Shown here: piece after piece, positions 1 through 64,000 of the stretch
Layout: each line of letters opens with the position of its first letter
Position numbering within the stretch: position 1 is the stretch's first letter
NCBI GenBank assembly: GCA_033764955.1
Contig: JANRIL010000029.1
Location: 1 to 64,000 of the forward strand
Direction: 5' to 3'
DNA length: 64,000 nucleotides
Source of the DNA: Cyanobacteriota bacterium
Lineage (GTDB): Bacteria > Cyanobacteriota > Cyanobacteriia > Thermostichales > Thermostichaceae
The notes under the pieces: generated by a model
Database searches by the model: none
What the model saw: the letters and a program-made list of their open reading frames with translations, nothing else
Told to the model about the DNA's origin: nothing
Translations under genes and position numbers: made by a program

Positions 1-58
1 CTACTGCGGCTATCTTACTTGAGGGGTCGCCCTCCGGAAATCTTGCTCGATGCCAGGT
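1..58 (+). rRNA. rrf: 5S rRNA, 3' half (truncated by window start)
   Basis: TGCGGC...GAGGGGTCGCCCTC...GCTCGATGCCAGGT matches the 3' half of cyanobacterial 5S rRNA: helix IV stem GAGGG/CCCTC with a GTCG loop and the terminal GCCAGG. A terminator hairpin follows. Confidence 0.8.
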
Positions 59-67
59 CATTATCCC

Positions 68-103
68 CAAAATCCCCTCAGTATCCTTACCGAGGGGATT
101 TTG
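68..103. terminator. Intrinsic terminator, probably bidirectional (rrn operon / pheA)
   Basis: Perfect 12-bp inverted repeat CAAAATCCCCTC (68-79) / GAGGGGATTTTG (92-103), extendable by GTA/TAC, with T-runs on both strands. Lies between the convergent 5S and pheA genes. Confidence 0.8.
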
Positions 104-141
104 CTCCTCTTATCCCTAAACAATACTCTCCACCTCTTTGA

Positions 142-1002
142 CTATTGCAACTCAATCCGACAATAACTTCCAAGGATTTTTAGGGTTTCACATATTTCTT
201 GTAATACCATAACAATACTATTTGGAAGTCTTTTGTATTGAGGATGTTCTAAATCAATAAAAAAAACATAGGTGCCAGCAGATTTTTTTGTGGGTCGTGA
301 TTCAATCCTTGACATGTTAATTTCCTGATCAGCAAAGACCTGTAAGGGTCTGAGTAATGCTCCCGGAATATTTTGTGGAAGGCTAAATGCTAAAGAGGTC
401 ATTATTCCTACCTGTTCAGAAAAATTTTTGTTGTGCTTGATGACCCAAAAACGAGTTTTATTATCTGGGTGATCGTTAATGGATTTGTAAAGAATTGGTA
501 TGTTGTAAAGCTCTGCTGCCCTTTCTGAGCCAATGACAGCTAGTTCGGGATTGGTCTTAAGCTTATCTAGTGCCTCAGTTGTAGAGTTACTAGAGACTTG
601 TTCAGCATGTGGAAGGTAATCATGAAGCCAAAGTTGACATTGACCCAGAGCTTGTGGGTGAGTAATAACGGTCTGGATATTTTGTAGATTGGTGCTTTGG
701 GAAATCAGAGCATGCCGAATGGGTAGAACTAGCTCATATTGAATATGTAAGTCTGGTAAACGCCAAAGTGTGTCAAGGGTCATGGCAACCCCCCCTTCAA
801 TTGAATTTTCAACGGGAACAATAGCCCAGTCTACATGGTCATTTTTTACTGCTTCGAGTACGGAACTGATCGTTAGACATGGGATAAGCTGCATTGGAAC
901 TTTATCTGAATTTTTCTGGTTAGATATAGCGGCTAGAGCAGCTATTTCACTATAAGTTCCTGGAGGGCCAAGATAAGCAATAGTCTCAGGTGAAATAGTC
1001 AT
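142..1002 (-). CDS. pheA: Prephenate dehydratase
   Basis: Motifs YLGPPGTYSE, VPVENSIEG, THPQALGQC, NKTRF and an ACT domain with INMSRIESRP. Confidence 0.95.
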   Translation of the reverse strand: MTISPETIAYLGPPGTYSEIAALAAISNQKNSDKVPMQLIPCLTISSVLEAVKNDHVDWAIVPVENSIEGGVAMTLDTLWRLPDLHIQYELVLPIRHALISQSTNLQNIQTVITHPQALGQCQLWLHDYLPHAEQVSSNSTTEALDKLKTNPELAVIGSERAAELYNIPILYKSINDHPDNKTRFWVIKHNKNFSEQVGIMTSLAFSLPQNIPGALLRPLQVFADQEINMSRIESRPTKKSAGTYVFFIDLEHPQYKRLPNSIVMVLQEICETLKILGSYCRIELQ

Positions 1003-1609
1003 TAGGAAGGTTGTGTAAGAATTGGTTTTGATTGAAGGTGATTGTGATTATTAGTTTATATTTCGGAATGAAATGTTATGAGTAATAAGCTTAAACTCCT
1101 TCGATAAAAGGCATCCATTCCATTGGGAAAACTACTCGACTAGATTAATATAACAGTATCAACTAGTGATATCAACCCAGATGTCACCATATACGATAAA
1201 GCTCATGACGCAATAGTTGATCACTGACTTGAACCTAAAGCTAATATGCATTCGATAAAAATTACTGAAACTCTATCACCGAGAGCGTCATAATAATTTG
1301 GGAAAATTTCATTTGCTTGCATTGCAGTTTTTGGGACTTATCAAATTCACTCCTCAAAAGTCAATTTGGCCAGTTTGGTAATGGACAGCCTGCTAATGTG
1401 GGATGACAAATATAGTACTAATGATTAAACCTGAGAAAAGCCTACGGAGGACAGCCTCGATTTTAGCTGTGTGCCGCCTGCCTCTTACAGACTCAATACC
1501 CGGATGGGAGATGAGGTTATATAAATGGATGGGGTTGAGGGGATCCACTGATTGAGGGTGACACAAAGGATACTAACTGCTGCCTAACTTAGCTAATGGT
1601 TAACCGTAT

Positions 1610-4045
1610 ATGGACAATTTTGCCTGTACAGACTACCGCTTTGATCAAAATATCTTAGATTTGAATGGTTCGGTGATTTTCTTCCCAGTTCGGCACCATA
1701 GTCCGACAGCGGCTCGTCTTTTGCAACATTTGCTGCGGGAGAAACGCCCTCAAGCCATTTTGATTGAGGGGCCTTGTGATTTTAATGAGCAACTTTCTGA
1801 ACTTTTGTTGCCCCACCAGTTGCCGATTGCCATCTACAGCTACACGACAATGGAAGATGGAGGGCGGCGAGGGGCTTTTTATCCTTTTTGTCTCTACTCG
1901 CCTGAATGGCAGGCTCTACAGATCGGCCATGAATTGGGATCCCATCTGCAATTTATTGATCTGAGTTGGCAGACGTTATCGACGATTGCTCAGGTTAGTC
2001 AACGCTATGCCGATGGACAGTTGCGGGAGAGTCCTTATATCAGAAGGCTATGTCAACAGTTAGGCGTCGAAACTTTTGATGATCTTTGGGATACCTTATT
2101 TGAGATTGATCCGGCTTTGAGCCTGCTGGATTACTTGGAGCGCTGCCATCTCTTGTGCTGGCATATTCGGTTGACTAGTGAAGTGGTTTCTTTGGAAGAT
2201 CGCCAACGGGAAGCCTTCATGCTCAGGCAAATTCAGGCAGTTAGCCAGACGGGAGTTGATTCTATAGTAGTGGTGACGGGGGGCTTTCACAGCTATGCCC
2301 TCTATACTGCTTGGCAGGGATCCCCTTTTCCTTCTCCAGCTACTCCAAATGAGGGATTCTCTGAGGACCAGGGAATTGATCAGGCCGTAGGATCCCCAGA
2401 GCCACTCCTAGGGGGTGAGGAGGATGATCTCCTCACCCGGTATTCCTCTCCTCGATCGGGCATCGCTCTCACCCCCTATTCGTATAACCGCCTCGACAGC
2501 CTGACCGGATATGAAGCGGGGATGCCGGGGCCAGGGTTTTATCACATGGTTTGGGAGTCTCGCCAAGCCGGACAAGGGGAGATTCACCCACCCCTTTTGG
2601 CACAGGTCACCCAAGCTCTCCGCCGCCAAAAGCAACCGGTGAGTGCCGCAGACTGGATTGCGGTAGAGACCACCGCTAAGGCTTTGGCACTGCTACGGGG
2701 ACATGCCCAGGTATGGCGGCAGGATTTGCTGGACGGGATCCTTTCCGCTTTGGTCAAAGATGAGGTGACCTATCATATTCCTCACCCCTTTTTGCTTGCT
2801 ACTCAAGAAGTTTTGCGGGGAAGTGAACGAGGGAAACTCGCCCTTGGCACCTCTCTACCTCCCCTCGTCGTTCACTTGCAGCAATTGCTCAACGAGTGGG
2901 ATCTAGAACCTAGCTTGAGCCGTCGTTCTCTGGATCTAGATTTAACACAAGCCAGCGATCTGACCCGCAGCCGCCTCCTCTACCAATTGAAAACCTTAGG
3001 GATCCCAGGCTTTAGTCGGCAGGGAGGAACCGATTGGATCGAGCGGGGGGAGCTACTCCGCCTTTGGGAACGTTGGCAAATTATCTGGACTCCCAATTTC
3101 GAGGCAGGCTGTATCGAAGCCGCCATTTATGGATCCACCCTGTTGGAAGCCGCCCAAGCCAGTTTGCTGGAAAAAGTGGCCTCACTAGAGGGGAATGCCG
3201 AGCAGGGATCCCTGCTGTTATTGGAGTCCTGTTTGATGGGATTTAGTCAACTCTGTCCCACATTTCAAGTAGAACTAGGGGTGAGTTTATTGAATATCAT
3301 CCGCCAAGATCAGGAATTTGGACGGGTAACTAAGGGATTGGGGCATCTGCTCTATTTGTATTGTTATGACGAGGTGTTAGGGGCAGCCGGTCACCTCCCG
3401 ATTGCTCTTGTCTTAGCAGAAACCTGGGAGCGCAGTCTATGGTTGCTGGAAAGCTTGGGGCAAGTCACCGAACCTCAGCCAATTCTGGTCGGACTTAAAA
3501 CCTTGCTAGAAACCTGGGAACGCTGCGCTTCTCTAGCCCATTTGGATCGAGATTACTTTGTGCAGGTGCTAGAACGGGTTGGTCACCATCCAGGACAACT
3601 GCCCATGCTGAGGGGGGCTGCGGTGGGATCCCTGTGGGTGTTGGGGGTGACTGTGCCTGAGTTTGTCCGAGCCCAATTGCAGTCGTTTGCTCAACCCGAA
3701 CATCTGGGTGACTTCTTGACCGGTTTGTTTGCGCTAGCCAGAGAATTGGTGCAACGTCATCCCGATTTGGTGGTGAGCATTGATCAGGTGATGGTGGGTT
3801 TCTCTGCCTCCGAATTTCTGGAAGCCCTGCCAGCCCTCCGCCTTGCCTTCACCTACTTCACTCCCCGCGAAAAAGTCCATTTGATCCAAACCCTCCTCAA
3901 AGCCACGGCTCCCCCCGATCAGCCGCCCCTGAGTCTGGCGGATCTCCCTCCTTTAGATGTGGATGCCACCACGGCGGCAGAGGTCATGGCTTTTGAAACC
4001 CGCCTCTTTGCCGCCGCGGAACGCTATGGGATCCGACATTATTGA
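1610..4045 (+). CDS. DUF5682 (YehM-like) family protein
   Basis: PVRHHSP, ILIEGP, YSPEWQA, REAFM, VVTGGFH and GYEAGMPGPGFY motifs; 811 aa. Confidence 0.8.
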   Translation: MDNFACTDYRFDQNILDLNGSVIFFPVRHHSPTAARLLQHLLREKRPQAILIEGPCDFNEQLSELLLPHQLPIAIYSYTTMEDGGRRGAFYPFCLYSPEWQALQIGHELGSHLQFIDLSWQTLSTIAQVSQRYADGQLRESPYIRRLCQQLGVETFDDLWDTLFEIDPALSLLDYLERCHLLCWHIRLTSEVVSLEDRQREAFMLRQIQAVSQTGVDSIVVVTGGFHSYALYTAWQGSPFPSPATPNEGFSEDQGIDQAVGSPEPLLGGEEDDLLTRYSSPRSGIALTPYSYNRLDSLTGYEAGMPGPGFYHMVWESRQAGQGEIHPPLLAQVTQALRRQKQPVSAADWIAVETTAKALALLRGHAQVWRQDLLDGILSALVKDEVTYHIPHPFLLATQEVLRGSERGKLALGTSLPPLVVHLQQLLNEWDLEPSLSRRSLDLDLTQASDLTRSRLLYQLKTLGIPGFSRQGGTDWIERGELLRLWERWQIIWTPNFEAGCIEAAIYGSTLLEAAQASLLEKVASLEGNAEQGSLLLLESCLMGFSQLCPTFQVELGVSLLNIIRQDQEFGRVTKGLGHLLYLYCYDEVLGAAGHLPIALVLAETWERSLWLLESLGQVTEPQPILVGLKTLLETWERCASLAHLDRDYFVQVLERVGHHPGQLPMLRGAAVGSLWVLGVTVPEFVRAQLQSFAQPEHLGDFLTGLFALARELVQRHPDLVVSIDQVMVGFSASEFLEALPALRLAFTYFTPREKVHLIQTLLKATAPPDQPPLSLADLPPLDVDATTAAEVMAFETRLFAAAERYGIRHY

Positions 4046-4116
4046 TCCCCCCATTTCCGATGAAGCTCTAAACCGCAGACCCAATCCTCTCGATCCAACA
4101 GATTTAACCAATAGAC

Positions 4117-4458
4117 TCAATAAGTAGGAATGGCGGGATCCACCCGCTCTGACCAGGCTTGGATTCCGCCGGAGATATTGATGACTGGATGAAAGCCCTG
4201 TTGTCTTAACCATTCAGCTACCTGGGCGGAACGGATCCCGTGGTGGCAAAGAACATAGGTTGGCCGATCCGGCTGCAAATCCTTCAGGATCTGCTCATGC
4301 CATGCCTCAAACTCGCTGAGGGGATAATGGCGAAACCCCAGATGATTGAGATTGGCTAATCGCAGTTCAATCGCTTCTCGCACATCGATCAGTTGATAGG
4401 CGTCGCCGTTGGTTTGCAAAGTGTGCTGAAAATCCTCTACCGAGATAAAACCTGTCAT
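4117..4458 (-). CDS. Single-domain rhodanese-like sulfurtransferase
   Basis: LIDVRE, active-site loop CHHGIRS, NISGGIQAW. Confidence 0.9.
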   Translation of the reverse strand: MTGFISVEDFQHTLQTNGDAYQLIDVREAIELRLANLNHLGFRHYPLSEFEAWHEQILKDLQPDRPTYVLCHHGIRSAQVAEWLRQQGFHPVINISGGIQAWSERVDPAIPTY

Positions 4459-4522
4459 AGTTAAAGTTAACGTCCTTAGTATTTATGGTTGCTGCTCTTG
4501 CCAATGGATTGAGGTCAAGCGA

Positions 4523-5767
4523 GTGGGTATTTTGGGATCTCTGAGCCGTGATATCCAGCGCAATCTGGTGATCTTGTTTATGGCTGGGCTGTTTTTTTGG
4601 GCGAGCTTAGGGGCTTTGTTGCCGACGTTGCCCCTCTACGTTAGCAATGCGGGGGGAACCAGTCAGGATATTGGCTTGGTCATGGGATCCTTTTCCATTG
4701 GATTGATTGCCTCTCGTTCTTGGTTGGGGCGGTTGTCCGATCGGCGTAGTCGCAAGTTGGTGTTGTTGATTGGCATGATGGCGCTGATTTTACCTCCCCT
4801 TGGCTATATGTTCATCAACAACGTGCTGGGGTTAATGGTAATTCGGGCACTCCACGGCATCAGCATCGCCGCTTTTGCCACGGGCTATATCACCTTAGTG
4901 GTGGATATCTCTCCCGCCAGCCATCGCGGTGAGGTGTTGGGCTATATGAGCTTGGTGAATCCGGTGGGGATTGCCATTGGTCCAGCTATTGGGGGGTTGA
5001 TGGAGGCATCATGGGGATATTCACCCCTCTTTCTCTTTGCCTCCGGCTTAGGGGTGGCCGGATTTGGGGCAACGTTGCTGGTTAGAGAAGTCGCCTCTGT
5101 TCCCGTCCAGAACCCCGACGCCATGCCCTTTTGGAGTTTGTTGCAACGCCCTAGCATTTTTTCTCTGACCTTGGTCATGTTATTGATTGGTTTAGCGTTT
5201 GGCACCGAAAGTACATTTGTCAGCCTGCTCATTCAAGAGGCGGAGGTGGATCTCAACCCAGGACTTTTCTATACCGCTGCCGCCTTTGCCAGTTTCGCCA
5301 TTCGCCTGTTAACGGGTCGAGCCTCTGACCGCTATGGGCGGGGGTTATTCATCACTATCAGCTTGATCCTCTACACCGTTGCGATGGCGATTTTGTGGAA
5401 GGCTACCTCAGTGCTGGCTTTTGTCCTATCCGCCTTGTTAGCTGGGGCAGGCTTTGGCATCCTCATCCCCATGGTTTCGGCGTTGGTGGCGGATCGTAGT
5501 GAAGCTCATGAACGGGGACGAATGCTTGGTTTGTGTATGACGGGGTTTGATCTGGGGATTGGGTTAGCGGGGCCGATTTTGGGATCCCTAGCCATATCAT
5601 CGGGTTATCGAGGGATGTTTGGAGCGGCAACCCTCCTGTCTGGGCTGGCCATCGGCACCTTCTTAGCTTTTTCCAATCGGGACGTGCGGCAATCTCTGCG
5701 ATTTTCCTTAGGACTCAGCCAGGATTACTACGCCACCGATGTCTTTCCGCATAATGTTGAGGCTTGA
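4523..5767 (+). CDS. MFS transporter
   Basis: About 12 hydrophobic segments; motif A-like GRLSDRRSRK and GRASDRYGRG. GTG start. Confidence 0.9.
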   Translation: MGILGSLSRDIQRNLVILFMAGLFFWASLGALLPTLPLYVSNAGGTSQDIGLVMGSFSIGLIASRSWLGRLSDRRSRKLVLLIGMMALILPPLGYMFINNVLGLMVIRALHGISIAAFATGYITLVVDISPASHRGEVLGYMSLVNPVGIAIGPAIGGLMEASWGYSPLFLFASGLGVAGFGATLLVREVASVPVQNPDAMPFWSLLQRPSIFSLTLVMLLIGLAFGTESTFVSLLIQEAEVDLNPGLFYTAAAFASFAIRLLTGRASDRYGRGLFITISLILYTVAMAILWKATSVLAFVLSALLAGAGFGILIPMVSALVADRSEAHERGRMLGLCMTGFDLGIGLAGPILGSLAISSGYRGMFGAATLLSGLAIGTFLAFSNRDVRQSLRFSLGLSQDYYATDVFPHNVEA

Positions 5768-5768
5768 T

Positions 5769-6563
5769 ATGCGGGTAGCTAGCTGGAATGTAAATTCGAT
5801 TCGGACCCGCCTCAGCCAGGTGATCGCCTGGTTGAATGCTCAGGCGACTCAAGAACCAATTGATCTTTTATGCTTACAAGAAACCAAAGTAGTGGATGCT
5901 GACTTTCCTAGCGATGAATTTACCCAGTTGGGCTATCACGTCTATGTTTCTGGGCAAAAGTCCTACAACGGGGTTGCCCTGATCAGCCGGGATCCCATCA
6001 TTGATATTCAAAAGGGATTTACATCGGTTTTGGGAACTGAAAAAGTTGGTAGTTTTGATGAGCAGAAACGTGTGATTGGCGGTTTGATTCAGGGCATCCG
6101 CGTGATCAATCTTTATGTGCCCAATGGATCCGAAGTGGGTAGTGACAAATATCAGTATAAATTAGAGTGGCTTGATCTTTTGCGAGAATATCTCACCTAT
6201 TGGCTGTCAAAACCCGACCCGCTTTGGATCTGTGGAGATTTTAATATTGCCCCAGAGGATCGAGATATTTATGATCCGAAAAAAGCGGGGGAAATCATGG
6301 CCTCGCCACCCGAAAGAGACGCCTTAGCCAAGATTGTCGGGCTGGGATTGCAGGATGTCTTTCGCAAATTTACGACAGCGGGGGGATATTTTAGCTGGTG
6401 GGACTATCGCTCGGCTGCTTTTGTGAGAAACCGAGGCTGGCGAATTGATCACCATTATCTCAGTCAATCCCTTTATGAACGGGCTAGTCAATGCGTGATT
6501 GACAGGGATCCCCGTTCTAACCCCCAGCCCAGCGATCATGCTCCGGTGATCGCCACAGTCTAA
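5769..6563 (+). CDS. xth: Exodeoxyribonuclease III
   Basis: SWNVNSIR, LQETK, YVPNG, GDFNIAP, WRIDH, SDHAPV. Start moved to the ATG at 5769, directly after the MFS stop. Confidence 0.95.
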   Translation: MRVASWNVNSIRTRLSQVIAWLNAQATQEPIDLLCLQETKVVDADFPSDEFTQLGYHVYVSGQKSYNGVALISRDPIIDIQKGFTSVLGTEKVGSFDEQKRVIGGLIQGIRVINLYVPNGSEVGSDKYQYKLEWLDLLREYLTYWLSKPDPLWICGDFNIAPEDRDIYDPKKAGEIMASPPERDALAKIVGLGLQDVFRKFTTAGGYFSWWDYRSAAFVRNRGWRIDHHYLSQSLYERASQCVIDRDPRSNPQPSDHAPVIATV

Positions 6564-6777
6564 GTTAGCTTTTGGTGGATTTTGTGAATTTTTAAGATGT
6601 CAATTGGCATCGGCGACCTGTTTGGGTTGGGCGAAGTCGGAATGGTTTGGTTCTGGGTATGGGAGGGCAAAACCAAGCGGGGGGATGACCCACTACCGGG
6701 GCTAGAACAAGGCAACCCCAGAGTGATACGGTAAGTCAGGTATGGTCAGATCCCCAGCCGAAGGCAAGTCATAGGTC

Positions 6778-8811
6778 ATGACGGAAAATAGCCAAAGTTT
6801 TTCCCCCCACTCCCCCGATCGTCAGGAACGTGCTCGCTTTCTGCAATTAGCTGGTGATCAGGTGATCAAACTGGAGCAAGGGATCCGCATGCTCACCCAC
6901 ACTCCTTTGGATCCGCAACTGCCCCGTCTCTTAGCCGAAACGACCGCCCTGATTGTCGAGGCTGCCCCCCCCCTCAACCTGGGGATTGGGCTGCAAATGG
7001 CTGAGCGACTGCAAGGTCTGTTTTTGCGGATGGAGGCGGGGAGCTATTCCGCAACCCTGGCGGAAGAATCCCTTCTGCAACATTGGTTGTTGCAAATTTT
7101 GGCAATTTTGACCCAATTGTTAGAGGCGTTCGCCAAACAGGAAGAATCCTTTGAAAAGATGGCGGAGTCCCTCTGGCAGGAGGCTGTCCCTATTTTTGAG
7201 CAGGCGGAATCCTATTTGCAGTTGGATCCTGAAATGGGTTATTCAGAAGCACAGCCACCGATGGATTCGGTTAACGCAGAAGCAGTGGAGTCAACCGTCA
7301 GTTCCCCAACGGGATCCCGTGGTTTGTTGTTGGGGCATGATCGCGGGTTAACCTTGGGGGCTACCCTAATTTTTGCGGTGGGCTTGCTGATGCGCCTCTG
7401 GCAGCTCAATCAATATGCAGCTCCCGTGTTTGATGAGGTCTATTTTCCAGAATTTGCCAAAAAATATCTGGATGGCGTCAGTTTTTATGATGTGCATCCC
7501 CCCCTCGGCAAGTATCTGATTGTTTTGGGCATTTATGCCTTTGGGCGTAACGAAATTGGCTATCGCCTCTTGACCGCTCTATTTGGGGCGCTCATCCCGG
7601 TTTTGGTAGCGGGGGTGATGTATCGCCTCACCTATCAGCGCAATTTGGCTCTTTTGGCGGGGGGATTGCTGCTCACCGATGGCCTCTTTTTGGTGGAATC
7701 TCGCTATGGGTTAATGAATGTTTTTTTGGTGGCTTTTGGCATGGCCGCTCAGATCTTTTTGTTGACCGGTCTTGAGCAACGGGGTTGGCGGCGCACCCTG
7801 CTGTTTAGCTTGTCGGGGGTGATGCTGGGATCCGCAACGGCTGTCAAGTGGAATGGTTTGTGGTTCTGTATCATGTTTGCCGGACTGGGGGTTTTAGTCT
7901 GGACGGTGGTGCTGGCTAAGCCGCAGTGGATCCCTCGCCTGGGGGTTTTGGGAGAAATTCGCCAGATGCGTTGGTGGCACTACGCTTTTTGTTTTATGGC
8001 GGTGCCTTTGCTGGTCTACTACATCCAATGGATCCCGCACATTCAGCTCAATCCCCAAAAAGACATCACGATTCGCCCTGGTTTGATTAGCGTGGTGGAC
8101 TATACCCGCTCGGTGATGGAGGTCAACAAAGCCCTCTTAAGTGGACAAACGGCTGGCAACTTGATCGTCGATGAAAACCAATCGGTACATCCCTACTGCT
8201 CCAGCAGCTTACGCTCGTTAGGATCCGCTTTTCCCGCCCTCAAGCCCTATCTAAATAATCGCTTAGCTTCGGCGGGGGCTTGGTCTTGGCCTGTCATGGC
8301 GCGTCCGGTGGGCTATTACTTCGATGGCAGCAACAATATCTGGCGGGGGGTGACGGCCATTGGCAACCCTCTCTTATGGTGGATGTCTACCGCCTCGATC
8401 CTGATTTTGGCCGTGCGGGGATTACGTCAATTTCAGATGGTAGGGGCTTATTTATTAATTGGTTATGCGGCTAATTATTTGCCCTGGTTTATTGTTAGCC
8501 GTTGTGTATTTATTTATCACTATATGAGTGCGCTGGCTTTTAGTGTTATGGCTTTGGCTCTGCTGGTTTATGAAATGGTGCATCACCCCGACCGCATTGA
8601 AAAAGCCACTGGACTGACGGTGGTCACCTCCGTTTTGCTGGCACAACTGTTTTTTATGCCCATTTGGTATGGGATCCCGTTGACGCCCGGACAGTTTTAT
8701 CAGCGCATGTGGTTCCGCGCCAATCCCATGCCGATCTTTTGTTTTTCCGAAGAGCAATGCCAGAAAACCCCCCTGCGGATCCCGGCGATTCCTGGCTTTA
8801 ACTGGATCTAG
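6778..8811 (+). CDS. Protein O-mannosyltransferase (PMT/GT39-like) with an N-terminal Hpt-like helical domain
   Basis: VFDEVYF, DVHPPLGK, ESRY, AVKWNG, HPYCS, WSWP, GNPLLWW, FIYHY motifs; multiple TM helices; about 180 extra soluble N-terminal residues. Confidence 0.85.
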   Translation: MTENSQSFSPHSPDRQERARFLQLAGDQVIKLEQGIRMLTHTPLDPQLPRLLAETTALIVEAAPPLNLGIGLQMAERLQGLFLRMEAGSYSATLAEESLLQHWLLQILAILTQLLEAFAKQEESFEKMAESLWQEAVPIFEQAESYLQLDPEMGYSEAQPPMDSVNAEAVESTVSSPTGSRGLLLGHDRGLTLGATLIFAVGLLMRLWQLNQYAAPVFDEVYFPEFAKKYLDGVSFYDVHPPLGKYLIVLGIYAFGRNEIGYRLLTALFGALIPVLVAGVMYRLTYQRNLALLAGGLLLTDGLFLVESRYGLMNVFLVAFGMAAQIFLLTGLEQRGWRRTLLFSLSGVMLGSATAVKWNGLWFCIMFAGLGVLVWTVVLAKPQWIPRLGVLGEIRQMRWWHYAFCFMAVPLLVYYIQWIPHIQLNPQKDITIRPGLISVVDYTRSVMEVNKALLSGQTAGNLIVDENQSVHPYCSSSLRSLGSAFPALKPYLNNRLASAGAWSWPVMARPVGYYFDGSNNIWRGVTAIGNPLLWWMSTASILILAVRGLRQFQMVGAYLLIGYAANYLPWFIVSRCVFIYHYMSALAFSVMALALLVYEMVHHPDRIEKATGLTVVTSVLLAQLFFMPIWYGIPLTPGQFYQRMWFRANPMPIFCFSEEQCQKTPLRIPAIPGFNWI

Positions 8812-8841
8812 CCTGAGATGCCATCAGGACGGTTAGCCCTG

Positions 8842-9741
8842 CTATCGCTGGGGGCTGAGAATGACCACCGTATTAAGTAACAAAGCCAGCAGAATGAAGG
8901 TCATCCCTAGAGTTTCTAAGGGGGTCGGTTGTTCCCCTAGTTGCCAAGCAGCAGCCAAAACCCCGACCACGGGCGTAGCTAATGTGCCCAGACCCGCCAT
9001 CCCAGCGGGTAAACGACTGAGGGCATAGAACCACAGCAGCCAAGCCACCATCGTGCTAGGGATCACGCTGTAAAGCAGAACTCCCCAAAATGGCAACGAC
9101 CACTCAATCGTTGGACTAGGGATCCCCCAGGCCAGCAGCACTAGGGGCAAGCTACCCAGAAGCATCTGCCAGGTGGTGAAAGAAAGCACATCCAAAGGCT
9201 GCCGCTGTTGTAGTTTCTTCGCTACAATAATTCCCGCCGCCCAACTGAGGCTGGATAAGAACGCCAGTCCTTTGCTCTGCAAATCTTCCCCCAACCGCAG
9301 AGGCATCAGGATCAGCACTAAACCCACCAGTGCCACTACGACCGCTAGGATTTGCCAACGACGTAACCGTTCTCCCAGCATCGGCCAAGCCAAGAGCAAT
9401 ACCCAAAAGGGCATAGCATAGTTGAGGATAGCGGCTTTGCTGGCTTCCCCACTGGCCAGAGCCAAAGAGGTTAACCCATAAAAACCCGTGGTTTGTAAAA
9501 ATCCCGTCAGAGCCGTGCCCAACCAAACCTGTGGCCAAAGGGGTTTACGAGCGATCCACAGCACCAGCCAAAGACCGATTCCCCCCAGCGCTGATCGGAG
9601 AGCGGCATAATCCAGTGGGGATGCGTACTGAACTCCCAGTTTCATCACCACCCAGTTGTATCCCCAAATAAAAACCAGAGCCAGTAGAGCCAGCAGAGGG
9701 GATCGATCGACGGCAGGGGAGGATGAAGAAGAATCCGACAT
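8842..9741 (-). CDS. DMT/EamA family transporter
   Basis: IWGYNW, two EamA repeats (LGERL, LGEQP), about 10 TM segments. Confidence 0.9.
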   Translation of the reverse strand: MSDSSSSSPAVDRSPLLALLALVFIWGYNWVVMKLGVQYASPLDYAALRSALGGIGLWLVLWIARKPLWPQVWLGTALTGFLQTTGFYGLTSLALASGEASKAAILNYAMPFWVLLLAWPMLGERLRRWQILAVVVALVGLVLILMPLRLGEDLQSKGLAFLSSLSWAAGIIVAKKLQQRQPLDVLSFTTWQMLLGSLPLVLLAWGIPSPTIEWSLPFWGVLLYSVIPSTMVAWLLWFYALSRLPAGMAGLGTLATPVVGVLAAAWQLGEQPTPLETLGMTFILLALLLNTVVILSPQR

Positions 9742-9923
9742 GCTGGGGGCTAGACACAGGCTACTATCCTAAGCGAGACCAACCGAGAGGGGGATGGAGA
9801 CGAACACTCAAGAATGCTGAATGGTGGGTGTTTTGGATCGGCTCAGGGAGGATTCTTATGGATAGATTGATAAGCATGTAGATACATTGCGTTGCTGTCT
9901 GAACAATCTTCTGGTGTTGCCCT

Positions 9924-12143
9924 ATGCCTTATCGCTGGGATCTATCGCATATTCCGCCCTACATAGACCCTCAGGTGGTACGACAGGTGGGGCGCTACGC
10001 TGCCAAAATTTTGGCACTGCGCGGGATCCATACTCCCCAGGCGGTGGCGGCCTTTGTCAATCCTGATGTCTATTTGCCCACCCCTCCTACGGAATTACCG
10101 GATATGGAGCGGGCGGTGGCGCGCCTCCTGCAAGCCCGAACCAGGGGGGAAAAAGTGATGATTTGGGGGGATTTTGACTGCGACGGGGTGACCAGCACCG
10201 CTCTTCTGCTCTCCGCTCTGCGTCCCCTGGGGTTATCCCTCGATTTCACCATTCCTCTGCGGGCTGCCGAAGGGCATGGACTCCATCCAGAACGGTTGGC
10301 GGAAGTGGCTCAACAGGGATCCCAGTTGATCCTCACCGTTGATTGTGGGGTAGGCAATCGAGCGGAAATTGAACAAGCTCAGCAGATGGGCATCGACGTG
10401 ATTGTGACGGATCACCACCTCTTGCCGGATCCGTTGCCCCCTGCGCTGGCAGTGGTTAATCCATTGCGCTTGCCAGCGGATCATCCGCTGCGCTTGTTGC
10501 CGGGGGTGGGGGTGGCCTACAAATTGGCGGAAGCGGTCTACCAAGCCCTAGCCCAACCAGGGGTAGAGCAATTTTTGGATCTTGTGGTGGTGGGAATTGT
10601 GGCTGATGTGGCTGTTTTGCAGCGGGAGTGTCGCTATCTGGTGCAAAAAGGCTTGCCGATTTTGGCCCAGACTCAACGATTGGGCTTGCAGTTGTTGATG
10701 GCTAACCTGCCGGAAAAAGCCAAGACAGGGATCCCAACCGCTCAAGACATCGGATTTCGCATGGCTCCGAAGCTCAACGCCATTGGGCGACTGGATGATG
10801 CTCGTTTGGCGGTGGAATTATTGACCACCTCGGATGCGGAACGGGCAAAGGCGTTGATGGATCTGTTTCTTGCCACCAACGAGACCCGCAAAGCGCTGAC
10901 CCAGGTGGTGATTGCCCAAGCCAGCCAACAAATCGAACTGCAAGCCCTCGATCAGCAAAAGGCCATTGTCCTAGCCAGTCCTGACTGGAATCAGGGGGTG
11001 GTGGGAATCGCCGCCGCCAAATTGGTCGAAACCTACGGTTGTCCGACGGTGTTGATTGCCTGCCATCCGCAGCGACAGGAGGGATATGGATCGGGGCGTT
11101 CGATTCCCTCTGTGAATTTGGTGGAGGCACTGAATGCTGTGGGATCCTTGCTCTCCGGCTACGGTGGCCACCCGATGGCAGCGGGGCTGCGGGTCTCTCT
11201 TGCCCACCTGCCTGCCTTACAGGCGGCGCTCACCCAACAGCTGGCCTCCCTGGTGAAGGGGGATATTCAGCAACGGGATTTGCCCATTGAGCTATTTGTG
11301 GATGCTCAACAGGTGGCAGATGTCAGCGCTGTTCTCACGGACATGTTTGAGCAACTCACTCTATTGGAACCCTTTGGACAGGGAAACCCCCGTCCACTGC
11401 TGGCGGTGCTCAACCTAGAAAGTAGCCACCTGAGACCCCAAACCTCCCGGAATGGACAACACCTCAGTTTTAGTCTGGGATCCCATAAGCTGTGGTTTTG
11501 GGGGGAGGGATCCCAACTCACTACCTGGCAAAAACCGGGACGGCTGGATATTGCCTTTGTGTTAGAAGATTCCACCTGGCAGGGGCAGGGTGGTTGGCAA
11601 GGTAATGTAAAAGCGCTACGTTGGGCTACTGCGGATCCCCTACCTACCTGGGCGAGTGTCGAGTTGCAGGTGGAGGATTATCGTCAAACGCAACCGCCAA
11701 TGGCGACGGCCACCCTTTATGCTGGTCAGATCCCGGTGGGAACATCCAGCGATTTGTGTTTGCGGGAATGGCCTTTTTGGGCGGAGGAGTTAGCCACCCT
11801 TTTACAGACGGTGCGCCCGAAACGCCTCCAACTGGCTGGACACGCTTATGACTTTCAGGGGATCCCGCGCTGGATTGCTCAACTGGTCAGGGATTGGCAG
11901 GCAGGCATCCGCGATCCCCACCAATTAGCCCAAGGGGGGATCCCACTGCCCATCCTGACCAAATGGCTGAATGAGCCGTCTGTTCTGGAGGCGGAGGTAG
12001 GGGATCCCGCTATTGAGCGTTTGCTGCATCTACTACGGGAAGCCCAGTCCTTTCACTATTGGTTAGATCGAGCCAGTAGCCATGAGATTCTCAAACTGTG
12101 TAAGCGTCTGCTCAGTGATGATAGCTGGGGATCCCCTGCTTAG
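9924..12143 (+). CDS. recJ: Single-stranded-DNA exonuclease RecJ
   Basis: GDFDCDG, TVDCG, TDHH, GSGRS, GGHPMAAG, LEPFGQGNP. Confidence 0.95.
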   Translation: MPYRWDLSHIPPYIDPQVVRQVGRYAAKILALRGIHTPQAVAAFVNPDVYLPTPPTELPDMERAVARLLQARTRGEKVMIWGDFDCDGVTSTALLLSALRPLGLSLDFTIPLRAAEGHGLHPERLAEVAQQGSQLILTVDCGVGNRAEIEQAQQMGIDVIVTDHHLLPDPLPPALAVVNPLRLPADHPLRLLPGVGVAYKLAEAVYQALAQPGVEQFLDLVVVGIVADVAVLQRECRYLVQKGLPILAQTQRLGLQLLMANLPEKAKTGIPTAQDIGFRMAPKLNAIGRLDDARLAVELLTTSDAERAKALMDLFLATNETRKALTQVVIAQASQQIELQALDQQKAIVLASPDWNQGVVGIAAAKLVETYGCPTVLIACHPQRQEGYGSGRSIPSVNLVEALNAVGSLLSGYGGHPMAAGLRVSLAHLPALQAALTQQLASLVKGDIQQRDLPIELFVDAQQVADVSAVLTDMFEQLTLLEPFGQGNPRPLLAVLNLESSHLRPQTSRNGQHLSFSLGSHKLWFWGEGSQLTTWQKPGRLDIAFVLEDSTWQGQGGWQGNVKALRWATADPLPTWASVELQVEDYRQTQPPMATATLYAGQIPVGTSSDLCLREWPFWAEELATLLQTVRPKRLQLAGHAYDFQGIPRWIAQLVRDWQAGIRDPHQLAQGGIPLPILTKWLNEPSVLEAEVGDPAIERLLHLLREAQSFHYWLDRASSHEILKLCKRLLSDDSWGSPA

Positions 12144-12220
12144 CCTATTCATCAAGATTTATAGGGATCCCCAATCCAGTGCCATCGAATCACCGCCAAA
12201 CCAATTGAGGAGGAATCATT

Positions 12221-12796
12221 ATGGGCAAAGGTCGTTTGGAAGCATTTAGTGATGGGGTACTGGCGATCATTATCACCATTATGGTCTTAGAAATTAAAGT
12301 TCCCCACGAAGCAGGCTGGAATGCTTTGCTGCCCCTATTGCCCATCTTTTTGAGCTATGTGTTGAGCTTTATTTTTTTGGGCATTTATTGGAATAATCAT
12401 CATCATTTATTTCAGGCGGTTCATCGCATCAATGGACGGGTACTCTGGGCTAACTTACATTTGCTGTTTTGGTTGTCGCTGATCCCGTTTGCAACGGCAT
12501 GGATGGGAGAAAATAGTTTTGATCAATCGGCGGTGGCTCTTTATGGAATAGTCTTGCTATTTTGTGCCTTAGCGTATTGGATCTTAACCACAACCCTGGT
12601 TGCTCACCACGGTCAAGAGTCCCTACTCGCCACGGCACTGGGCAAAGACGTAAAGGGGAAAATATCCGTAGCTCTCTATGCCATTGCCATCCCCATTGCC
12701 TTTATTCAGGCTTGGCTAGCTTGTAGTTTGTATGTGCTGGTTGCCTTCATTTGGTTGGTCCCCGATCTGCGAATTGAGAAGAAGTTGATGGAATAA
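12221..12796 (+). CDS. TMEM175 family potassium channel
   Basis: Signature RLEAFSDGVLAIIITIM, YWNNHH, LIPFAT; GAGGAG RBS upstream. Confidence 0.9.
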   Translation: MGKGRLEAFSDGVLAIIITIMVLEIKVPHEAGWNALLPLLPIFLSYVLSFIFLGIYWNNHHHLFQAVHRINGRVLWANLHLLFWLSLIPFATAWMGENSFDQSAVALYGIVLLFCALAYWILTTTLVAHHGQESLLATALGKDVKGKISVALYAIAIPIAFIQAWLACSLYVLVAFIWLVPDLRIEKKLME

Positions 12797-15700
12797 CCGG
12801 GGAGTATTCAGCCAGGGGTAAGTCAAAATAAAAGGTTGTGCCCACTTCTGCTTGAGTCTCAAAGCCAATTTTTCCGCCCAGTCGTTCAATAATGGCTTTA
12901 CTGATGCTCAGCCCCAAACCAGTGCCGCCTTTGCTGCGGGTGGAAGAGGAATCCGCCTGAGCAAATTTTTGAAAGATGCGACTGTGAAATTCCTCCGGGA
13001 TCCCAGAACCGCGATCCGTCACCATCACCCGTAGATAAGGAGGAGTGTATTGGGTTTGAATGATCACCTGACTTTCAGGAGGAGAAAACTTAGCTGCATT
13101 GGATAAGAGATTAGTGATAACTTGCGTGAGGCGATGGCTGTCCACCTCCACCTCTCCATCCACCCCACTCACCAAGACAAACTCCACCTGATATTGGGCG
13201 GCATAAGTCCGATTCGATTCAATCGCCTGCTCCAATAATGGCAGCAAGGCATACCGTTTGATCTCAAAATTCATTTTACCGGATTCAATTTTTTCGATAT
13301 CTAAAATGTCATTGATCAACAACATCAATCGATCACTATTTTTATAGGCAATATCTACTAAGGAACGGGTTTGTTCAGAGATAGATCCCCCAACTCCTCC
13401 GATAATTAACCCCAAGGAGCCACGAATCGAGGTAAGCGGAGTTCTTAGTTCATGACTGACCACTGAGACAAACTCATTTTTGAGTTGTTCAACCCGCTTG
13501 ACTTCGGTAATATCATTAGTCACGGTTAACAGACATGGATGGCCATCAAGATCGACAATTTCAGCCGAAACCAAGCCTGTGCGAACATCAGCATTTTTTG
13601 CGTAGAAATTAATTTCTAAATTGCGAACGGATCCCTTTTCTCGTAGATTCTGAAACAGACGGATTCGATCTTGCGGATCTACCCAAAAATTTAATTCTAG
13701 AGAGGTTTTTCCTAATATTTCTTCTAGAGCATAGCCCGTCATCTGCAAAAAACTATCATTGGCTTCCAAAAGTCGGCCTGTTTCTAAATTGCTCAGTAAC
13801 ATCGCGTCTGGACAGGCGTGAAAAGCTTTGGCGAATTTCTGTTCAGAACGTCGTAGAGCTGCCTCAATATATTGCCGTTCTTCAATTTCCCGCTGGAGTG
13901 CTTGGGTGCGCTCTTCTACCCGTGCTTCTAATGTATAGGAATAGGCTTGTAATTGTTCATAGAGACGAGCATTTTCTAAGGAAATAGCGGCTTGACTGGA
14001 TAAAACAGACAAGATCTCTAATCGTTCTGGAGTAAACGCATCAGAAATCTGAGTATTTTCCAGATAAAGGATCCCGATCAGTTTGGCTTGATGTAAAATC
14101 GGCAGACACAGCAGCGATTTGGGGTGATGGGTTTGCAGGTAGGGATCCGTTGCATAAGGCTGTTGAAGACTAGCCTCATTTAACAGAATCGGTGATAACG
14201 TACGGGCTGAATACCATATGAGAGTCTGGGGCAAATGGGCTTGTTCTAGAGGAACTGGGGAGCAAATTTCTACTTGATCCGGTTGGACAGTTGCCGCCGC
14301 CAGCATAGATAATTTATCTTCACTTGCCAACAAGAAATAAGCTCGATCTGCCCCCGCATGCTCCAACAAAATTTGCATTAACTTTGTCAATAATTGCCCC
14401 ACGTGAATTTCCTGAGCAAGTGCCTGAGCGGCTTTAACGACAGCTTTTAAGTCAAGATGGGAGGTTGTATAGTCAATCGGATCTACGGTACTGGTGAGGG
14501 CAATGACTGGCAGGGTAGAGGCGTGAGAAGCGGGGGTTGGCAGAGGGGAAAAAGAGGTTGCCTCTTGACTGTTGCCGATTCGATCCAAAGCGATTTGTTG
14601 AAGATGTTTGACTTTAGCAGTGGCTTGCCAACGCTGATAAAGGTAGCTCGCTTCACGCCAGTGCAAGGTCGCATAGCGCTGGTGGTTTTGTTCTGCCCAA
14701 AATTCAGCCAATCGCTCTTGAGCTAGGGCTTCGACTTGTAAAAACCCTGTGGATTTGGCCTGCTGAATGGCTCTCTCATAGTGAGATAGGGCTGCTGAGA
14801 TATTTTTTTGAAAACGGGCTATTTCTGCCTCCAGTAATTCATGTTTGCTGAGATAATTAGCAGGGCATTGACTGGCCCATTCTTGTAAAAGCTGGCGTTG
14901 ATCAACCACCTCTTGCCATAGGGATCCCTGATCTTCAAGGGGAGCTAGTGCCCACATTTGGATGGCCAACAGCCCCCAATAAAAATGATGTTCTCCCACC
15001 CGCAAATGAGCAATAGAAGTGTATTCTAACTCACCAGCTTTTCTGGCCGCTGCTAACCCCAGATTGTACTGACCAAAGGCATACAGCAATTGACATTTCA
15101 AAATCCAGAAGAGGTGCAGGGCGGATTTCATCCCTCGTTCCTGCAAAAAAGCCAGATACTCGCCTTCCGAAAACTGATCGTCATCAAAGCTTGAGCCATT
15201 TTGGGTCATGCCCTGGTATGCCCGAATCATCTGCTGACAGAGCAACGGAAAAGGATATTCGGATTCGTAGCGAATTTTTTGCAGAAATTCTAGGCAGCGC
15301 TGGGTATCTGCCGCTGCTAGGGTGAGGGGATCCCCTTGCACCAGGGTGCGATAACTAAAGAAGGTGGCGCAAAAAGCTGCCGCCACCAACACCCCTCCAC
15401 TCAGACAATACTCAAAAGCTTGGATGGCTCGTTGCCGGGAGATCCGCACCGATTCCTGCCAGTGGTCAATATAGCCTGCAAAAATTTGTAGGGTTTTCCC
15501 TTGCAGGGCGGGATTTTGAGAGGCTTCTGCTAAGGTGATCCCCAATTTGCCAAAGCGATATCCCTCAGCGCGGCGGTGCAGGCGGGATCCCAAGGCGTCG
15601 CCAAATCCGACGTAGGCAAAAGCGGATTGGGGATGGTTGCCATAGCGGATCGAGAGATTGACCATGCGAGCGTAGAGCCAGATCAGGCCGGGGGGATGCA

Positions 15701-18470
15701 GGAAGTAGGCCGCTGTACAGAGGGGGATGAGCAGATTGACGATCATCACCTGTTGGGGATCCCGCATCGGGGGTAAGTCCAGGCAAATTTCCGGAGCGGC
15801 TCCCGCCAACTGTCGCCAGATCTCAGCCACCTCCTCGCTGATCACTGCCTCCCCTAACTGGTCAGGGGGGGGCAAGACAACCCCCAATTCCCCTAAAGCC
15901 AATTCCCCCCACTGCCACACTTCCTGATAGCGGCCTTGGGTGCGATAAACCGATGTTTTTAACAACAAAACTTTTGCCCGTTGCAGAGGGGTATGGGCAT
16001 GTTCCAGGCACTTCTCCACCAAGGGATCCACCTGCTCCGTTAGTCCGTTGAGATAGGCAGCCTCCGCCCATTGTAAGTGGAGAGCCAGAGCCAACTCCTC
16101 ATCCACTGACCAGCCCCATGGGTCAATCACCTCGGCTCCCTGGCGGAAATAATCCAGAGCGGCGGCAAAAGCGGCGGCAGCCAGGGCGCGCGCTCCCGCC
16201 TGCTGATTGAGACGCGCCAACGATAGCCGAACCTCTGGGGTTTTGAGATAGGCGGATCCCTGATTGAGGTGATAGACCCAATCAAACAAGTGCCGTTCTT
16301 GCTCGGCAGGGGATTGCTGCCCAAACCAACAGCCAATTTGATAGTGAATCTCCGCCCGCTCTTGGGGGGCAATCAACTCGTAGGCCGCCTGTTGCAGGCG
16401 ATCGTGCAAAAACACGTAGCTGACAATCAACAGATGGGGAGGGTGGTCTTGCGAGTTTGTGGTGGGGTCGGAGGCCGTTTCCTCCACTATCTGGAGGGGC
16501 GAGGTGGGGCGAATGATATCGGCTCTTAACGCGAGCCAGAGGGCTTGAAAGGCTTTGGCAAAAGACATCCGCAACAAATTGGCAAGCATTTCTAAGCGAA
16601 AATCACTACCCAAACAGGCGGCTAACCCCAAGGCTCTTTGGGTGACAGCGGGAAATTTTTTGAGCTTTTGTAGGAGCAATTCCACCCCATGTTCCGTCAC
16701 CGGAGCTGCCGCAATCGCCTGGGGATCCCAGATCCACTTCCCCGCCTCCCCCTGCCAGGTCAACAGTCCTTCTTCCTGGAGGTATTTGAGAAATTGCTCA
16801 ATAAAAAAGGGATTTCCGCCTGTTTTTTGTCGGATCAGACGGGCTAGCGGGGAGAGGGAGCGGGGATCCTGATGCAGGGTATCTCGCAACAGTTGGACGA
16901 CAGCGGCTTGATCAAGGGGACGCAGATGGATCGATTGCATGGGAATGGCCGACTCCTGACAACGCTGCACGGTCAGCAGTAGGGGATGACTGGAGGTCAC
17001 CTCCTGATCGCGGTAGGCGACAATCAACATAAAAGGCTGGGCACGATTAGCCACCAACAACGGCTCGATCACGGCTAAGGACGCACTATCTGCCCACTGC
17101 CCATCATCCAGAAACAGTACCAATCCCCGCTCCGCCTGCGCCCCCACCTGGATCAAAGTGGCGAGAGCTTGCTGAAAGCGGTTTTTCACCTCCCCAGCTT
17201 CGCTAGTGGTGGCCGGTGGTTGGGATCCCACCAACCAGGTTAGTTCGGGTATCACCGACAGCAGGAGGGATAGCTGGGATCCAAGGGCTTGGGTGAGCCG
17301 CTGTCGCCATCCATCGATTTCCGATGGCGGTAAAGCCAACCACTGGCGCACCATCTGCCGTAGCGCATCCAGAAGGGCACTGTAGGGGCTGTTTACCTGT
17401 TGCTGCTCAAACTTGCCCCAGATAAAATAGCCTCGATTGGCGGTGATGGGTTTGTAGAGTTCTTTCACCAACTGAGATTTACCCACACCAGAAGCCCCAG
17501 TAATCAGCACTAGCCGACTTCCCCCCTGCCTCACCTCCTCAAAGCTGCTGAAGAGGGCTTGCCATTCCGGGTCCCGCCCGTAGAGTTTGCCAGGGATTTC
17601 TAAGCGATCTCCCCCATCCTGGCGACCTAACACAAAAATAGTCAGCCGCCCCTCCCGCCCCGCCTGTTCCAGACAGTTGTCCAGATCGGCGAGGATCCCT
17701 TGGCAGGATTGATAACGATCTGCGGCGGATTTGGCCATCAACTTCAGCACTAGCCGCGAGAGGATCTCCGGGATGTCGGGATCCCGTTGGCAAAGACTGG
17801 CGGGTTGACGAGCCAGATGGCTGTGCAAAACCTCCGCTGGATCCGAGCTGTCAAACGGCAATACCCCCGTGAACAGGTGATAGAGGGTGACCCCCAATGC
17901 ATAAAAATCAGTGCGATAATCCACAGGCCGATTCATTCGCCCCGTTTGTTCAGGGGATAGATAGGCTAACGTTCCCTCTAAAGCCAAAACGGAGGGATCC
18001 TCTTTGAAGGAAAACGTTGCCAGCCCAAAGTCAATGATCTTTAATTGCCCGGTGGTCAAATTGATCACAATATTGGCCGGATTGATATCTTTATGAATAA
18101 TTTGCTGATGATGAATGGTCTGCAACGCTACGGTTAATTGGCGAGCAATCGGTAATCCCTCCAACCAAGAAAATCGCCGTCGGGATAAAATCCTGTTAAG
18201 AGATTCCCCACCAAAGTCCTCCAGCACCATTACCAAACTATGGTGATAGGGCAATAAATCTAAAGCTTGGATCACTCCCTCCACAGCAAATGAACGGGTG
18301 ATTTGATATTCCTGTTGAAAGCGGTTTAATGCCTCAGAACTGGGGTAATCTTGGCTCAACCGCTTCAGGATGACGGGTTGCTGATCCGATTGCCGTACCC
18401 CCTGATAAATGCGTGAGTGAGAGCTTTCATAAATCTCTGAAAAAATTTGATAGTCGGGCAGAGAAATCAT
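12747..18470 (-). CDS. Hybrid Ser/Thr kinase-AAA ATPase-GAF-PAS-histidine kinase (HstK-like)
   Basis: IIHKDINPANI, DFG, GTLAYLSPEQTGR; Walker A GASGVGKS; GAF (ILYLEN...QAAISLENARLY); PAS; SHELRTPL; NLLSNAAKF, GGTGLGL. Confidence 0.92.
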   Translation of the reverse strand: MISLPDYQIFSEIYESSHSRIYQGVRQSDQQPVILKRLSQDYPSSEALNRFQQEYQITRSFAVEGVIQALDLLPYHHSLVMVLEDFGGESLNRILSRRRFSWLEGLPIARQLTVALQTIHHQQIIHKDINPANIVINLTTGQLKIIDFGLATFSFKEDPSVLALEGTLAYLSPEQTGRMNRPVDYRTDFYALGVTLYHLFTGVLPFDSSDPAEVLHSHLARQPASLCQRDPDIPEILSRLVLKLMAKSAADRYQSCQGILADLDNCLEQAGREGRLTIFVLGRQDGGDRLEIPGKLYGRDPEWQALFSSFEEVRQGGSRLVLITGASGVGKSQLVKELYKPITANRGYFIWGKFEQQQVNSPYSALLDALRQMVRQWLALPPSEIDGWRQRLTQALGSQLSLLLSVIPELTWLVGSQPPATTSEAGEVKNRFQQALATLIQVGAQAERGLVLFLDDGQWADSASLAVIEPLLVANRAQPFMLIVAYRDQEVTSSHPLLLTVQRCQESAIPMQSIHLRPLDQAAVVQLLRDTLHQDPRSLSPLARLIRQKTGGNPFFIEQFLKYLQEEGLLTWQGEAGKWIWDPQAIAAAPVTEHGVELLLQKLKKFPAVTQRALGLAACLGSDFRLEMLANLLRMSFAKAFQALWLALRADIIRPTSPLQIVEETASDPTTNSQDHPPHLLIVSYVFLHDRLQQAAYELIAPQERAEIHYQIGCWFGQQSPAEQERHLFDWVYHLNQGSAYLKTPEVRLSLARLNQQAGARALAAAAFAAALDYFRQGAEVIDPWGWSVDEELALALHLQWAEAAYLNGLTEQVDPLVEKCLEHAHTPLQRAKVLLLKTSVYRTQGRYQEVWQWGELALGELGVVLPPPDQLGEAVISEEVAEIWRQLAGAAPEICLDLPPMRDPQQVMIVNLLIPLCTAAYFLHPPGLIWLYARMVNLSIRYGNHPQSAFAYVGFGDALGSRLHRRAEGYRFGKLGITLAEASQNPALQGKTLQIFAGYIDHWQESVRISRQRAIQAFEYCLSGGVLVAAAFCATFFSYRTLVQGDPLTLAAADTQRCLEFLQKIRYESEYPFPLLCQQMIRAYQGMTQNGSSFDDDQFSEGEYLAFLQERGMKSALHLFWILKCQLLYAFGQYNLGLAAARKAGELEYTSIAHLRVGEHHFYWGLLAIQMWALAPLEDQGSLWQEVVDQRQLLQEWASQCPANYLSKHELLEAEIARFQKNISAALSHYERAIQQAKSTGFLQVEALAQERLAEFWAEQNHQRYATLHWREASYLYQRWQATAKVKHLQQIALDRIGNSQEATSFSPLPTPASHASTLPVIALTSTVDPIDYTTSHLDLKAVVKAAQALAQEIHVGQLLTKLMQILLEHAGADRAYFLLASEDKLSMLAAATVQPDQVEICSPVPLEQAHLPQTLIWYSARTLSPILLNEASLQQPYATDPYLQTHHPKSLLCLPILHQAKLIGILYLENTQISDAFTPERLEILSVLSSQAAISLENARLYEQLQAYSYTLEARVEERTQALQREIEERQYIEAALRRSEQKFAKAFHACPDAMLLSNLETGRLLEANDSFLQMTGYALEEILGKTSLELNFWVDPQDRIRLFQNLREKGSVRNLEINFYAKNADVRTGLVSAEIVDLDGHPCLLTVTNDITEVKRVEQLKNEFVSVVSHELRTPLTSIRGSLGLIIGGVGGSISEQTRSLVDIAYKNSDRLMLLINDILDIEKIESGKMNFEIKRYALLPLLEQAIESNRTYAAQYQVEFVLVSGVDGEVEVDSHRLTQVITNLLSNAAKFSPPESQVIIQTQYTPPYLRVMVTDRGSGIPEEFHSRIFQKFAQADSSSTRSKGGTGLGLSISKAIIERLGGKIGFETQAEVGTTFYFDLPLAEYSPVIPSTSSQFADRGPTK

Positions 18471-18695
18471 AAATAATGCCCAAATTATGCACTCAATCTA
18501 TCCAATTCTGGCGGTGTTCCGGCCATTTCCTCTTCCCCATCATAAACCTGTCCAGCGGTAGGGCGACGCTCTCTATCCTGCCTCCGCGCATAACGATTGC
18601 CGTTGCTTGCTTCCCCTCCCGCTGTCGAGGGTGCTCTGCCCAATGGTTCAGCCCGCAAGGTACAATCATGTCGATTCTTTTTGATCCCGATCCTC

Positions 18696-19259
18696 ATGAT
18701 TTCAAGCAACGATTTGCGTCCTGGCACCTCCATTGAGATGGATGGAAGTCCCTGGCGAGTGCTGGAGTTTTTGCATGTCAAACCTGGCAAGGGAGCCGCT
18801 TTTGTCCGCACTAAGCTGAAAAATATGCAGTCGGGCAATGTCATGGAAAAGACCTTCCGAGCGGGGGAAATGATGCCCACCGCCAATATCGAAAAGAATG
18901 ATATGCAATACCTCTTTCAGGAGGGGGATAACTTTATCTTTATGGATATGGCTAGCTATGAGCAGGCTCCCATCAGCCGTGCCCAATTGGGGGATAAGGT
19001 GAAATATCTCAAAGAAAGTATGGAAGTCGGGATCCTGCGCTGGAATGAGACGGTGTTGGATGTGGAACTCCCCAATACCGTTGTCCTGGAAGTCACCGCC
19101 ACAGATCCGGGTGTGAAGGGAGATACCGCCACCGGAGGCACCAAGCCGGCCACCGTCGAAACAGGAGCGGAGATTCAGGTGCCCCTCTTCATCAAAATTG
19201 GCGAGAAGATCCGCGTGGATACCCGCACCGATACTTACCTAGGGCGAGAGTCGAGCTAG
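18696..19259 (+). CDS. efp: Elongation factor P
   Basis: [37 protein letters not shown]. Start reassigned to ATG 18696; TACAAT at 18661. Confidence 0.97.
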
Positions 19260-20584
19260 TGAGAGGGTGAGGGGGTGGCGGGATCCTCTGGCCAGAGGGC
19301 AACCATCGCCGCCTGTACCTCGAACAGGGCTGTTTCAGGATCTTTTTGTTGGGTAATCACCTCGTTAATGGCTAAGCCCAGGGCATCCTGTAGGCGAGCA
19401 TAGTTAGGGATGCGGGGGCGAAATTGACTATCAGCCTGTTCGAGGGAGCGTAACACCACGGGGAAGTAGGGAAACTTTTTTATGTGATCGGGATCCGCTA
19501 GCAAACTGCGGCGATAGGGTTCCGCTCCCAAACGCATCAGTTCTCTCTGCTGGGTTGGCTGCATCAACCAACGCAAAAATTGCCATGCCTGTTGGGCGTG
19601 CTGTGAGTCCTGGTTAATCCCCAAGCCCCATCCTCCCACCGGATAACGGGCAGGGATCCCCTCCGCCATCGGCAATGTGGTCATCGCCATCCGGTCGGCT
19701 ATCGGTGTTTTTTGGGGGTCATATTTATCCCGTGCCCCCGTAGACCAGCCGATTTGTAGGGCGGCTCGTCCTTGCTGGAAGGCTTGTTCTCGCTCGATCC
19801 AGGCGTAGGTGGTGGCTCCGCGGGGAGCATAGGCAAACAAATCGGCAAATAGATGCAGAGCTTCTAGGTTAGCCGGCTGATTGATGGTGGGCTGTTGCTG
19901 AGCATTGAGCAGGGATCCCCCATGCGCCACCATATAAAACATCCAATCCTGTGCCACGGGTGCGCTGCGTGCTCCGTTCAAGGTGATGCCAAACTGCTCC
20001 TCGCCCTCCTCCCCTGTGGTCAGTTGAGCGGCGGCCTCCAACAATTCCCTCATGGAGGTGGGACCCTCTGGCATCCCGATTTGAGCTAACCGATCCGCCC
20101 GATAGCTGAGTACCCCTGCATAGAGAGACAAGGGGATCCCGTAGGTTTTGCCCTGCCACTGCCACAACTCCCACGCCACTGGCAACACATCCGCCACCGC
20201 CATCTCCTCCTGATCCTGATGCCACTCATCACTCAGATCCTGAAGATAGCCCGCATTCCCCCAGGGAGCTGTCCAGACAGCATCCACTGCATAGAGATCC
20301 CCCTGAGCCGTATGTCCGACAAAATCCGCCATTGCCCGTTGATACAGTTCGGGATAGCCCTGTAACACCACCTGGATCGGGATCCCTTGCTCACGGCTAA
20401 AGGTGGCGGCCAGGGTTTGTAGGGCGGGAGCAAAATAATCCGTTGGAGAAAAAAGCGTTAAAGTAGGCAGGGGCGGGTTCCAGCTTGTACAACCCCATAC
20501 CCCTAACCCACTGAGAATGCCGGCCCAGAGCATCACCTGCCATCGCCCAAGCCATTGTTTAACCCGCTTTTCAAGCCGTTTCAT
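19256..20584 (-). CDS. Sugar-type ABC transporter substrate-binding lipoprotein
   Basis: Lipobox-like [25 protein letters not shown]. Start uncertain (20584 or 20623). Confidence 0.85.
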
Positions 20585-20661
20585 GATTGCCTGCTTTGCT
20601 TGATCCCATTTCCTCCCATCCATATTGCCGCTTTTTGCCCGTCAATTCCTGAGGTGAACCG

Positions 20662-22710
20662 ATGGATGTTGTGATCACGCTGCTTCGGGAAGAGCCGATT
20701 GTCACCTTTGCCTTTTTGCTCGGCATCATTCTGGTGGTGCCCATTCTCTTCGAGTGGATGCGCTTGCCCGGTTTGGTTGGACTGTTGTTCGCGGGTGTGC
20801 TGTTTGGCCCGAATGGACTTAATTTTTTTGATGGCGATACTCCCACGATTAAACTGCTCTCGGATGTGGGGGTAGTGTATCTGCTGTTTGTGGCGGGGCT
20901 GGAGATTGACCTCGAGCAGTTTCGCCAAACTAAGCACCGTTCCGCCGGATTTGGTTTGCTCACTTTTGCCATCCCCATGTTGATGGGAACCATGGTGGGG
21001 CGTTTGTTTGGCTTTGGCTGGAATGCCGCCATTTTGGTTGGATCTTTGTTTGCCTCCCACACCCCCCTGGGCTATCCGATTGTTAGCCGTTTTGGGTTGG
21101 TTCGTAATGAAGCGGTGCTGGTGACGATTGGCGGCACGATTTTTACCGATATTGCCTCGCTGTTGGTGCTGGCGGTTTGCGTTGGCATCCATGCCGGAGA
21201 GTTTAGTTTGACTAGCTTGGTCATCTTATTGGGATCCCTGCTCCTCTACGCCGCCGCTATTTTGTTTGGGCTGGACTGGGTGGGACAGGAGTTTTTTCGC
21301 CGATCTGGGGAGGACGAGGGCAACCAGTTTCTCTTCGTCTTATTGGCGCTCTTCCTAGCTGCCTTGGGCGCGCAGGTGATTGGGGTGGAAAAAATTGTCG
21401 GGGCCTTTTTGGCGGGCTTAGCCGTAAACGATGTGGTGCGGGAGGGGCCAGTTAAAGAGAAGGTCGTGTTTGTGGGCAGTGTGCTGTTCATCCCCGTCTT
21501 TTTTGTGGATGTGGGATTGCTGCTGGATTTGCCAGTTTTTCTGAAAACCGTTAGCTCCTTTTGGCTGGCCGCCTCTATTTTGCTGGGGTTGAGCCTGAGT
21601 AAGCTGCTGGCCGCCTTCATCAGCAAATGGCTCTATCGCTACAGTTGGGCACAAATGGTCATGATGTTTTCCCTCTCCTTGCCCCAGGTGGCGGCCACCC
21701 TTGCGGCTACTCTGGTGGGCTATCGGGTGGGACTGCTGACGGAAGGGGTGCTCAACAGTGTGATTGTCCTGATGTTAGTCACGGCGACGGCTGGCCCCAT
21801 CTTGACCAGTCGGGCGGCTAACCAGATGATGCAGCAGAAGGAAACGGTGGTGGAACCGGAACTGCCTACCTTTGCAAGCCGTGACGGATCGGATCCCTTT
21901 GCGGTGGTCGTGCCTCTGGCCAACCCCGAAACTGAAACCGATCTACTGGAAATGGCCGCGTTGGTGGCGCGCCACGAAGGGGGATATCTTGTGCCCCTTT
22001 CAATTGCCACGGCGCATATCCACATGGATGCCCCTTCTTTAGAAACCTCCCTCCAACACAGCCAATTTTTGTTGCAACGGGCGGTAGAACTCGCTCAACA
22101 GTGGCAGGTGGAGGCACGTCCCCTGATTCGGATTGATAGCCATGTGGCGCAAGGGATTAGCCATGCCACCCGTGAACAAAAAGCCCAACTGATTGTCATG
22201 GGCTGGAGTGAAACCAGCGGTCTGCGCGCCCGTCTGTTTGGCAATGTCATTGATAGCGTACTGTGGGCTTCCCATTGTCCGGTGGCGATTGCCCGCCTGC
22301 GCCAATCTCCCAGTAAACTCAGGCATATTTTGGTGGCTCTGGAAAATTTTCGGACTCAGTCGGCTCGCTCGGTGCGGTTTGCCCAGATTTTGGCGGATGT
22401 TAATCAAGCCCAGGTGACCCTGCTGCATATCTGTCAGCCCCTCACCTCCGAAAGCCAGAAAGAATGGATCCAGGCTCAACTGATGGGATTAGTGGCGGTG
22501 GGTAGGGTCTCCGCGACCCCTGATATTCAAGTTATCTGCCACGATGATGTCGTGAAAACTATCCTGCAAACGGCGCAATCCTTTGATCTGCTGGTGTTGC
22601 CCTCTTTTCGGCGTCGCAACCGCCGTGGGGGGTTGTCTATGAGCAGCATCACCACCCAAGTTTTGCAACGGGTCTCCTGTTCTGTGGTGATGCTGGGGGA
22701 GCCCCTCTAG
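20662..22710 (+). CDS. Cation:proton antiporter (CPA2) with C-terminal universal-stress-protein domains
   Basis: LLFVAGLE, GAFLAGL, then USP-like VVPLANPET, IVMGW, LFGNVIDSV, CSVVML. Confidence 0.9.
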   Translation: MDVVITLLREEPIVTFAFLLGIILVVPILFEWMRLPGLVGLLFAGVLFGPNGLNFFDGDTPTIKLLSDVGVVYLLFVAGLEIDLEQFRQTKHRSAGFGLLTFAIPMLMGTMVGRLFGFGWNAAILVGSLFASHTPLGYPIVSRFGLVRNEAVLVTIGGTIFTDIASLLVLAVCVGIHAGEFSLTSLVILLGSLLLYAAAILFGLDWVGQEFFRRSGEDEGNQFLFVLLALFLAALGAQVIGVEKIVGAFLAGLAVNDVVREGPVKEKVVFVGSVLFIPVFFVDVGLLLDLPVFLKTVSSFWLAASILLGLSLSKLLAAFISKWLYRYSWAQMVMMFSLSLPQVAATLAATLVGYRVGLLTEGVLNSVIVLMLVTATAGPILTSRAANQMMQQKETVVEPELPTFASRDGSDPFAVVVPLANPETETDLLEMAALVARHEGGYLVPLSIATAHIHMDAPSLETSLQHSQFLLQRAVELAQQWQVEARPLIRIDSHVAQGISHATREQKAQLIVMGWSETSGLRARLFGNVIDSVLWASHCPVAIARLRQSPSKLRHILVALENFRTQSARSVRFAQILADVNQAQVTLLHICQPLTSESQKEWIQAQLMGLVAVGRVSATPDIQVICHDDVVKTILQTAQSFDLLVLPSFRRRNRRGGLSMSSITTQVLQRVSCSVVMLGEPL

Positions 22711-22724
22711 GAGGTTAAAGTGGG

Positions 22725-23462
22725 CTAACGACACCGCAGTCCCCGCTTAATGGGATCAAACCCCAAGGGAAAAAGGGTGGTGTCATCATAGTAAGCCTCC
22801 CGCAGGCGAGCCTCCCGCAAATTGGATCCCCGCAAATTACAGCCCCGCAGATTGGCCTCCCGCAGATTGGCCTCCCGCAGATTGGCTTCCTGTAGGTTGG
22901 CCGCAATCAAATTACAGGCCATCAGGTCGGATCCCCGCAGATTGGCTTGGCTGAGGCTGGCTTGGGAGAAATTGGCTCGCCGTAAAAAGCAACCCTGCAA
23001 ATTGGCCCCCCGCAAATTGGCCTGGGTGAGATTGGCTTCTTGCATTTGTGCCCCACTCAAATTAGCGGCCATCAGATTGGCTCCCACTAGGTCCGTGCGA
23101 ATCAGGCTAGCTCCCACCAGATACGCCCCTAACAACTTTGAGAAAGGTAGGTGAGCCTGGTTGAGATTGGCGGCTTTGAGGATGGCTCCTCGCAAGTTGG
23201 ATCCCGTCAGGTTAGCAAAGGACAATTCGGCTTCACTCCAGTCAATACGGCTGAGATCAGCATAGGGAAGGCTAGCCCCCTGTAAATCCGCTTGGGGCAT
23301 TTTGGCGAAAGCCAGCGTCACCCCTGCCCAGTCAATATCTCCCAAGGCAACCGCCTTGAAAACCCGCTCTCCCTTGCCATAGCGTTCCAGCAACTCTGCC
23401 GCTTGCTCCGCCCGTTGATGGGGATCCGCTAGGGGGTTGGGGAATGGCTGACTCCGGCTCAT
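22725..23462 (-). CDS. Pentapeptide repeat protein
   Basis: ELLERYGKGER N-terminus and many A(N/D)LxG/ANLRE repeats. Start moved to MSRSQP. Confidence 0.92.
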   Translation of the reverse strand: MSRSQPFPNPLADPHQRAEQAAELLERYGKGERVFKAVALGDIDWAGVTLAFAKMPQADLQGASLPYADLSRIDWSEAELSFANLTGSNLRGAILKAANLNQAHLPFSKLLGAYLVGASLIRTDLVGANLMAANLSGAQMQEANLTQANLRGANLQGCFLRRANFSQASLSQANLRGSDLMACNLIAANLQEANLREANLREANLRGCNLRGSNLREARLREAYYDDTTLFPLGFDPIKRGLRCR

Positions 23463-23481
23463 GGTTGAGGGGGGAACTCGA

Positions 23482-24798
23482 CTAGAGTTGATGGCGGCGC
23501 TTGAGGTGCAAATACTGATCAATCAAGGGTTCACTGATCTGGGAGGCGGGGGCATCCAACACCAATACCCCCTTTTGGTGCAGGTGGGCTAGAGCTGCCT
23601 GCCGCTGAGCCAATAAATCCAGAGCAACAGCGGTTTGGTAGGCTGTGGGCAAGTGCGGGGTTATGGGTTGCGCCGCCACCCGATTTAACTGGGGATCCCG
23701 TAGGGCGACACAAAAGGGCAGATGGCGGGAGGTGAGATGGCCGAGAGCCGCCAGCAATTCCCCAGAGGCCGTACTGTCGATCACATCCGTCATCATGACC
23801 ACCAACGCTCGCCGCGACTGGCGTTGTACTAAACCTGTCACCGCCGCCACATAATCCGGCTCGAGGAAACGGGGCTGGAGAGGACTGAGGACTTCAATTA
23901 AACGGTTCAGATGGGTGGGATCCCGTTGGGGGGGGATCCAGGTATGCAGGTGACGGTCAAACAGCCCTACCCCCACTCGATCCCCACGCTTAAGAGCTGC
24001 TAAAGCGAGACCCAGAGCCGCATTCAGCGCCCAATCAAAGCGGGTGAGGGCTTCCACTTGAGCGGTCATCAGCCGTCCCTGATCCAGCAGGAGGATAAGA
24101 GTTTGCTCCTGCTCCGGCTCTAAAACCCTTACCAAGGGACGTTGGCGACGGGCGGTAGCCTTCCAGTCCATTAAGCGGGGATCGTCCCCACGTGTGTAGT
24201 CCCGCAGCTCCGCAAACTCGGTTCCCATCCCCCGCCACTGTCGCTGCCGTAGGGATCCCGATGCTTCTAGAGTGAGCCGGATCGAGAGGGACTGTAACTG
24301 CATCAAATCGGGATAAACCGTTACCGTTTGGTGTTGCTCCACCTGCCACTGTCGCCAAACCCACCCCCGCGGGCTGCGTTGGCGGACTGACAGCCCACCC
24401 CAGGCAAATTCACCCCGCCGTAAGGGAACCACCGCATAAGTGAGGGTTTGCACCTGTGGGTCGTTGAACTGGCAGGTTAGCACCCTGTGGGCAACCCGAA
24501 ACTCCCCAGGCCACCCATCGCGGATTTCGGCTTGCAGGGGATAGTGTGTGGCGGGTGCTGTTGCTTGCAGGGTCAGGGTGACTGGGTTCTCGCGGTTCAC
24601 CGAAAGTCGTCCCAAAGGATGCCGTTGCACCACTAGCGGCTGCATCTGGCGATAGTCCTGCCAAACTAAGCCCAAGAGCGCCAGATCCCAGATCAAGAGA
24701 GTGACAAACCCCCACGGTAACCCGGCTAGGGTGGCTGTCAGCCAAGCTACCCCCAACCCCACTCCCAATCCCCCATAAACCCGTTGGCTGGGAATCAT
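23482..24798 (-). CDS. DUF58 family protein
   Basis: GTEFAELRDY..GDD.R..DWKATAR, LLDQGRLM, GDRVG; overlaps the moxR stop by 4 nt. Confidence 0.92.
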   Translation of the reverse strand: MIPSQRVYGGLGVGLGVAWLTATLAGLPWGFVTLLIWDLALLGLVWQDYRQMQPLVVQRHPLGRLSVNRENPVTLTLQATAPATHYPLQAEIRDGWPGEFRVAHRVLTCQFNDPQVQTLTYAVVPLRRGEFAWGGLSVRQRSPRGWVWRQWQVEQHQTVTVYPDLMQLQSLSIRLTLEASGSLRQRQWRGMGTEFAELRDYTRGDDPRLMDWKATARRQRPLVRVLEPEQEQTLILLLDQGRLMTAQVEALTRFDWALNAALGLALAALKRGDRVGVGLFDRHLHTWIPPQRDPTHLNRLIEVLSPLQPRFLEPDYVAAVTGLVQRQSRRALVVMMTDVIDSTASGELLAALGHLTSRHLPFCVALRDPQLNRVAAQPITPHLPTAYQTAVALDLLAQRQAALAHLHQKGVLVLDAPASQISEPLIDQYLHLKRRHQL

Positions 24799-25760
24799 CG
24801 CGGAACCGCCACTTGTTGCAAAAGGGCTTTGATCACTTGCTCCTGGCTCAACCCATCCAGTTGGGCATCGGGACGCAAAATCAGGCGATGGCGCAAAAGT
24901 GGCACGGCTACTGCCTTAATATTATCGGGGGTGACAAACGTTTGCCCCTCCAACCAGGCATGAGCTTTGCTGGCTTGTAGCCAGGCTACGGCTGCCCGTG
25001 GAGAGACCCCCAGCCGAATATCGGGATGCTGTCGAGATCGCTGCACCAAAGCCAGCAGATAATCCAGAAGGGATCCCTCTACATGGATCCCCCTCACCTG
25101 CTGGCGAGCCAGCAAAATGTCCTCCACACTGGCGATGGGCTGGGCGGGTTGACGGCTGATCTGACGGGCATCAAAACCTGCCTGAGCATTCTGTAACATT
25201 TGCTTTTCCGCTAAGGCATCGGGATAACCCACCTGCACCTTCAACAAAAACCGATCCAACTGGGCTTCCGGTAGTGGATAGGTTCCTTCAAATTCCAGCG
25301 AATTTTGCGTGGCAATTACCCAAAATAAGGAGGGCAACGGCAAACTCTGTCCATCCAAGGTGACTTGTTGCTCTTCCATCGCCTCCAGCAATGCCGCCTG
25401 GGTTTTGGGAGGAGTGCGGTTAATTTCGTCCGCCAACAAGATTTCGGTGAAGACAGGCCCTTTTTGTAAGCTAAATTGGCGGGTATTCAAATCAAAGACG
25501 GAGGTTCCCAAGATATCAGTTGGCAAAATATCAGGGGTCAACTGAATGCGGCGAAAATCTGCTTGTAGGAAACGAGCCATCATTTTGACCAGCAGGGTTT
25601 TTCCCGTACCCGGCACTCCCTCTAAAATGAGGTGCCCACCCGCCAACAAGGCCACCAGCACCTCCTCCACGACAGCCGATTGTCCCACCACCACCTGCTG
25701 TAACGCTTGACGTAGCTGCCTAATTAAAGCAAGAGTAGCTGTAGTTTCCAACATCGGCAT
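24795..25760 (-). CDS. MoxR family AAA+ ATPase
   Basis: LEGVPGTGKT, RIQLTPD, LADEINR, EGTYPLPEAQLDRF, GVSPRA. Confidence 0.95.
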   Translation of the reverse strand: MPMLETTATLALIRQLRQALQQVVVGQSAVVEEVLVALLAGGHLILEGVPGTGKTLLVKMMARFLQADFRRIQLTPDILPTDILGTSVFDLNTRQFSLQKGPVFTEILLADEINRTPPKTQAALLEAMEEQQVTLDGQSLPLPSLFWVIATQNSLEFEGTYPLPEAQLDRFLLKVQVGYPDALAEKQMLQNAQAGFDARQISRQPAQPIASVEDILLARQQVRGIHVEGSLLDYLLALVQRSRQHPDIRLGVSPRAAVAWLQASKAHAWLEGQTFVTPDNIKAVAVPLLRHRLILRPDAQLDGLSQEQVIKALLQQVAVPR

Positions 25761-25888
25761 TTCCCAAGATGGCTTAGATTCCAGACGAACAACCCTATCA
25801 TAGGATCTGCGTTAGCTCATCGCAGGCAGAAATGGCGCTCTGGGCAAAACACCTTCCGTTTATCCTGAACACTTCCTCTGGAAAGACT

Positions 25889-25897
25889 TGCTATAAT
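25889..25897 (+). promoter_or_regulatory. Extended -10 promoter element (TGnTATAAT)
   Basis: TGCTATAAT lies 33 nt upstream of the ATG at 25931. Confidence 0.55.
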
Positions 25898-25930
25898 GCA
25901 TCCCATTCCCAAAATTTTCAGTGGTCAACT

Positions 25931-26386
25931 ATGATCAACGTCGATAAAAGCAGTTCATCTGCCTCGCCAGCTCTCCCTAATGGGATCTTCTGGCGGCTTT
26001 TGCGCGGAATTATTGCTTTTTTGAATGATCGTTTTTTACCTGCCAAACACTCCATATCCGCTGAGGCTGTGCTGACTCGCCTGGAAAGCGCGGTGGTTTG
26101 GTTCCAGCAAACATTGATGAACTGTGATCCTGGCCCTTTGCAATATCGTGGTCTGCCCTTGGATCCCCCTTCCCCAACTCAACCGACCACAACCAGGGAA
26201 ATCCTTTATCGGGGTTGCCGTCTAGAGGTGACAGCTCTCGATCCCTCGAACCCTTCTGAAAAGCCTTATGTCCCCACCTATCAGCGCCGCCTGAAAACCT
26301 GGGTGGTCAATTTGGGACTGGGAGATATGGATTCGAGAGCCGATACCCCCCAACTGGAGCGGGTTTACCGGGGACGGGAGTTTTAA
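25931..26386 (+). CDS. Hypothetical protein with three YRG motifs (DUF4278-like)
   Basis: LQYRG, ILYRG and RVYRG. Start placed at MINVDK because of the extended -10 upstream. Confidence 0.6.
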   Translation: MINVDKSSSSASPALPNGIFWRLLRGIIAFLNDRFLPAKHSISAEAVLTRLESAVVWFQQTLMNCDPGPLQYRGLPLDPPSPTQPTTTREILYRGCRLEVTALDPSNPSEKPYVPTYQRRLKTWVVNLGLGDMDSRADTPQLERVYRGREF

Positions 26387-26507
26387 GACTTTGCTGTCGG
26401 GATGATCTGGCTGAGAGGGAACCCCAAGCATTTTGAGAAAAGTGCCCAACATCTTTGAAAATCCCTTACATTAGAGGAGCAAGTCCCCTCTCACCTTCAC
26501 CCTATCC

Positions 26508-27539
26508 ATGCCAAAAAGCGGAGTGTTGCTGCTCAATCTGGGCGGACCAGAGATTCAAGAGGATGTTCAGCCTTTCCTCTACAACCTGTTTGCTGATCCG
26601 GATCTGATTCGCCTTTCCCTTCCCGCTCTGCAACCTCTATTTGCCTGGACGATCTCCCGTCTGCGAGCCAAAAAATCGAAGCGCAACTATGCGGCTATTG
26701 GAGGGGGATCCCCTCTTCGCCAGATCACGGCGGCACAAGCGCAAGCCCTCCAAGAGCAACTGGTCAAATCAGGGTTTGACGTGCCTGTTTATATGGCCAT
26801 GCGCTACTGGCATCCCCTCACGGAGTCGGTGGTGCAGCAGATCAAAGCGGACGGCATTACCCGTCTGGTGGTGCTACCCCTCTATCCGCAATACTCCATT
26901 ACCACCACGGGATCCAGCTTCAAGTTACTGGATCAACTGTGGCAACAGGATCCCCAACTGTCGGGGATTGAGCGGGTTTCCATCTGCTCTTGGTATGACC
27001 AGCCGGATTATCTGGCGGCCATGGCTACCGCCATTCGTGAACAACTGGCCACCTATCCCCAGCCGGAACAGGTGCATGTTTTGTTTAGCGCCCACGGCAT
27101 TCCCGAAAGCTACGTCACCGACTATGGGGATCCCTATCAGCAGGAGATAGAAGCCTGTGTGCGACTGATCTGGCAACAGGTGGGTCGAGCCAATCCCCAC
27201 AGTCTTTCCTACCAAAGCCGCGTTGGGTCGATTAAATGGTTAAGTCCCTACACCGAAGCGATCCTGCCCCAATTGGCTGCCCAGGGGGTCAAACATCTGT
27301 TGGTGGTGCCCATCAGTTTTGTCTCTGAACATATCGAAACCCTGCAAGAGATCGACATGGAGTATCGCCATTTGGCCGAAAGCTGCGGTATCCCAGATTT
27401 TCGTCGTGTGCCTGCCCTCAACACCCACCCCACCTTCATTAGTGCTTTGGCTCAACTGGTGCAACCCCATTTACTGGTTTCTCAACTCCATTCGGCGGAT
27501 TTGTGGAGATCGCCGCTTCCTCACCCTTCCCTTTCTTAG
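26508..27539 (+). CDS. hemH: Ferrochelatase without the C-terminal CAB domain
   Basis: [49 protein letters not shown]. Confidence 0.96.
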
Positions 27540-27615
27540 GGAGATTCCGATCTATCCGTTGGCGGGTTGAGGGATAGGGGATCCCCTGATGAAGAGTCTA
27601 GGGTTAAGGGATATT

Positions 27616-27644
27616 TTGACAAGCTTGACATTCAAACTTACAAT
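27616..27644 (+). promoter_or_regulatory. Sigma70-type promoter of the rpmJ-prfA operon
   Basis: TTGACA (27616-21), 17-nt spacer, TACAAT (27639-44); a second TTGACA at 27625-30. Confidence 0.75.
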
Positions 27645-27675
27645 AGATATTCGCTGATTTCATCGGGATCTAGTC

Positions 27676-27792
27676 ATGAAGGTGCGAGCCTCTGTCCGCC
27701 GAATTTGTGAGAAATGTCGTGTTATTCGCCGTCATGGGCGGGTAATGGTTATTTGCTCCTCTAACCCCAAGCACAAGCAGCGCCAGGGATAG
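27676..27792 (+). CDS. rpmJ: 50S ribosomal protein L36 (absent from the ORF track)
   Basis: Hand translation: [38 protein letters not shown]. Confidence 0.98.
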
Positions 27793-27853
27793 CCCTTTGT
27801 TGCCGATTGCCACCAAATCAACACTATCACTTTGACGCGAGAACCCATCAGTT

Positions 27854-28237
27854 ATGGCACGGATTGCAGGGATAGACATCCCACGAGAAAAGCGGGTTGA
27901 GATTGCCCTCACCTATATTTACGGGATTGGTCTGACCCGTTCCCAAGAAGTTTTGGCCAAAACCAAAGTGAACCCGGATACGCGAGTTCGGGATCTGACG
28001 GATGCAGAGCTGGCTGCGCTACGGGAGGCTATCGAAGCCGACTATCAGGTAGAAGGAGATCTGCGGCGGCAGGAATCCATGAATATCAAACGCCTGATCG
28101 ATATTGGTACCTATCGAGGTCGGCGGCATCGTATGGGCTTGCCCCTGCGTGGGCAGCAAACCCGCACCAACGCTCGCACCCGTAAAGGGGCGCGAAAAAC
28201 AGTGGCAGGCAAGAAGAAAGCACCTGCTAAGAAATAA
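27854..28237 (+). CDS. rpsM: 30S ribosomal protein S13
   Basis: [34 protein letters not shown]. Confidence 0.98.
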
Positions 28238-28309
28238 CATTCCCCATTTTTACCCACCCATCCCGCAGGACTTTCGTGATGGGAACTTCTATCGGAGGCA
28301 CGCTCACTC

Positions 28310-28696
28310 ATGGCACGGCAACAACGGCGAGGACGAAAAATCAAGCGCAACGTCCCCAGTGGTATCGCCTACATTCAATCTACCTTCAACAACACGATTG
28401 TCACTATCGCTGATCCGAATGGGGATGTTATTTCCTGGGCTTCGGCGGGATCCAGTGGCTTTAAGGGAGCGAAAAAGGGCACTCCTTTTGCGGCTCAAAC
28501 GGCTGCGGAAAGTGCCGCCCGTCAAGCAATGGACAGCGGGATGCGCCAGATCGAGGTAATGGTGAGTGGTCCGGGAGCCGGACGGGAAACGGCTATCCGT
28601 TCTCTGCAAGCAACTGGTCTAGAGATTACCCTGATCCGTGACATCACTCCTATTCCCCACAATGGTTGCCGTCCCCCCAAACGGCGACGGGTCTAG
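28310..28696 (+). CDS. rpsK: 30S ribosomal protein S11
   Basis: [31 protein letters not shown]. Confidence 0.98.
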
Positions 28697-28775
28697 ATGG
28701 ACAAACCTTTGGCAGAGGGAGGTTTGCATCATTTAGAGAGTTATGGCAAAGCATAGGGATTAAGGAGATATACCT

Positions 28776-29720
28776 GTGGCAACCTATCAAACAGAATGTG
28801 TGGAATCGCACCAGGATCCGAAGGGCGGGTTGTACGGCAAGTTTATTCTAGAGCCTCTCGATCGCGGCATGGGGACAACCTTGGGGAGTGCCCTCCGACG
28901 AGTGTTACTCTCCCATTTGGAGGGGGCTGCTGTGACCGCGGTTCGCATCGCCGGTGTCAACCATGAGTTTTCTTCTGTGCCCGGGGTGCGGGAGGATGTT
29001 ATGGAAATTCTCCTCAATATGAAGGAGTTGGTCTTGCGATCTCATGCTGGGGATGCCCAGATGGGACGGTTGTTTGCTCAGGGGCCAGGGGTGGTGACGG
29101 CGGAGAAGATGCAGCTCCCCAGTGAAGTGGAGCAGATCTATCCCCAACACCATATCGCTACTCTGGCAGAGGGAGCGACCCTAGAGATGGAGTTTTCCAT
29201 TTCCCGAGGTCGGGGCTACCGAGCCGTAGACTATACGGATCACCAGTCGATGGCTGTGGACTTTTTGCAGATTGACTCGATTTTTATGCCGGTGCGGAAA
29301 GTGAACTATTCGGTGGATGCCGCACGGGTTGGCGAATCGTTGGAACAGGATCGGCTGACTCTAGAAATCTGGACAAATGGCAGTATTAGCCCTCAGGAAG
29401 CTCTCAGCCAAGCGGCTCGAGCCTTGGTTGAGGTATTTATTCCCTTGCAGGATGTGCGGGGCTTTGATGCTCCTGTCGAGCAGAAAAAAGAAGAGAACGA
29501 TCAGAAAAACCAGATTCCTATCGAAGAATTGCAGTTGTCGGTGCGAGCCTATAACTGCCTGAAACGAGCGCAAATCAATACCGTAGCTGACCTGCTGGTC
29601 TACACGGAGGAGGATTTGTTAGAAATCAAAAACTTCGGTCAAAAGTCGGCTGAAGAAGTGGTGGAAGCCCTAAAGGCTCGGCTGGGCTTAACGTTACCCC
29701 GCGAGAAAAGTAAACCTTAG
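28776..29720 (+). CDS. rpoA: RNA polymerase alpha subunit
   Basis: EPLDRGMGTTLG.ALRRVLL, HEFS, LSVRAYNCLKRA, NFGQKS. GTG start with AGGAG RBS. Confidence 0.98.
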   Translation: MATYQTECVESHQDPKGGLYGKFILEPLDRGMGTTLGSALRRVLLSHLEGAAVTAVRIAGVNHEFSSVPGVREDVMEILLNMKELVLRSHAGDAQMGRLFAQGPGVVTAEKMQLPSEVEQIYPQHHIATLAEGATLEMEFSISRGRGYRAVDYTDHQSMAVDFLQIDSIFMPVRKVNYSVDAARVGESLEQDRLTLEIWTNGSISPQEALSQAARALVEVFIPLQDVRGFDAPVEQKKEENDQKNQIPIEELQLSVRAYNCLKRAQINTVADLLVYTEEDLLEIKNFGQKSAEEVVEALKARLGLTLPREKSKP

Positions 29721-29735
29721 TTTGAGTTTTTGTTT

Positions 29736-30086
29736 ATGCGTCATCGTTGTCGTGTGCCTCAACTCAGTAAGCCAGCGGATCAGCGCAAAGCCCTTCTGCG
29801 TTCGCTGACCACTGCCCTTTTGCGTCAGGGGCGGATTACTACCACCAAGCCCCGTGCTAAGGCCATCCGCGCCTCAGCAGAAAAGATGATCACCCTTGCC
29901 AAAGAGGGATCCCTAGCGGCGCGGCGACAAGCGCTGGGTTATCTCTACGATAGCGAATTGGTGGGATCCCTGTTTGAACAAGCGCCCGAACGCTATAAAG
30001 ATCGAGCCGGAGGATATACCCGTATCCTGCGGACGGTACGGCGGCGGGGAGACAATGCGGAAATGGCTGTGATTGAGTTGGTATAG
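29736..30086 (+). CDS. rplQ: 50S ribosomal protein L17
   Basis: [28 protein letters not shown]. Confidence 0.98.
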
Positions 30087-30093
30087 CCTAATC

Positions 30094-30936
30094 ATGACGG
30101 TTCTCCGGCGCATCGCCCTCAAGCTGCAATACTTGGGCACTCACTTTTGGGGTTGGCAACGCCAGCCTCGACATCGCAGTGTGCAGGCGGTGTTGGAGGA
30201 AGCCATTGCCAGTCGTGCCCATCATCCGGTTGTCGTGCATGGGGCGGGTCGCACCGATACGGGGGTTCATGCGGGGGGTCAGGTGGCTCATTTTGATACC
30301 TTCTCCCCGATTGCCGCGGATCACTGGCCGGAGGTGCTGAATAACTGTTTACCTGCCGATGTGGCCGTTTTGGCGGCTAGCGAGGTTGCTCAGGATTGGC
30401 ACGCCCGCTTTTCTGCCTGCTGGCGACGCTACCGCTACCTCCTCTTCAACCAAGAGCTTCCCGATGTCTTTTGGCGACCCTTCAGTTGGCATCATCGTCT
30501 GCCCCTGAATGTCTCCCTCATGACCGCAGCCCTACAGTCCCTGTTGGGGGATCACAACCTGGAGGCATTTCGGCGGGCTGGATCCCGGCGTCCCCATTCC
30601 TGGGTGCGGGTGGATGAAGTTCTGTGTCGGCAACAGGAACCGTTGATCTGGATAGAGGTACAAGCCAGTGGATTCCTTTATCGGATGATGCGCCTGCTGA
30701 TGGGAGCCTTGACCGTAGTCGGACGGGGGGAACTGACTCCTGAGGAGTTTGTCCAACTGTGGCAACAGAACGACTGGTCGGGGGCGCGTTGTCGCTACAG
30801 TGCTCCCCCGCAGGGATTGTGTCTGACGGGGGTGGGCTACCCTGACGATCCCTTCCCCAACGGGATCCCAACCAGTCGGGTGGGCATAGTGCCTGGGTCT
30901 ATCTATGGTGCCACCACCGCCCTCTCGGTTTTTTAG
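30094..30936 (+). CDS. truA: tRNA pseudouridine(38-40) synthase
   Basis: GWQRQ, AGRTDTGVHA, HARFSA, GFLYRMMR, APPQGL. Confidence 0.96.
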   Translation: MTVLRRIALKLQYLGTHFWGWQRQPRHRSVQAVLEEAIASRAHHPVVVHGAGRTDTGVHAGGQVAHFDTFSPIAADHWPEVLNNCLPADVAVLAASEVAQDWHARFSACWRRYRYLLFNQELPDVFWRPFSWHHRLPLNVSLMTAALQSLLGDHNLEAFRRAGSRRPHSWVRVDEVLCRQQEPLIWIEVQASGFLYRMMRLLMGALTVVGRGELTPEEFVQLWQQNDWSGARCRYSAPPQGLCLTGVGYPDDPFPNGIPTSRVGIVPGSIYGATTALSVF

Positions 30937-31038
30937 GGGGATGGTCGCGCTTCGGGAGGGATCCCCTAGATTCCCCGCAGCAGCATCGGCTTCCTCCCTT
31001 GTCCTTTCTTCCATCACCCCACTTTCTGGATCATTGCC

Positions 31039-31494
31039 ATGATGAACACAACACCCATTCCTGCCGCCACCCGCGTTGCCCGTTGGTATGTCCTTGATGC
31101 CAATGGTCAACGACTGGGACGCCTGGCGGCTGTAGCAGCCAACCTGCTGCGCGGCAAGCACCGCCCCGACTTTACCCCCCATCTTGATACCGGCGACTAT
31201 GTCATTGTGATCAACGCAGAAAAGATCGCGGTCACGGGCAAAAAGCGCACCCAGAAGCTGTATCGCCGCCATTCCGGTCGTCCGGGCGGCATGAAGGTAG
31301 AAACTTTTCATCAATTGCAAGCTCGCTTGCCGGAACGGGTGGTGGAAAAGGCGATCAAGGGGATGTTGCCCCACACCCGCCTAGGGCGGCAGCAATTTAC
31401 CAAGCTAAAAGTCTTTGTGGGGCCTGATCATCCCCATCAAGCCCAGCAACCAGAGCTTTATCCCCTCAATACCATCCCAGGAGCTAAGTCATGA
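31039..31494 (+). CDS. rplM: 50S ribosomal protein L13
   Basis: [28 protein letters not shown]. Confidence 0.98.
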
Positions 31495-31904
31495 CCCAAA
31501 CCTCGACCCAAGGAAAAGCTGTCTATTGGGGCACTGGCCGTCGGAAAACCGCGATTGCCCGTGTGCGCTTGATCCCCGGCACCGGCAACATCACGATTAA
31601 CGATAAACCGGGCGATCTCTATCTCCAGTTTCAGGAGGCGCTGATTGCCAATGTGAAAGGGCCTCTGGAAACCCTGGGATTGGAAACCGCCTATGATGTT
31701 TTGGTGCGTGCCCACGGCGGTGGTGTACGCGGCCAAGCCGAAGCGATTAAATTAGGAGTAGCCCGCGCCCTTTGTGAAATGGATCCCAACAATCGTTCTC
31801 CCCTGAAAGTGGAAGGCTTTTTGACCAGGGATCCGCGGGCGGTGGAGCGGAAAAAATACGGCCTGCGTAAGGCTCGTAAAGCGCCTCAATACTCCAAGCG
31901 CTAG
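31491..31904 (+). CDS. rpsI: 30S ribosomal protein S9
   Basis: [33 protein letters not shown]. Confidence 0.98.
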
Positions 31905-32005
31905 TTCTATGAAAAGGCTGCTCAGGGTTCCCTGGTTGTCTTGGTTCCTTGACTGATAGTTCTCTTCAAGTTCTCTCGTCTCTCCAGACTTTGTGAGGTT
32001 TTGTC

Positions 32006-32227
32006 ATGGCAAAAGCAGGTTTACACCCCAAGTGGTATCCCGAGGCCAAGGTGATCTGTAATGGTGAAGTGGTAATGACCGTCGGATCGACCCAGCCTGA
32101 GTTGAAAATCGATGTTTGGTCGGGCAATCATCCCTTTTTCACGGGTAGCCAAAAGATTATTGATACAGAAGGACGGGTGGAAAAATTCCTCCGCAAGTAT
32201 GGCATGGGTGGCTCCAAGAAAAAGTAG
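32006..32227 (+). CDS. rpmE: 50S ribosomal protein L31
   Basis: HPKWY, DVWSGNHPFFTG, GRVEKF. Confidence 0.97.
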   Translation: MAKAGLHPKWYPEAKVICNGEVVMTVGSTQPELKIDVWSGNHPFFTGSQKIIDTEGRVEKFLRKYGMGGSKKK

Positions 32228-32376
32228 CGCTACTCATCTCGCTTGTTCTGAATTGCGAATACTTGGCCTCTCTCGACGGCTGTTTTCCCAGCGCTTTGGG
32301 TAAACCTCTCTTCTCCCTGTTTTGTTCAGGGCTAGCCGTTCTTAAACACGATTCGGAATCGAGGTGAAAAATTGCG

Positions 32377-33480
32377 ATGACGGCGGCACATCTTCTCAGC
32401 CAGCTCAAAAATGTTGAGTCCACCTTTCAGGAGTTGACCTTTCGCTTGGCCGATCCTGAGGTGGCTACCGATCCCGGTGAATTGCAACGGATTGCCAAAG
32501 CCCGCTCCAGCCTAGAAGCGACTGTGTTGGCCTATCACGAGTGGCAAGCCGTTGTCCGTGATCTCAAAGAAACCGAGGAGGTATTGCGGGAATCCGCTTC
32601 CGACCCGGCAATGATGGCGATGGCGAGTTCGGAACTGGCCGAGCTTCGCCATAAGCAGGATGATCTGGAGGAGCGCCTGACGATTCTGCTTCTGCCCAGG
32701 GATCCCAACGATGACAAAAACATCATGTTAGAGATCCGCGCTGGCACCGGCGGGGATGAAGCGGCTATCTGGGCGGGGGATTTGGTAAGAATGTATACCC
32801 GCTATGCCGAGTCGGTGGGCTGGTCGGTCAAGTTGGCTAGTGCCTCCGAGGCAGAGTTGGGGGGCTTTAAGGAAGCCATCCTCGAGATCAAAGGGGATCA
32901 GGTTTACAGTAATCTCAAGTTTGAAGCCGGGGTGCATCGGGTGCAACGGGTTCCCACCACTGAGACCCAAGGACGGGTACATACCTCTACGGCAACGGTG
33001 GCGGTCATGCCGGAGGTGGACGAGGTGGATGTGGTGATTGATCCTAAAGATATTGAGCTAAAAACCGCTCGTTCTGGTGGTGCTGGTGGCCAAAACGTTA
33101 ACAAGGTGGAAACGGCTGTCGATTTAATCCACAAACCGACGGGCATTCGCGTTTTTTGTACGGAGGAGCGCTCCCAGTTGCAAAACCGGATTCGCGCCAT
33201 GCAGATCCTGCGAGCCAAACTGTATGAGATTAAATTGCAGGAACAACTGGACAGTATCAGCTCCAATCGGCGGATGCAGGTGGGCACGGGATCCCGTTCC
33301 GAAAAAATTCGCACCTATAACTACAAGGACAACCGCGTTACCGATCATCGCCTCAATCAAAACTTCAGCCTAGAACCCATTTTGCAAGGGGATCTAGCAG
33401 AATTGATTCAGTCCTGCATTAGCCTCTATCAAAAAGAACTGCTCTCCGAGCTGGCTAGTTCTAACTCTGGTCATACTTAA
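32377..33480 (+). CDS. prfA: Peptide chain release factor 1
   Basis: [18 protein letters not shown] (PxT) motif, GGQNVNK, RTYN. Confidence 0.97.
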
Positions 33481-33504
33481 ACTGGTCATGATTAGCCTGG
33501 TCAT
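33467..33504 (+). repeat. Three CTGGTCAT direct repeats with 15-bp period
   Basis: Copies at 33467, 33482 and 33497, spanning the prfA stop. Confidence 0.7.
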
Positions 33505-33727
33505 CACGAGAATGAAAGCAATTTGAGGAGAACTGGGCACAAATTCAGCCGAATTCCCATCTGATCAAGTCTATTGCTATCATCGGCTCATGAATGCTTT
33601 ACCCCTGTTGGGGTAGTCGTCAGTGAGGGCTTGACCTGCCATGAGTGGGATCCGAGAAGTCCCTCGTTGGTGACTCCTAGGTTTTAAGTGTGCTGTTGGT
33701 TGACTGAATTTTGACGGAAATGCCCCC

Positions 33728-34606
33728 ATGGAACCCAAACCTCCTCTTCGCCCCCTCAAACCTGCCGTTGCCCCCTCCACTGAGTCGGTCACCTCCAAGG
33801 GATCGTCGGCAATGGTGGGGTTAGCCCAGCCCCTAGCTGAATTGAGCGAAGCGGTGGTGGAGTCTAGCGAAACCCGCTTGCAGCCCATCCCCCCCCCCAG
33901 TGAATCCATGCAGTATCGGGCGATTGGCTTGGTGGAAGGGCAATATTTACCCTCTCCAGAACAGTTTACCCGTGGGGTTTTGCAGACCCAGGATGGCAGC
34001 GAGTTGGATGCGGTGCTGTTGGGGCGGGTCATGAATATCGTCCGCAAGCATCTGGAAGCCGATAAATCCTACCTTTGGGTGGTTTATCCCCGCACCCGCG
34101 AGAAGGAGCAGTCCCTCCACGTCCAAATTATGGGGGTTTGGGCACCGCAGGAGATGGGGCAGTCTATGCCTGAGGGGATTACCGCCACCCCTACCCCTGA
34201 TTACTTTTCCATTCGCGGGGAGATTGTTTTTCAGTCCCACGATCAGGGATTTGTTATTGTCAAAATTCGCCAAACCAGCAAAAAATCTCCCCCCCAGCGG
34301 GATAAACCCCAATCCTTCAAACTGCGCTTGGAGGGATCCCTTCCCAACAAAGGGGTAGGGGATTTTTGGGAGTTTGAGGTCTGTCGCAAGGGATCCCAGT
34401 TGGAGATCCTGTCGGGAAAGGCGATTGATCGGGTACCCAAACCTGTGCCCCGTCCTCGCAAGCCCCAGCGCAAACCACCACGGCCTCAACTGGCGGGATC
34501 GGAGGGTTACCAACCGAATAAATGGGGTGGTCGTTATCCTCTGCCTTCCCCCACCCCCACTGAGCGCCCTAGCAAACCCATCAAGAAAAAACCACCCCAA
34601 AGCTAA
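33728..34606 (+). CDS. Conserved cyanobacterial hypothetical protein with Pro/Lys-rich termini
   Basis: Core QYRAIGLVEGQYLPS, DAVLLGR, LWVVYPRT, FSIRGE resembles a family I recall from cyanobacteria; function unknown. Confidence 0.75.
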   Translation: MEPKPPLRPLKPAVAPSTESVTSKGSSAMVGLAQPLAELSEAVVESSETRLQPIPPPSESMQYRAIGLVEGQYLPSPEQFTRGVLQTQDGSELDAVLLGRVMNIVRKHLEADKSYLWVVYPRTREKEQSLHVQIMGVWAPQEMGQSMPEGITATPTPDYFSIRGEIVFQSHDQGFVIVKIRQTSKKSPPQRDKPQSFKLRLEGSLPNKGVGDFWEFEVCRKGSQLEILSGKAIDRVPKPVPRPRKPQRKPPRPQLAGSEGYQPNKWGGRYPLPSPTPTERPSKPIKKKPPQS

Positions 34607-34766
34607 GTAAGTGGGAGGGTCTCCCACCGTTGCCACGCTCTCCCCAGAGAAATTAAAGAGTAAGGGATATTGGCGGCAGATTGACTGTGGGAGTCAACCC
34701 TCACAAAACTCATTTAGCAGGTAGACTAACCAAAGATTCATGCTGTGAGGCCGCGAGTGAGGAATC

Positions 34767-35840
34767 ATGCACAAATTCTGGCGTAATGGGTGGCAACGGT
34801 GGTGGGGATTACTTCTGGTGATCTCCCTTAGTTTGACGGCCTGCTCCGGCTCCGATTCGGATAGTCCCACCAGCGTAGCTCCGACTCCCACCCCGACCCC
34901 TACCATCAGTAATGATCCGGGCACCGTGGTGGTAGGGATCCCGATCCGCTCCATTGGTAGCCTTAAGCTGATCGGGTTGCCTATGCTCGTGGGGGGTGGT
35001 TCTACAGAATTGTTGCTCGATACCGGATCGGCGGGGGTGCGGGTGTTAAGTGCGGATGCTGGTAATGCCACCCGCACCAGCACACCTTCGATTGTGACCT
35101 TCGGAGATGGCACCCAGTTTCGCGGCGTATTGGGGAATGCGGTGGTGACCTTGGGATCCCTTGCTACGGAGGATGCCATCACCGTGCAGTTAGTGGATGA
35201 GGTGGTCTGTGTGGATGGCACCTCTAACTGTTCCAAGGAGATTTTTGATGGAACCGGATTCTTTTCGGGCATCGTGGGCACCTCGCTTGGCAACCGTACC
35301 TCCAACGCCAGTTTGTTTAGCCCGATTGCCCATCTCCCGACTCCCTTTGACTCTGGCTATGTCATCCGCACGGGAGGCTTTGGCTCTGGCGAGGGAACGA
35401 TGGATCTGGGGCTAACCGACAACAATACGGCAGGTTTTGCGGTGCGTTCCATTCCCCAGGTGGGGATATTCCCAGATGGCACCCCTAGCTATGACGACGA
35501 GGCGTTGCAAGTGGCGCATACCATCAGCAACACCTCCATTCAAAATAGCCTGGGTAATACTATTTTTGACACTGGATCGTCGGATATCTTCTTGAGTCCG
35601 CAGGCTCTGGGCAGTGCGCCGTTCTCCACCACCTTTTTGCCCGCGGGCAGCAGTTGGCGGGGAGTGTTGGACGGTGGCTTTGTTTATGAAATTCAGGTGA
35701 CTACACCGATTACTCCCGGCATTGACCGAATTTTTGTGGATGGCACTAACGATTTTCAGGTGCTGGGGATGCCCTTGTTTTTCCAGTTTGATACCTTCTT
35801 TGACATTGATCGGGGGCGAATTGGCTTTCGGGCGCGCTAG
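34767..35840 (+). CDS. Pepsin-like aspartic protease lipoprotein (DUF3443-like)
   Basis: Lipobox LTAC, Pro/Thr linker, two catalytic motifs LLDTGS and IFDTGS, hydrophobic-hydrophobic-Gly motifs (IVG, VLG), C-terminal RIGF. Confidence 0.8.
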   Translation: MHKFWRNGWQRWWGLLLVISLSLTACSGSDSDSPTSVAPTPTPTPTISNDPGTVVVGIPIRSIGSLKLIGLPMLVGGGSTELLLDTGSAGVRVLSADAGNATRTSTPSIVTFGDGTQFRGVLGNAVVTLGSLATEDAITVQLVDEVVCVDGTSNCSKEIFDGTGFFSGIVGTSLGNRTSNASLFSPIAHLPTPFDSGYVIRTGGFGSGEGTMDLGLTDNNTAGFAVRSIPQVGIFPDGTPSYDDEALQVAHTISNTSIQNSLGNTIFDTGSSDIFLSPQALGSAPFSTTFLPAGSSWRGVLDGGFVYEIQVTTPITPGIDRIFVDGTNDFQVLGMPLFFQFDTFFDIDRGRIGFRAR

Positions 35841-35902
35841 CCAGTCTCTGGATTCTTTGAAGGGAGTGGGATCCCAACCAATTGGTACCAGCTCCCTAAC
35901 CG

Positions 35903-35937
35903 ACTCAATAACCATGCACTCAATAACCGCATCAATA
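35903..35937 (+). repeat. ACTCAATAACC direct repeat (2 copies plus a partial, 15-bp period)
   Basis: Copies at 35903 and 35918; partial TCAATA at 35932, just upstream of the GAGGAG RBS. Confidence 0.6.
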
Positions 35938-35950
35938 GAGGAGACCCATC

Positions 35951-36451
35951 ATGCCAGCCCATTCATCTCGCCATCAACCCTTCTCCTGGTTAGCCTTGGG
36001 GCTACGCTGTTTGTGGCTGGTGGCGATGGTCGTTAGTTTGTTAGGAGGGGTAGGAATGGGGGCTGAGGCGATTGGACTGGGGGATGACTTATCTGGCACT
36101 ACCCCCTCCCAGTGGTGGCGGCAGGGGGACAAATCCTATCCCGTTGTGGAACTGAGCACTGACCGTGAGGCGGTGACAGCCGTCGCCAACAGTGAGCAAA
36201 AAGTCTTTCAAATTCAGGTGCAAAGTACGGCGGACTTGCCACCGGATCCAGCTAACTATTTGGGATCCTATGCTGGATTGGCTGCCGAGGTGGTGGGAAT
36301 CGTGCCTTTACGGGGAAAAACCTTGCGCTACAGCGAGGGATCCCGTACCGCCGTCTGGACGGTCTATGGCATGAGTGGAAATTTTGTAGCTCAGGCTACC
36401 AGTTTGGATCTGGCTCCGCCTGAGCTGGTGACTTCTCCTGATCAGCCGTAG
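35951..36451 (+). CDS. Exported protein, DUF2844-like
   Basis: Signal peptide ending AEA; pattern Y-x-V-x-E...KVF...P-P-D...LGSY...GNF...P recalls DUF2844; GAGGAG RBS. Confidence 0.6.
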   Translation: MPAHSSRHQPFSWLALGLRCLWLVAMVVSLLGGVGMGAEAIGLGDDLSGTTPSQWWRQGDKSYPVVELSTDREAVTAVANSEQKVFQIQVQSTADLPPDPANYLGSYAGLAAEVVGIVPLRGKTLRYSEGSRTAVWTVYGMSGNFVAQATSLDLAPPELVTSPDQP

Positions 36452-36461
36452 GCTGCGCCCG

Positions 36462-36623
36462 TTAAGACTCTGGCGTGGGGGTGACAATGACTGGTGCGCC
36501 CACATTATCCCCGCCGGAAGCACAGGCCGTTAGGGGTAGTAATAAGGCCAAAAGCAAGCCCACCATCGCCAATCCTCGGCTAAACGGATGGGCAGAATGG
36601 GTGGATGCATGGATGCATGACAT
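36462..36623 (-). CDS. 53-aa small lipoprotein (absent from the ORF track)
   Basis: Hand translation: MSCIHASTHSAHPFSRGLAMVGLLLALLLPLTACASGGDNVGAPVIVTPTPES*. GAGGAG RBS 9 nt upstream; lipobox LTAC. Confidence 0.7.
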   Translation of the reverse strand: MSCIHASTHSAHPFSRGLAMVGLLLALLLPLTACASGGDNVGAPVIVTPTPES

Positions 36624-36798
36624 GATGGTCTACTCCTCACCAATAACAATGGATAATTTGCAAAGCACCTGAACCAGAATAGCTGGCCTGGAAGCTTACC
36701 CTATCCTAAAGGGATGCCCACAACGTTTGAGAATTGTTAACAACTTTCCCCTGGGGGATCCCATAGGGCTAGGGGGGGCTGGATGGGATGGTTGCAGG

Positions 36799-37947
36799 TT
36801 AGCTGGTTGGAGCTTGCTTGCCTGTTGCTTCTTCCCAAACGGAATAGTCCACTACCTTGGCGTCGGGATCCGCCTGCAAAATCCCCAAGGACTTGAGGGT
36901 CTCCACATTGGCCGTGAACACCTGCGGATCTAACAATCCGGCGTTGCCCTCTAGAGTTGGGCCAGCTTGATAGAGTTTGGCAATTTCGCTCATCTGCCAG
37001 GTTTGGTGTTTCACTGGGTCAGCCTCCGAACCGGATCCCTTACAGGTCTCGCCACAGAAACTAAGTACCGTTTGCACGGTTTCCGCTGGGTTGTTGACGG
37101 CATAGTCCCAGCCGGCGAGAGAGGCTTTCAGCAGTTTGGCGGCAACGGTTTTGCCCGATAGACCGGATCCCTTAAAGTTGCTTTCTGCCAAGACTTTTTC
37201 GGTGGTGAAGATCAAATCTTCCAGCAGATTGATGTCATAGTCTGGTAGTGCCATGACCGTGAGTTGATCCAGGGGATAACCCAATCCAACAATTTGATTG
37301 AGTTCGTTGTAAACCATCGCCGAGGCCACATCCACCTTGTCAGGGAAAACCTGAGCCGGATCGAAGCCATAGGTGACCAGTTCTACATCGGGGTTGCTGA
37401 CGCTGGTGTCCAGGGAGGTGGTGAGATTCACCTTTTTGAGCAACGCCAAGGCTGGATATTCATTGCCGGAGGGCCAAATGCCGATTTTCTTGCCCTTAAA
37501 GTCTTCGGGCTTGCTGATATTGGTGGATTTGAGAGCAACCATGGCATAGCCCGATTTCTGGAACATCTGAGCTATATGTACCACTGGTAAACCTTGGGCA
37601 CGCGCCGTCAATAGATCCGTAATCCAGGTGGTGCCAAAATCCGCTCCTCCCACCGCCACCGTTTGAATGGGCGACTGATCGCCAATCGGCAGGAGAGTGA
37701 CCTTTAAGCCCTCCTGCTCATAAAACCCTTTCTCTTGCGCCACCAGGTATCCGGCAAATTGGGACTGAGGAAACCACTTCAGTTGCAGCTTTACCTCGAT
37801 GGGTTTGCTTTGGGCATGGCTGATCGGTGGGGTGGGATCCCCGCCGATCGCGGTTAACATCACGCTGATCCCCAACAGCAGGGAGAGAAACGGGAAAAAA
37901 CGTCGCCGCGAGAGGCGGGAGCGCAGGCGCAGAAACAGGGTATTCAT
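36799..37947 (-). CDS. NMT1/THI5-like ABC transporter substrate-binding protein
   Basis: LQLKWFPQSQFAGY..A.EKGFY..EGL, ADFG, DFKGKKIG; Tat-like SRRRFF signal. Confidence 0.88.
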   Translation of the reverse strand: MNTLFLRLRSRLSRRRFFPFLSLLLGISVMLTAIGGDPTPPISHAQSKPIEVKLQLKWFPQSQFAGYLVAQEKGFYEQEGLKVTLLPIGDQSPIQTVAVGGADFGTTWITDLLTARAQGLPVVHIAQMFQKSGYAMVALKSTNISKPEDFKGKKIGIWPSGNEYPALALLKKVNLTTSLDTSVSNPDVELVTYGFDPAQVFPDKVDVASAMVYNELNQIVGLGYPLDQLTVMALPDYDINLLEDLIFTTEKVLAESNFKGSGLSGKTVAAKLLKASLAGWDYAVNNPAETVQTVLSFCGETCKGSGSEADPVKHQTWQMSEIAKLYQAGPTLEGNAGLLDPQVFTANVETLKSLGILQADPDAKVVDYSVWEEATGKQAPTS

Positions 37948-38009
37948 ACTGGACAACTCTCCGGTGATTTAAGATGCCATGACTGTGCAAGATTGATTCG
38001 GTTCCAAGT

Positions 38010-38023
38010 GTAATGGATACTAC
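38010..38023. promoter_or_regulatory. Putative NtcA box
   Basis: GTA-ATGGATAC-TAC is an exact GTA-N8-TAC, 62 nt upstream of the NMT1-like start. Confidence 0.5.
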
Positions 38024-38073
38024 GGTTTTGGTTGGGGATGAAGGTTACGGATCCCTAATCTGCCGCTGGAGGA

Positions 38074-39057
38074 TTAGGCTTGGTGCTGTTGTTGACTGAG
38101 GCTAGCTATGGGTTGCAGGGCAAAGAAGGTTTCAAACATTTTCTCTCCCAGATTGTTCATCTGTCCTTGCAAATCATCCAGAAACTCGTGCAGCCCCCGT
38201 TTGATAATTTCCTCAATGGTGAGATAGTCCAATTCGGAGCGCAGACGACCCAGGGCACGTTCTACCGGGTTCCGCCAACTGCCCGTGGGTGTGCCCGTAA
38301 TTTGCCGGAGGGAACGATCCGCCTGAATTAAACAAAACTGGATGGAACGGGGAAACTCCCGATCCAAAAGCAGAAACTCCGTTACCTCCGTGGGGTTGAT
38401 GCGGTGTTGCCGGCTGCGCTTGCGATACATCTCGTAAGCACTGGCTGACTTGAGCAGTGCGATCCATTGCAGTTCGTCTAGGGCAGTTCCGACATATTGG
38501 ACGGAAGGCAGCAAAATATAGTATTTCACATCCAAGATACGGGCTGTTTTGTCGGCTCGTTCCAGCAGTCGCCCCAGTTGGCCAAAATGCCAGCCTTCTC
38601 CGTGGGTCATGGTGGCATCCATCACTCCAGCAAACAGGTGACTAGCCAGTTTTACCTCCGTAAAAAAATGGTGTAATTCGGGTAACGTTTTTGCCTGAGA
38701 TGCTTCCTTGACCATCAGATAGAAGTTGTTGACCCGCTCCCACATCTCCGAAGAAATAATTTCTCGTACAGAACGGGCGTTCTCCCGTGCCATCTGTAAG
38801 CAGGAGAGGATGGAATTGCCATAGTCGGCATCAAAAGCCAAAAAGGAGACCACTGTCTCTAGGGTGGCTTCCCCATAGCGCTCTTGAAAGATGGCCTGAT
38901 CCCCGGTGGTGGCAATAATCGGATCCCATTGCTGAGCAAACCCTGCCGGAGTGTCCAAAATCAAGTTGAGATTGACATCCACAAACCGAGCAATATTTTC
39001 GGCGCGTTCGACATAGCGGTTTAACCAATAAATAGAATCGGCGACGCGGCTCAGCAT
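38074..39057 (-). CDS. Alpha-E domain protein (DUF403)
   Basis: MLSRVADSIYWLNRYVERAEN.AR, ARENAR, LERADKTARILDVK, FPRS. Start reassigned to 39057. Confidence 0.92.
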   Translation of the reverse strand: MLSRVADSIYWLNRYVERAENIARFVDVNLNLILDTPAGFAQQWDPIIATTGDQAIFQERYGEATLETVVSFLAFDADYGNSILSCLQMARENARSVREIISSEMWERVNNFYLMVKEASQAKTLPELHHFFTEVKLASHLFAGVMDATMTHGEGWHFGQLGRLLERADKTARILDVKYYILLPSVQYVGTALDELQWIALLKSASAYEMYRKRSRQHRINPTEVTEFLLLDREFPRSIQFCLIQADRSLRQITGTPTGSWRNPVERALGRLRSELDYLTIEEIIKRGLHEFLDDLQGQMNNLGEKMFETFFALQPIASLSQQQHQA

Positions 39058-39305
39058 GATGATTGCCCATAAAATCTTTTTCTCTATCGATTTTGCCCTG
39101 GATCCTGGCGGCTTCATGATGGCAGATTGGATTACTCCCAATCCTTCCGCATCCTTCTGGAGCTTGACCAAATCCTCCCTAAGAATCCCAACAAGGTGCT
39201 GTCCTGATCCAGGGATCCCCTGTTAAACTGTAGTATCAATCACACCCCAGATAGGGATCCCCTGCTTGGGTTCCTTCTCTCTACCTTTTCATTGCTGAGG
39301 TTCCT

Positions 39306-41099
39306 GTGGCAACTGGTGGATTTGCATTAGTGGACAGCCTACATCGGCATGGTGTCCAACATATTTTTGGCTATCCAGGTGGAGCCATCCTACCTATCTA
39401 CGATGAACTGTACAAGGCCGAGGCCAACGGGATCCTCCAACATTTTTTGGTGCGCCATGAACAGGGAGCTGCCCACGCCGCCGATGGATATGCCCGCGCC
39501 ACGGGCAAAGTGGGGGTGTGTTTTGGGACTTCTGGGCCAGGAGCCACCAACCTCGTGACCGGCATCGCCAACGCCATGATGGATTCAGTGCCGATGGTGG
39601 TGATCACCGGGCAAGTGCCCCGCAAAGCCATTGGCACCGATGCCTTTCAAGAAACTGATATTTTTGGCATTACCCTACCGATTGTCAAACATTCTTATGT
39701 GGTGAGGGATCCCCGCGATATGGCGCGGATTGTGGCGGAAGCCTTTCATATTGCCAGTACGGGGCGACCAGGACCTGTGTTGATTGATATTCCCAAAGAT
39801 GTTGGCTTTGAGGAGTTTGATTATCAGCCCTCCCTAGAGGTGAACCTGCCGGGATATAAACCCACCGTCAAAGGCAATCCTCGACAGATCCATGCGGCGG
39901 CCAAGTTGATCGTCCAGGCGGAGCGGCCTCTCCTCTACGTGGGGGGAGGAGCGATTATTTCTGGTGCTCATGTCGAGGTGTTGCAACTGGCGGAGAAATG
40001 GCGGATCCCGGTCACCACGACCCTGATGGGCAAGGGGGTGTTTGACGAAAACCATGCCCTCTCAGTGGGGATGTTAGGGATGCACGGTACGGCCTATGCC
40101 AACTTTGCTGTGACGGAGTGTGATCTGCTGATCGCGGTGGGAGCCAGATTTGATGATCGGGTGACGGGCAAGCTAGATGAATTTGCCAAACATGCCAAAG
40201 TGATCCATATCGATATTGATCCGGCGGAAGTGGGCAAGAACCGCGCGCCAGAGGTGCCAATTGTCGGGGATGTGCGAACGGTTTTGCTGGAGTTGTTGGC
40301 GCAACTGGAGAAACTGCCGGTCAATCCTCAGTTAACTCTGGCTTGGTTAGAGCGGATTGATCGCTGGCGGCATGACTATCCTCTGCAAGTGCCCACCTAT
40401 GAGGGCAAACTTTCTCCCCAGCAGGTGATTGATGCCTTCCGTCGCCATGCGCCCCATGCTTACTACACCACCGATGTTGGTCAGCACCAGATGTGGTCAG
40501 CCCAGTTTCTGCGGAATGGGCCGCGCCGTTGGATTTCCAGCTCTGGGCTGGGAACGATGGGTTTTGGCTTTCCGGCGGCGATGGGGGTGAAGGTAGCTCT
40601 CCCTCAGGAAGAGGTGATTTGCATCAGCGGGGATGCCAGCTTTCAGATGAACTTTCAGGAGTTGGGCACGGTGTCTCAATACGGCATTGCCGCTAAAGTC
40701 GCCATCATTAACAACGGCTGGCAGGGCATGGTGCGGCAGTGGCAGCAAGCTTTTCACGGAGAGCGTTATTCCCACTCCAATATGGTGGGGGGAATGCCAG
40801 ATTTTGTCAGGCTGGCGGAGGCTTTTGGGGTGAAAGGGATCCGTGCGGAACACCCCGACCAACTGGAGGATGCTGTGCAAGCCATCCTGCAAACGGATGG
40901 GCCGGTGGTGGCGGATTTTGTCGTGAAACGGGACGAAAACTGTTATCCGATGGTGCCCAGTGGCAAATCCAACGCCCAGATGATCGGGCTGCCGGATCGA
41001 CACCTGGAAAAAGCCGCCGAGCTGATCTATTGCCCCAGTTGCGGAGCCAAAAGTCCCTCCACCCATAAGTTTTGTGCGGAGTGTGGAACTAAGCTCTAG
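39306..41099 (+). CDS. ilvB: Acetolactate synthase large subunit with C-terminal zinc ribbon
   Basis: [47 protein letters not shown]; tail CPSC...CAEC. Confidence 0.95.
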
Positions 41100-41120
41100 T
41101 TTTTGAGGGTTTTTGAAGAT

Positions 41121-42053
41121 CTAAAGCAGCATGAAGTCCCGCAGGAGGCGATCTTGAGCCTGCCTCAGGATGGTCAGATCCTCCGCCCGCTCACCCTGAT
41201 TGAGCAAAACAAAGATCAGTCCGTTGGGCAATTGACCCACGAGAGCCAGGTTGGTGCGGCCATCGGATCCGGCTTTGGCCACTGTTCCCAGAGGTAAAAA
41301 TCGCTGGCTGAGGGGACTTGTGCCTACCCCGGCTTCGGGAAAAATGGTAGATAGGGATCCACTTTCTCGGATCAGGTTTTGCAGGAGTGAGGCCAACGTC
41401 ATTGCCGGAATGTGGGCGGTGGTGTCGGCGGCGAGATAACCCGCTCCATTTGCCAGTGCGACCGGACGGTGGGTGAGGTTGTGCTCAAAGAGAATATCTT
41501 GCAGCGGCATCACCAGGGATCCCGGCTGGTCGCTGCTGCGTAGGGCTCCCCATCCGCTGGCATCCAGTTCTAGATAATCGTGTAGCTCGTGGTGACGTAG
41601 CCAGTCCACCTGGTGGATCAAGCTGGCCATCAGGGGGGCGGGTGAGGCTTGTTTGGCTTGATAATTAGCCAGAATGTTGCCATTGGGGGTGATCGCCAGC
41701 ACTGCCTGGTGGTGCAGTGGGATCCCGGCTTGGGTGAGGGTCTGTAAAAAAGTCGTGACGGCGGTTTGATGCAGGGATTGGGCGAGATTCTCCGGTGTAG
41801 GGGAGGCAGAGGGCTTGACGGTAGGAGTGGGTAGGGGGGGCGGGGGGGTGGGAAATCCGTACTGCTGGGGTTGCGGAGAGGCAGAAGGTTTAACGGTGGG
41901 GGTGGGGAGTGGGGGTGGGGGAGTGGGGAACTGAGTCTGTGGGGCAGTGCCAGGATCCGATGGCTGGCTACAGAGCCACAACTGGCTGGTGACCGTCAAA
42001 CCCAAGGCAGCGCAGAGGATCCAGACCCAGGTGGGGAGTTGCTTGGTAGACAT
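41121..42053 (-). CDS. Degenerate D-Ala-D-Ala carboxypeptidase (PBP4/S13)-like membrane-anchored protein
   Basis: N-terminal TM, Pro-rich repeat, then ILANYQ, LANGAG, IFPEAG and VAKAGS, which echo cyanobacterial DacB motifs; no SxxK. Confidence 0.6.
   Translation of the reverse strand: MSTKQLPTWVWILCAALGLTVTSQLWLCSQPSDPGTAPQTQFPTPPPPLPTPTVKPSASPQPQQYGFPTPPPPLPTPTVKPSASPTPENLAQSLHQTAVTTFLQTLTQAGIPLHHQAVLAITPNGNILANYQAKQASPAPLMASLIHQVDWLRHHELHDYLELDASGWGALRSSDQPGSLVMPLQDILFEHNLTHRPVALANGAGYLAADTTAHIPAMTLASLLQNLIRESGSLSTIFPEAGVGTSPLSQRFLPLGTVAKAGSDGRTNLALVGQLPNGLIFVLLNQGERAEDLTILRQAQDRLLRDFMLL
41799..41930 (-). repeat. Intragenic duplication encoding FPTPPPPLPTPTVKPSASP twice
   Basis: Identical 19-aa unit twice, with synonymous DNA differences; G-rich on the + strand. 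Confidence 0.85.
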
Positions 42054-42259
42054 TCGGATGGCTCCGTCAGAGGTGGCTCAAGCATAACAAGTTCTGCTAA
42101 TGCCTTGCCAAATAGGCATAGTGGGCGGGAAGTAGGGAGATCCGCTTTCCCTGCCCGGATAGCCAGGGGATCCCTATCCAGATGGTTAGGTGTCGGGGGG
42201 AATTGGCCTCAGCTAGCTTACGGACATTACCCTTCATCGAACAGGCGGATGGATCCCTT

Positions 42260-43267
42260 ATGCCAGAAACCCTTAATACTCCCCTTCCTGCTGTCCCCCA
42301 GCCTGACTGGATGACCCTGATGGATGCCTATTCTCAAGCGATTAGCGCGATTGCCGAACAGGTGGGTCCAGCCGTGGTCACGATTCAACAACAACGCTCG
42401 ACGGCTCAACGACGCTGGCGGGAGGATCCTGAGGATCGGGTGGTGGGAGCCGGCTCCGGCATCCTGATTACCCCCGATGGTTATGTGTTGACCAACCATC
42501 ATGTCGTAGCTAATGATCGGCCAATCACGGTGATCCTGGCTGATGGCAGCCGTTATCCTGCTGAGCGGGTGGGGGAGGATGCCGATACCGACCTGGCGCT
42601 GTTGCGCCTGCCGGAGTCAGGACTACCTGTGGCGACTTTAGGCAATTCGGATCCCTTAAAGGTGGGGCAGGGCGTGATCGCCATCGGCAATCCGCTGGGA
42701 TTGCAGGCAACCGTCACCGCTGGCGTGGTGAGTGCGTTGGGACGTACCCTGCGGAGTGTTTCGGGTCGTCTGATTGAAGAGGTAATCCAAACTGATGCGG
42801 CGCTAAATCCCGGCAACAGTGGAGGGGCATTGGTCAACTCGCGGGCGGAGGTGGTGGGAGTGAATACAGCAATTATTGCGGGTGCTCAGGGCATCTGTTT
42901 TGCGATTCCCGCCAATACAGCCACCTGGGTGATTCCACAATTACTCCAGGAGGGACGAGTGGTGCGGGGTTATCTGGGCATTGCCGGACAAACGGTACAG
43001 CTACCACCCCATCTGGTGCGGGGCTATGGGTTGGCGGGCAACAGGGCGGCGGTGATCGTCCATGTCGCGGCGGATAGTCCGGCGGCACGGGCGGGATTAC
43101 GGGAGGGGGATATCCTACTGGAACTGGCGGGGGAACGGATCCCGTCGGTGGATGCTATCCACAAGATCTTGGGACGAGACACAATTGGTCAGTCGCTGCC
43201 GATGGTTTTTCTCCGCAACTCGGAATGCCGTCAAACCGATGTGGTGCCTGCGGATCGAGGTAGTTAG
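42260..43267 (+). CDS. HtrA/DegP-like trypsin protease with one PDZ domain, no obvious signal peptide
   Basis: GSG, TNHHVV, DLALL, IQTDAALNPGNSGG, SPAARAGLREGD. Start moved to MPETLN. Confidence 0.92.
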   Translation: MPETLNTPLPAVPQPDWMTLMDAYSQAISAIAEQVGPAVVTIQQQRSTAQRRWREDPEDRVVGAGSGILITPDGYVLTNHHVVANDRPITVILADGSRYPAERVGEDADTDLALLRLPESGLPVATLGNSDPLKVGQGVIAIGNPLGLQATVTAGVVSALGRTLRSVSGRLIEEVIQTDAALNPGNSGGALVNSRAEVVGVNTAIIAGAQGICFAIPANTATWVIPQLLQEGRVVRGYLGIAGQTVQLPPHLVRGYGLAGNRAAVIVHVAADSPAARAGLREGDILLELAGERIPSVDAIHKILGRDTIGQSLPMVFLRNSECRQTDVVPADRGS

Positions 43268-43371
43268 GGCTACCAGCAACATGGGGGATCCCCGCCCCGG
43301 CACCAAGATAACTTGCTGAGTTCCCTTACCACTCTCCATGATAGAAGCAAGCATGAGCAGGAGCGCCAAGC

Positions 43372-45714
43372 ATGGGCTGGACGTTATTTAAGCTGCAAAA
43401 GATCAGCATCTATGTCTTGGTGGGGATCGCCTTTTTAGCTAACTGGCTGGGGGGAACTTTTATTCTGCCGATTGCCCTGGTTTTGCTGGCGGCGGGTTGC
43501 TTTAGTTGGTTTTGGGAGCCACCCCGCATTGATTTCAACCAGTGGGCGGGTATCTGGATGCCCCTCACCGTCAGTATGTTGGTGGTCTTGGCCGGACTCG
43601 CCATCACCAGTATTTTGGGGCCGTTTGATGCGGGCATCGGCTTGGTGCTCTATCTAACTACGGCCAAACTGTTTCAACGGGAACGAGCGGCTGACTACAT
43701 TCAAACCACGGTGTTGTCGTTTTTGTTGATGTCGATTGCCACCATCTTCAACGAGGACATCAGCTTTGGCCTGTTGTTTATGGGCTATGTGATCGTAGGG
43801 CTGATTTGTCTGACCCTTTATCATCTGCGGATTCAAACTGAGCTTTATCCGCAGGCGGCCCGGCAAAATCGCCGGATTCAGCCGAAACTGCTGGGGCTAT
43901 TGGTGAGTTTGGCGGTGATTGCTCTGGTGGCTTCCATTGCTTTCTTCTTTTTGTTCCCACGGGTGGGCTTTGGTTTTTTGGCTCAGCAGACTCAACCGGC
44001 TGTCAATACCACCGGATTTAGCGAAGAAGTTAACCTGGGCAGCTTTGGCACCCTCAAATCGGATCCCACGGTGGTGATGCGGGTGGAATTTCCCAACGGG
44101 ATCCCGATTGGCACGCAAAACCTCTATTGGCGGGGAATTAGTTTTGACCGCTACGATGGATCCCGCTGGAGTCGCACCCTTTACGGCAATGACATTTTAT
44201 TTTTGGATAGCCAAGGGCGGGTGGATCTGCCTCCTCCCCAGACGCGGGATCCGCAGGCGGCATCGATTCGCCAAAGCATTTATCTAGAACCTCTTAGCTC
44301 AAATGTCTTATTTGCGCTGCATCCTGTGCTCAACCTGCAACTGGAGGATCGCCGCAACCCCAACGCCCTCAACCCCCAGCAACGGCAACGCTGGCAACTA
44401 ACCCGCCGGATTGGGGTGAGTGAGACAGGGGATATTACCCATCAATCGGCCCGCAATGTTGCCTATCAATATCAAGCCACCAGCGAACAACCGCAGTGGT
44501 CAGCTCAAGCCCTCCGCCAAATCAGCCATCAAGCGGTGTTGGATAGCCTGGAGCCTCAGCAGCGACAAGCCTATTTGCAATTGCCCGACAACCTCAGCCC
44601 CGCCATTGCTGATCTAGCTGCCGAGATTACCCAAGGGATCCCCGATGACTATGATCGCGTCCTAGCGATTCAAAACTACCTGTTGCAGAACTATACCTAC
44701 ACTACCGACCTGCCGGATCCGGGTGATAATCCTCCCCTGGATAGCTTTTTGTTTGTCAACAGGCGGGGGCACTGCGAATACTTCTCGACCGCTCTGGCCA
44801 TTTTGACTCGTTCAGTAGGGATCCCGACCCGTTCGGTGAATGGTTTTTTGGGGGGACGTTGGAACGAGCGGGAAAGTTATCTTTCTGTCAGAAATGCCGA
44901 TGCTCATTCTTGGACCGAGATTCCTTTTGGCTCCTATGGCTGGGTGACGTTTGATGCCACGCCTGCGGTTGCTAATGTCAGCGCTCAAGAAAACTGGCTG
45001 GATCCCTTGCGAAGCTTTTATGATGCCCTCCGCTTTCGTTGGATCAAATATGTTATTCAATACGATTTGCAAACCCAACTGGCACTCCTGGAGCAGTTAC
45101 AAACGAACCTACCGGGCAGCCCTGCTTCCTCCTCTACAGAAAAGACCTCCTGGACAGATTGGCTGAAAAGTGGGCTGTTGCCACTGCGGGATCTCCTCCG
45201 ACAAAACTGGCTACCCACGTTGGGCATTCTGGTCAGCAGCGTGATCGCGGGTTGGCGTGGACAAGGCCGTCGCTTGCAACGGGTGCGGATTGCGGATATG
45301 GGGGTGATCCTAGCGCTGTCAGCTATGAACGGAGCCTTGTTGCTGGGGCTGTGGCAACCCCGTCCGACAGGCTTGGCTTTAGGGATCCCCATACTGCTAC
45401 CCAGCTTGCTCTTTGCCCTAATGCGCTGGCAGGGCTGGCAAAGGTCTAGCCATCGTCAGATGCAGGAGATTTCGCGCTTGTATGTGCAGGTGCGGAGGCA
45501 CGCCATCGCAGTCGGGATCCCGGTGCAACCTCGCCAAGGTCCAGAAGCTCTGATCACGCTGTTGCAAAGCTCCCATCTATCTGAAACCGAGCCAGGGATC
45601 CGCCTGATTCGCCGCTATTTGGAGGTGCGCTTTGGTCAACAACCCCTGGCTACGGGAGAACTCCGTCAACTGTGGCAGGAGTGGCAGCAGGTTCGGCAGG
45701 CTTGGAGCCGTTAA
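43372..45714 (+). CDS. TgpA-like membrane transglutaminase (DUF3488 + TGase core)
   Basis: N-terminal TMs, FFLFPR, LYWRG, catalytic GHCEYF, AHSWTE, FDATP. Confidence 0.9.
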   Translation: MGWTLFKLQKISIYVLVGIAFLANWLGGTFILPIALVLLAAGCFSWFWEPPRIDFNQWAGIWMPLTVSMLVVLAGLAITSILGPFDAGIGLVLYLTTAKLFQRERAADYIQTTVLSFLLMSIATIFNEDISFGLLFMGYVIVGLICLTLYHLRIQTELYPQAARQNRRIQPKLLGLLVSLAVIALVASIAFFFLFPRVGFGFLAQQTQPAVNTTGFSEEVNLGSFGTLKSDPTVVMRVEFPNGIPIGTQNLYWRGISFDRYDGSRWSRTLYGNDILFLDSQGRVDLPPPQTRDPQAASIRQSIYLEPLSSNVLFALHPVLNLQLEDRRNPNALNPQQRQRWQLTRRIGVSETGDITHQSARNVAYQYQATSEQPQWSAQALRQISHQAVLDSLEPQQRQAYLQLPDNLSPAIADLAAEITQGIPDDYDRVLAIQNYLLQNYTYTTDLPDPGDNPPLDSFLFVNRRGHCEYFSTALAILTRSVGIPTRSVNGFLGGRWNERESYLSVRNADAHSWTEIPFGSYGWVTFDATPAVANVSAQENWLDPLRSFYDALRFRWIKYVIQYDLQTQLALLEQLQTNLPGSPASSSTEKTSWTDWLKSGLLPLRDLLRQNWLPTLGILVSSVIAGWRGQGRRLQRVRIADMGVILALSAMNGALLLGLWQPRPTGLALGIPILLPSLLFALMRWQGWQRSSHRQMQEISRLYVQVRRHAIAVGIPVQPRQGPEALITLLQSSHLSETEPGIRLIRRYLEVRFGQQPLATGELRQLWQEWQQVRQAWSR

Positions 45715-45765
45715 TCCGTCAGGTCAAGGTTGCCAACAATTTGCCAAGGGTGAATGGCAAAAGGA

Positions 45766-47613
45766 CTAGCCCGCTACAGCCCAAACATTGCGCCATTTGA
45801 CAGTTCCTGAAGCAGCCAATAACCAACGCCGACAAATGACCTCCTCATAAATTGGGGATTGACCCTCACGCAAAATCACATATTTGTAAGCAATAAATTT
45901 CCCAGCACTTTCATGAAAAGGAATTTCGTTGAACCAGGTATTAGCATTAATATATTCAAGACGAAAGGCATGATTAACATTCCAATTTCCCAACTCAGGG
46001 CAATCTCCAATGACTGCCACCACCTCTCCAGGATGGGTGACGTAACCATTGAGCTGGGCACGCACAATCATCTGCCCTTCTACACGATCTCCAATGTAGT
46101 TCAAGATGATCATTTCCTGCGAATTTAAGGAAAAGTTATATAATTTATGACCATGAACCATAAAGGATCGCCCCGTTAAAATACAGATATATTCCCCATC
46201 TTCAAGTTCACAATCAACTTGAGAAAGAGTAATAGGCTGACCCTTATTAAGCGCTACAAAACAACGCGAATCTCGGTAGGAACGAACATAACAATAAATG
46301 TCGGGAGTAATATATTTTTGATGATGAGCGCCCAACGATACGGCTGGATTGAGGCGGCGTAGCTTAGATAGTAAACGTAAATCTTGACAAATTTGGGTGT
46401 CGGGATCCCAATGCTCCATCATCGGTCGATTGTAGGGATCCATCCCTCCATTGGTATCATTATGCAGATATTGCTCGGTTCCATAATAAATACAAGGGAT
46501 CCCGCGTGTTGTCATCAATAGTCCCACCGCCAACCGTAATCGCTGGGGATCGGGGTTGAGACTTTGAAAACGAGGCATGTCGTGATTATCAATAAAGGTA
46601 ACTAACTCGGTAGAGCTGTTGTAAAGATAATCAAGATCTAGGATGTTTTGAATGCGATAAAATCCAGCAGGATGGTTCTCTGCCAGAGCCGAACGGATCC
46701 CTTCACACAAACCAAAATCTAAAATGGACATGCCCGATTTGTTGGCAAAATTAACCGAGTGTGGATCTTGAGGCTTACTGAACCCCCACTCACCAAAAGC
46801 AAAAACAGAGGGCTTATGGGTTTGAATATCCGTGTTAAACTCCTGCCAAAACCACAGATGCATGTGTTTAACTGTGTCAATTCGTAGGGCATCTACCCCT
46901 CGATCTAGCCAAGATTTGATGGCCGTTTTAATATAGTGACGAAATTCGGGATTGTTTTCATCAAAATCAGCAAGTCCCGCCATCTCACAGTTCACCAATT
47001 GCCATTGATCTTGCCAATCCGTAATTTCACCATTGTGATGATACCAATGATTCACATCGTTATAAAAATCCGCAATCAGTTCCCCATCATCATAGAGACG
47101 CCCTTTTTGCCCATTCACATCGGGGCTACTGTGATTACAAACAATATCTAAAATTAGCTTAAGACCCCGATCATGCATTGACTGCACCAAAACATCAAAT
47201 AGATTACAGCGTAGAACACAGTTATCCTGATGAAGAGGAACAAATCGAGGATTAATTCGCTTGAAATCTTTAGTCCAATACCCATGCATAGCCGCATGGC
47301 CGAACTGTAGTTCTTCCACCTGTTCAAAGACAGGTGAAATCCAAATAGCCGTTACTCCAATTCGCTTGAGATAATCCAATTGATCAATTAAGCCCTGAAT
47401 ATCTCCACCCCAGTACTTCCCCCAATCCTGTCGATGAGGATCGTAAAGCTCAGGATTGGGTCCAGGATTATTGGAGGGATCCCCATCATGAAAACGATCA
47501 AGGATGACAAAATAGATTGTTTCTTGGCGAAATTCAATATCACGGGTGAATAAGAACTCCAGGGCTTGCGTTTCAGATAAAGAAGTTTGAAAAAGCATAT
47601 CTTGTGAATTCAT
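45766..47613 (-). CDS. GH13 cyclodextrin glucanotransferase/alpha-amylase-like enzyme with C-terminal CBM20
   Basis: DRFHDGD, YWGGD, HGYW, DIVCNH, RIDTVKH, FGEW, FIDNHD, GDCPELGNW; no signal peptide. Confidence 0.9.
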   Translation of the reverse strand: MNSQDMLFQTSLSETQALEFLFTRDIEFRQETIYFVILDRFHDGDPSNNPGPNPELYDPHRQDWGKYWGGDIQGLIDQLDYLKRIGVTAIWISPVFEQVEELQFGHAAMHGYWTKDFKRINPRFVPLHQDNCVLRCNLFDVLVQSMHDRGLKLILDIVCNHSSPDVNGQKGRLYDDGELIADFYNDVNHWYHHNGEITDWQDQWQLVNCEMAGLADFDENNPEFRHYIKTAIKSWLDRGVDALRIDTVKHMHLWFWQEFNTDIQTHKPSVFAFGEWGFSKPQDPHSVNFANKSGMSILDFGLCEGIRSALAENHPAGFYRIQNILDLDYLYNSSTELVTFIDNHDMPRFQSLNPDPQRLRLAVGLLMTTRGIPCIYYGTEQYLHNDTNGGMDPYNRPMMEHWDPDTQICQDLRLLSKLRRLNPAVSLGAHHQKYITPDIYCYVRSYRDSRCFVALNKGQPITLSQVDCELEDGEYICILTGRSFMVHGHKLYNFSLNSQEMIILNYIGDRVEGQMIVRAQLNGYVTHPGEVVAVIGDCPELGNWNVNHAFRLEYINANTWFNEIPFHESAGKFIAYKYVILREGQSPIYEEVICRRWLLAASGTVKWRNVWAVAG

Positions 47614-47679
47614 GATATTTCCTATGATGATCTTGAGAAACTTGCTACTAATTATATGGATCCCGCTTCAGAAGACAAA

Positions 47680-49338
47680 CTATTGAGGATTTGGCAAATA
47701 ATGTACAGCCAGCATGGTAATATCATCAAATTGTTCTGCTTCACCAATATGCTGTCTCACAGATGTATCAATCATATCAAGTAATTGACTGGCAGAACCT
47801 ATAGGTTGACTGACTAAACTGACTAATTGATGGCGAGTAAACAACTCATGATCAAGGTTATGGGCATCTGTTACCCCATCCGTATAGGCTAATAAAATAT
47901 CGCCCGGTTCCAACTGGATTTGCTCGATTTCAAAAGTTACTCCTGGTAATACCCCAAGAGCCGGTCCCGTTGCGTTCAGCCGCTCCTTAATTTCTCCAGA
48001 AGCGCTAATGTGAAACAAAGGTTCATGCCCCCCATTAATATAAAAAATTATGCCCGTGGCCGGATCTAAAATGCCAAAAAAGATAGTCGCAAACATATTT
48101 GATCGGCTATGAGTATTGGCAATATAATCATTCGTTAATGTCATGGCATTGACGAGGGCTTGGGTGCCAGCGGAGGGAAGTAGTCGCTTTCGCCTGCCTG
48201 CCGTTGAGGATCCACCAGGATGATCATCACTCAAGACATCCAGCAAGCTCAGAGAATAATTCTGTTGCGATAAACTGCGAATCAAGCTGCGAAATAGAGC
48301 CATAAATAGGGCGGCTCCCACTCCTTTGTCGCAGACATCAGCAATCACTAAACCGATTCGCCCTCGGGATAACTCAAAGACATCATAAAAGTCCCCAGCC
48401 ACATTCCGAGCAGGGCTAAATCGAGCCGCCACTTCCCATCCTTCGGGATGGGGCAAACTTTCGGGTAAAAAATCTGATTGAATCTGTCTAGCTATTTGGA
48501 TATCTCGCTCATAGCGTAATAAGTCTTTTTCCATTAGGAGAGAGCGTTCTCGTTCTTCGTCTGCTTGCCGACGCTGGGTAATATCTTCTGTGATGGCAAA
48601 TCCATGCAAGATCTCCCCCTCTGGATTCCTCCCTACAAAACCAATCACTTCTACCCAAATTGGACGACCATCTTTATGAAGATACTGTTTCTCTAGAAAG
48701 AAGGAATCTCGCTTGCCAGACAATAGTTCACGATAATATAACTCGGTTTGTTGCCGATAATCAGGATGAGTAATCTCTTGAAAAGATTTTTGAATGAGTT
48801 CTGCTTCCGTGTATCCTACTAATCTTTCATAGGCAGGATTACAGCGCAAGATTTGAGCGTTTGAGCCTGTAATTGCAATGCCAATGGGAGATTGCTGAAA
48901 AAGCAAGCGAAACCGCTGCTTCTCTTGCTGTAAATCCGCCTGAGCTTTGGCACGAATTTGACCCTCTATCAAAAGCTGATGATGAAGTTGATCTAAAGTT
49001 TTTTTGATATCTTCTTGAGAGCGCTTTAGATCGGTGATGTTAGCTGCATAAGCATCAATATTTAATGTGTCTGCGGAAGTGCTAAATGTAAAAAGATAGA
49101 CGTTATCTTGGGTGAAGACCTCGAGATTAGGGAGGGCAGATCCAGTTTCAAGAGGTTGAAGAATTGACCTCAAAAAATCTACGGGGCACCTTTCTCCAAT
49201 AGTCGCTCCCCATGTTTGCAAAAGATGGTGTGCAGGCTGATTAGCATACAAAATAATCCCTTCCTTAGATATCTGTAATGCTGGATCTGGATATCGAGCA
49301 AGACTAATCAACTCTGGGGAAATCAAAGATTCTGACAT
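47680..49338 (-). CDS. PAS-domain SpoIIE/PP2C phosphatase (IcfG-like)
   Basis: PAS (ITHPDY, KDGRPIWV); VAGDFYD, ADVCDKG, NGGHE, YTDGVTDA, QFDDIT. Start moved to MSESL. Confidence 0.92.
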   Translation of the reverse strand: MSESLISPELISLARYPDPALQISKEGIILYANQPAHHLLQTWGATIGERCPVDFLRSILQPLETGSALPNLEVFTQDNVYLFTFSTSADTLNIDAYAANITDLKRSQEDIKKTLDQLHHQLLIEGQIRAKAQADLQQEKQRFRLLFQQSPIGIAITGSNAQILRCNPAYERLVGYTEAELIQKSFQEITHPDYRQQTELYYRELLSGKRDSFFLEKQYLHKDGRPIWVEVIGFVGRNPEGEILHGFAITEDITQRRQADEERERSLLMEKDLLRYERDIQIARQIQSDFLPESLPHPEGWEVAARFSPARNVAGDFYDVFELSRGRIGLVIADVCDKGVGAALFMALFRSLIRSLSQQNYSLSLLDVLSDDHPGGSSTAGRRKRLLPSAGTQALVNAMTLTNDYIANTHSRSNMFATIFFGILDPATGIIFYINGGHEPLFHISASGEIKERLNATGPALGVLPGVTFEIEQIQLEPGDILLAYTDGVTDAHNLDHELFTRHQLVSLVSQPIGSASQLLDMIDTSVRQHIGEAEQFDDITMLAVHYLPNPQ

Positions 49339-49444
49339 GTGGGTTCTCGTTGCACGACACACTTTACTATTGGAATTGAGATGAGACGTCAATCTCAAAC
49401 AAATTTACGGCTACGAACGAAAATATGCGGATTCAGTTCAGTGC

Positions 49445-49897
49445 TCAAGACGAAGTGGATAAAGACCTACGCTGCATTCGAAAAATATTGCGATTGCGTT
49501 GATTAATGCGTTCATAGGCAAACTCATCTACACCTTCTATTGCTAAGTAAATTCCCAATCCGCCAATCGGTCGCTGAGCCAAAGGAATGTCAATAGTTTG
49601 TATTTCTTGTGGAACCGCCTGTCGGGGATCATAGGCAGCCCCTGTATCTTCAATCACGATGGTCAGATATCCTTCTGTCACGCTTGCTTCCAAATAAAGG
49701 GATCCCTGTGTATCTGTCTCTTCATAGGCGTGGGTAATGATGTTGGTGGCAATTTCGTCCACAGCCAGACGCAAATTATAGATTGCCTTTTTATCAAGAC
49801 CCGCGATGCTCCCAACCTGCTTAACAAAATCAGCAACATATTGAAGTGCCTCCAGGTTACCAGGAAGAGTTAATGAGTGTACGTTCTGCATGGGCAT
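49445..49897 (-). CDS. RsbW/SpoIIAB-like anti-sigma Ser kinase
   Basis: LAVDEIATNIITHAY, EDTG..YDP, RPIGGLGIYL. Confidence 0.9.
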   Translation of the reverse strand: MPMQNVHSLTLPGNLEALQYVADFVKQVGSIAGLDKKAIYNLRLAVDEIATNIITHAYEETDTQGSLYLEASVTEGYLTIVIEDTGAAYDPRQAVPQEIQTIDIPLAQRPIGGLGIYLAIEGVDEFAYERINQRNRNIFRMQRRSLSTSS

Positions 49898-50085
49898 CGC
49901 TCCCGAAGTATAAGGATAATCTGATGAAACTAAATTGTGTAAAATTTATTTACTACTAAGCAATCATGTATGTTTGATCTATAGGTTACTGGTAAATAGA
50001 ATGTGCTGATATTAATCATTGCTAAAAATATAGAAGTTAACTAAACTTGTCAGGGTTGGATAGGCTTCTGAATCAATTGTTTTCT

Positions 50086-52071
50086 CTAAAACCTCTCGAA
50101 AATCGAGTTATTTTGCTTAATGGCTAACATAGTAATGTCATCATATTGAGCAGTTTCCCCAATATAGGTTTTCAATTCTGCTAGGATCTTATCTAAAAGC
50201 TGACGAGCTGTTAGAGTTTCTGTTTGAACTAGAGCTTCTAGCCGTTTTCGTCCATATAGTTGCTTGGTTTGGTTACGGGCATCTGTGACACCATCGGTAT
50301 AGCCCAACAGCAGATCTCCTGACATCATTTGTAGCTCCTTGATTTCAAATTTTGCTTCCTCACTGGAAAACATTCCTACTGCTGGTCCAGTTGAATCTAG
50401 CTGAGTTTTTATTTGACCGTTCTTACCCAAAACAAATAAGGACTCATGACCACCATTAATGTAAACAATTTTGCCAGTTCCAACATCTAGGACGCCAAAG
50501 AAAAGAGTAGCAAACATTCCTGACTGACCATGATTATTAATGATATAGTCATTAGTTAGCTTTACTGTATTCAACACAATGTTATGAATGGGACTCACTG
50601 AGGTATGACGAGTAGTGTCCTGACCTCCAGTTTTGCCCCCTCCATCCATCAATCGATCTAAAATTTGTAGAGGGTAAGTTCCTTTAGAAAAGGTGCGAAT
50701 CAGTGTACAAAACAAAGCCATAAACATCGCCGCCGGAACTCCCTTGTCGGTTACATCTCCAATGACAATCGCATACAGATCATTGCGAATATGAAAGGTA
50801 TCGTAGAAGTCTCCCGCTACTTCTCGCGCTGGTTGAAATGACGCCTCAAACTCCCAGCCCGTGAGGGTTGGTAATGTCTTGGGTAAAAACTGATTTTGAA
50901 TGTCTCGTCCTTGCTGAAGTTCCGTTTGAGTCGAAGCTAATTTAACTTGTACTTTCAATAGTGTTTGCAACTGTTCTGCCATCTGATTAAATGAGTCCGC
51001 CAATAAACCAAGCTCATCTTTTCGAGTAACAGTTACACGGTAGCTCAAATTGCCGCGGGCAATATTTTGGGATCCCTCCACCAAACTAAGAATGGGCTTG
51101 ACCAAATGACTTGCTAAGAGCGATGTGAGAAGGGTTAAAGCGAGCACGGCTATTATAGCGAGACTAACAGTAAACAAAGCTAACCAACGCATTCCGACTA
51201 TAATTTCTTGAGCCTGTTGAAGAATAACCACTCCCCATCCCTGGGGAAGTGAAGTTGTAAAAGCCAGCCATGTCACATGGGCATCATCCCGAAACTCGAA
51301 TAGCCCTGTCTCCCCTTCCAGTAATCTTTTGACCGGTGGATAATCAGCTAGATTCTGATTCTTGCCAATGTCAGTGGGGCGTGGATCTAACAGGGTTATT
51401 CCCTGATTGTCAACTAATAAAATATGTCCACTGTTATCCCAATTAATTTCTCTCTGAAAGTTAGCGATTTCTTCTAGACCGTTACAAACAATTAACCATT
51501 CAACCTCTTCTTGTGTTGGGATTAATGCTGCCGTGCTAGGGGGTGATATGGATTGTGGGTTTAGTAAAGTAGCTGAACAAATATCTAGATTTGCAGTAGC
51601 GGCAATTAGAATGGGCTGAATGGTTGTATAGTTCCTGGCCGCTTTAGCAGACTGAATTAGGGTTTGAACCTGCTCGGTGGTTAGCGGAGAGTTAGGTTGG
51701 TTCGCAGCCTGCCCCTCAAGCATCACTGTGCCTGTGGAATCAACCTGCATGACTCTCACAATTGTTGGATAAACAGATAGAAAATTTTGAATCGTTTGCT
51801 GGCGCTGCTCTCGATTCTCACCCCTTGACATAAACTGACGACTCAAGAGTGCGAGTTGTAAACGGTTTTGCTGATGCCAGTTTTCCAAATCTAGAACAAA
51901 GTCTTTGGCTTTCTCTTGGAAACGCTCCTGAGCTTCTTGCAAAAGTAGTCGTTCTGCCTGCCAAGTTAAAATTCCAACCGGCACTAAAATTGCCGGGATC
52001 CCCAGCGCCAAGATCAACACTGTCAGACGATAGCGCAAAGAATAGAATCGCCCAGGTTGATGAGTTATCAT
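50086..52071 (-). CDS. Membrane Cache-HAMP SpoIIE/PP2C phosphatase (IcfG-like)
   Basis: Two TMs flanking a Cache-like sensor (ILLVDNQG...WGVVI), HAMP (DELGLLADSFNQM), VAGDFYD, GDVTDKG, YTDGVTDA, QYDDIT. Confidence 0.92.
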   Translation of the reverse strand: MITHQPGRFYSLRYRLTVLILALGIPAILVPVGILTWQAERLLLQEAQERFQEKAKDFVLDLENWHQQNRLQLALLSRQFMSRGENREQRQQTIQNFLSVYPTIVRVMQVDSTGTVMLEGQAANQPNSPLTTEQVQTLIQSAKAARNYTTIQPILIAATANLDICSATLLNPQSISPPSTAALIPTQEEVEWLIVCNGLEEIANFQREINWDNSGHILLVDNQGITLLDPRPTDIGKNQNLADYPPVKRLLEGETGLFEFRDDAHVTWLAFTTSLPQGWGVVILQQAQEIIVGMRWLALFTVSLAIIAVLALTLLTSLLASHLVKPILSLVEGSQNIARGNLSYRVTVTRKDELGLLADSFNQMAEQLQTLLKVQVKLASTQTELQQGRDIQNQFLPKTLPTLTGWEFEASFQPAREVAGDFYDTFHIRNDLYAIVIGDVTDKGVPAAMFMALFCTLIRTFSKGTYPLQILDRLMDGGGKTGGQDTTRHTSVSPIHNIVLNTVKLTNDYIINNHGQSGMFATLFFGVLDVGTGKIVYINGGHESLFVLGKNGQIKTQLDSTGPAVGMFSSEEAKFEIKELQMMSGDLLLGYTDGVTDARNQTKQLYGRKRLEALVQTETLTARQLLDKILAELKTYIGETAQYDDITMLAIKQNNSIFERF

Positions 52072-52102
52072 AAAAGTATTAGGAAAAAGTATTAAAGAAA
52101 GA

Positions 52103-54085
52103 TTATCGTTTGCTATCGGAAGCTTGGGCTAACCAGCGCACGGCCAACATTGTAATGTCATCAAATTGATTAGCCGTATCAATATAAGCCAGAACCTGCG
52201 ATTCAATTCGTCCCAAAAGGCTGGCAGCAGAGTCTACGGGTTCATTTAATAAATCTAGTAAACGAGACTCTCGAAAGAAAGCTTTATTAGGGCTGCGTGC
52301 TTCTGTTACCCCATCGGTATAGGCTAAAAAAATATCCCCAGGCTGCAACTGAATATTGAGAATTTCGTACTTTTCGCGGGGCAGAAATCCTACGGCGGCT
52401 CCCGATGGGGCAAGGCGAGCTTTGATCTTTTGCTGATGATCTAAAATAATAGGCGGTTCATGTCCCCCATTGATGTAGGTGAGTAAGCCAGTTTCGGGAT
52501 CCAAAACCCCAAAAAACAGCGTGGCAAACATATTAGCATTGCTGTGGTTATGCACAATATAATCATTGGCTAGCGAGACTGCTTTGAGAGGAGCAGTATA
52601 ACTAAGCTCTGCCAACTGGGCTTGGAAGCCGGAGTCACTCATTTGTGGCAAATTATCAGAACTGGCAATCGTTCGGAGGGCTAATAAATAGGATTGCTCA
52701 GCAAACACCCGGATCAAACTGCGAAATAAAGCCATAAATAAAGAGGATCCTACCCCTTTATCAGAAACATCCCCCACCACTAAGCCAATACAATCCCCTG
52801 GCAAAGGGAAGATATCGTAAAAATCTCCGGCCACATCACGAGCGGGACGAAAGCAGGTGGCAAATTCCCAATTTTTCCGCTCTGGCAAATCCTGTGGTAA
52901 AAACTCTTTCTGAATTTGTGTGCCAATTTCCAGTTCCTTTCGTAGGGCACGCAAATAACTTTCTGCTGTATTCTTGGCCTGTAACAACTCAATCTCGGCT
53001 TGCTGACGGCGAGTAATGTCATGCAGTACAACCAGATAGCCAGCCAGTCGATTATAGTCATCCCGCAGCGCGGCCAAATGCATCTCATAGTGATGGGGAT
53101 GCTCATCCCGATCAAAAGTCCAGATGGGTAATGTTTTATAAGTATCTGCTTTGGTTAATAAAGAGGTATTGGTAATTAAACGGTATTGCTCTAATAAATC
53201 AGGTTGATTAATAAATAGAGCTGAAATAGCTTCTCCAACTATCTCTGATTTTTGCCGATTGAGAATACGCACCCCAGATGGATTGACATCCATAATCCGG
53301 TGCTGCCTATCTAAAACGATGATCCCATCACCAAGACTTTTGACCACGGAGTCATAAACAATTGGGATAATATCAACTGATGGATCAACTAAAAAAGTTA
53401 GGGTAACAGCCGGCCCAATCTGGAAAATATCTCCGTTTTGCAGAGATTTTTGCTTGATTCTCTGCCCTTGATATAAAAGCCCATTCGCACTGTCAAGATC
53501 AATAATTTCGTAACCCTCTTCCGTCCTCTGAATTTGGGCATGACGAGCTGAAACTATTGGTAAATCAATGCTGATATCACAGGCGGGATCCCGACCCACT
53601 GTGATCACGATTCCCTTTAGCGGGAAATTGTGAACATCTTGGGGAGTTGTTACTCGTAATGCGGATAAAGGTTCATCATTAAGCTGAATAGTCTGATATC
53701 CAATGTTATTGGCAACATTGGTTGCTCCAGGATCCAAAATCATCTCGGTGGATTCTAGATCCTCTGTCAGCAAATCATTGTGAAAACATAGGTTAAAGGA
53801 ACCAATAGAAATAATGTCTTGATCTGTTAGGGAAAGAGCCTGACCGGGAGCAATCCGAACTTTATTGACCTGAGTTCCGGTTTTGCTGTGCAGATCGGTA
53901 ATTAAATATTGGTTTTGTTCCCATACCAAGCGGGCATGATAGCGAGACACCTCCGGGGCGTCCAAAACCAGTTGGTTGTTGAGGGCACGACCAATCGTAA
54001 CTTCGCAGGTTGCTTGATCAAGTAGCAAGCTCTGTTGCTCTTTGCCATCCGAATAGAGGATCAAACAGGCTACGGATTTGGGCAT
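52103..54085 (-). CDS. FHA-FHA-PAS SpoIIE/PP2C phosphatase
   Basis: FHA1 TIGR..VSRYHA..S.TGT; FHA2 VGRD..VSARHA..SANG; PAS (DGIIVLD...HDIT); VAGDFYD, GDVSDKG, YTDGVTEA, QFDDIT. Confidence 0.92.
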   Translation of the reverse strand: MPKSVACLILYSDGKEQQSLLLDQATCEVTIGRALNNQLVLDAPEVSRYHARLVWEQNQYLITDLHSKTGTQVNKVRIAPGQALSLTDQDIISIGSFNLCFHNDLLTEDLESTEMILDPGATNVANNIGYQTIQLNDEPLSALRVTTPQDVHNFPLKGIVITVGRDPACDISIDLPIVSARHAQIQRTEEGYEIIDLDSANGLLYQGQRIKQKSLQNGDIFQIGPAVTLTFLVDPSVDIIPIVYDSVVKSLGDGIIVLDRQHRIMDVNPSGVRILNRQKSEIVGEAISALFINQPDLLEQYRLITNTSLLTKADTYKTLPIWTFDRDEHPHHYEMHLAALRDDYNRLAGYLVVLHDITRRQQAEIELLQAKNTAESYLRALRKELEIGTQIQKEFLPQDLPERKNWEFATCFRPARDVAGDFYDIFPLPGDCIGLVVGDVSDKGVGSSLFMALFRSLIRVFAEQSYLLALRTIASSDNLPQMSDSGFQAQLAELSYTAPLKAVSLANDYIVHNHSNANMFATLFFGVLDPETGLLTYINGGHEPPIILDHQQKIKARLAPSGAAVGFLPREKYEILNIQLQPGDIFLAYTDGVTEARSPNKAFFRESRLLDLLNEPVDSAASLLGRIESQVLAYIDTANQFDDITMLAVRWLAQASDSKR

Positions 54086-54164
54086 GGGTGTTAGGAGGTG
54101 AGTGAGCAGGGATCCCTAAACAGGTGGGGAGGAGGATCGGAGCCGATGTTGCCCCTCCGCTATG

Positions 54165-54596
54165 CTAAGCGGGATCCCGATAGACAACAAAAATATTCCG
54201 GTTGCGATTGCCCTCCCGTTCATAAATAAACCGATTTACCCCTTGGATGGCTAAATATACCCCCAAGCCGCCAATGGGTCGATCCGCCAGCGGTTTGAGG
54301 ATCGTCTCTTCCTCAGTCGCAATCGCTCGACTCGGGTCGTAGGTAATTCCAGTGTCCTCAAGATGAATGGTCAGACTTTTGGCATCCAGAATTGCGGCGA
54401 TCTCAATATTGCCTTCGCAGCCTGCCTCAGCATAGCCGTGGGTGATGATGTTGGTGGCAATTTCATCCACCGCCAGCCGCAAACGGTAAGTAGCTCGTGA
54501 ATCCAACCCAGCCTCCTGAGCGGCCATCTTAATATAGTCAGCAATGGGATCCAGAGCGTCTAGCGTACCGGGCAAAACCAAGGCTTCCATAGCCAT
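54165..54596 (-). CDS. RsbW/SpoIIAB-like anti-sigma Ser kinase
   Basis: LAVDEIATNIITHGY, EDTG..YDP, RPIGGLGVYL. Start uncertain (54590-54611). Confidence 0.9.
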   Translation of the reverse strand: MAMEALVLPGTLDALDPIADYIKMAAQEAGLDSRATYRLRLAVDEIATNIITHGYAEAGCEGNIEIAAILDAKSLTIHLEDTGITYDPSRAIATEEETILKPLADRPIGGLGVYLAIQGVNRFIYEREGNRNRNIFVVYRDPA

Positions 54597-54725
54597 AGCC
54601 TCAAAATCCAAGGAAAGAAGGCAAGGGTTCGGTCATTCCATCCACAGGGGGGATTGGTCTGGGGTTGAGAAAAACCGCCATTGCTTGAAACGCAACCTCA
54701 GCCCCCCAGACTGCTCCGCTCGATT

Positions 54726-55040
54726 TCAATAGCTATCAGCGAGGATGACGCTGCGATCAAATCCCGTTTTGGAAAGAGTTTCTAACACCCCTTCTTGGGC
54801 ACCCACCACATAAATATCAACGTCACTGCCCATTTTTTGTTTGGCAAAGATCAAGACTCGCAATCCGGCACTCGCCATATATTCTAAGTTGGCCATCAAC
54901 AACACTAATCGCTTGGGTTGGTGGGTAGCAGCTTGCTCCACTGAGTCTTTGAAGGTGTTGGCCGAAGCGGCATCCAACTCACCTGTGAGGGTAATGAGAG
55001 CGGCATCGTCTTTAACTTCTAAGCTGCTGGTAAAAGCCAT
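54726..55040 (-). CDS. STAS anti-sigma-factor antagonist (RsbV/SpoIIAA-like)
   Basis: LTGELDA, YMASAGLRVL; AGGAG RBS. Confidence 0.92.
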   Translation of the reverse strand: MAFTSSLEVKDDAALITLTGELDAASANTFKDSVEQAATHQPKRLVLLMANLEYMASAGLRVLIFAKQKMGSDVDIYVVGAQEGVLETLSKTGFDRSVILADSY

Positions 55041-55113
55041 GATCACGATCTCCTAAAAGAAAAGATTGCTTGAATGTGTCCGATTTCCCTCGAGATTACC
55101 TAGGAAAATCGTG

Positions 55114-57231
55114 CTAGCGCCCCACTAAGATGGCCACGGCACGACCTCCCAACAGGAGGGTATTTTGATCGGAGAGAGGCGGTTCCTCCCCCACCCCCCA
55201 AATGTCATCGGGATAGTTGACGCTGGTATTGGCAACGATATGCCATTGCACCCCCTCAGGCAGACGGGGCAACTGAAAGGGTAGAGCATCCCAATAGACG
55301 TTAAGCGCTACATAGATAAAGTCATCGTTGGCGGATCCCTCCTTGGCGTGTTTGCCAGAGAGCATAAAAGCGATGACCCGACTGCCTTCTGACCAATCGG
55401 CGTTCCATGCCTGTGTGCCATGCCAAGTGATATCGGCATAGCCTGTGTTCATGTAGTCCACATTACGGAAGTGTTCTCGATTTCTGAGGATGGGGTGAGC
55501 TTTGCGAAAAGCAATACAACGACTAAAGAATCGGAACAGCTCAGGATTTTCGGCCAGCAAATGCCAATTTAACCAGTTCAATTCGTTATCGTGGCAGTAG
55601 GTGTTATTGTTGCCTTGCTGGGTTCTTCCCACTTCATCTCCCATCAAAATCATGGGAACTCCCTGGCTGACCATTAGCATGGCTACGGCGTTTTTGATCT
55701 GGCGTCTTCGCAAAGTTTGAATACCCTGATCTTCGGTTGGTCCCTCCCAGCCACAGTTCCAACTGTGATTATCATTGCCCCCGTCGTTGTTATTTTCTCC
55801 GTTGGCTTCGTTGTGCTTGCTGTTGTAGGAAACCAAGTCCATCAAGGTGAAGCCATCATGACAAGTAATAAAGTTGACGGAAGCTGTGGTTCCCCGTCCC
55901 CGATAGAGATCAGGGGATCCCTGAAGCCGTTGCCCCACATCCCCGATCCGTCCAGTATCCCCTTTCAAAAAGCGGCGTATCCCGTCTCGATATTTGCCGT
56001 TCCACTCCGCCCAGCGCCCGTAGGCGGGAAAGGATCCCACTTGATAAAGACCCCCCGCATCCCAGGCTTCGGCAATCAATTTGCACTTGGACAAAACCGG
56101 ATCAAAAGCCAAGGCTTCCAGCAGGGGTGGATTGGCCAGCGGATACCCCAACGGATCCCGACCCAAAATCGAGGCCAAATCAAAACGGAACCCATCAATG
56201 TGATATTCGGAAGCCCAATAGCGCAAACATTCGATCACCATGCTGCGGACAATCGGATTGTTGCAGTTGAGGGTGTTGCCACAGCCACTGAAATTAAAGT
56301 AGTACCCCTCGGGAGTAAGCATGTAATAGGTTTGGTTGTCAATACCCCGATAGGAAATAGTCGGGCCATATTCATTGCCTTCGGCGGTATGGTTAAAAAC
56401 CACATCCAAAATGACCTCAATACCATTTTGATGCAGATCTTTGATCAAATTTTTCAGCTCATCCACCTGCATCCCCAGCTTTCCGGTGGCGGCATATCCG
56501 GCTTTGGGGGCAAAGAAACCAACGGTACTGTAGCCCCAATAGTTAAGCAATTGTTCTCCCGTTGTGGGATGCAAACGACTATTCTCAAATTCATCAAATT
56601 CGTAGATGGGCATTAACTCAATGCAGTTCACTCCCAGTTCTTTAAGATAGGGAATTTTTTCACGGATCCCTGCATAAGTTCCCGGATGTTTTACCCCGGC
56701 AGAGGGGTGACGGGTAAAGCTACGGACATGCATCTCATAGATAATCAGATCCTCCATCGGTAACTCTAATGGACGATCTTCTTCCCAGTCAAAATCCTCC
56801 AAAACTAGGCGGGCGCGATGCTGGTAGCTATCCTGCCAATTGGGGGTAACACCCCAGATATCCCGTCCGCCGATTACCCTAGCGTAGGGATCCATCAAAA
56901 TTTTACTGGCATCAAACCGTAGTCCTCGCCCTGGGTCAAAGGGGCCATCCATGCGGTAGCCATACTCCAGCGTCTCGACATCTAGATCGAAGACGACCAT
57001 GGTAAAAACGCTGCCGATGCGGAACTGATCGAGGAAGGGAATTTCGACAAATGGCTCCGATTCGTGCTTATTGAATAACACCAACTTGCAGGATTGAGCC
57101 GCGCAGGAAAAGATCGAGAAATTGACCCCTCCTGGTACTAATGTGGCTCCAAAGGGAAATGGTTTGCCCGAACGCAACCGATAGCCTTTGTAGGTGTGGG
57201 TGGGATAAAAATCAATCCGTTGCGCTTCCAT
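55114..57231 (-). CDS. glgX: Glycogen debranching enzyme (isoamylase)
   Basis: GVNFSIFS, IYEMHVR, NYWGY, DVVFNHTAEG, DGFRFDLA, AEAWD, TCHDGFTL, GNNNTYC. Confidence 0.96.
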   Translation of the reverse strand: MEAQRIDFYPTHTYKGYRLRSGKPFPFGATLVPGGVNFSIFSCAAQSCKLVLFNKHESEPFVEIPFLDQFRIGSVFTMVVFDLDVETLEYGYRMDGPFDPGRGLRFDASKILMDPYARVIGGRDIWGVTPNWQDSYQHRARLVLEDFDWEEDRPLELPMEDLIIYEMHVRSFTRHPSAGVKHPGTYAGIREKIPYLKELGVNCIELMPIYEFDEFENSRLHPTTGEQLLNYWGYSTVGFFAPKAGYAATGKLGMQVDELKNLIKDLHQNGIEVILDVVFNHTAEGNEYGPTISYRGIDNQTYYMLTPEGYYFNFSGCGNTLNCNNPIVRSMVIECLRYWASEYHIDGFRFDLASILGRDPLGYPLANPPLLEALAFDPVLSKCKLIAEAWDAGGLYQVGSFPAYGRWAEWNGKYRDGIRRFLKGDTGRIGDVGQRLQGSPDLYRGRGTTASVNFITCHDGFTLMDLVSYNSKHNEANGENNNDGGNDNHSWNCGWEGPTEDQGIQTLRRRQIKNAVAMLMVSQGVPMILMGDEVGRTQQGNNNTYCHDNELNWLNWHLLAENPELFRFFSRCIAFRKAHPILRNREHFRNVDYMNTGYADITWHGTQAWNADWSEGSRVIAFMLSGKHAKEGSANDDFIYVALNVYWDALPFQLPRLPEGVQWHIVANTSVNYPDDIWGVGEEPPLSDQNTLLLGGRAVAILVGR

Positions 57232-57393
57232 GCTTAGCCCTCATCGCCGATGACCAATCCTCAATCAACTTGTAGAGCCAGAATAGGGGGTGACCTATTC
57301 CAGGCGGGATCCCTTGCGAAGGGCTGGCGTTACCTTAAACGAGAGTAAGGTAGGCGGCTCGCACCCATCTGGGGGGGATCCCCACAGGCTAGC

Positions 57394-57729
57394 CTAACTC
57401 TGGAGAGCCGCTAGCCCTGAGTCTACGGTGTCGCTGATGGTAAAAAACTTTAGGAATCCCGTTACCGACATGGTGTCTTTGATATCTTCCGACAGCCCAA
57501 CCAGGGCAATCTGACCGTTATTACTGGTCATTTGTCGGTAGAGCAGCAGCAGCACCCGCAAGCCAGCACTGGACATATAGGTGACGTGGGTCATGTCCAA
57601 CAGCATCTTGCCCCCTGCTTGGGTGAGGGGAACAATCTTTTCCTGTGCCATGGGAGCCGTTTTGCCGTCAATTTCTCCCTCTAGCTCGACTAAGGTGACT
57701 TGATCGACTGTTTTGACTCTGACATCCAT
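57394..57729 (-). CDS. STAS anti-sigma-factor antagonist
   Basis: LEGEIDG, YMSSAGLRVLL, VTGF; AGGAG RBS. Confidence 0.92.
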   Translation of the reverse strand: MDVRVKTVDQVTLVELEGEIDGKTAPMAQEKIVPLTQAGGKMLLDMTHVTYMSSAGLRVLLLLYRQMTSNNGQIALVGLSEDIKDTMSVTGFLKFFTISDTVDSGLAALQS

Positions 57730-57798
57730 GACACTTCTCCTGCTGTTTCTGATCGGCTCACGGGTGAGGTTGGGGATCCCTAAAGCTGGGCTTGCCGC

Positions 57799-59616
57799 CT
57801 AGTCTACTGGCTCAATCCGTACCTTTACTTTAATGGAGTCTTTGGCATCTGGCAGTTGTACCGTCAGCCCTGCCGCATCAAAGTTGTGGTAGGGATCCCC
57901 ATCGATAGTGACGGATTCTAGACGGATGCTGCCGGGGGGCAAGATATCCGGCTGCACCCGCAACACCCGATCCTTGAAGCCATTGGGATGGGGCTTAAAG
58001 TGGAAGTCCATCGGCTGCTTGGTAATCAAGAGGTTGGTATAGACAGAGGCCAAATAGCACAACTCGGTGGAGTGATAGCCGCTCATGGAGTGACTGCCCT
58101 TCAGCCGTTCGGTGCCCAAGAGGTAGGGGATCCCGTTGGCCAAGACGTTAAAGTAAACCGCTCCATCTTGATGATCGAGGAAGAAGGCATTGTAGAAGGC
58201 CGCCGCTTCCCGACCGTGACGGCGGTATTCATCCTTTTTCAGGCAGCCTGCCAAGATCAAGTAGGCAAGGATAGCTTGTTCCTGCTGCCACCAGGCTTTG
58301 CGATCGTGCCAGGCATGGCGATAGCATTTCTGCCCTGGGGCGAGTTCCCGCTCCATCACGTCATACCAGCCCCCCCGCTGTTGATCACTCCCTACAGCAG
58401 GCATGATCTCGGCAATTTTTTCCGCCAAGTTGACGTAGAGATCTTTGGGCTTGAGGCTCTGCATCCGCATTAAATTCCAGGCAATTTTCAGGTTGTGCCC
58501 CACGACCGCCCGGTTTTGCTGCCAGCCCCACGTTTGATCTTTTGACCAGTCATCAAAGAATTTTTCCTGGACAAATGGGCTGTGATCGTAGTCAGGAAAA
58601 TGGGTGGCAATCGTGTCGAACGTATATTCCAAAAAGTCGGCGTATTTGGGATCCCCTGTGGCTAGCCACAGGTTAATCAGATAGGCAGGGGCGTGATCTC
58701 CCACGGAGTTCCAATTTTTGCGGGCTTTGTTGCGTCCCAAGGATTCCGCATGGGGATCCAGGGTGATCGGGTCAATGTGGGAATAGTAGCCACCCTTTTC
58801 TTTGTCTAGGAAAAAGTTATCAAACAGCTTGACCGTTAATTCGGCATCCCGCAGGATACGCGGATCCCCGGTCACTCGATAAGTTTGGATGGGGCCTGCC
58901 AAAGCATAAATTTGTTCATAGGCTGGAATGGCATCATAGTCATCTCCAAACTCGGAGGCAAATACTTTAGTTTCGCGCCGACCACTCACATCAATGCCGT
59001 GATACCAGTAGACAATTTCTTCGTCAGGATCATAGAAACGCATGTGATCCCGCAAATATTCTGTGCCTTTTTCTGCTGCATCCAAAAAGCGATCATCACC
59101 TGTCATCAAATAAGAGCTAGCAAAGCCATAGACTAGCCGTGAAATTGTGTCAGTTTCTTGACGGTGATCCCCCTTTTTCTCGCCGGTTAGAGCCAGAATG
59201 GTTCGATAATTCGTGTAGTCAACGGGTTGATCTTGAAACTGGGCGTGTAGATAAAAATCGGCGATTTGAGCCACTTGATCGACCCACCAGTTGGGCTTCT
59301 CAAAGCGATAGTCTGTATCAGTGCGACCTAAAAAGACAAGGTGTTTAATATCAAATTGATATCCCGCCGGCTCTGGATAAAAAACTCCATAGGCAAAAAG
59401 ATAACGACCTGGTGTCAGCATTTGCCGCATCTGGCCAGTACAGTCCTGATAAGGTTCCCCTAGGTTATGTGCCAATTCCGCATAAGCATTGGCCGAGAAG
59501 TGCAGTTTGAAGTCCCGTCCATCGCTGGTTTTGACGGTGACCGCATCCTGTTCAGGATCAAACTGGGTCACATAACCCGCAACCAAATCGGAAAATGAAA
59601 ATTGAATGTCATTCAT
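57799..59616 (-). CDS. AGE (N-acylglucosamine 2-epimerase) superfamily protein with N- and C-terminal extensions
   Basis: SRLVYGFA, KGGYY, GHNLKIAW, GGWYD, WWQQEQA, GYHSTE (alpha6-barrel His motifs). Confidence 0.85.
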   Translation of the reverse strand: MNDIQFSFSDLVAGYVTQFDPEQDAVTVKTSDGRDFKLHFSANAYAELAHNLGEPYQDCTGQMRQMLTPGRYLFAYGVFYPEPAGYQFDIKHLVFLGRTDTDYRFEKPNWWVDQVAQIADFYLHAQFQDQPVDYTNYRTILALTGEKKGDHRQETDTISRLVYGFASSYLMTGDDRFLDAAEKGTEYLRDHMRFYDPDEEIVYWYHGIDVSGRRETKVFASEFGDDYDAIPAYEQIYALAGPIQTYRVTGDPRILRDAELTVKLFDNFFLDKEKGGYYSHIDPITLDPHAESLGRNKARKNWNSVGDHAPAYLINLWLATGDPKYADFLEYTFDTIATHFPDYDHSPFVQEKFFDDWSKDQTWGWQQNRAVVGHNLKIAWNLMRMQSLKPKDLYVNLAEKIAEIMPAVGSDQQRGGWYDVMERELAPGQKCYRHAWHDRKAWWQQEQAILAYLILAGCLKKDEYRRHGREAAAFYNAFFLDHQDGAVYFNVLANGIPYLLGTERLKGSHSMSGYHSTELCYLASVYTNLLITKQPMDFHFKPHPNGFKDRVLRVQPDILPPGSIRLESVTIDGDPYHNFDAAGLTVQLPDAKDSIKVKVRIEPVD

Positions 59617-59801
59617 GAGTCATTTCTCTCGGAGTAATGAACGGCAAGCTACGGTCTAGATGGGGACAAAAAAGTAGGATAGTTACAGGTTAAGTACAAT
59701 CGGCCAAGGGCAAATCAACGGCTGATGATCTCTGATGATTAAATTAGGATCCTTCACATCAGTCAGGGAACAATAACCACGCAAAGCTCAAGATAATTGC
59801 T

Positions 59802-60374
59802 CTACTTTTTCTTCTCCAGGATATCAATAATCTGACGAGCAAAAAGATGACAGTGATTCCCCGTACGACCCGTTACCAAATCACCATCCACCACCACATC
59901 TTTATCTGTATAAATAGCTCCCATATTGATCACATCTCCATGGAGATTATTGTGACAAGTGACGGGGCGACCTTTGACCAATTCGGGAGCGGGAGAAACC
60001 AGCCACATTCCATGACAAATAATCCCCTTCAAAATGCTTTTTTCTGCGAAAGCACGCTTCAGAAATTCGGTGGCAGGAGAAAGTTTACTGACATCCTCGG
60101 TATAGCGGAGTCGATCCGATACCATCGCGGAAGGAACGATAATAGCCGCAAAACTCTTGAGGGTTTCATCATCCATATTCTCAAAACTTTCATGACACTC
60201 AAACGGCGCATGATATTCATGTCCCTTAAAGGTTAAATAGGATTGCCCCCACAAACGAGTTAGAAAATGCAGATCAGCCCCTTCTTCAGGAAATCGGTAG
60301 TGATAATACCAAATTTCATGCTCGTAGAAATCACTTTCCAGCAGAATGCCTATTTTTTTACCTTTTAGCTTCAT
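59802..60374 (-). CDS. DJ-1/PfpI family protein
   Basis: GKKIGILLE, conserved Glu (HE), nucleophile elbow ICHG, DVVVDGDLVTGR. Confidence 0.9.
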   Translation of the reverse strand: MKLKGKKIGILLESDFYEHEIWYYHYRFPEEGADLHFLTRLWGQSYLTFKGHEYHAPFECHESFENMDDETLKSFAAIIVPSAMVSDRLRYTEDVSKLSPATEFLKRAFAEKSILKGIICHGMWLVSPAPELVKGRPVTCHNNLHGDVINMGAIYTDKDVVVDGDLVTGRTGNHCHLFARQIIDILEKKK

Positions 60375-60454
60375 GTGTCAAGGGATCCCAAATATTTTGT
60401 GGATAATGCTGCAAAGTTGAAGATGATGCCAACAACCGACTTGAGGAAGTGACC

Positions 60455-60477
60455 GGGGAGTTAGCTGCTAACCCCCC
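60455..60477 (-). other. Intercistronic stem-loop
   Basis: Minus strand GGGGGGTTAG-CAG-CTAACTCCCC forms a 10-bp stem with one G-U pair; no U-tract follows. Confidence 0.5.
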
Positions 60478-60527
60478 TAAATAACCTGCTTTTTGCACGC
60501 CAGTCTATGATTCTTGACTACCAACAA

Positions 60528-61052
60528 CTACTTAGGCTGACTCGCCGCATGAAGAGTAATCTTCTCCAGATAACTAAGATCCCAGCCCCGCGCCTTAAAC
60601 TCAGAAGTTGCATTTTCCAGTAGTCCAAACGCATCCACAAATCCGACCTGTTTTCCAGATTCGTCAAGCTGAATCAATGGACCCATCACATGAAACAGAG
60701 TAATCATGGTTTCATCACCTAAGATTTCTAGGGTGTGACTATCCCCAGCCGGCTCATAGACAAAAGCCCCTGGCTCAGCTACCCAATCATACTCTTTGTA
60801 TTTCCACCGTCCTTGCAGGCAATACCCGACAACTGGAGCTGTGTGATGGTGGAGTGCTAACCCTGCTCCAGGTTCACACTTTAATAGTGTGGCAAAGGAG
60901 TTATTGACCAGATTAAACATCAAGAATTTGTTGGAAGTTCCATTCTCGTAAGGAAGCCAAAACCCATCCTCTGCTAAAATGGCATACCCATCAAAATAGT
61001 TGTTCTTCTTAAAGAAGAATTCAGCAGCGTGTGTGCTATAAGTGCCGCTCAT
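60528..61052 (-). CDS. Cupin, 2,4'-dihydroxyacetophenone dioxygenase/ChrR-like
   Basis: HHH, G.W.Y.E..W.A..G.FVYEP.G..HTL metal-binding motifs. Start moved to MSGTY. Confidence 0.85.
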   Translation of the reverse strand: MSGTYSTHAAEFFFKKNNYFDGYAILAEDGFWLPYENGTSNKFLMFNLVNNSFATLLKCEPGAGLALHHHTAPVVGYCLQGRWKYKEYDWVAEPGAFVYEPAGDSHTLEILGDETMITLFHVMGPLIQLDESGKQVGFVDAFGLLENATSEFKARGWDLSYLEKITLHAASQPK

Positions 61053-61220
61053 GGTTCTCAACCTCTCTTGTCGTGAGTTGTCGTAAAGTACCTTGCAAAT
61101 CCTGTAATGATGCCCAGATTTTAATGAGGTCTGGGCTGCTCTCAATCTTTTTCAACAGGGTGATTTAAGAGTACTGTGCGTAGCTACGCTCCGTATCGAG
61201 CATAGTTATCCTGATAAAAG

Positions 61221-62315
61221 TTAGCTGGATAATCCTAGTTTTTGTCTAAGCAAATCAGCAATTTCATCATAGCCAAATTTGATCGCCATATCGAGGGGAG
61301 TATTGCCATCATGACCAATCAAATCCAGTTTAGGGATCCCAGATTCGATCAATATCTTGGCTGCTTTGAGACTGCCTTGCCAAAGACTATCATGCAATGC
61401 TGTATATCCATTGTATGGACCTTGGGCATCTACAACTTCAGCAAAATCCTTGTGCTGAGCTAACACCTCTACCACATCGGCATGTTGCATATAGCAAGAT
61501 TTATGGATAGGAGTAGCTAACATAAAAGCATCCACAGCATGTAGGTCAGCTCCCGCTTCTAGAAGCATTTTGACAACCTCCGTTTGCCCCATCGTCGCGG
61601 CAAATAGAAGGGGAGTTTGCCCATCAAAAGCAGTACTCTCAATCGGTGAGGGAACATTTACATCCTCTCCGGCTGCGATCAACTGGCGGACTGTTTCAAT
61701 CTGTTCTTCGGCAGTCAACTTGCCATCAAAATTGCCAATGGCCGCATAGATTTTTTGAGCCGATTTTTTGGCGGCGAGTCGCTGATCATAAGCATCAAAC
61801 AAGGCGGTCATCTGCTTAATTTGCTCAGCTCGCAACGGATTAGTGGTCGCAATGGTAGTGGTATCTACACCAAAGGTAATCAACTCACGGGGGCTAAAAC
61901 GAATGTCGGCGTTGATATAAGGACTAATACTCTCCTGCTCTAGCAAAAAAGCCACCATATCCACTTGGCGATACCAGACTGCACTCCAGAGAGCAGTCAT
62001 CCCATTGGTATGGCATTGTAAGTTGATGGGGGCTCCTGCTTTTAACAAAGTGGCGGCCACGCCCACATTGCCTCCCTGGGCGGCTAAATGCAGTGCAGAG
62101 ATACCGATTACATTGTCCAAAATATTGACATCGGCTCCCCGTTCTAAGAGTAAATTAACGATATCCAATAGTCCCAAGCCAGAAGCCGCCATGAGAGGGG
62201 TTCGTCCCCCACTGTTCTTCTGATCGGGATCCGTCCCCGCATCCAAAAGAGCTTGAACTTGAGCAACATCTTTAGACCAGACAGCCTCATGTAAAGGAGG
62301 TTGGGTTAGATTCAT
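61221..62315 (-). CDS. Ankyrin repeat protein
   Basis: Repeated GRTPLMAA, SALHLAA, GMTALWSA, GQTPLLFA, GYTALHD, GNTPLDMA. Confidence 0.93.
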   Translation of the reverse strand: MNLTQPPLHEAVWSKDVAQVQALLDAGTDPDQKNSGGRTPLMAASGLGLLDIVNLLLERGADVNILDNVIGISALHLAAQGGNVGVAATLLKAGAPINLQCHTNGMTALWSAVWYRQVDMVAFLLEQESISPYINADIRFSPRELITFGVDTTTIATTNPLRAEQIKQMTALFDAYDQRLAAKKSAQKIYAAIGNFDGKLTAEEQIETVRQLIAAGEDVNVPSPIESTAFDGQTPLLFAATMGQTEVVKMLLEAGADLHAVDAFMLATPIHKSCYMQHADVVEVLAQHKDFAEVVDAQGPYNGYTALHDSLWQGSLKAAKILIESGIPKLDLIGHDGNTPLDMAIKFGYDEIADLLRQKLGLSS

Positions 62316-62930
62316 AAAACTTCACCCACAAAGATAAACAAAGAATAAGCCTGAGCTAACACCCACAAACAAGCATTCTATGGCTAACCAAAAAACCAGT
62401 TTGAGAACTCCTACTCCTGCAAAGCTAAAAAAGTCTATCGATTATTCTGTCTTACTGATCACCCTCAAGGATAGACGCCACCCCAAAAGTTTACGCAGAA
62501 GATCCAACCAGAGGGGAAAAACCCGAACAAAAATGGGGAAATTTTGGGGTTGCCACCAGTTTGTAAGTTGGGTTTTCCAATTCAAGCTGACTAATCAAAT
62601 AAACTAAGCCAAGCTTAGGTTTTGCTCACAAATTTAGGTTTATCGGAAACAGGGCATCGAATGCATTACCTCATACGATACCAAGCTTTTTTGATAAACG
62701 ATCTTAAAAATAATCTGTATAAACCCAGCAGGTATTGGTGTCCCAGGTCACAATCTTGTGCGTTTGGGAGATCCGTGAACCCAGATTTGGGGGATTGGGT
62801 TAAAAAAAACTAAAGAATTTGCCTTGATTTTGTCAATAACAAAAGCCTATCGGGACGACTACCTTGAGGTTGTTGCCAACCTTAACCGTGCTACTCCCCA
62901 GGCGGCAAGAGTAGGGATCCCGGTTCGCTT

Positions 62931-63527
62931 CTACCCTTCATCCTCTTCATCGGCGTGAAAAGGGGAGCGATAGGTCGAATAGGTACTACGGCTAGTTTTT
63001 TTGATATTGTCTTTGATCGTTTCCAGATCGATATAGCGATCTGCTAGGTTAATTAATTGGTCGCTGGTCATCGAGCGCAGACTAACCACTTCGACCCGTA
63101 CCCCCTGATAACTGACAGCATTGACCGCATAAGCTAAATCCCCATCGCCACTCACCAAAATGGCCGTTTCATACCAGCGCACCAAAGCCAGCATATCGAC
63201 AGCAATCTCCACATCCAGATTGGCTTTTTTCGATCCATCTGGCAGTTGCATTAAATCTTTGGTAATTACCCGATACCCATTACGCCGCATCCACAACAAA
63301 AATCCTTGCTGCTTTTCGTTGCTGCGATCTACCCCCGTATAGAAGAATGAACGCAGTAGACGGGATCCCCCTGTTAAGGCAACCAGCAATTTGGTGTAGT
63401 CAATCTCAATCCCCAGCTGCAAAGCCGCGTAGAACAGGTTAGAGCCATCGATAAAAATTGCCACACGACCACGATTCTCTAGCACCTGCTCCGGGAAATA
63501 TCCAGGATCCGGTTCAGGACGTAACAT
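62931..63527 (-). CDS. NYN domain protein, LabA family (LalA-like)
   Basis: VAIFIDGSNLFY, KANLDVEIAVD, LVSGDGD, ADRYIDL. Start moved to MLRPEP. Confidence 0.9.
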   Translation of the reverse strand: MLRPEPDPGYFPEQVLENRGRVAIFIDGSNLFYAALQLGIEIDYTKLLVALTGGSRLLRSFFYTGVDRSNEKQQGFLLWMRRNGYRVITKDLMQLPDGSKKANLDVEIAVDMLALVRWYETAILVSGDGDLAYAVNAVSYQGVRVEVVSLRSMTSDQLINLADRYIDLETIKDNIKKTSRSTYSTYRSPFHADEEDEG

Positions 63528-63811
63528 TATGTGTTGATCTCCAGGATTATTACCAAAAATTTGCTTAAAGGATTCACTCAAAACTGGCTGGGATGAAAAA
63601 TAAAGAGGGTTTTGAAAAAGGTAGCTAACCGAAATCGCGGAAGTGCGACGAGCGCAAGTCCCTGCCCAGATAGCTGTTGGATTGTATGCTTCCTTTTGCC
63701 AAGGGATTGGGGCTTGCATGACCCCAAAGATTAGGATCAGCCTATCTTTCACCCTAACTCAGAACTAAGACTTGTTAGGTTAAAACACCTAAAGAAAATT
63801 GGAAAGAACCG

Positions 63812-64000
63812 TTACAGCAGTCGCAAAAAGACGGGTTCGGGGGGTTGGGGGATCTGCTGGGCAGGCAGTTGTCCCCAACTGGTCAGATCCCAGTGCAAGT
63901 GACGGGGATCCTGATAGCCAAAGCCCAACTGCTGCAGGATCTTCAGGCTGATTTGTGGGATCAAGGGGGAGAGCATGACCGCCGCCAGCCGAACCGATTC
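63812..64000 (-). CDS. metG: Methionine--tRNA ligase, C-terminal end (truncated by window end)
   Basis: Hand translation ESVRLAAVMLSPLIPQISLKILQQLG...WGQL...PEPVFLRLL* matches the end of the cyanobacterial MetRS anticodon-binding domain. Confidence 0.8.
   Translation of the reverse strand, partial: ESVRLAAVMLSPLIPQISLKILQQLGFGYQDPRHLHWDLTSWGQLPAQQIPQPPEPVFLRLL

Follow-up and report, generated by a model that had tools for sequence, protein, structure and literature searches.

The window, a stretch of 64,000 nucleotides of contig JANRIL010000029.1 from a bacterium of the Thermostichaceae (Cyanobacteriota), contains a run of 13 consecutive open reading frames on the minus strand, extending from position 62315 down to position 45766 with intergenic gaps of ~31–188 bp. 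The open reading frame list together with Pfam and NCBIfam domain searches confirmed all genes and domains named in the first-pass annotation of this DNA, and the catalytic motifs of the kinases, phosphatases and GH13 enzymes are intact across the locus; the genome is 89% complete. After a gap of 615 bp, the run begins with two accessory genes: one for an ankyrin-repeat protein of 364 aa (61221..62315, Pfam Ank, GC3 0.43) and one for a Cupin_7 protein (60528..61145, Pfam, probable start ATG 61052) that resembles 2,4'-dihydroxyacetophenone dioxygenase (PDB 5BPX, E 2.8e-19). Ankyrin genes lie near three of the 54 long related loci and a cupin gene near none of them, with one cupin homologue in the shorter locus L052. 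These are followed by a DJ-1/PfpI protein with an ICHG motif (59802..60374, Pfam/NCBIfam), the core partner of the next gene; an AGE-superfamily enzyme of 605 aa and Slr1855 type (57799..59616, GlcNAc_2-epim domain); STAS1, of Slr1856 type (57394..57729, STAS domain by Pfam/NCBIfam); a cassette-type GlgX, i.e., Slr1857/GlgX2 type (55114..57231; TIGR02100, 712 bits versus a cut-off of 641); and STAS2, of Slr1859 type (54726..55046, STAS domain, probable start ATG 55040). The remainder of the run consists of RsbW-type kinase 1 of the Slr1861 family (54165..54611, HATPase_c_2, probable start 54590), an FHA-FHA-PAS-PP2C (SpoIIE) phosphatase (52103..54085), a membrane phosphatase with a Cache-like sensor, HAMP and PP2C (SpoIIE) domains (50086..52071; the dCache match is weak, below the cut-off), RsbW-type kinase 2 (49445..49897, HATPase_c_2), a PAS-PP2C (SpoIIE) phosphatase (47680..49398, probable start Met21 at 49338), and a GH13_2-like enzyme with alpha-amylase and CBM20 domains (45766..47613), the phosphatase and GH13 domains being assigned by Pfam. 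Promoter-like sites across the locus are at chance level (31 versus 29.3 expected), the terminator scan is at or below shuffle level, and an Rfam search of the locus gave no match.

The core of the locus is the icfG cassette of Synechocystis (AGE-STAS1-GlgX-STAS2-kinase-phosphatase). The AGE, STAS, GlgX and STAS genes stand in this order with DJ-1 adjoining, and 63 of the 69 related loci with enough flanking sequence show the same core order, so the arrangement is not due to chance. Both the gene order and the survey uphold the first-pass description of the locus as icfG-like; the accompanying suggestion of an undescribed system does not hold, since the icfG cassette has long been known. The same run of AGE-like, STAS, GlgX, STAS, PP2C and RsbW-type kinase genes is described for slr1852–slr1862 of Synechocystis sp. 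PCC 6803 in PMC12329169 and PMC8670252. Compared with that cluster, the kinase of the window locus precedes the phosphatase, ankyrin and cupin genes are found upstream and the amylase downstream, and the inputs are FHA/PAS, membrane Cache-HAMP and PAS domains on three phosphatases. Judged by its gene content, the locus is an enlarged variant of the icfG cluster, with two kinases and three phosphatases versus one of each.

This enlargement had been put forward as distinctive, and it is: the combination of two Slr1861-type kinases and three IcfG-type phosphatases is matched in none of 36 genomes and none of 54 long loci. Both kinases fall inside the cassette kinase tree with intact DE..TN and GGLG ATP-binding motifs; the closest branch to kinase 1, its sister, is the kinase of G006, a family member, and kinase 2 shares 55% identity with kinase 1 and clusters weakly with that of G013/L042. 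Kinase 1 is also 43% identical to the cassette kinase of G205, which has, at the same numbers, the residues listed for Slr1861 in PMC12329169. All three phosphatases belong to a 53-row cassette clade (SH-aLRT 96) that excludes six other PP2Cs of the genome; this is a quick tree, and the kinase and AGE trees were built with FastTree. The FHA phosphatase has its FHA counterpart in G006 as sister (SH-aLRT 100), and the PAS-PP2C has the receiver-PP2C of G013/L042 (69% identity, SH-aLRT 98). For the Cache-HAMP phosphatase, which has two hydrophobic segments at about residues 16 and 297, a metagenome search gave no close relative (best match 30% identical, others HAMP-only). Recent tandem duplication of the phosphatases was rejected as an explanation, the three being 43–48% identical and two of them having separate sisters in related genomes.

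The last gene had been labelled CGTase-like. Its triad D246/E275/D345 is intact, W200 is kept, its best alignments are to CGTases, and its best structural relative by sequence is CldA of Caldanaerobacter, a GH13_2 CGTase (6WNI; PMC8760340; E 1e-117), with which it shares the catalytic triad and the Trp at the first hydrophobic site. However, two of the three cyclisation residues are absent, Ala212 and Gly277 standing in place of Phe216 and Met281 of the reference CGTase; relative to CldA, the central aromatic residue is replaced by Ala and the second hydrophobic site by Gly, CBM20 is present and no hydrophobic signal segment is seen. Without a central Tyr/Phe and a complete hydrophobic pair, the label cannot be retained. 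The sequence suggests that the enzyme is likely an amylase or a glucanotransferase, and the residues Ala212 and Gly277 make a non-cyclising GH13_2 amylase the more likely identity. The amylase was also rejected as a distinctive feature of the locus, as had been claimed for a second alpha-glucan enzyme: it adjoins the cassette in L043, L045, G063 and G299 as well, and is unlinked in most others.

The lack of a sigma factor gene, which the first-pass annotation had emphasized, is confirmed for the contig, where none of the genome's 13 sigma-70 region-2 matches is found, but it is not a special feature: it is normal for the cassette and common to the Synechocystis icfG cluster and the window locus. 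In the canonical RsbU-RsbV-RsbW-sigma switch, by contrast, the sigma gene is encoded with the module. SigC is a cyanobacterial sigma factor. The output of the Synechocystis cluster had been taken as unresolved; a 2025 study now names SigC, by indirect data and a model, assigning to Slr1861 an anti-SigC role through the unlinked STAS protein Ssr1600 (PMC12329169). A classical anti-sigma switch would have the kinases sequester a distant SigC-like factor, with the STAS proteins as mere antagonists and the enzymes as co-transcribed cargo. Consistent with this, published work reports that Slr1861 binds and phosphorylates Ssr1600 and that RNAP-SigC levels track Ssr1600 (PMC12329169), and that NfsS, an RsbW-type protein of Anabaena, binds SigC and SigE directly (PMC13712970); the Slr1861/Ssr1600/SigC and PmgA network and NfsS/NfsR share with the window locus the kinase family and the serine-on-STAS chemistry. 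The genome has, besides its sigma-70 matches, four other free STAS proteins, and both window STAS proteins match TIGR00377. However, the Slr1861-SigC contact is, in the accessible text of PMC12329169, an AlphaFold model and not a binding assay, and no linked sigma factor occurs among the annotated recurrent neighbour families. AGE-type cassettes are present in 28 of 301 cyanobacterial genomes yet also in 12 other phyla, and because the cassette occurs in 13 phyla SigC cannot be its common target. STAS2 is also retained with AGE, fused or adjacent, after loss of the cognate kinase, often without its serine. While the outputs of these published networks are sigma factors and Ssr1600 is unlinked, the evidence at the window locus points to an enzyme for the linked STAS2. 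We consider the classical switch unlikely as the account of the cassette, and a distant sigma factor may be a further partner of the kinases, sigma and enzyme outputs being compatible.

The enzyme output originally proposed was glycogen mobilisation. The window GlgX is the sole GlgX found in the 89% complete genome, its triad D351/E388/D459 is intact, and the N-terminus encoded by the published slr1857 primer is of the cassette type. The Synechocystis orthologue (GlgX2) shows no activity by itself in vitro, and knocking it out produces no phenotype (bioRxiv 2022.11.21.517384), which does not bear out the proposal. Glycogen debranching could still be the main output if STAS1 or STAS2 gated GlgX or the amylase and AGE were secondary. 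GlgX2 is inactive alone yet the triad is invariant in all 76 cassette copies, which have 51 subfamily-specific residues; cassette-type GlgX is also missing in 12 of the 13 loci without STAS1, and one Streptomyces cassette lies next to glgB and a maltotransferase. These points, together with the lone GlgX, are set against the silent glgX2 deletion, the rarity of the amylase in the vicinity of long loci (3 of 54), a locus (L080) with GlgX and no STAS1, and another (L118) that retains AGE-STAS2-kinase-phosphatase without GlgX or STAS1. Nor is there a credible STAS1-GlgX fusion: 725 longer candidates yielded two matches, of which P0271 is a frameshifted chimera and the other a STAS-receiver protein, a weak negative. 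We regard debranching as the main output as very improbable. The phospho-acceptor serine is present on both STAS proteins, Ser53/Ser54 of STAS1 being invariant in 80 orthologues, and STAS1 is likely a GlgX partner or a plain kinase sink.

The AGE enzyme consists of an N-terminal beta domain, an (alpha/alpha)6 barrel and a C-terminal beta domain. It keeps His308, His374 and His515, and Lys377 stands where Glu is usual (GHxxE); the roles of the conserved histidines in the AGE/cellobiose 2-epimerase superfamily are treated in PMC5726027. The best fold match is the Runella glucose/mannose 2-epimerase 8H1K (E 7e-19, 19% identity). With this enzyme and the cellobiose 2-epimerases 3WKF and 5ZIG it shares the barrel and the three aligned histidines at ~19% identity, and it differs from them in the extra terminal beta domains, Lys377 in place of Glu, and an added conserved acidic loop. 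Scores against the NCBIfam models of characterised epimerases, 27 and 22 bits, do not reach the cut-offs of 800 and 600, and the Atlas look-alikes of the N-terminal domain are only unnamed or DUF5666-like. The DJ-1 family is found in 71 of 86 clustered loci, and a divergent clade contains natural AGE-DJ-1 fusions (P0132, P0142–P0144 and a 51-member Atlas cluster). A literature search covering the main text of openly available papers found no paper on Slr1855 activity or on a STAS-AGE contact.

Complex modelling, which the first-pass annotation had proposed, was run for STAS2 versus AGE with purpose-built 63-row alignments and gave a score of 0.75, compared to 0.00 for the best of three controls; at least 98% of the contacts are common to the runs, and partner pLDDT is at least 85. 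Of 157 solved complexes 116 attain the mark for this score, as do 2 of 215 mismatched pairs; these figures apply only roughly here, and close cousins can pass the mark, STAS1 sharing many residues of the same face of STAS2. The predicted AGE contact residues are R193, F194, D196, D198, E199, E215, K217 and F219; by the predicted interface and conservation, the main docking hairpins would be residues 191–220 (58957..59046, minus strand), and residues 283–286 (58759–58770) also contact STAS2 in the model. In the model, Ser59 (54870–54872), the phospho-acceptor serine of STAS2, is set against the conserved acidic residues Asp196/Asp198/Glu199, and STAS2 meets AGE via its kinase-binding face. PDB searches matched AGE only to distant epimerases and STAS2 to ordinary anti-sigma antagonists, so no comparable complex was seen. 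A single-chain model of the fusion was rejected as proof of the interface, as its pTM of 0.82 does not show STAS fixed on AGE. The modelling predicts that STAS2 binds the neighbouring AGE through its phosphorylation-site face.

Neighbours within an operon may fuse without functional consequence. More than 100 natural AGE-STAS2 fusions exist; at least 120 proteins match the Scytonema fusion, all those listed span both parts, and 118 have a precomputed STAS domain. The fused STAS is of STAS2 type (R63 and Q70 in 100% and K71 in 96% of 123 fusions, HMM scores agreeing). Ser59 is present in 100% of 71 free STAS2 proteins versus 69% Ser and 17% Thr in the fusions, and AGE D198 in 100% of 62 free AGEs versus 5% of 114 fusions, in all of which the AGE active site is invariant. 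The serine is gone, but R63 and Q70 are kept, in the STAS2 part of the Gemmobacter fusion and in STAS2 from two Streptomyces loci that have no linked kinase. All four fusion-only genomes lack an Slr1861-type kinase and an IcfG-type phosphatase, and all 27 genomes with a free canonical AGE carry an Slr1861-type kinase. Because the fusions are related, their counts overstate independence (at least two and at most four label changes); the fusion-only genomes hold 2–4 other RsbW-family kinases, and the interface is largely lost in two fusions, P0124 (3/13) and L117 (6/13), both of which count against the STAS2-AGE reading. Twenty divergent AGEs have an almost intact active-site set and keep 27% of the conserved interface residues versus 60% of other conserved non-helical residues; in the two whose context was examined (L103 and L113) the locus contains no STAS. 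G249 gave no STAS2 match, and L079 has an AGE without a nearby STAS yet with an intact interface, its genome carrying GlgX-STAS2-kinase elsewhere. The retention of AGE with the switch in L118, in the absence of GlgX and STAS1, also favours this pair. The idea of an enzyme as output is in this way supported for the STAS2-AGE pair by the fusions, the complex score and conservation, and is not for glycogen mobilisation.

The same data could be read with STAS2 as a constitutive AGE subunit or an inhibitor, phosphorylation being irrelevant to the enzyme or reversed in effect. The complex model gives contact and not direction, and the fusions survive without the cognate kinase. Moreover, PMC11619594 and PMC12329169 report that IcfG fails to dephosphorylate Slr1859 in vitro and that Slr1859 is the less favoured substrate of the kinase, with no known phosphatase according to the former. 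Yet Ser59 and AGE D198 are invariant where a kinase is linked and relaxed where it is not, and a permanently fused inhibitor with no means of release would shut down an enzyme that keeps an invariant active site throughout the fusions. This makes a constitutive or inhibitory role distinctly unlikely in our judgement.

On balance, we lean towards an icfG-type cassette in which STAS2 binds AGE via its phospho-serine face and activates it until a kinase phosphorylates and releases STAS2. Unphosphorylated STAS2 would dock on AGE with Ser59 facing Asp196/Asp198/Glu199 and thereby activate the enzyme, and phosphorylation of Ser59 would break the contact; the three phosphatases would convey FHA/PAS, membrane and PAS inputs to the switch. 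Activation rather than inhibition is suggested by the persistence of fusions and stand-alone STAS2 where the kinase, and often the serine, has been lost, which suits a needed subunit. A precedent is SiaC, which in its unphosphorylated form activates SiaD (PMC8457831). That source describes a STAS or STAS-like protein controlling an enzyme in Pseudomonas SiaABCD and HsbR/HsbA/HsbD and in Sinorhizobium BgrSTUWV, the targets being diguanylate cyclases, i.e., signalling enzymes, and not a carbohydrate-converting enzyme; Pfam finds no GGDEF domain among the 13 window genes. Deletion genetics fit the STAS2-AGE reading too: low-carbon growth on glucose is impaired by deletion of slr1859 and not of slr1856, according to PMC11619594, which cites Gonzalez 2001. 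More speculatively, STAS1 might act likewise on GlgX, the AGE substrate might be glucose or a malto-oligosaccharide reducing end freed by GlgX and the amylase, with enediol chemistry, and AGE might pass a reactive carbonyl product to DJ-1. The full scheme, in which both STAS proteins are phosphorylation-gated activating subunits (STAS2 on a lysine-site AGE that takes glucan-derived glucose to a reactive carbonyl for DJ-1, STAS1 on the silent GlgX2), with three sensors and two kinases wired in, across at least 13 phyla, is tentative and in our view rather doubtful as a whole.

The question of what the icfG cluster controls dates from the 1990s, and SigC, the answer given in 2025, cannot account for the constant pairing of these STAS genes with these sugar enzymes across 13 phyla. 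The analysis singles out a protein pair with a defined surface and a specific residue contact, testable in Synechocystis with existing tools, and the three phosphatases and two kinases of the window locus form a natural test set, in which one may be the missing STAS2 phosphatase. If the proposed mechanism is true, a partner switch would act directly on a carbohydrate enzyme, where the enzyme outputs in the literature examined are c-di-GMP cyclases; it would explain the glucose phenotype of slr1859 and would suggest why purified GlgX2 is silent.

Thirteen consecutive minus-strand ORFs, separated by gaps of about 31-188 bp, extend from 62315 to 45766 on a contig (C40, whose bases 1-64000 form the window) of a cyanobacterial genome of 3.8 Mb (89% complete), and both the ORF list and the domain searches agree with the first-pass annotation. 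The LAVDEIATNII and GGLG motifs are intact in both RsbW-type kinases, the metal-binding motifs are present in all three phosphatases, and the catalytic triads are intact in both GH13 enzymes (GlgX and the amylase). The genome encodes four RsbW-like proteins, six free STAS proteins and ten strong SpoIIE matches; none of its 13 sigma-70 matches is on the contig, which confirms that the locus lacks a sigma factor. Elsewhere in the window, a 1907 aa hybrid Ser/Thr kinase-AAA-GAF-PAS-histidine kinase (12747-18470) could, speculatively, supply the FHA phosphatase with phosphothreonine, and a proline-rich segment is duplicated in a 310 aa ORF (41121-42053) that matches nothing in Pfam or NCBIfam. A TMEM175-family channel gene lies at 12221-12796, distant from the cassette; a gene of this family is close to the AGE gene in 9 of 86 related loci.

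An AGE-protein scan of named genomes yielded at least 597 stretches, and among the best 80 the order AGE-STAS1-GlgX-STAS2 is found in 63 of 69 loci with at least 3.5 kb downstream (64 when one locus, L058, with its STAS1 recovered by HMM, is included). By gene content and order, and on each feature that could be compared, the window locus is the icfG cluster described in Synechocystis (PMC12329169; PMC8670252); the icfG-like assignment thus stands and the claim of an undescribed system does not. The cassette occurs in 13 phyla among the examined loci and annotated plasmids (8 of 17 plasmid matches examined). It is patchy among cyanobacteria, where 28 of 301 sampled genomes carry it, as do 3 of 22 genomes from the family of the window genome. 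Kinase and phosphatase form one fused protein in Omnitrophota cassettes and one Anaerolineae cassette (L035, L046, L063 and L075, at about 14700-16300, or 5015-6607 in L075; L052:9704-11980). Across several lineages a MinD/ParA-family ATPase gene is close to the cassette, namely in L098 (14452-17803), L102 (14694-15452), L018, L020, L023, L056, L062 and L069-L071, and in Streptomyces it is followed by maltotransferase and glgB genes.

The combination of two kinases and three phosphatases, previously noted as distinctive, is indeed unmatched in the loci and genomes compared. In the 54 loci for which 8.5 kb or more of downstream sequence was available, a single kinase occurs in 49, no kinase in five and two kinases never; phosphatase genes number three in one locus (L046) and two in three. 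Among 36 genomes (32 picked as AGE carriers and four family members without AGE), none has two close Slr1861-type kinases (the second match in G062 reaches only 33%) or three IcfG-type phosphatases, and four have two. All three window phosphatases fall in the IcfG clade, where the FHA phosphatase is sister to that of genome G006 and the PAS phosphatase to that of G013/L042; kinases 1 and 2 cluster with kinases of the same genomes with weak support (81, 82), and close relatives of the Cache-HAMP membrane sensor phosphatase were not found. The tail therefore looks like two kinase-phosphatase modules, each single in relatives, plus the membrane sensor phosphatase. Its GC3 (0.36-0.40) is low relative to AGE through kinase 1 (0.51-0.63) and six flanking genes (0.53-0.64), which hints at a separate history, and both locus ends (45766-54085 and 59802-62315) are below the core and flanking genes in GC and GC3, suggesting a mosaic. 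The novelty of the locus is the doubled kinase and tripled phosphatase within a known family.

In published work, Slr1861 binds and phosphorylates Ssr1600, SigC is proposed as its target on the basis of holoenzyme levels together with an AlphaFold model, and the targets of Slr1856 and Slr1859 are listed as unknown (PMC12329169); an output has thus been put forward, on indirect data. An Anabaena kinase is reported to bind SigC and SigE (PMC13712970). A paper citing Shi 1999 and Gonzalez 2001 states that loss of slr1859 by deletion, and not of slr1856, hinders growth on glucose under low-carbon conditions, and that IcfG does not dephosphorylate Slr1859 (PMC11619594). Genomes G143, G151, G167 and G205 encode a second IcfG-clade phosphatase apart from the cassette, a candidate STAS2 phosphatase.

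Two survey loci encode an AGE with a C-terminal STAS domain, and all 120 matches listed, of 1685 in a junction search, span both parts; the fused domain bears the STAS2 signature. We predicted the complex of window AGE and STAS2 from 63-row alignments drawn from the same loci. It scored 0.75 vs 0.00 for the best control, with partner pLDDT of at least 85 and at least 98% of contacts common between runs; the score mark was attained in 116 of 157 solved complexes and in 2 of 215 mismatched pairs, a calibration that applies only roughly in this case. The model lends support, short of proof, to AGE-STAS2 binding; the two proteins correspond to halves of a natural fusion, but structure searches found no similar solved complex, and a single-chain model of the fusion was uninformative on the contact. 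The predicted STAS2 contacts (Ser59, R63, F67, K69, Q70, T94-F96, ORF numbers) correspond to the kinase-binding face described for Ssr1600 (PMC12329169); much of this face is common to STAS1, which counts against the reading. Ser59 is placed against AGE D196, D198 and E199, so that a phosphate on it would encounter acidic residues, in loops that probably adjoin the putative active site just ahead of the conserved 221-231 loop and Y233. The proposal that STAS or RsbW proteins bind an enzyme is supported here for the STAS2-AGE pair.

Natural variation is consistent with this interface. All 71 free STAS2 proteins have Ser59, which is relaxed in 123 fusions; G95 is replaced in fusions, and AGE D198, present in every one of 62 free AGEs, is kept in 5% of 114 fusions, the fusions being kin and their counts hence not independent; two fusions that have lost much of the AGE patch count against it. 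The four genomes that have only the fusion are all devoid of the cognate kinase and phosphatase, although they encode other RsbW-family proteins; all 27 genomes with free canonical AGE have the kinase, and in two Streptomyces loci, neither with a linked kinase, the sole STAS gene is STAS2-type and lacks the serine. In twenty divergent AGEs the active-site residues persist, but only 27% of conserved interface positions do, vs 60% of other non-helical conserved positions; STAS is absent from both divergent loci of known context. In several cyanobacterial fusion loci (L033:12340-15449, L034:12472-15657 and L104:10472-13553) the kinase/phosphatase place after the fusion is occupied by a receiver-thioredoxin-reductase-like gene and a second gene of histidine-kinase-like type, possibly a redox-based substitute control.

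GlgX and STAS1 are lost jointly in 12 of 13 loci and the cassette GlgX has 51 subfamily-specific residues, which together suggest a putative STAS1-GlgX pair parallel to STAS2-AGE. GlgX2/Slr1857 is reported as inactive alone and silent on knockout (bioRxiv 2022.11.21.517384). The cassette GlgX (55114-57231) is the sole GlgX found in the window genome and 14 other carriers (E 1e-100), and the same query found none in two complete family members (G001, G019). The amylase, annotated as CGTase-like and distinctive, is an occasional cassette neighbour in other loci, and of the three cyclisation residues it has lost two; it is not a distinctive feature and is more likely a non-cyclising enzyme.

Permanent retention of STAS2 where no cognate phosphorylation is possible would suit an activator of AGE, with SiaC-SiaD as a precedent (PMC8457831). 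The closest fold to AGE is a glucose 2-epimerase, and its three histidines match in alignment the histidines of cellobiose 2-epimerases, described as using an enediol mechanism (PMC5726027), but an invariant Lys377 stands where Glu is usual. Together with an AGE-DJ-1 fusion in a divergent clade and recurrent glyoxalase-like, EthD/CMD, ThiJ-like, thiamine-diphosphate, GMC oxidase and SnoaL neighbours, this tentatively points to AGE making a reactive carbonyl sugar derivative, which DJ-1 and neighbouring enzymes might process. In the divergent STAS-less clade (P0132, P0142, P0143, P0144; L103:5995-13983; L113:7914-13400) DJ-1 is fused to AGE or follows it, and L103 adds ThiJ-like, thiamine-diphosphate, EthD, two Nif11-like peptide and GMC oxidase genes; these loci look like an uncharacterised small-molecule pathway.

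We lean towards a locus that operates in the manner of Sia-type switches and acts on a sugar enzyme, possibly with a sigma arm alongside. Of the multi-input phospho-switch first proposed, the STAS2-AGE pair is supported, and the undescribed system and distinctive CGTase are not. The predicted specific interface makes the old question of the icfG cluster's output directly testable.
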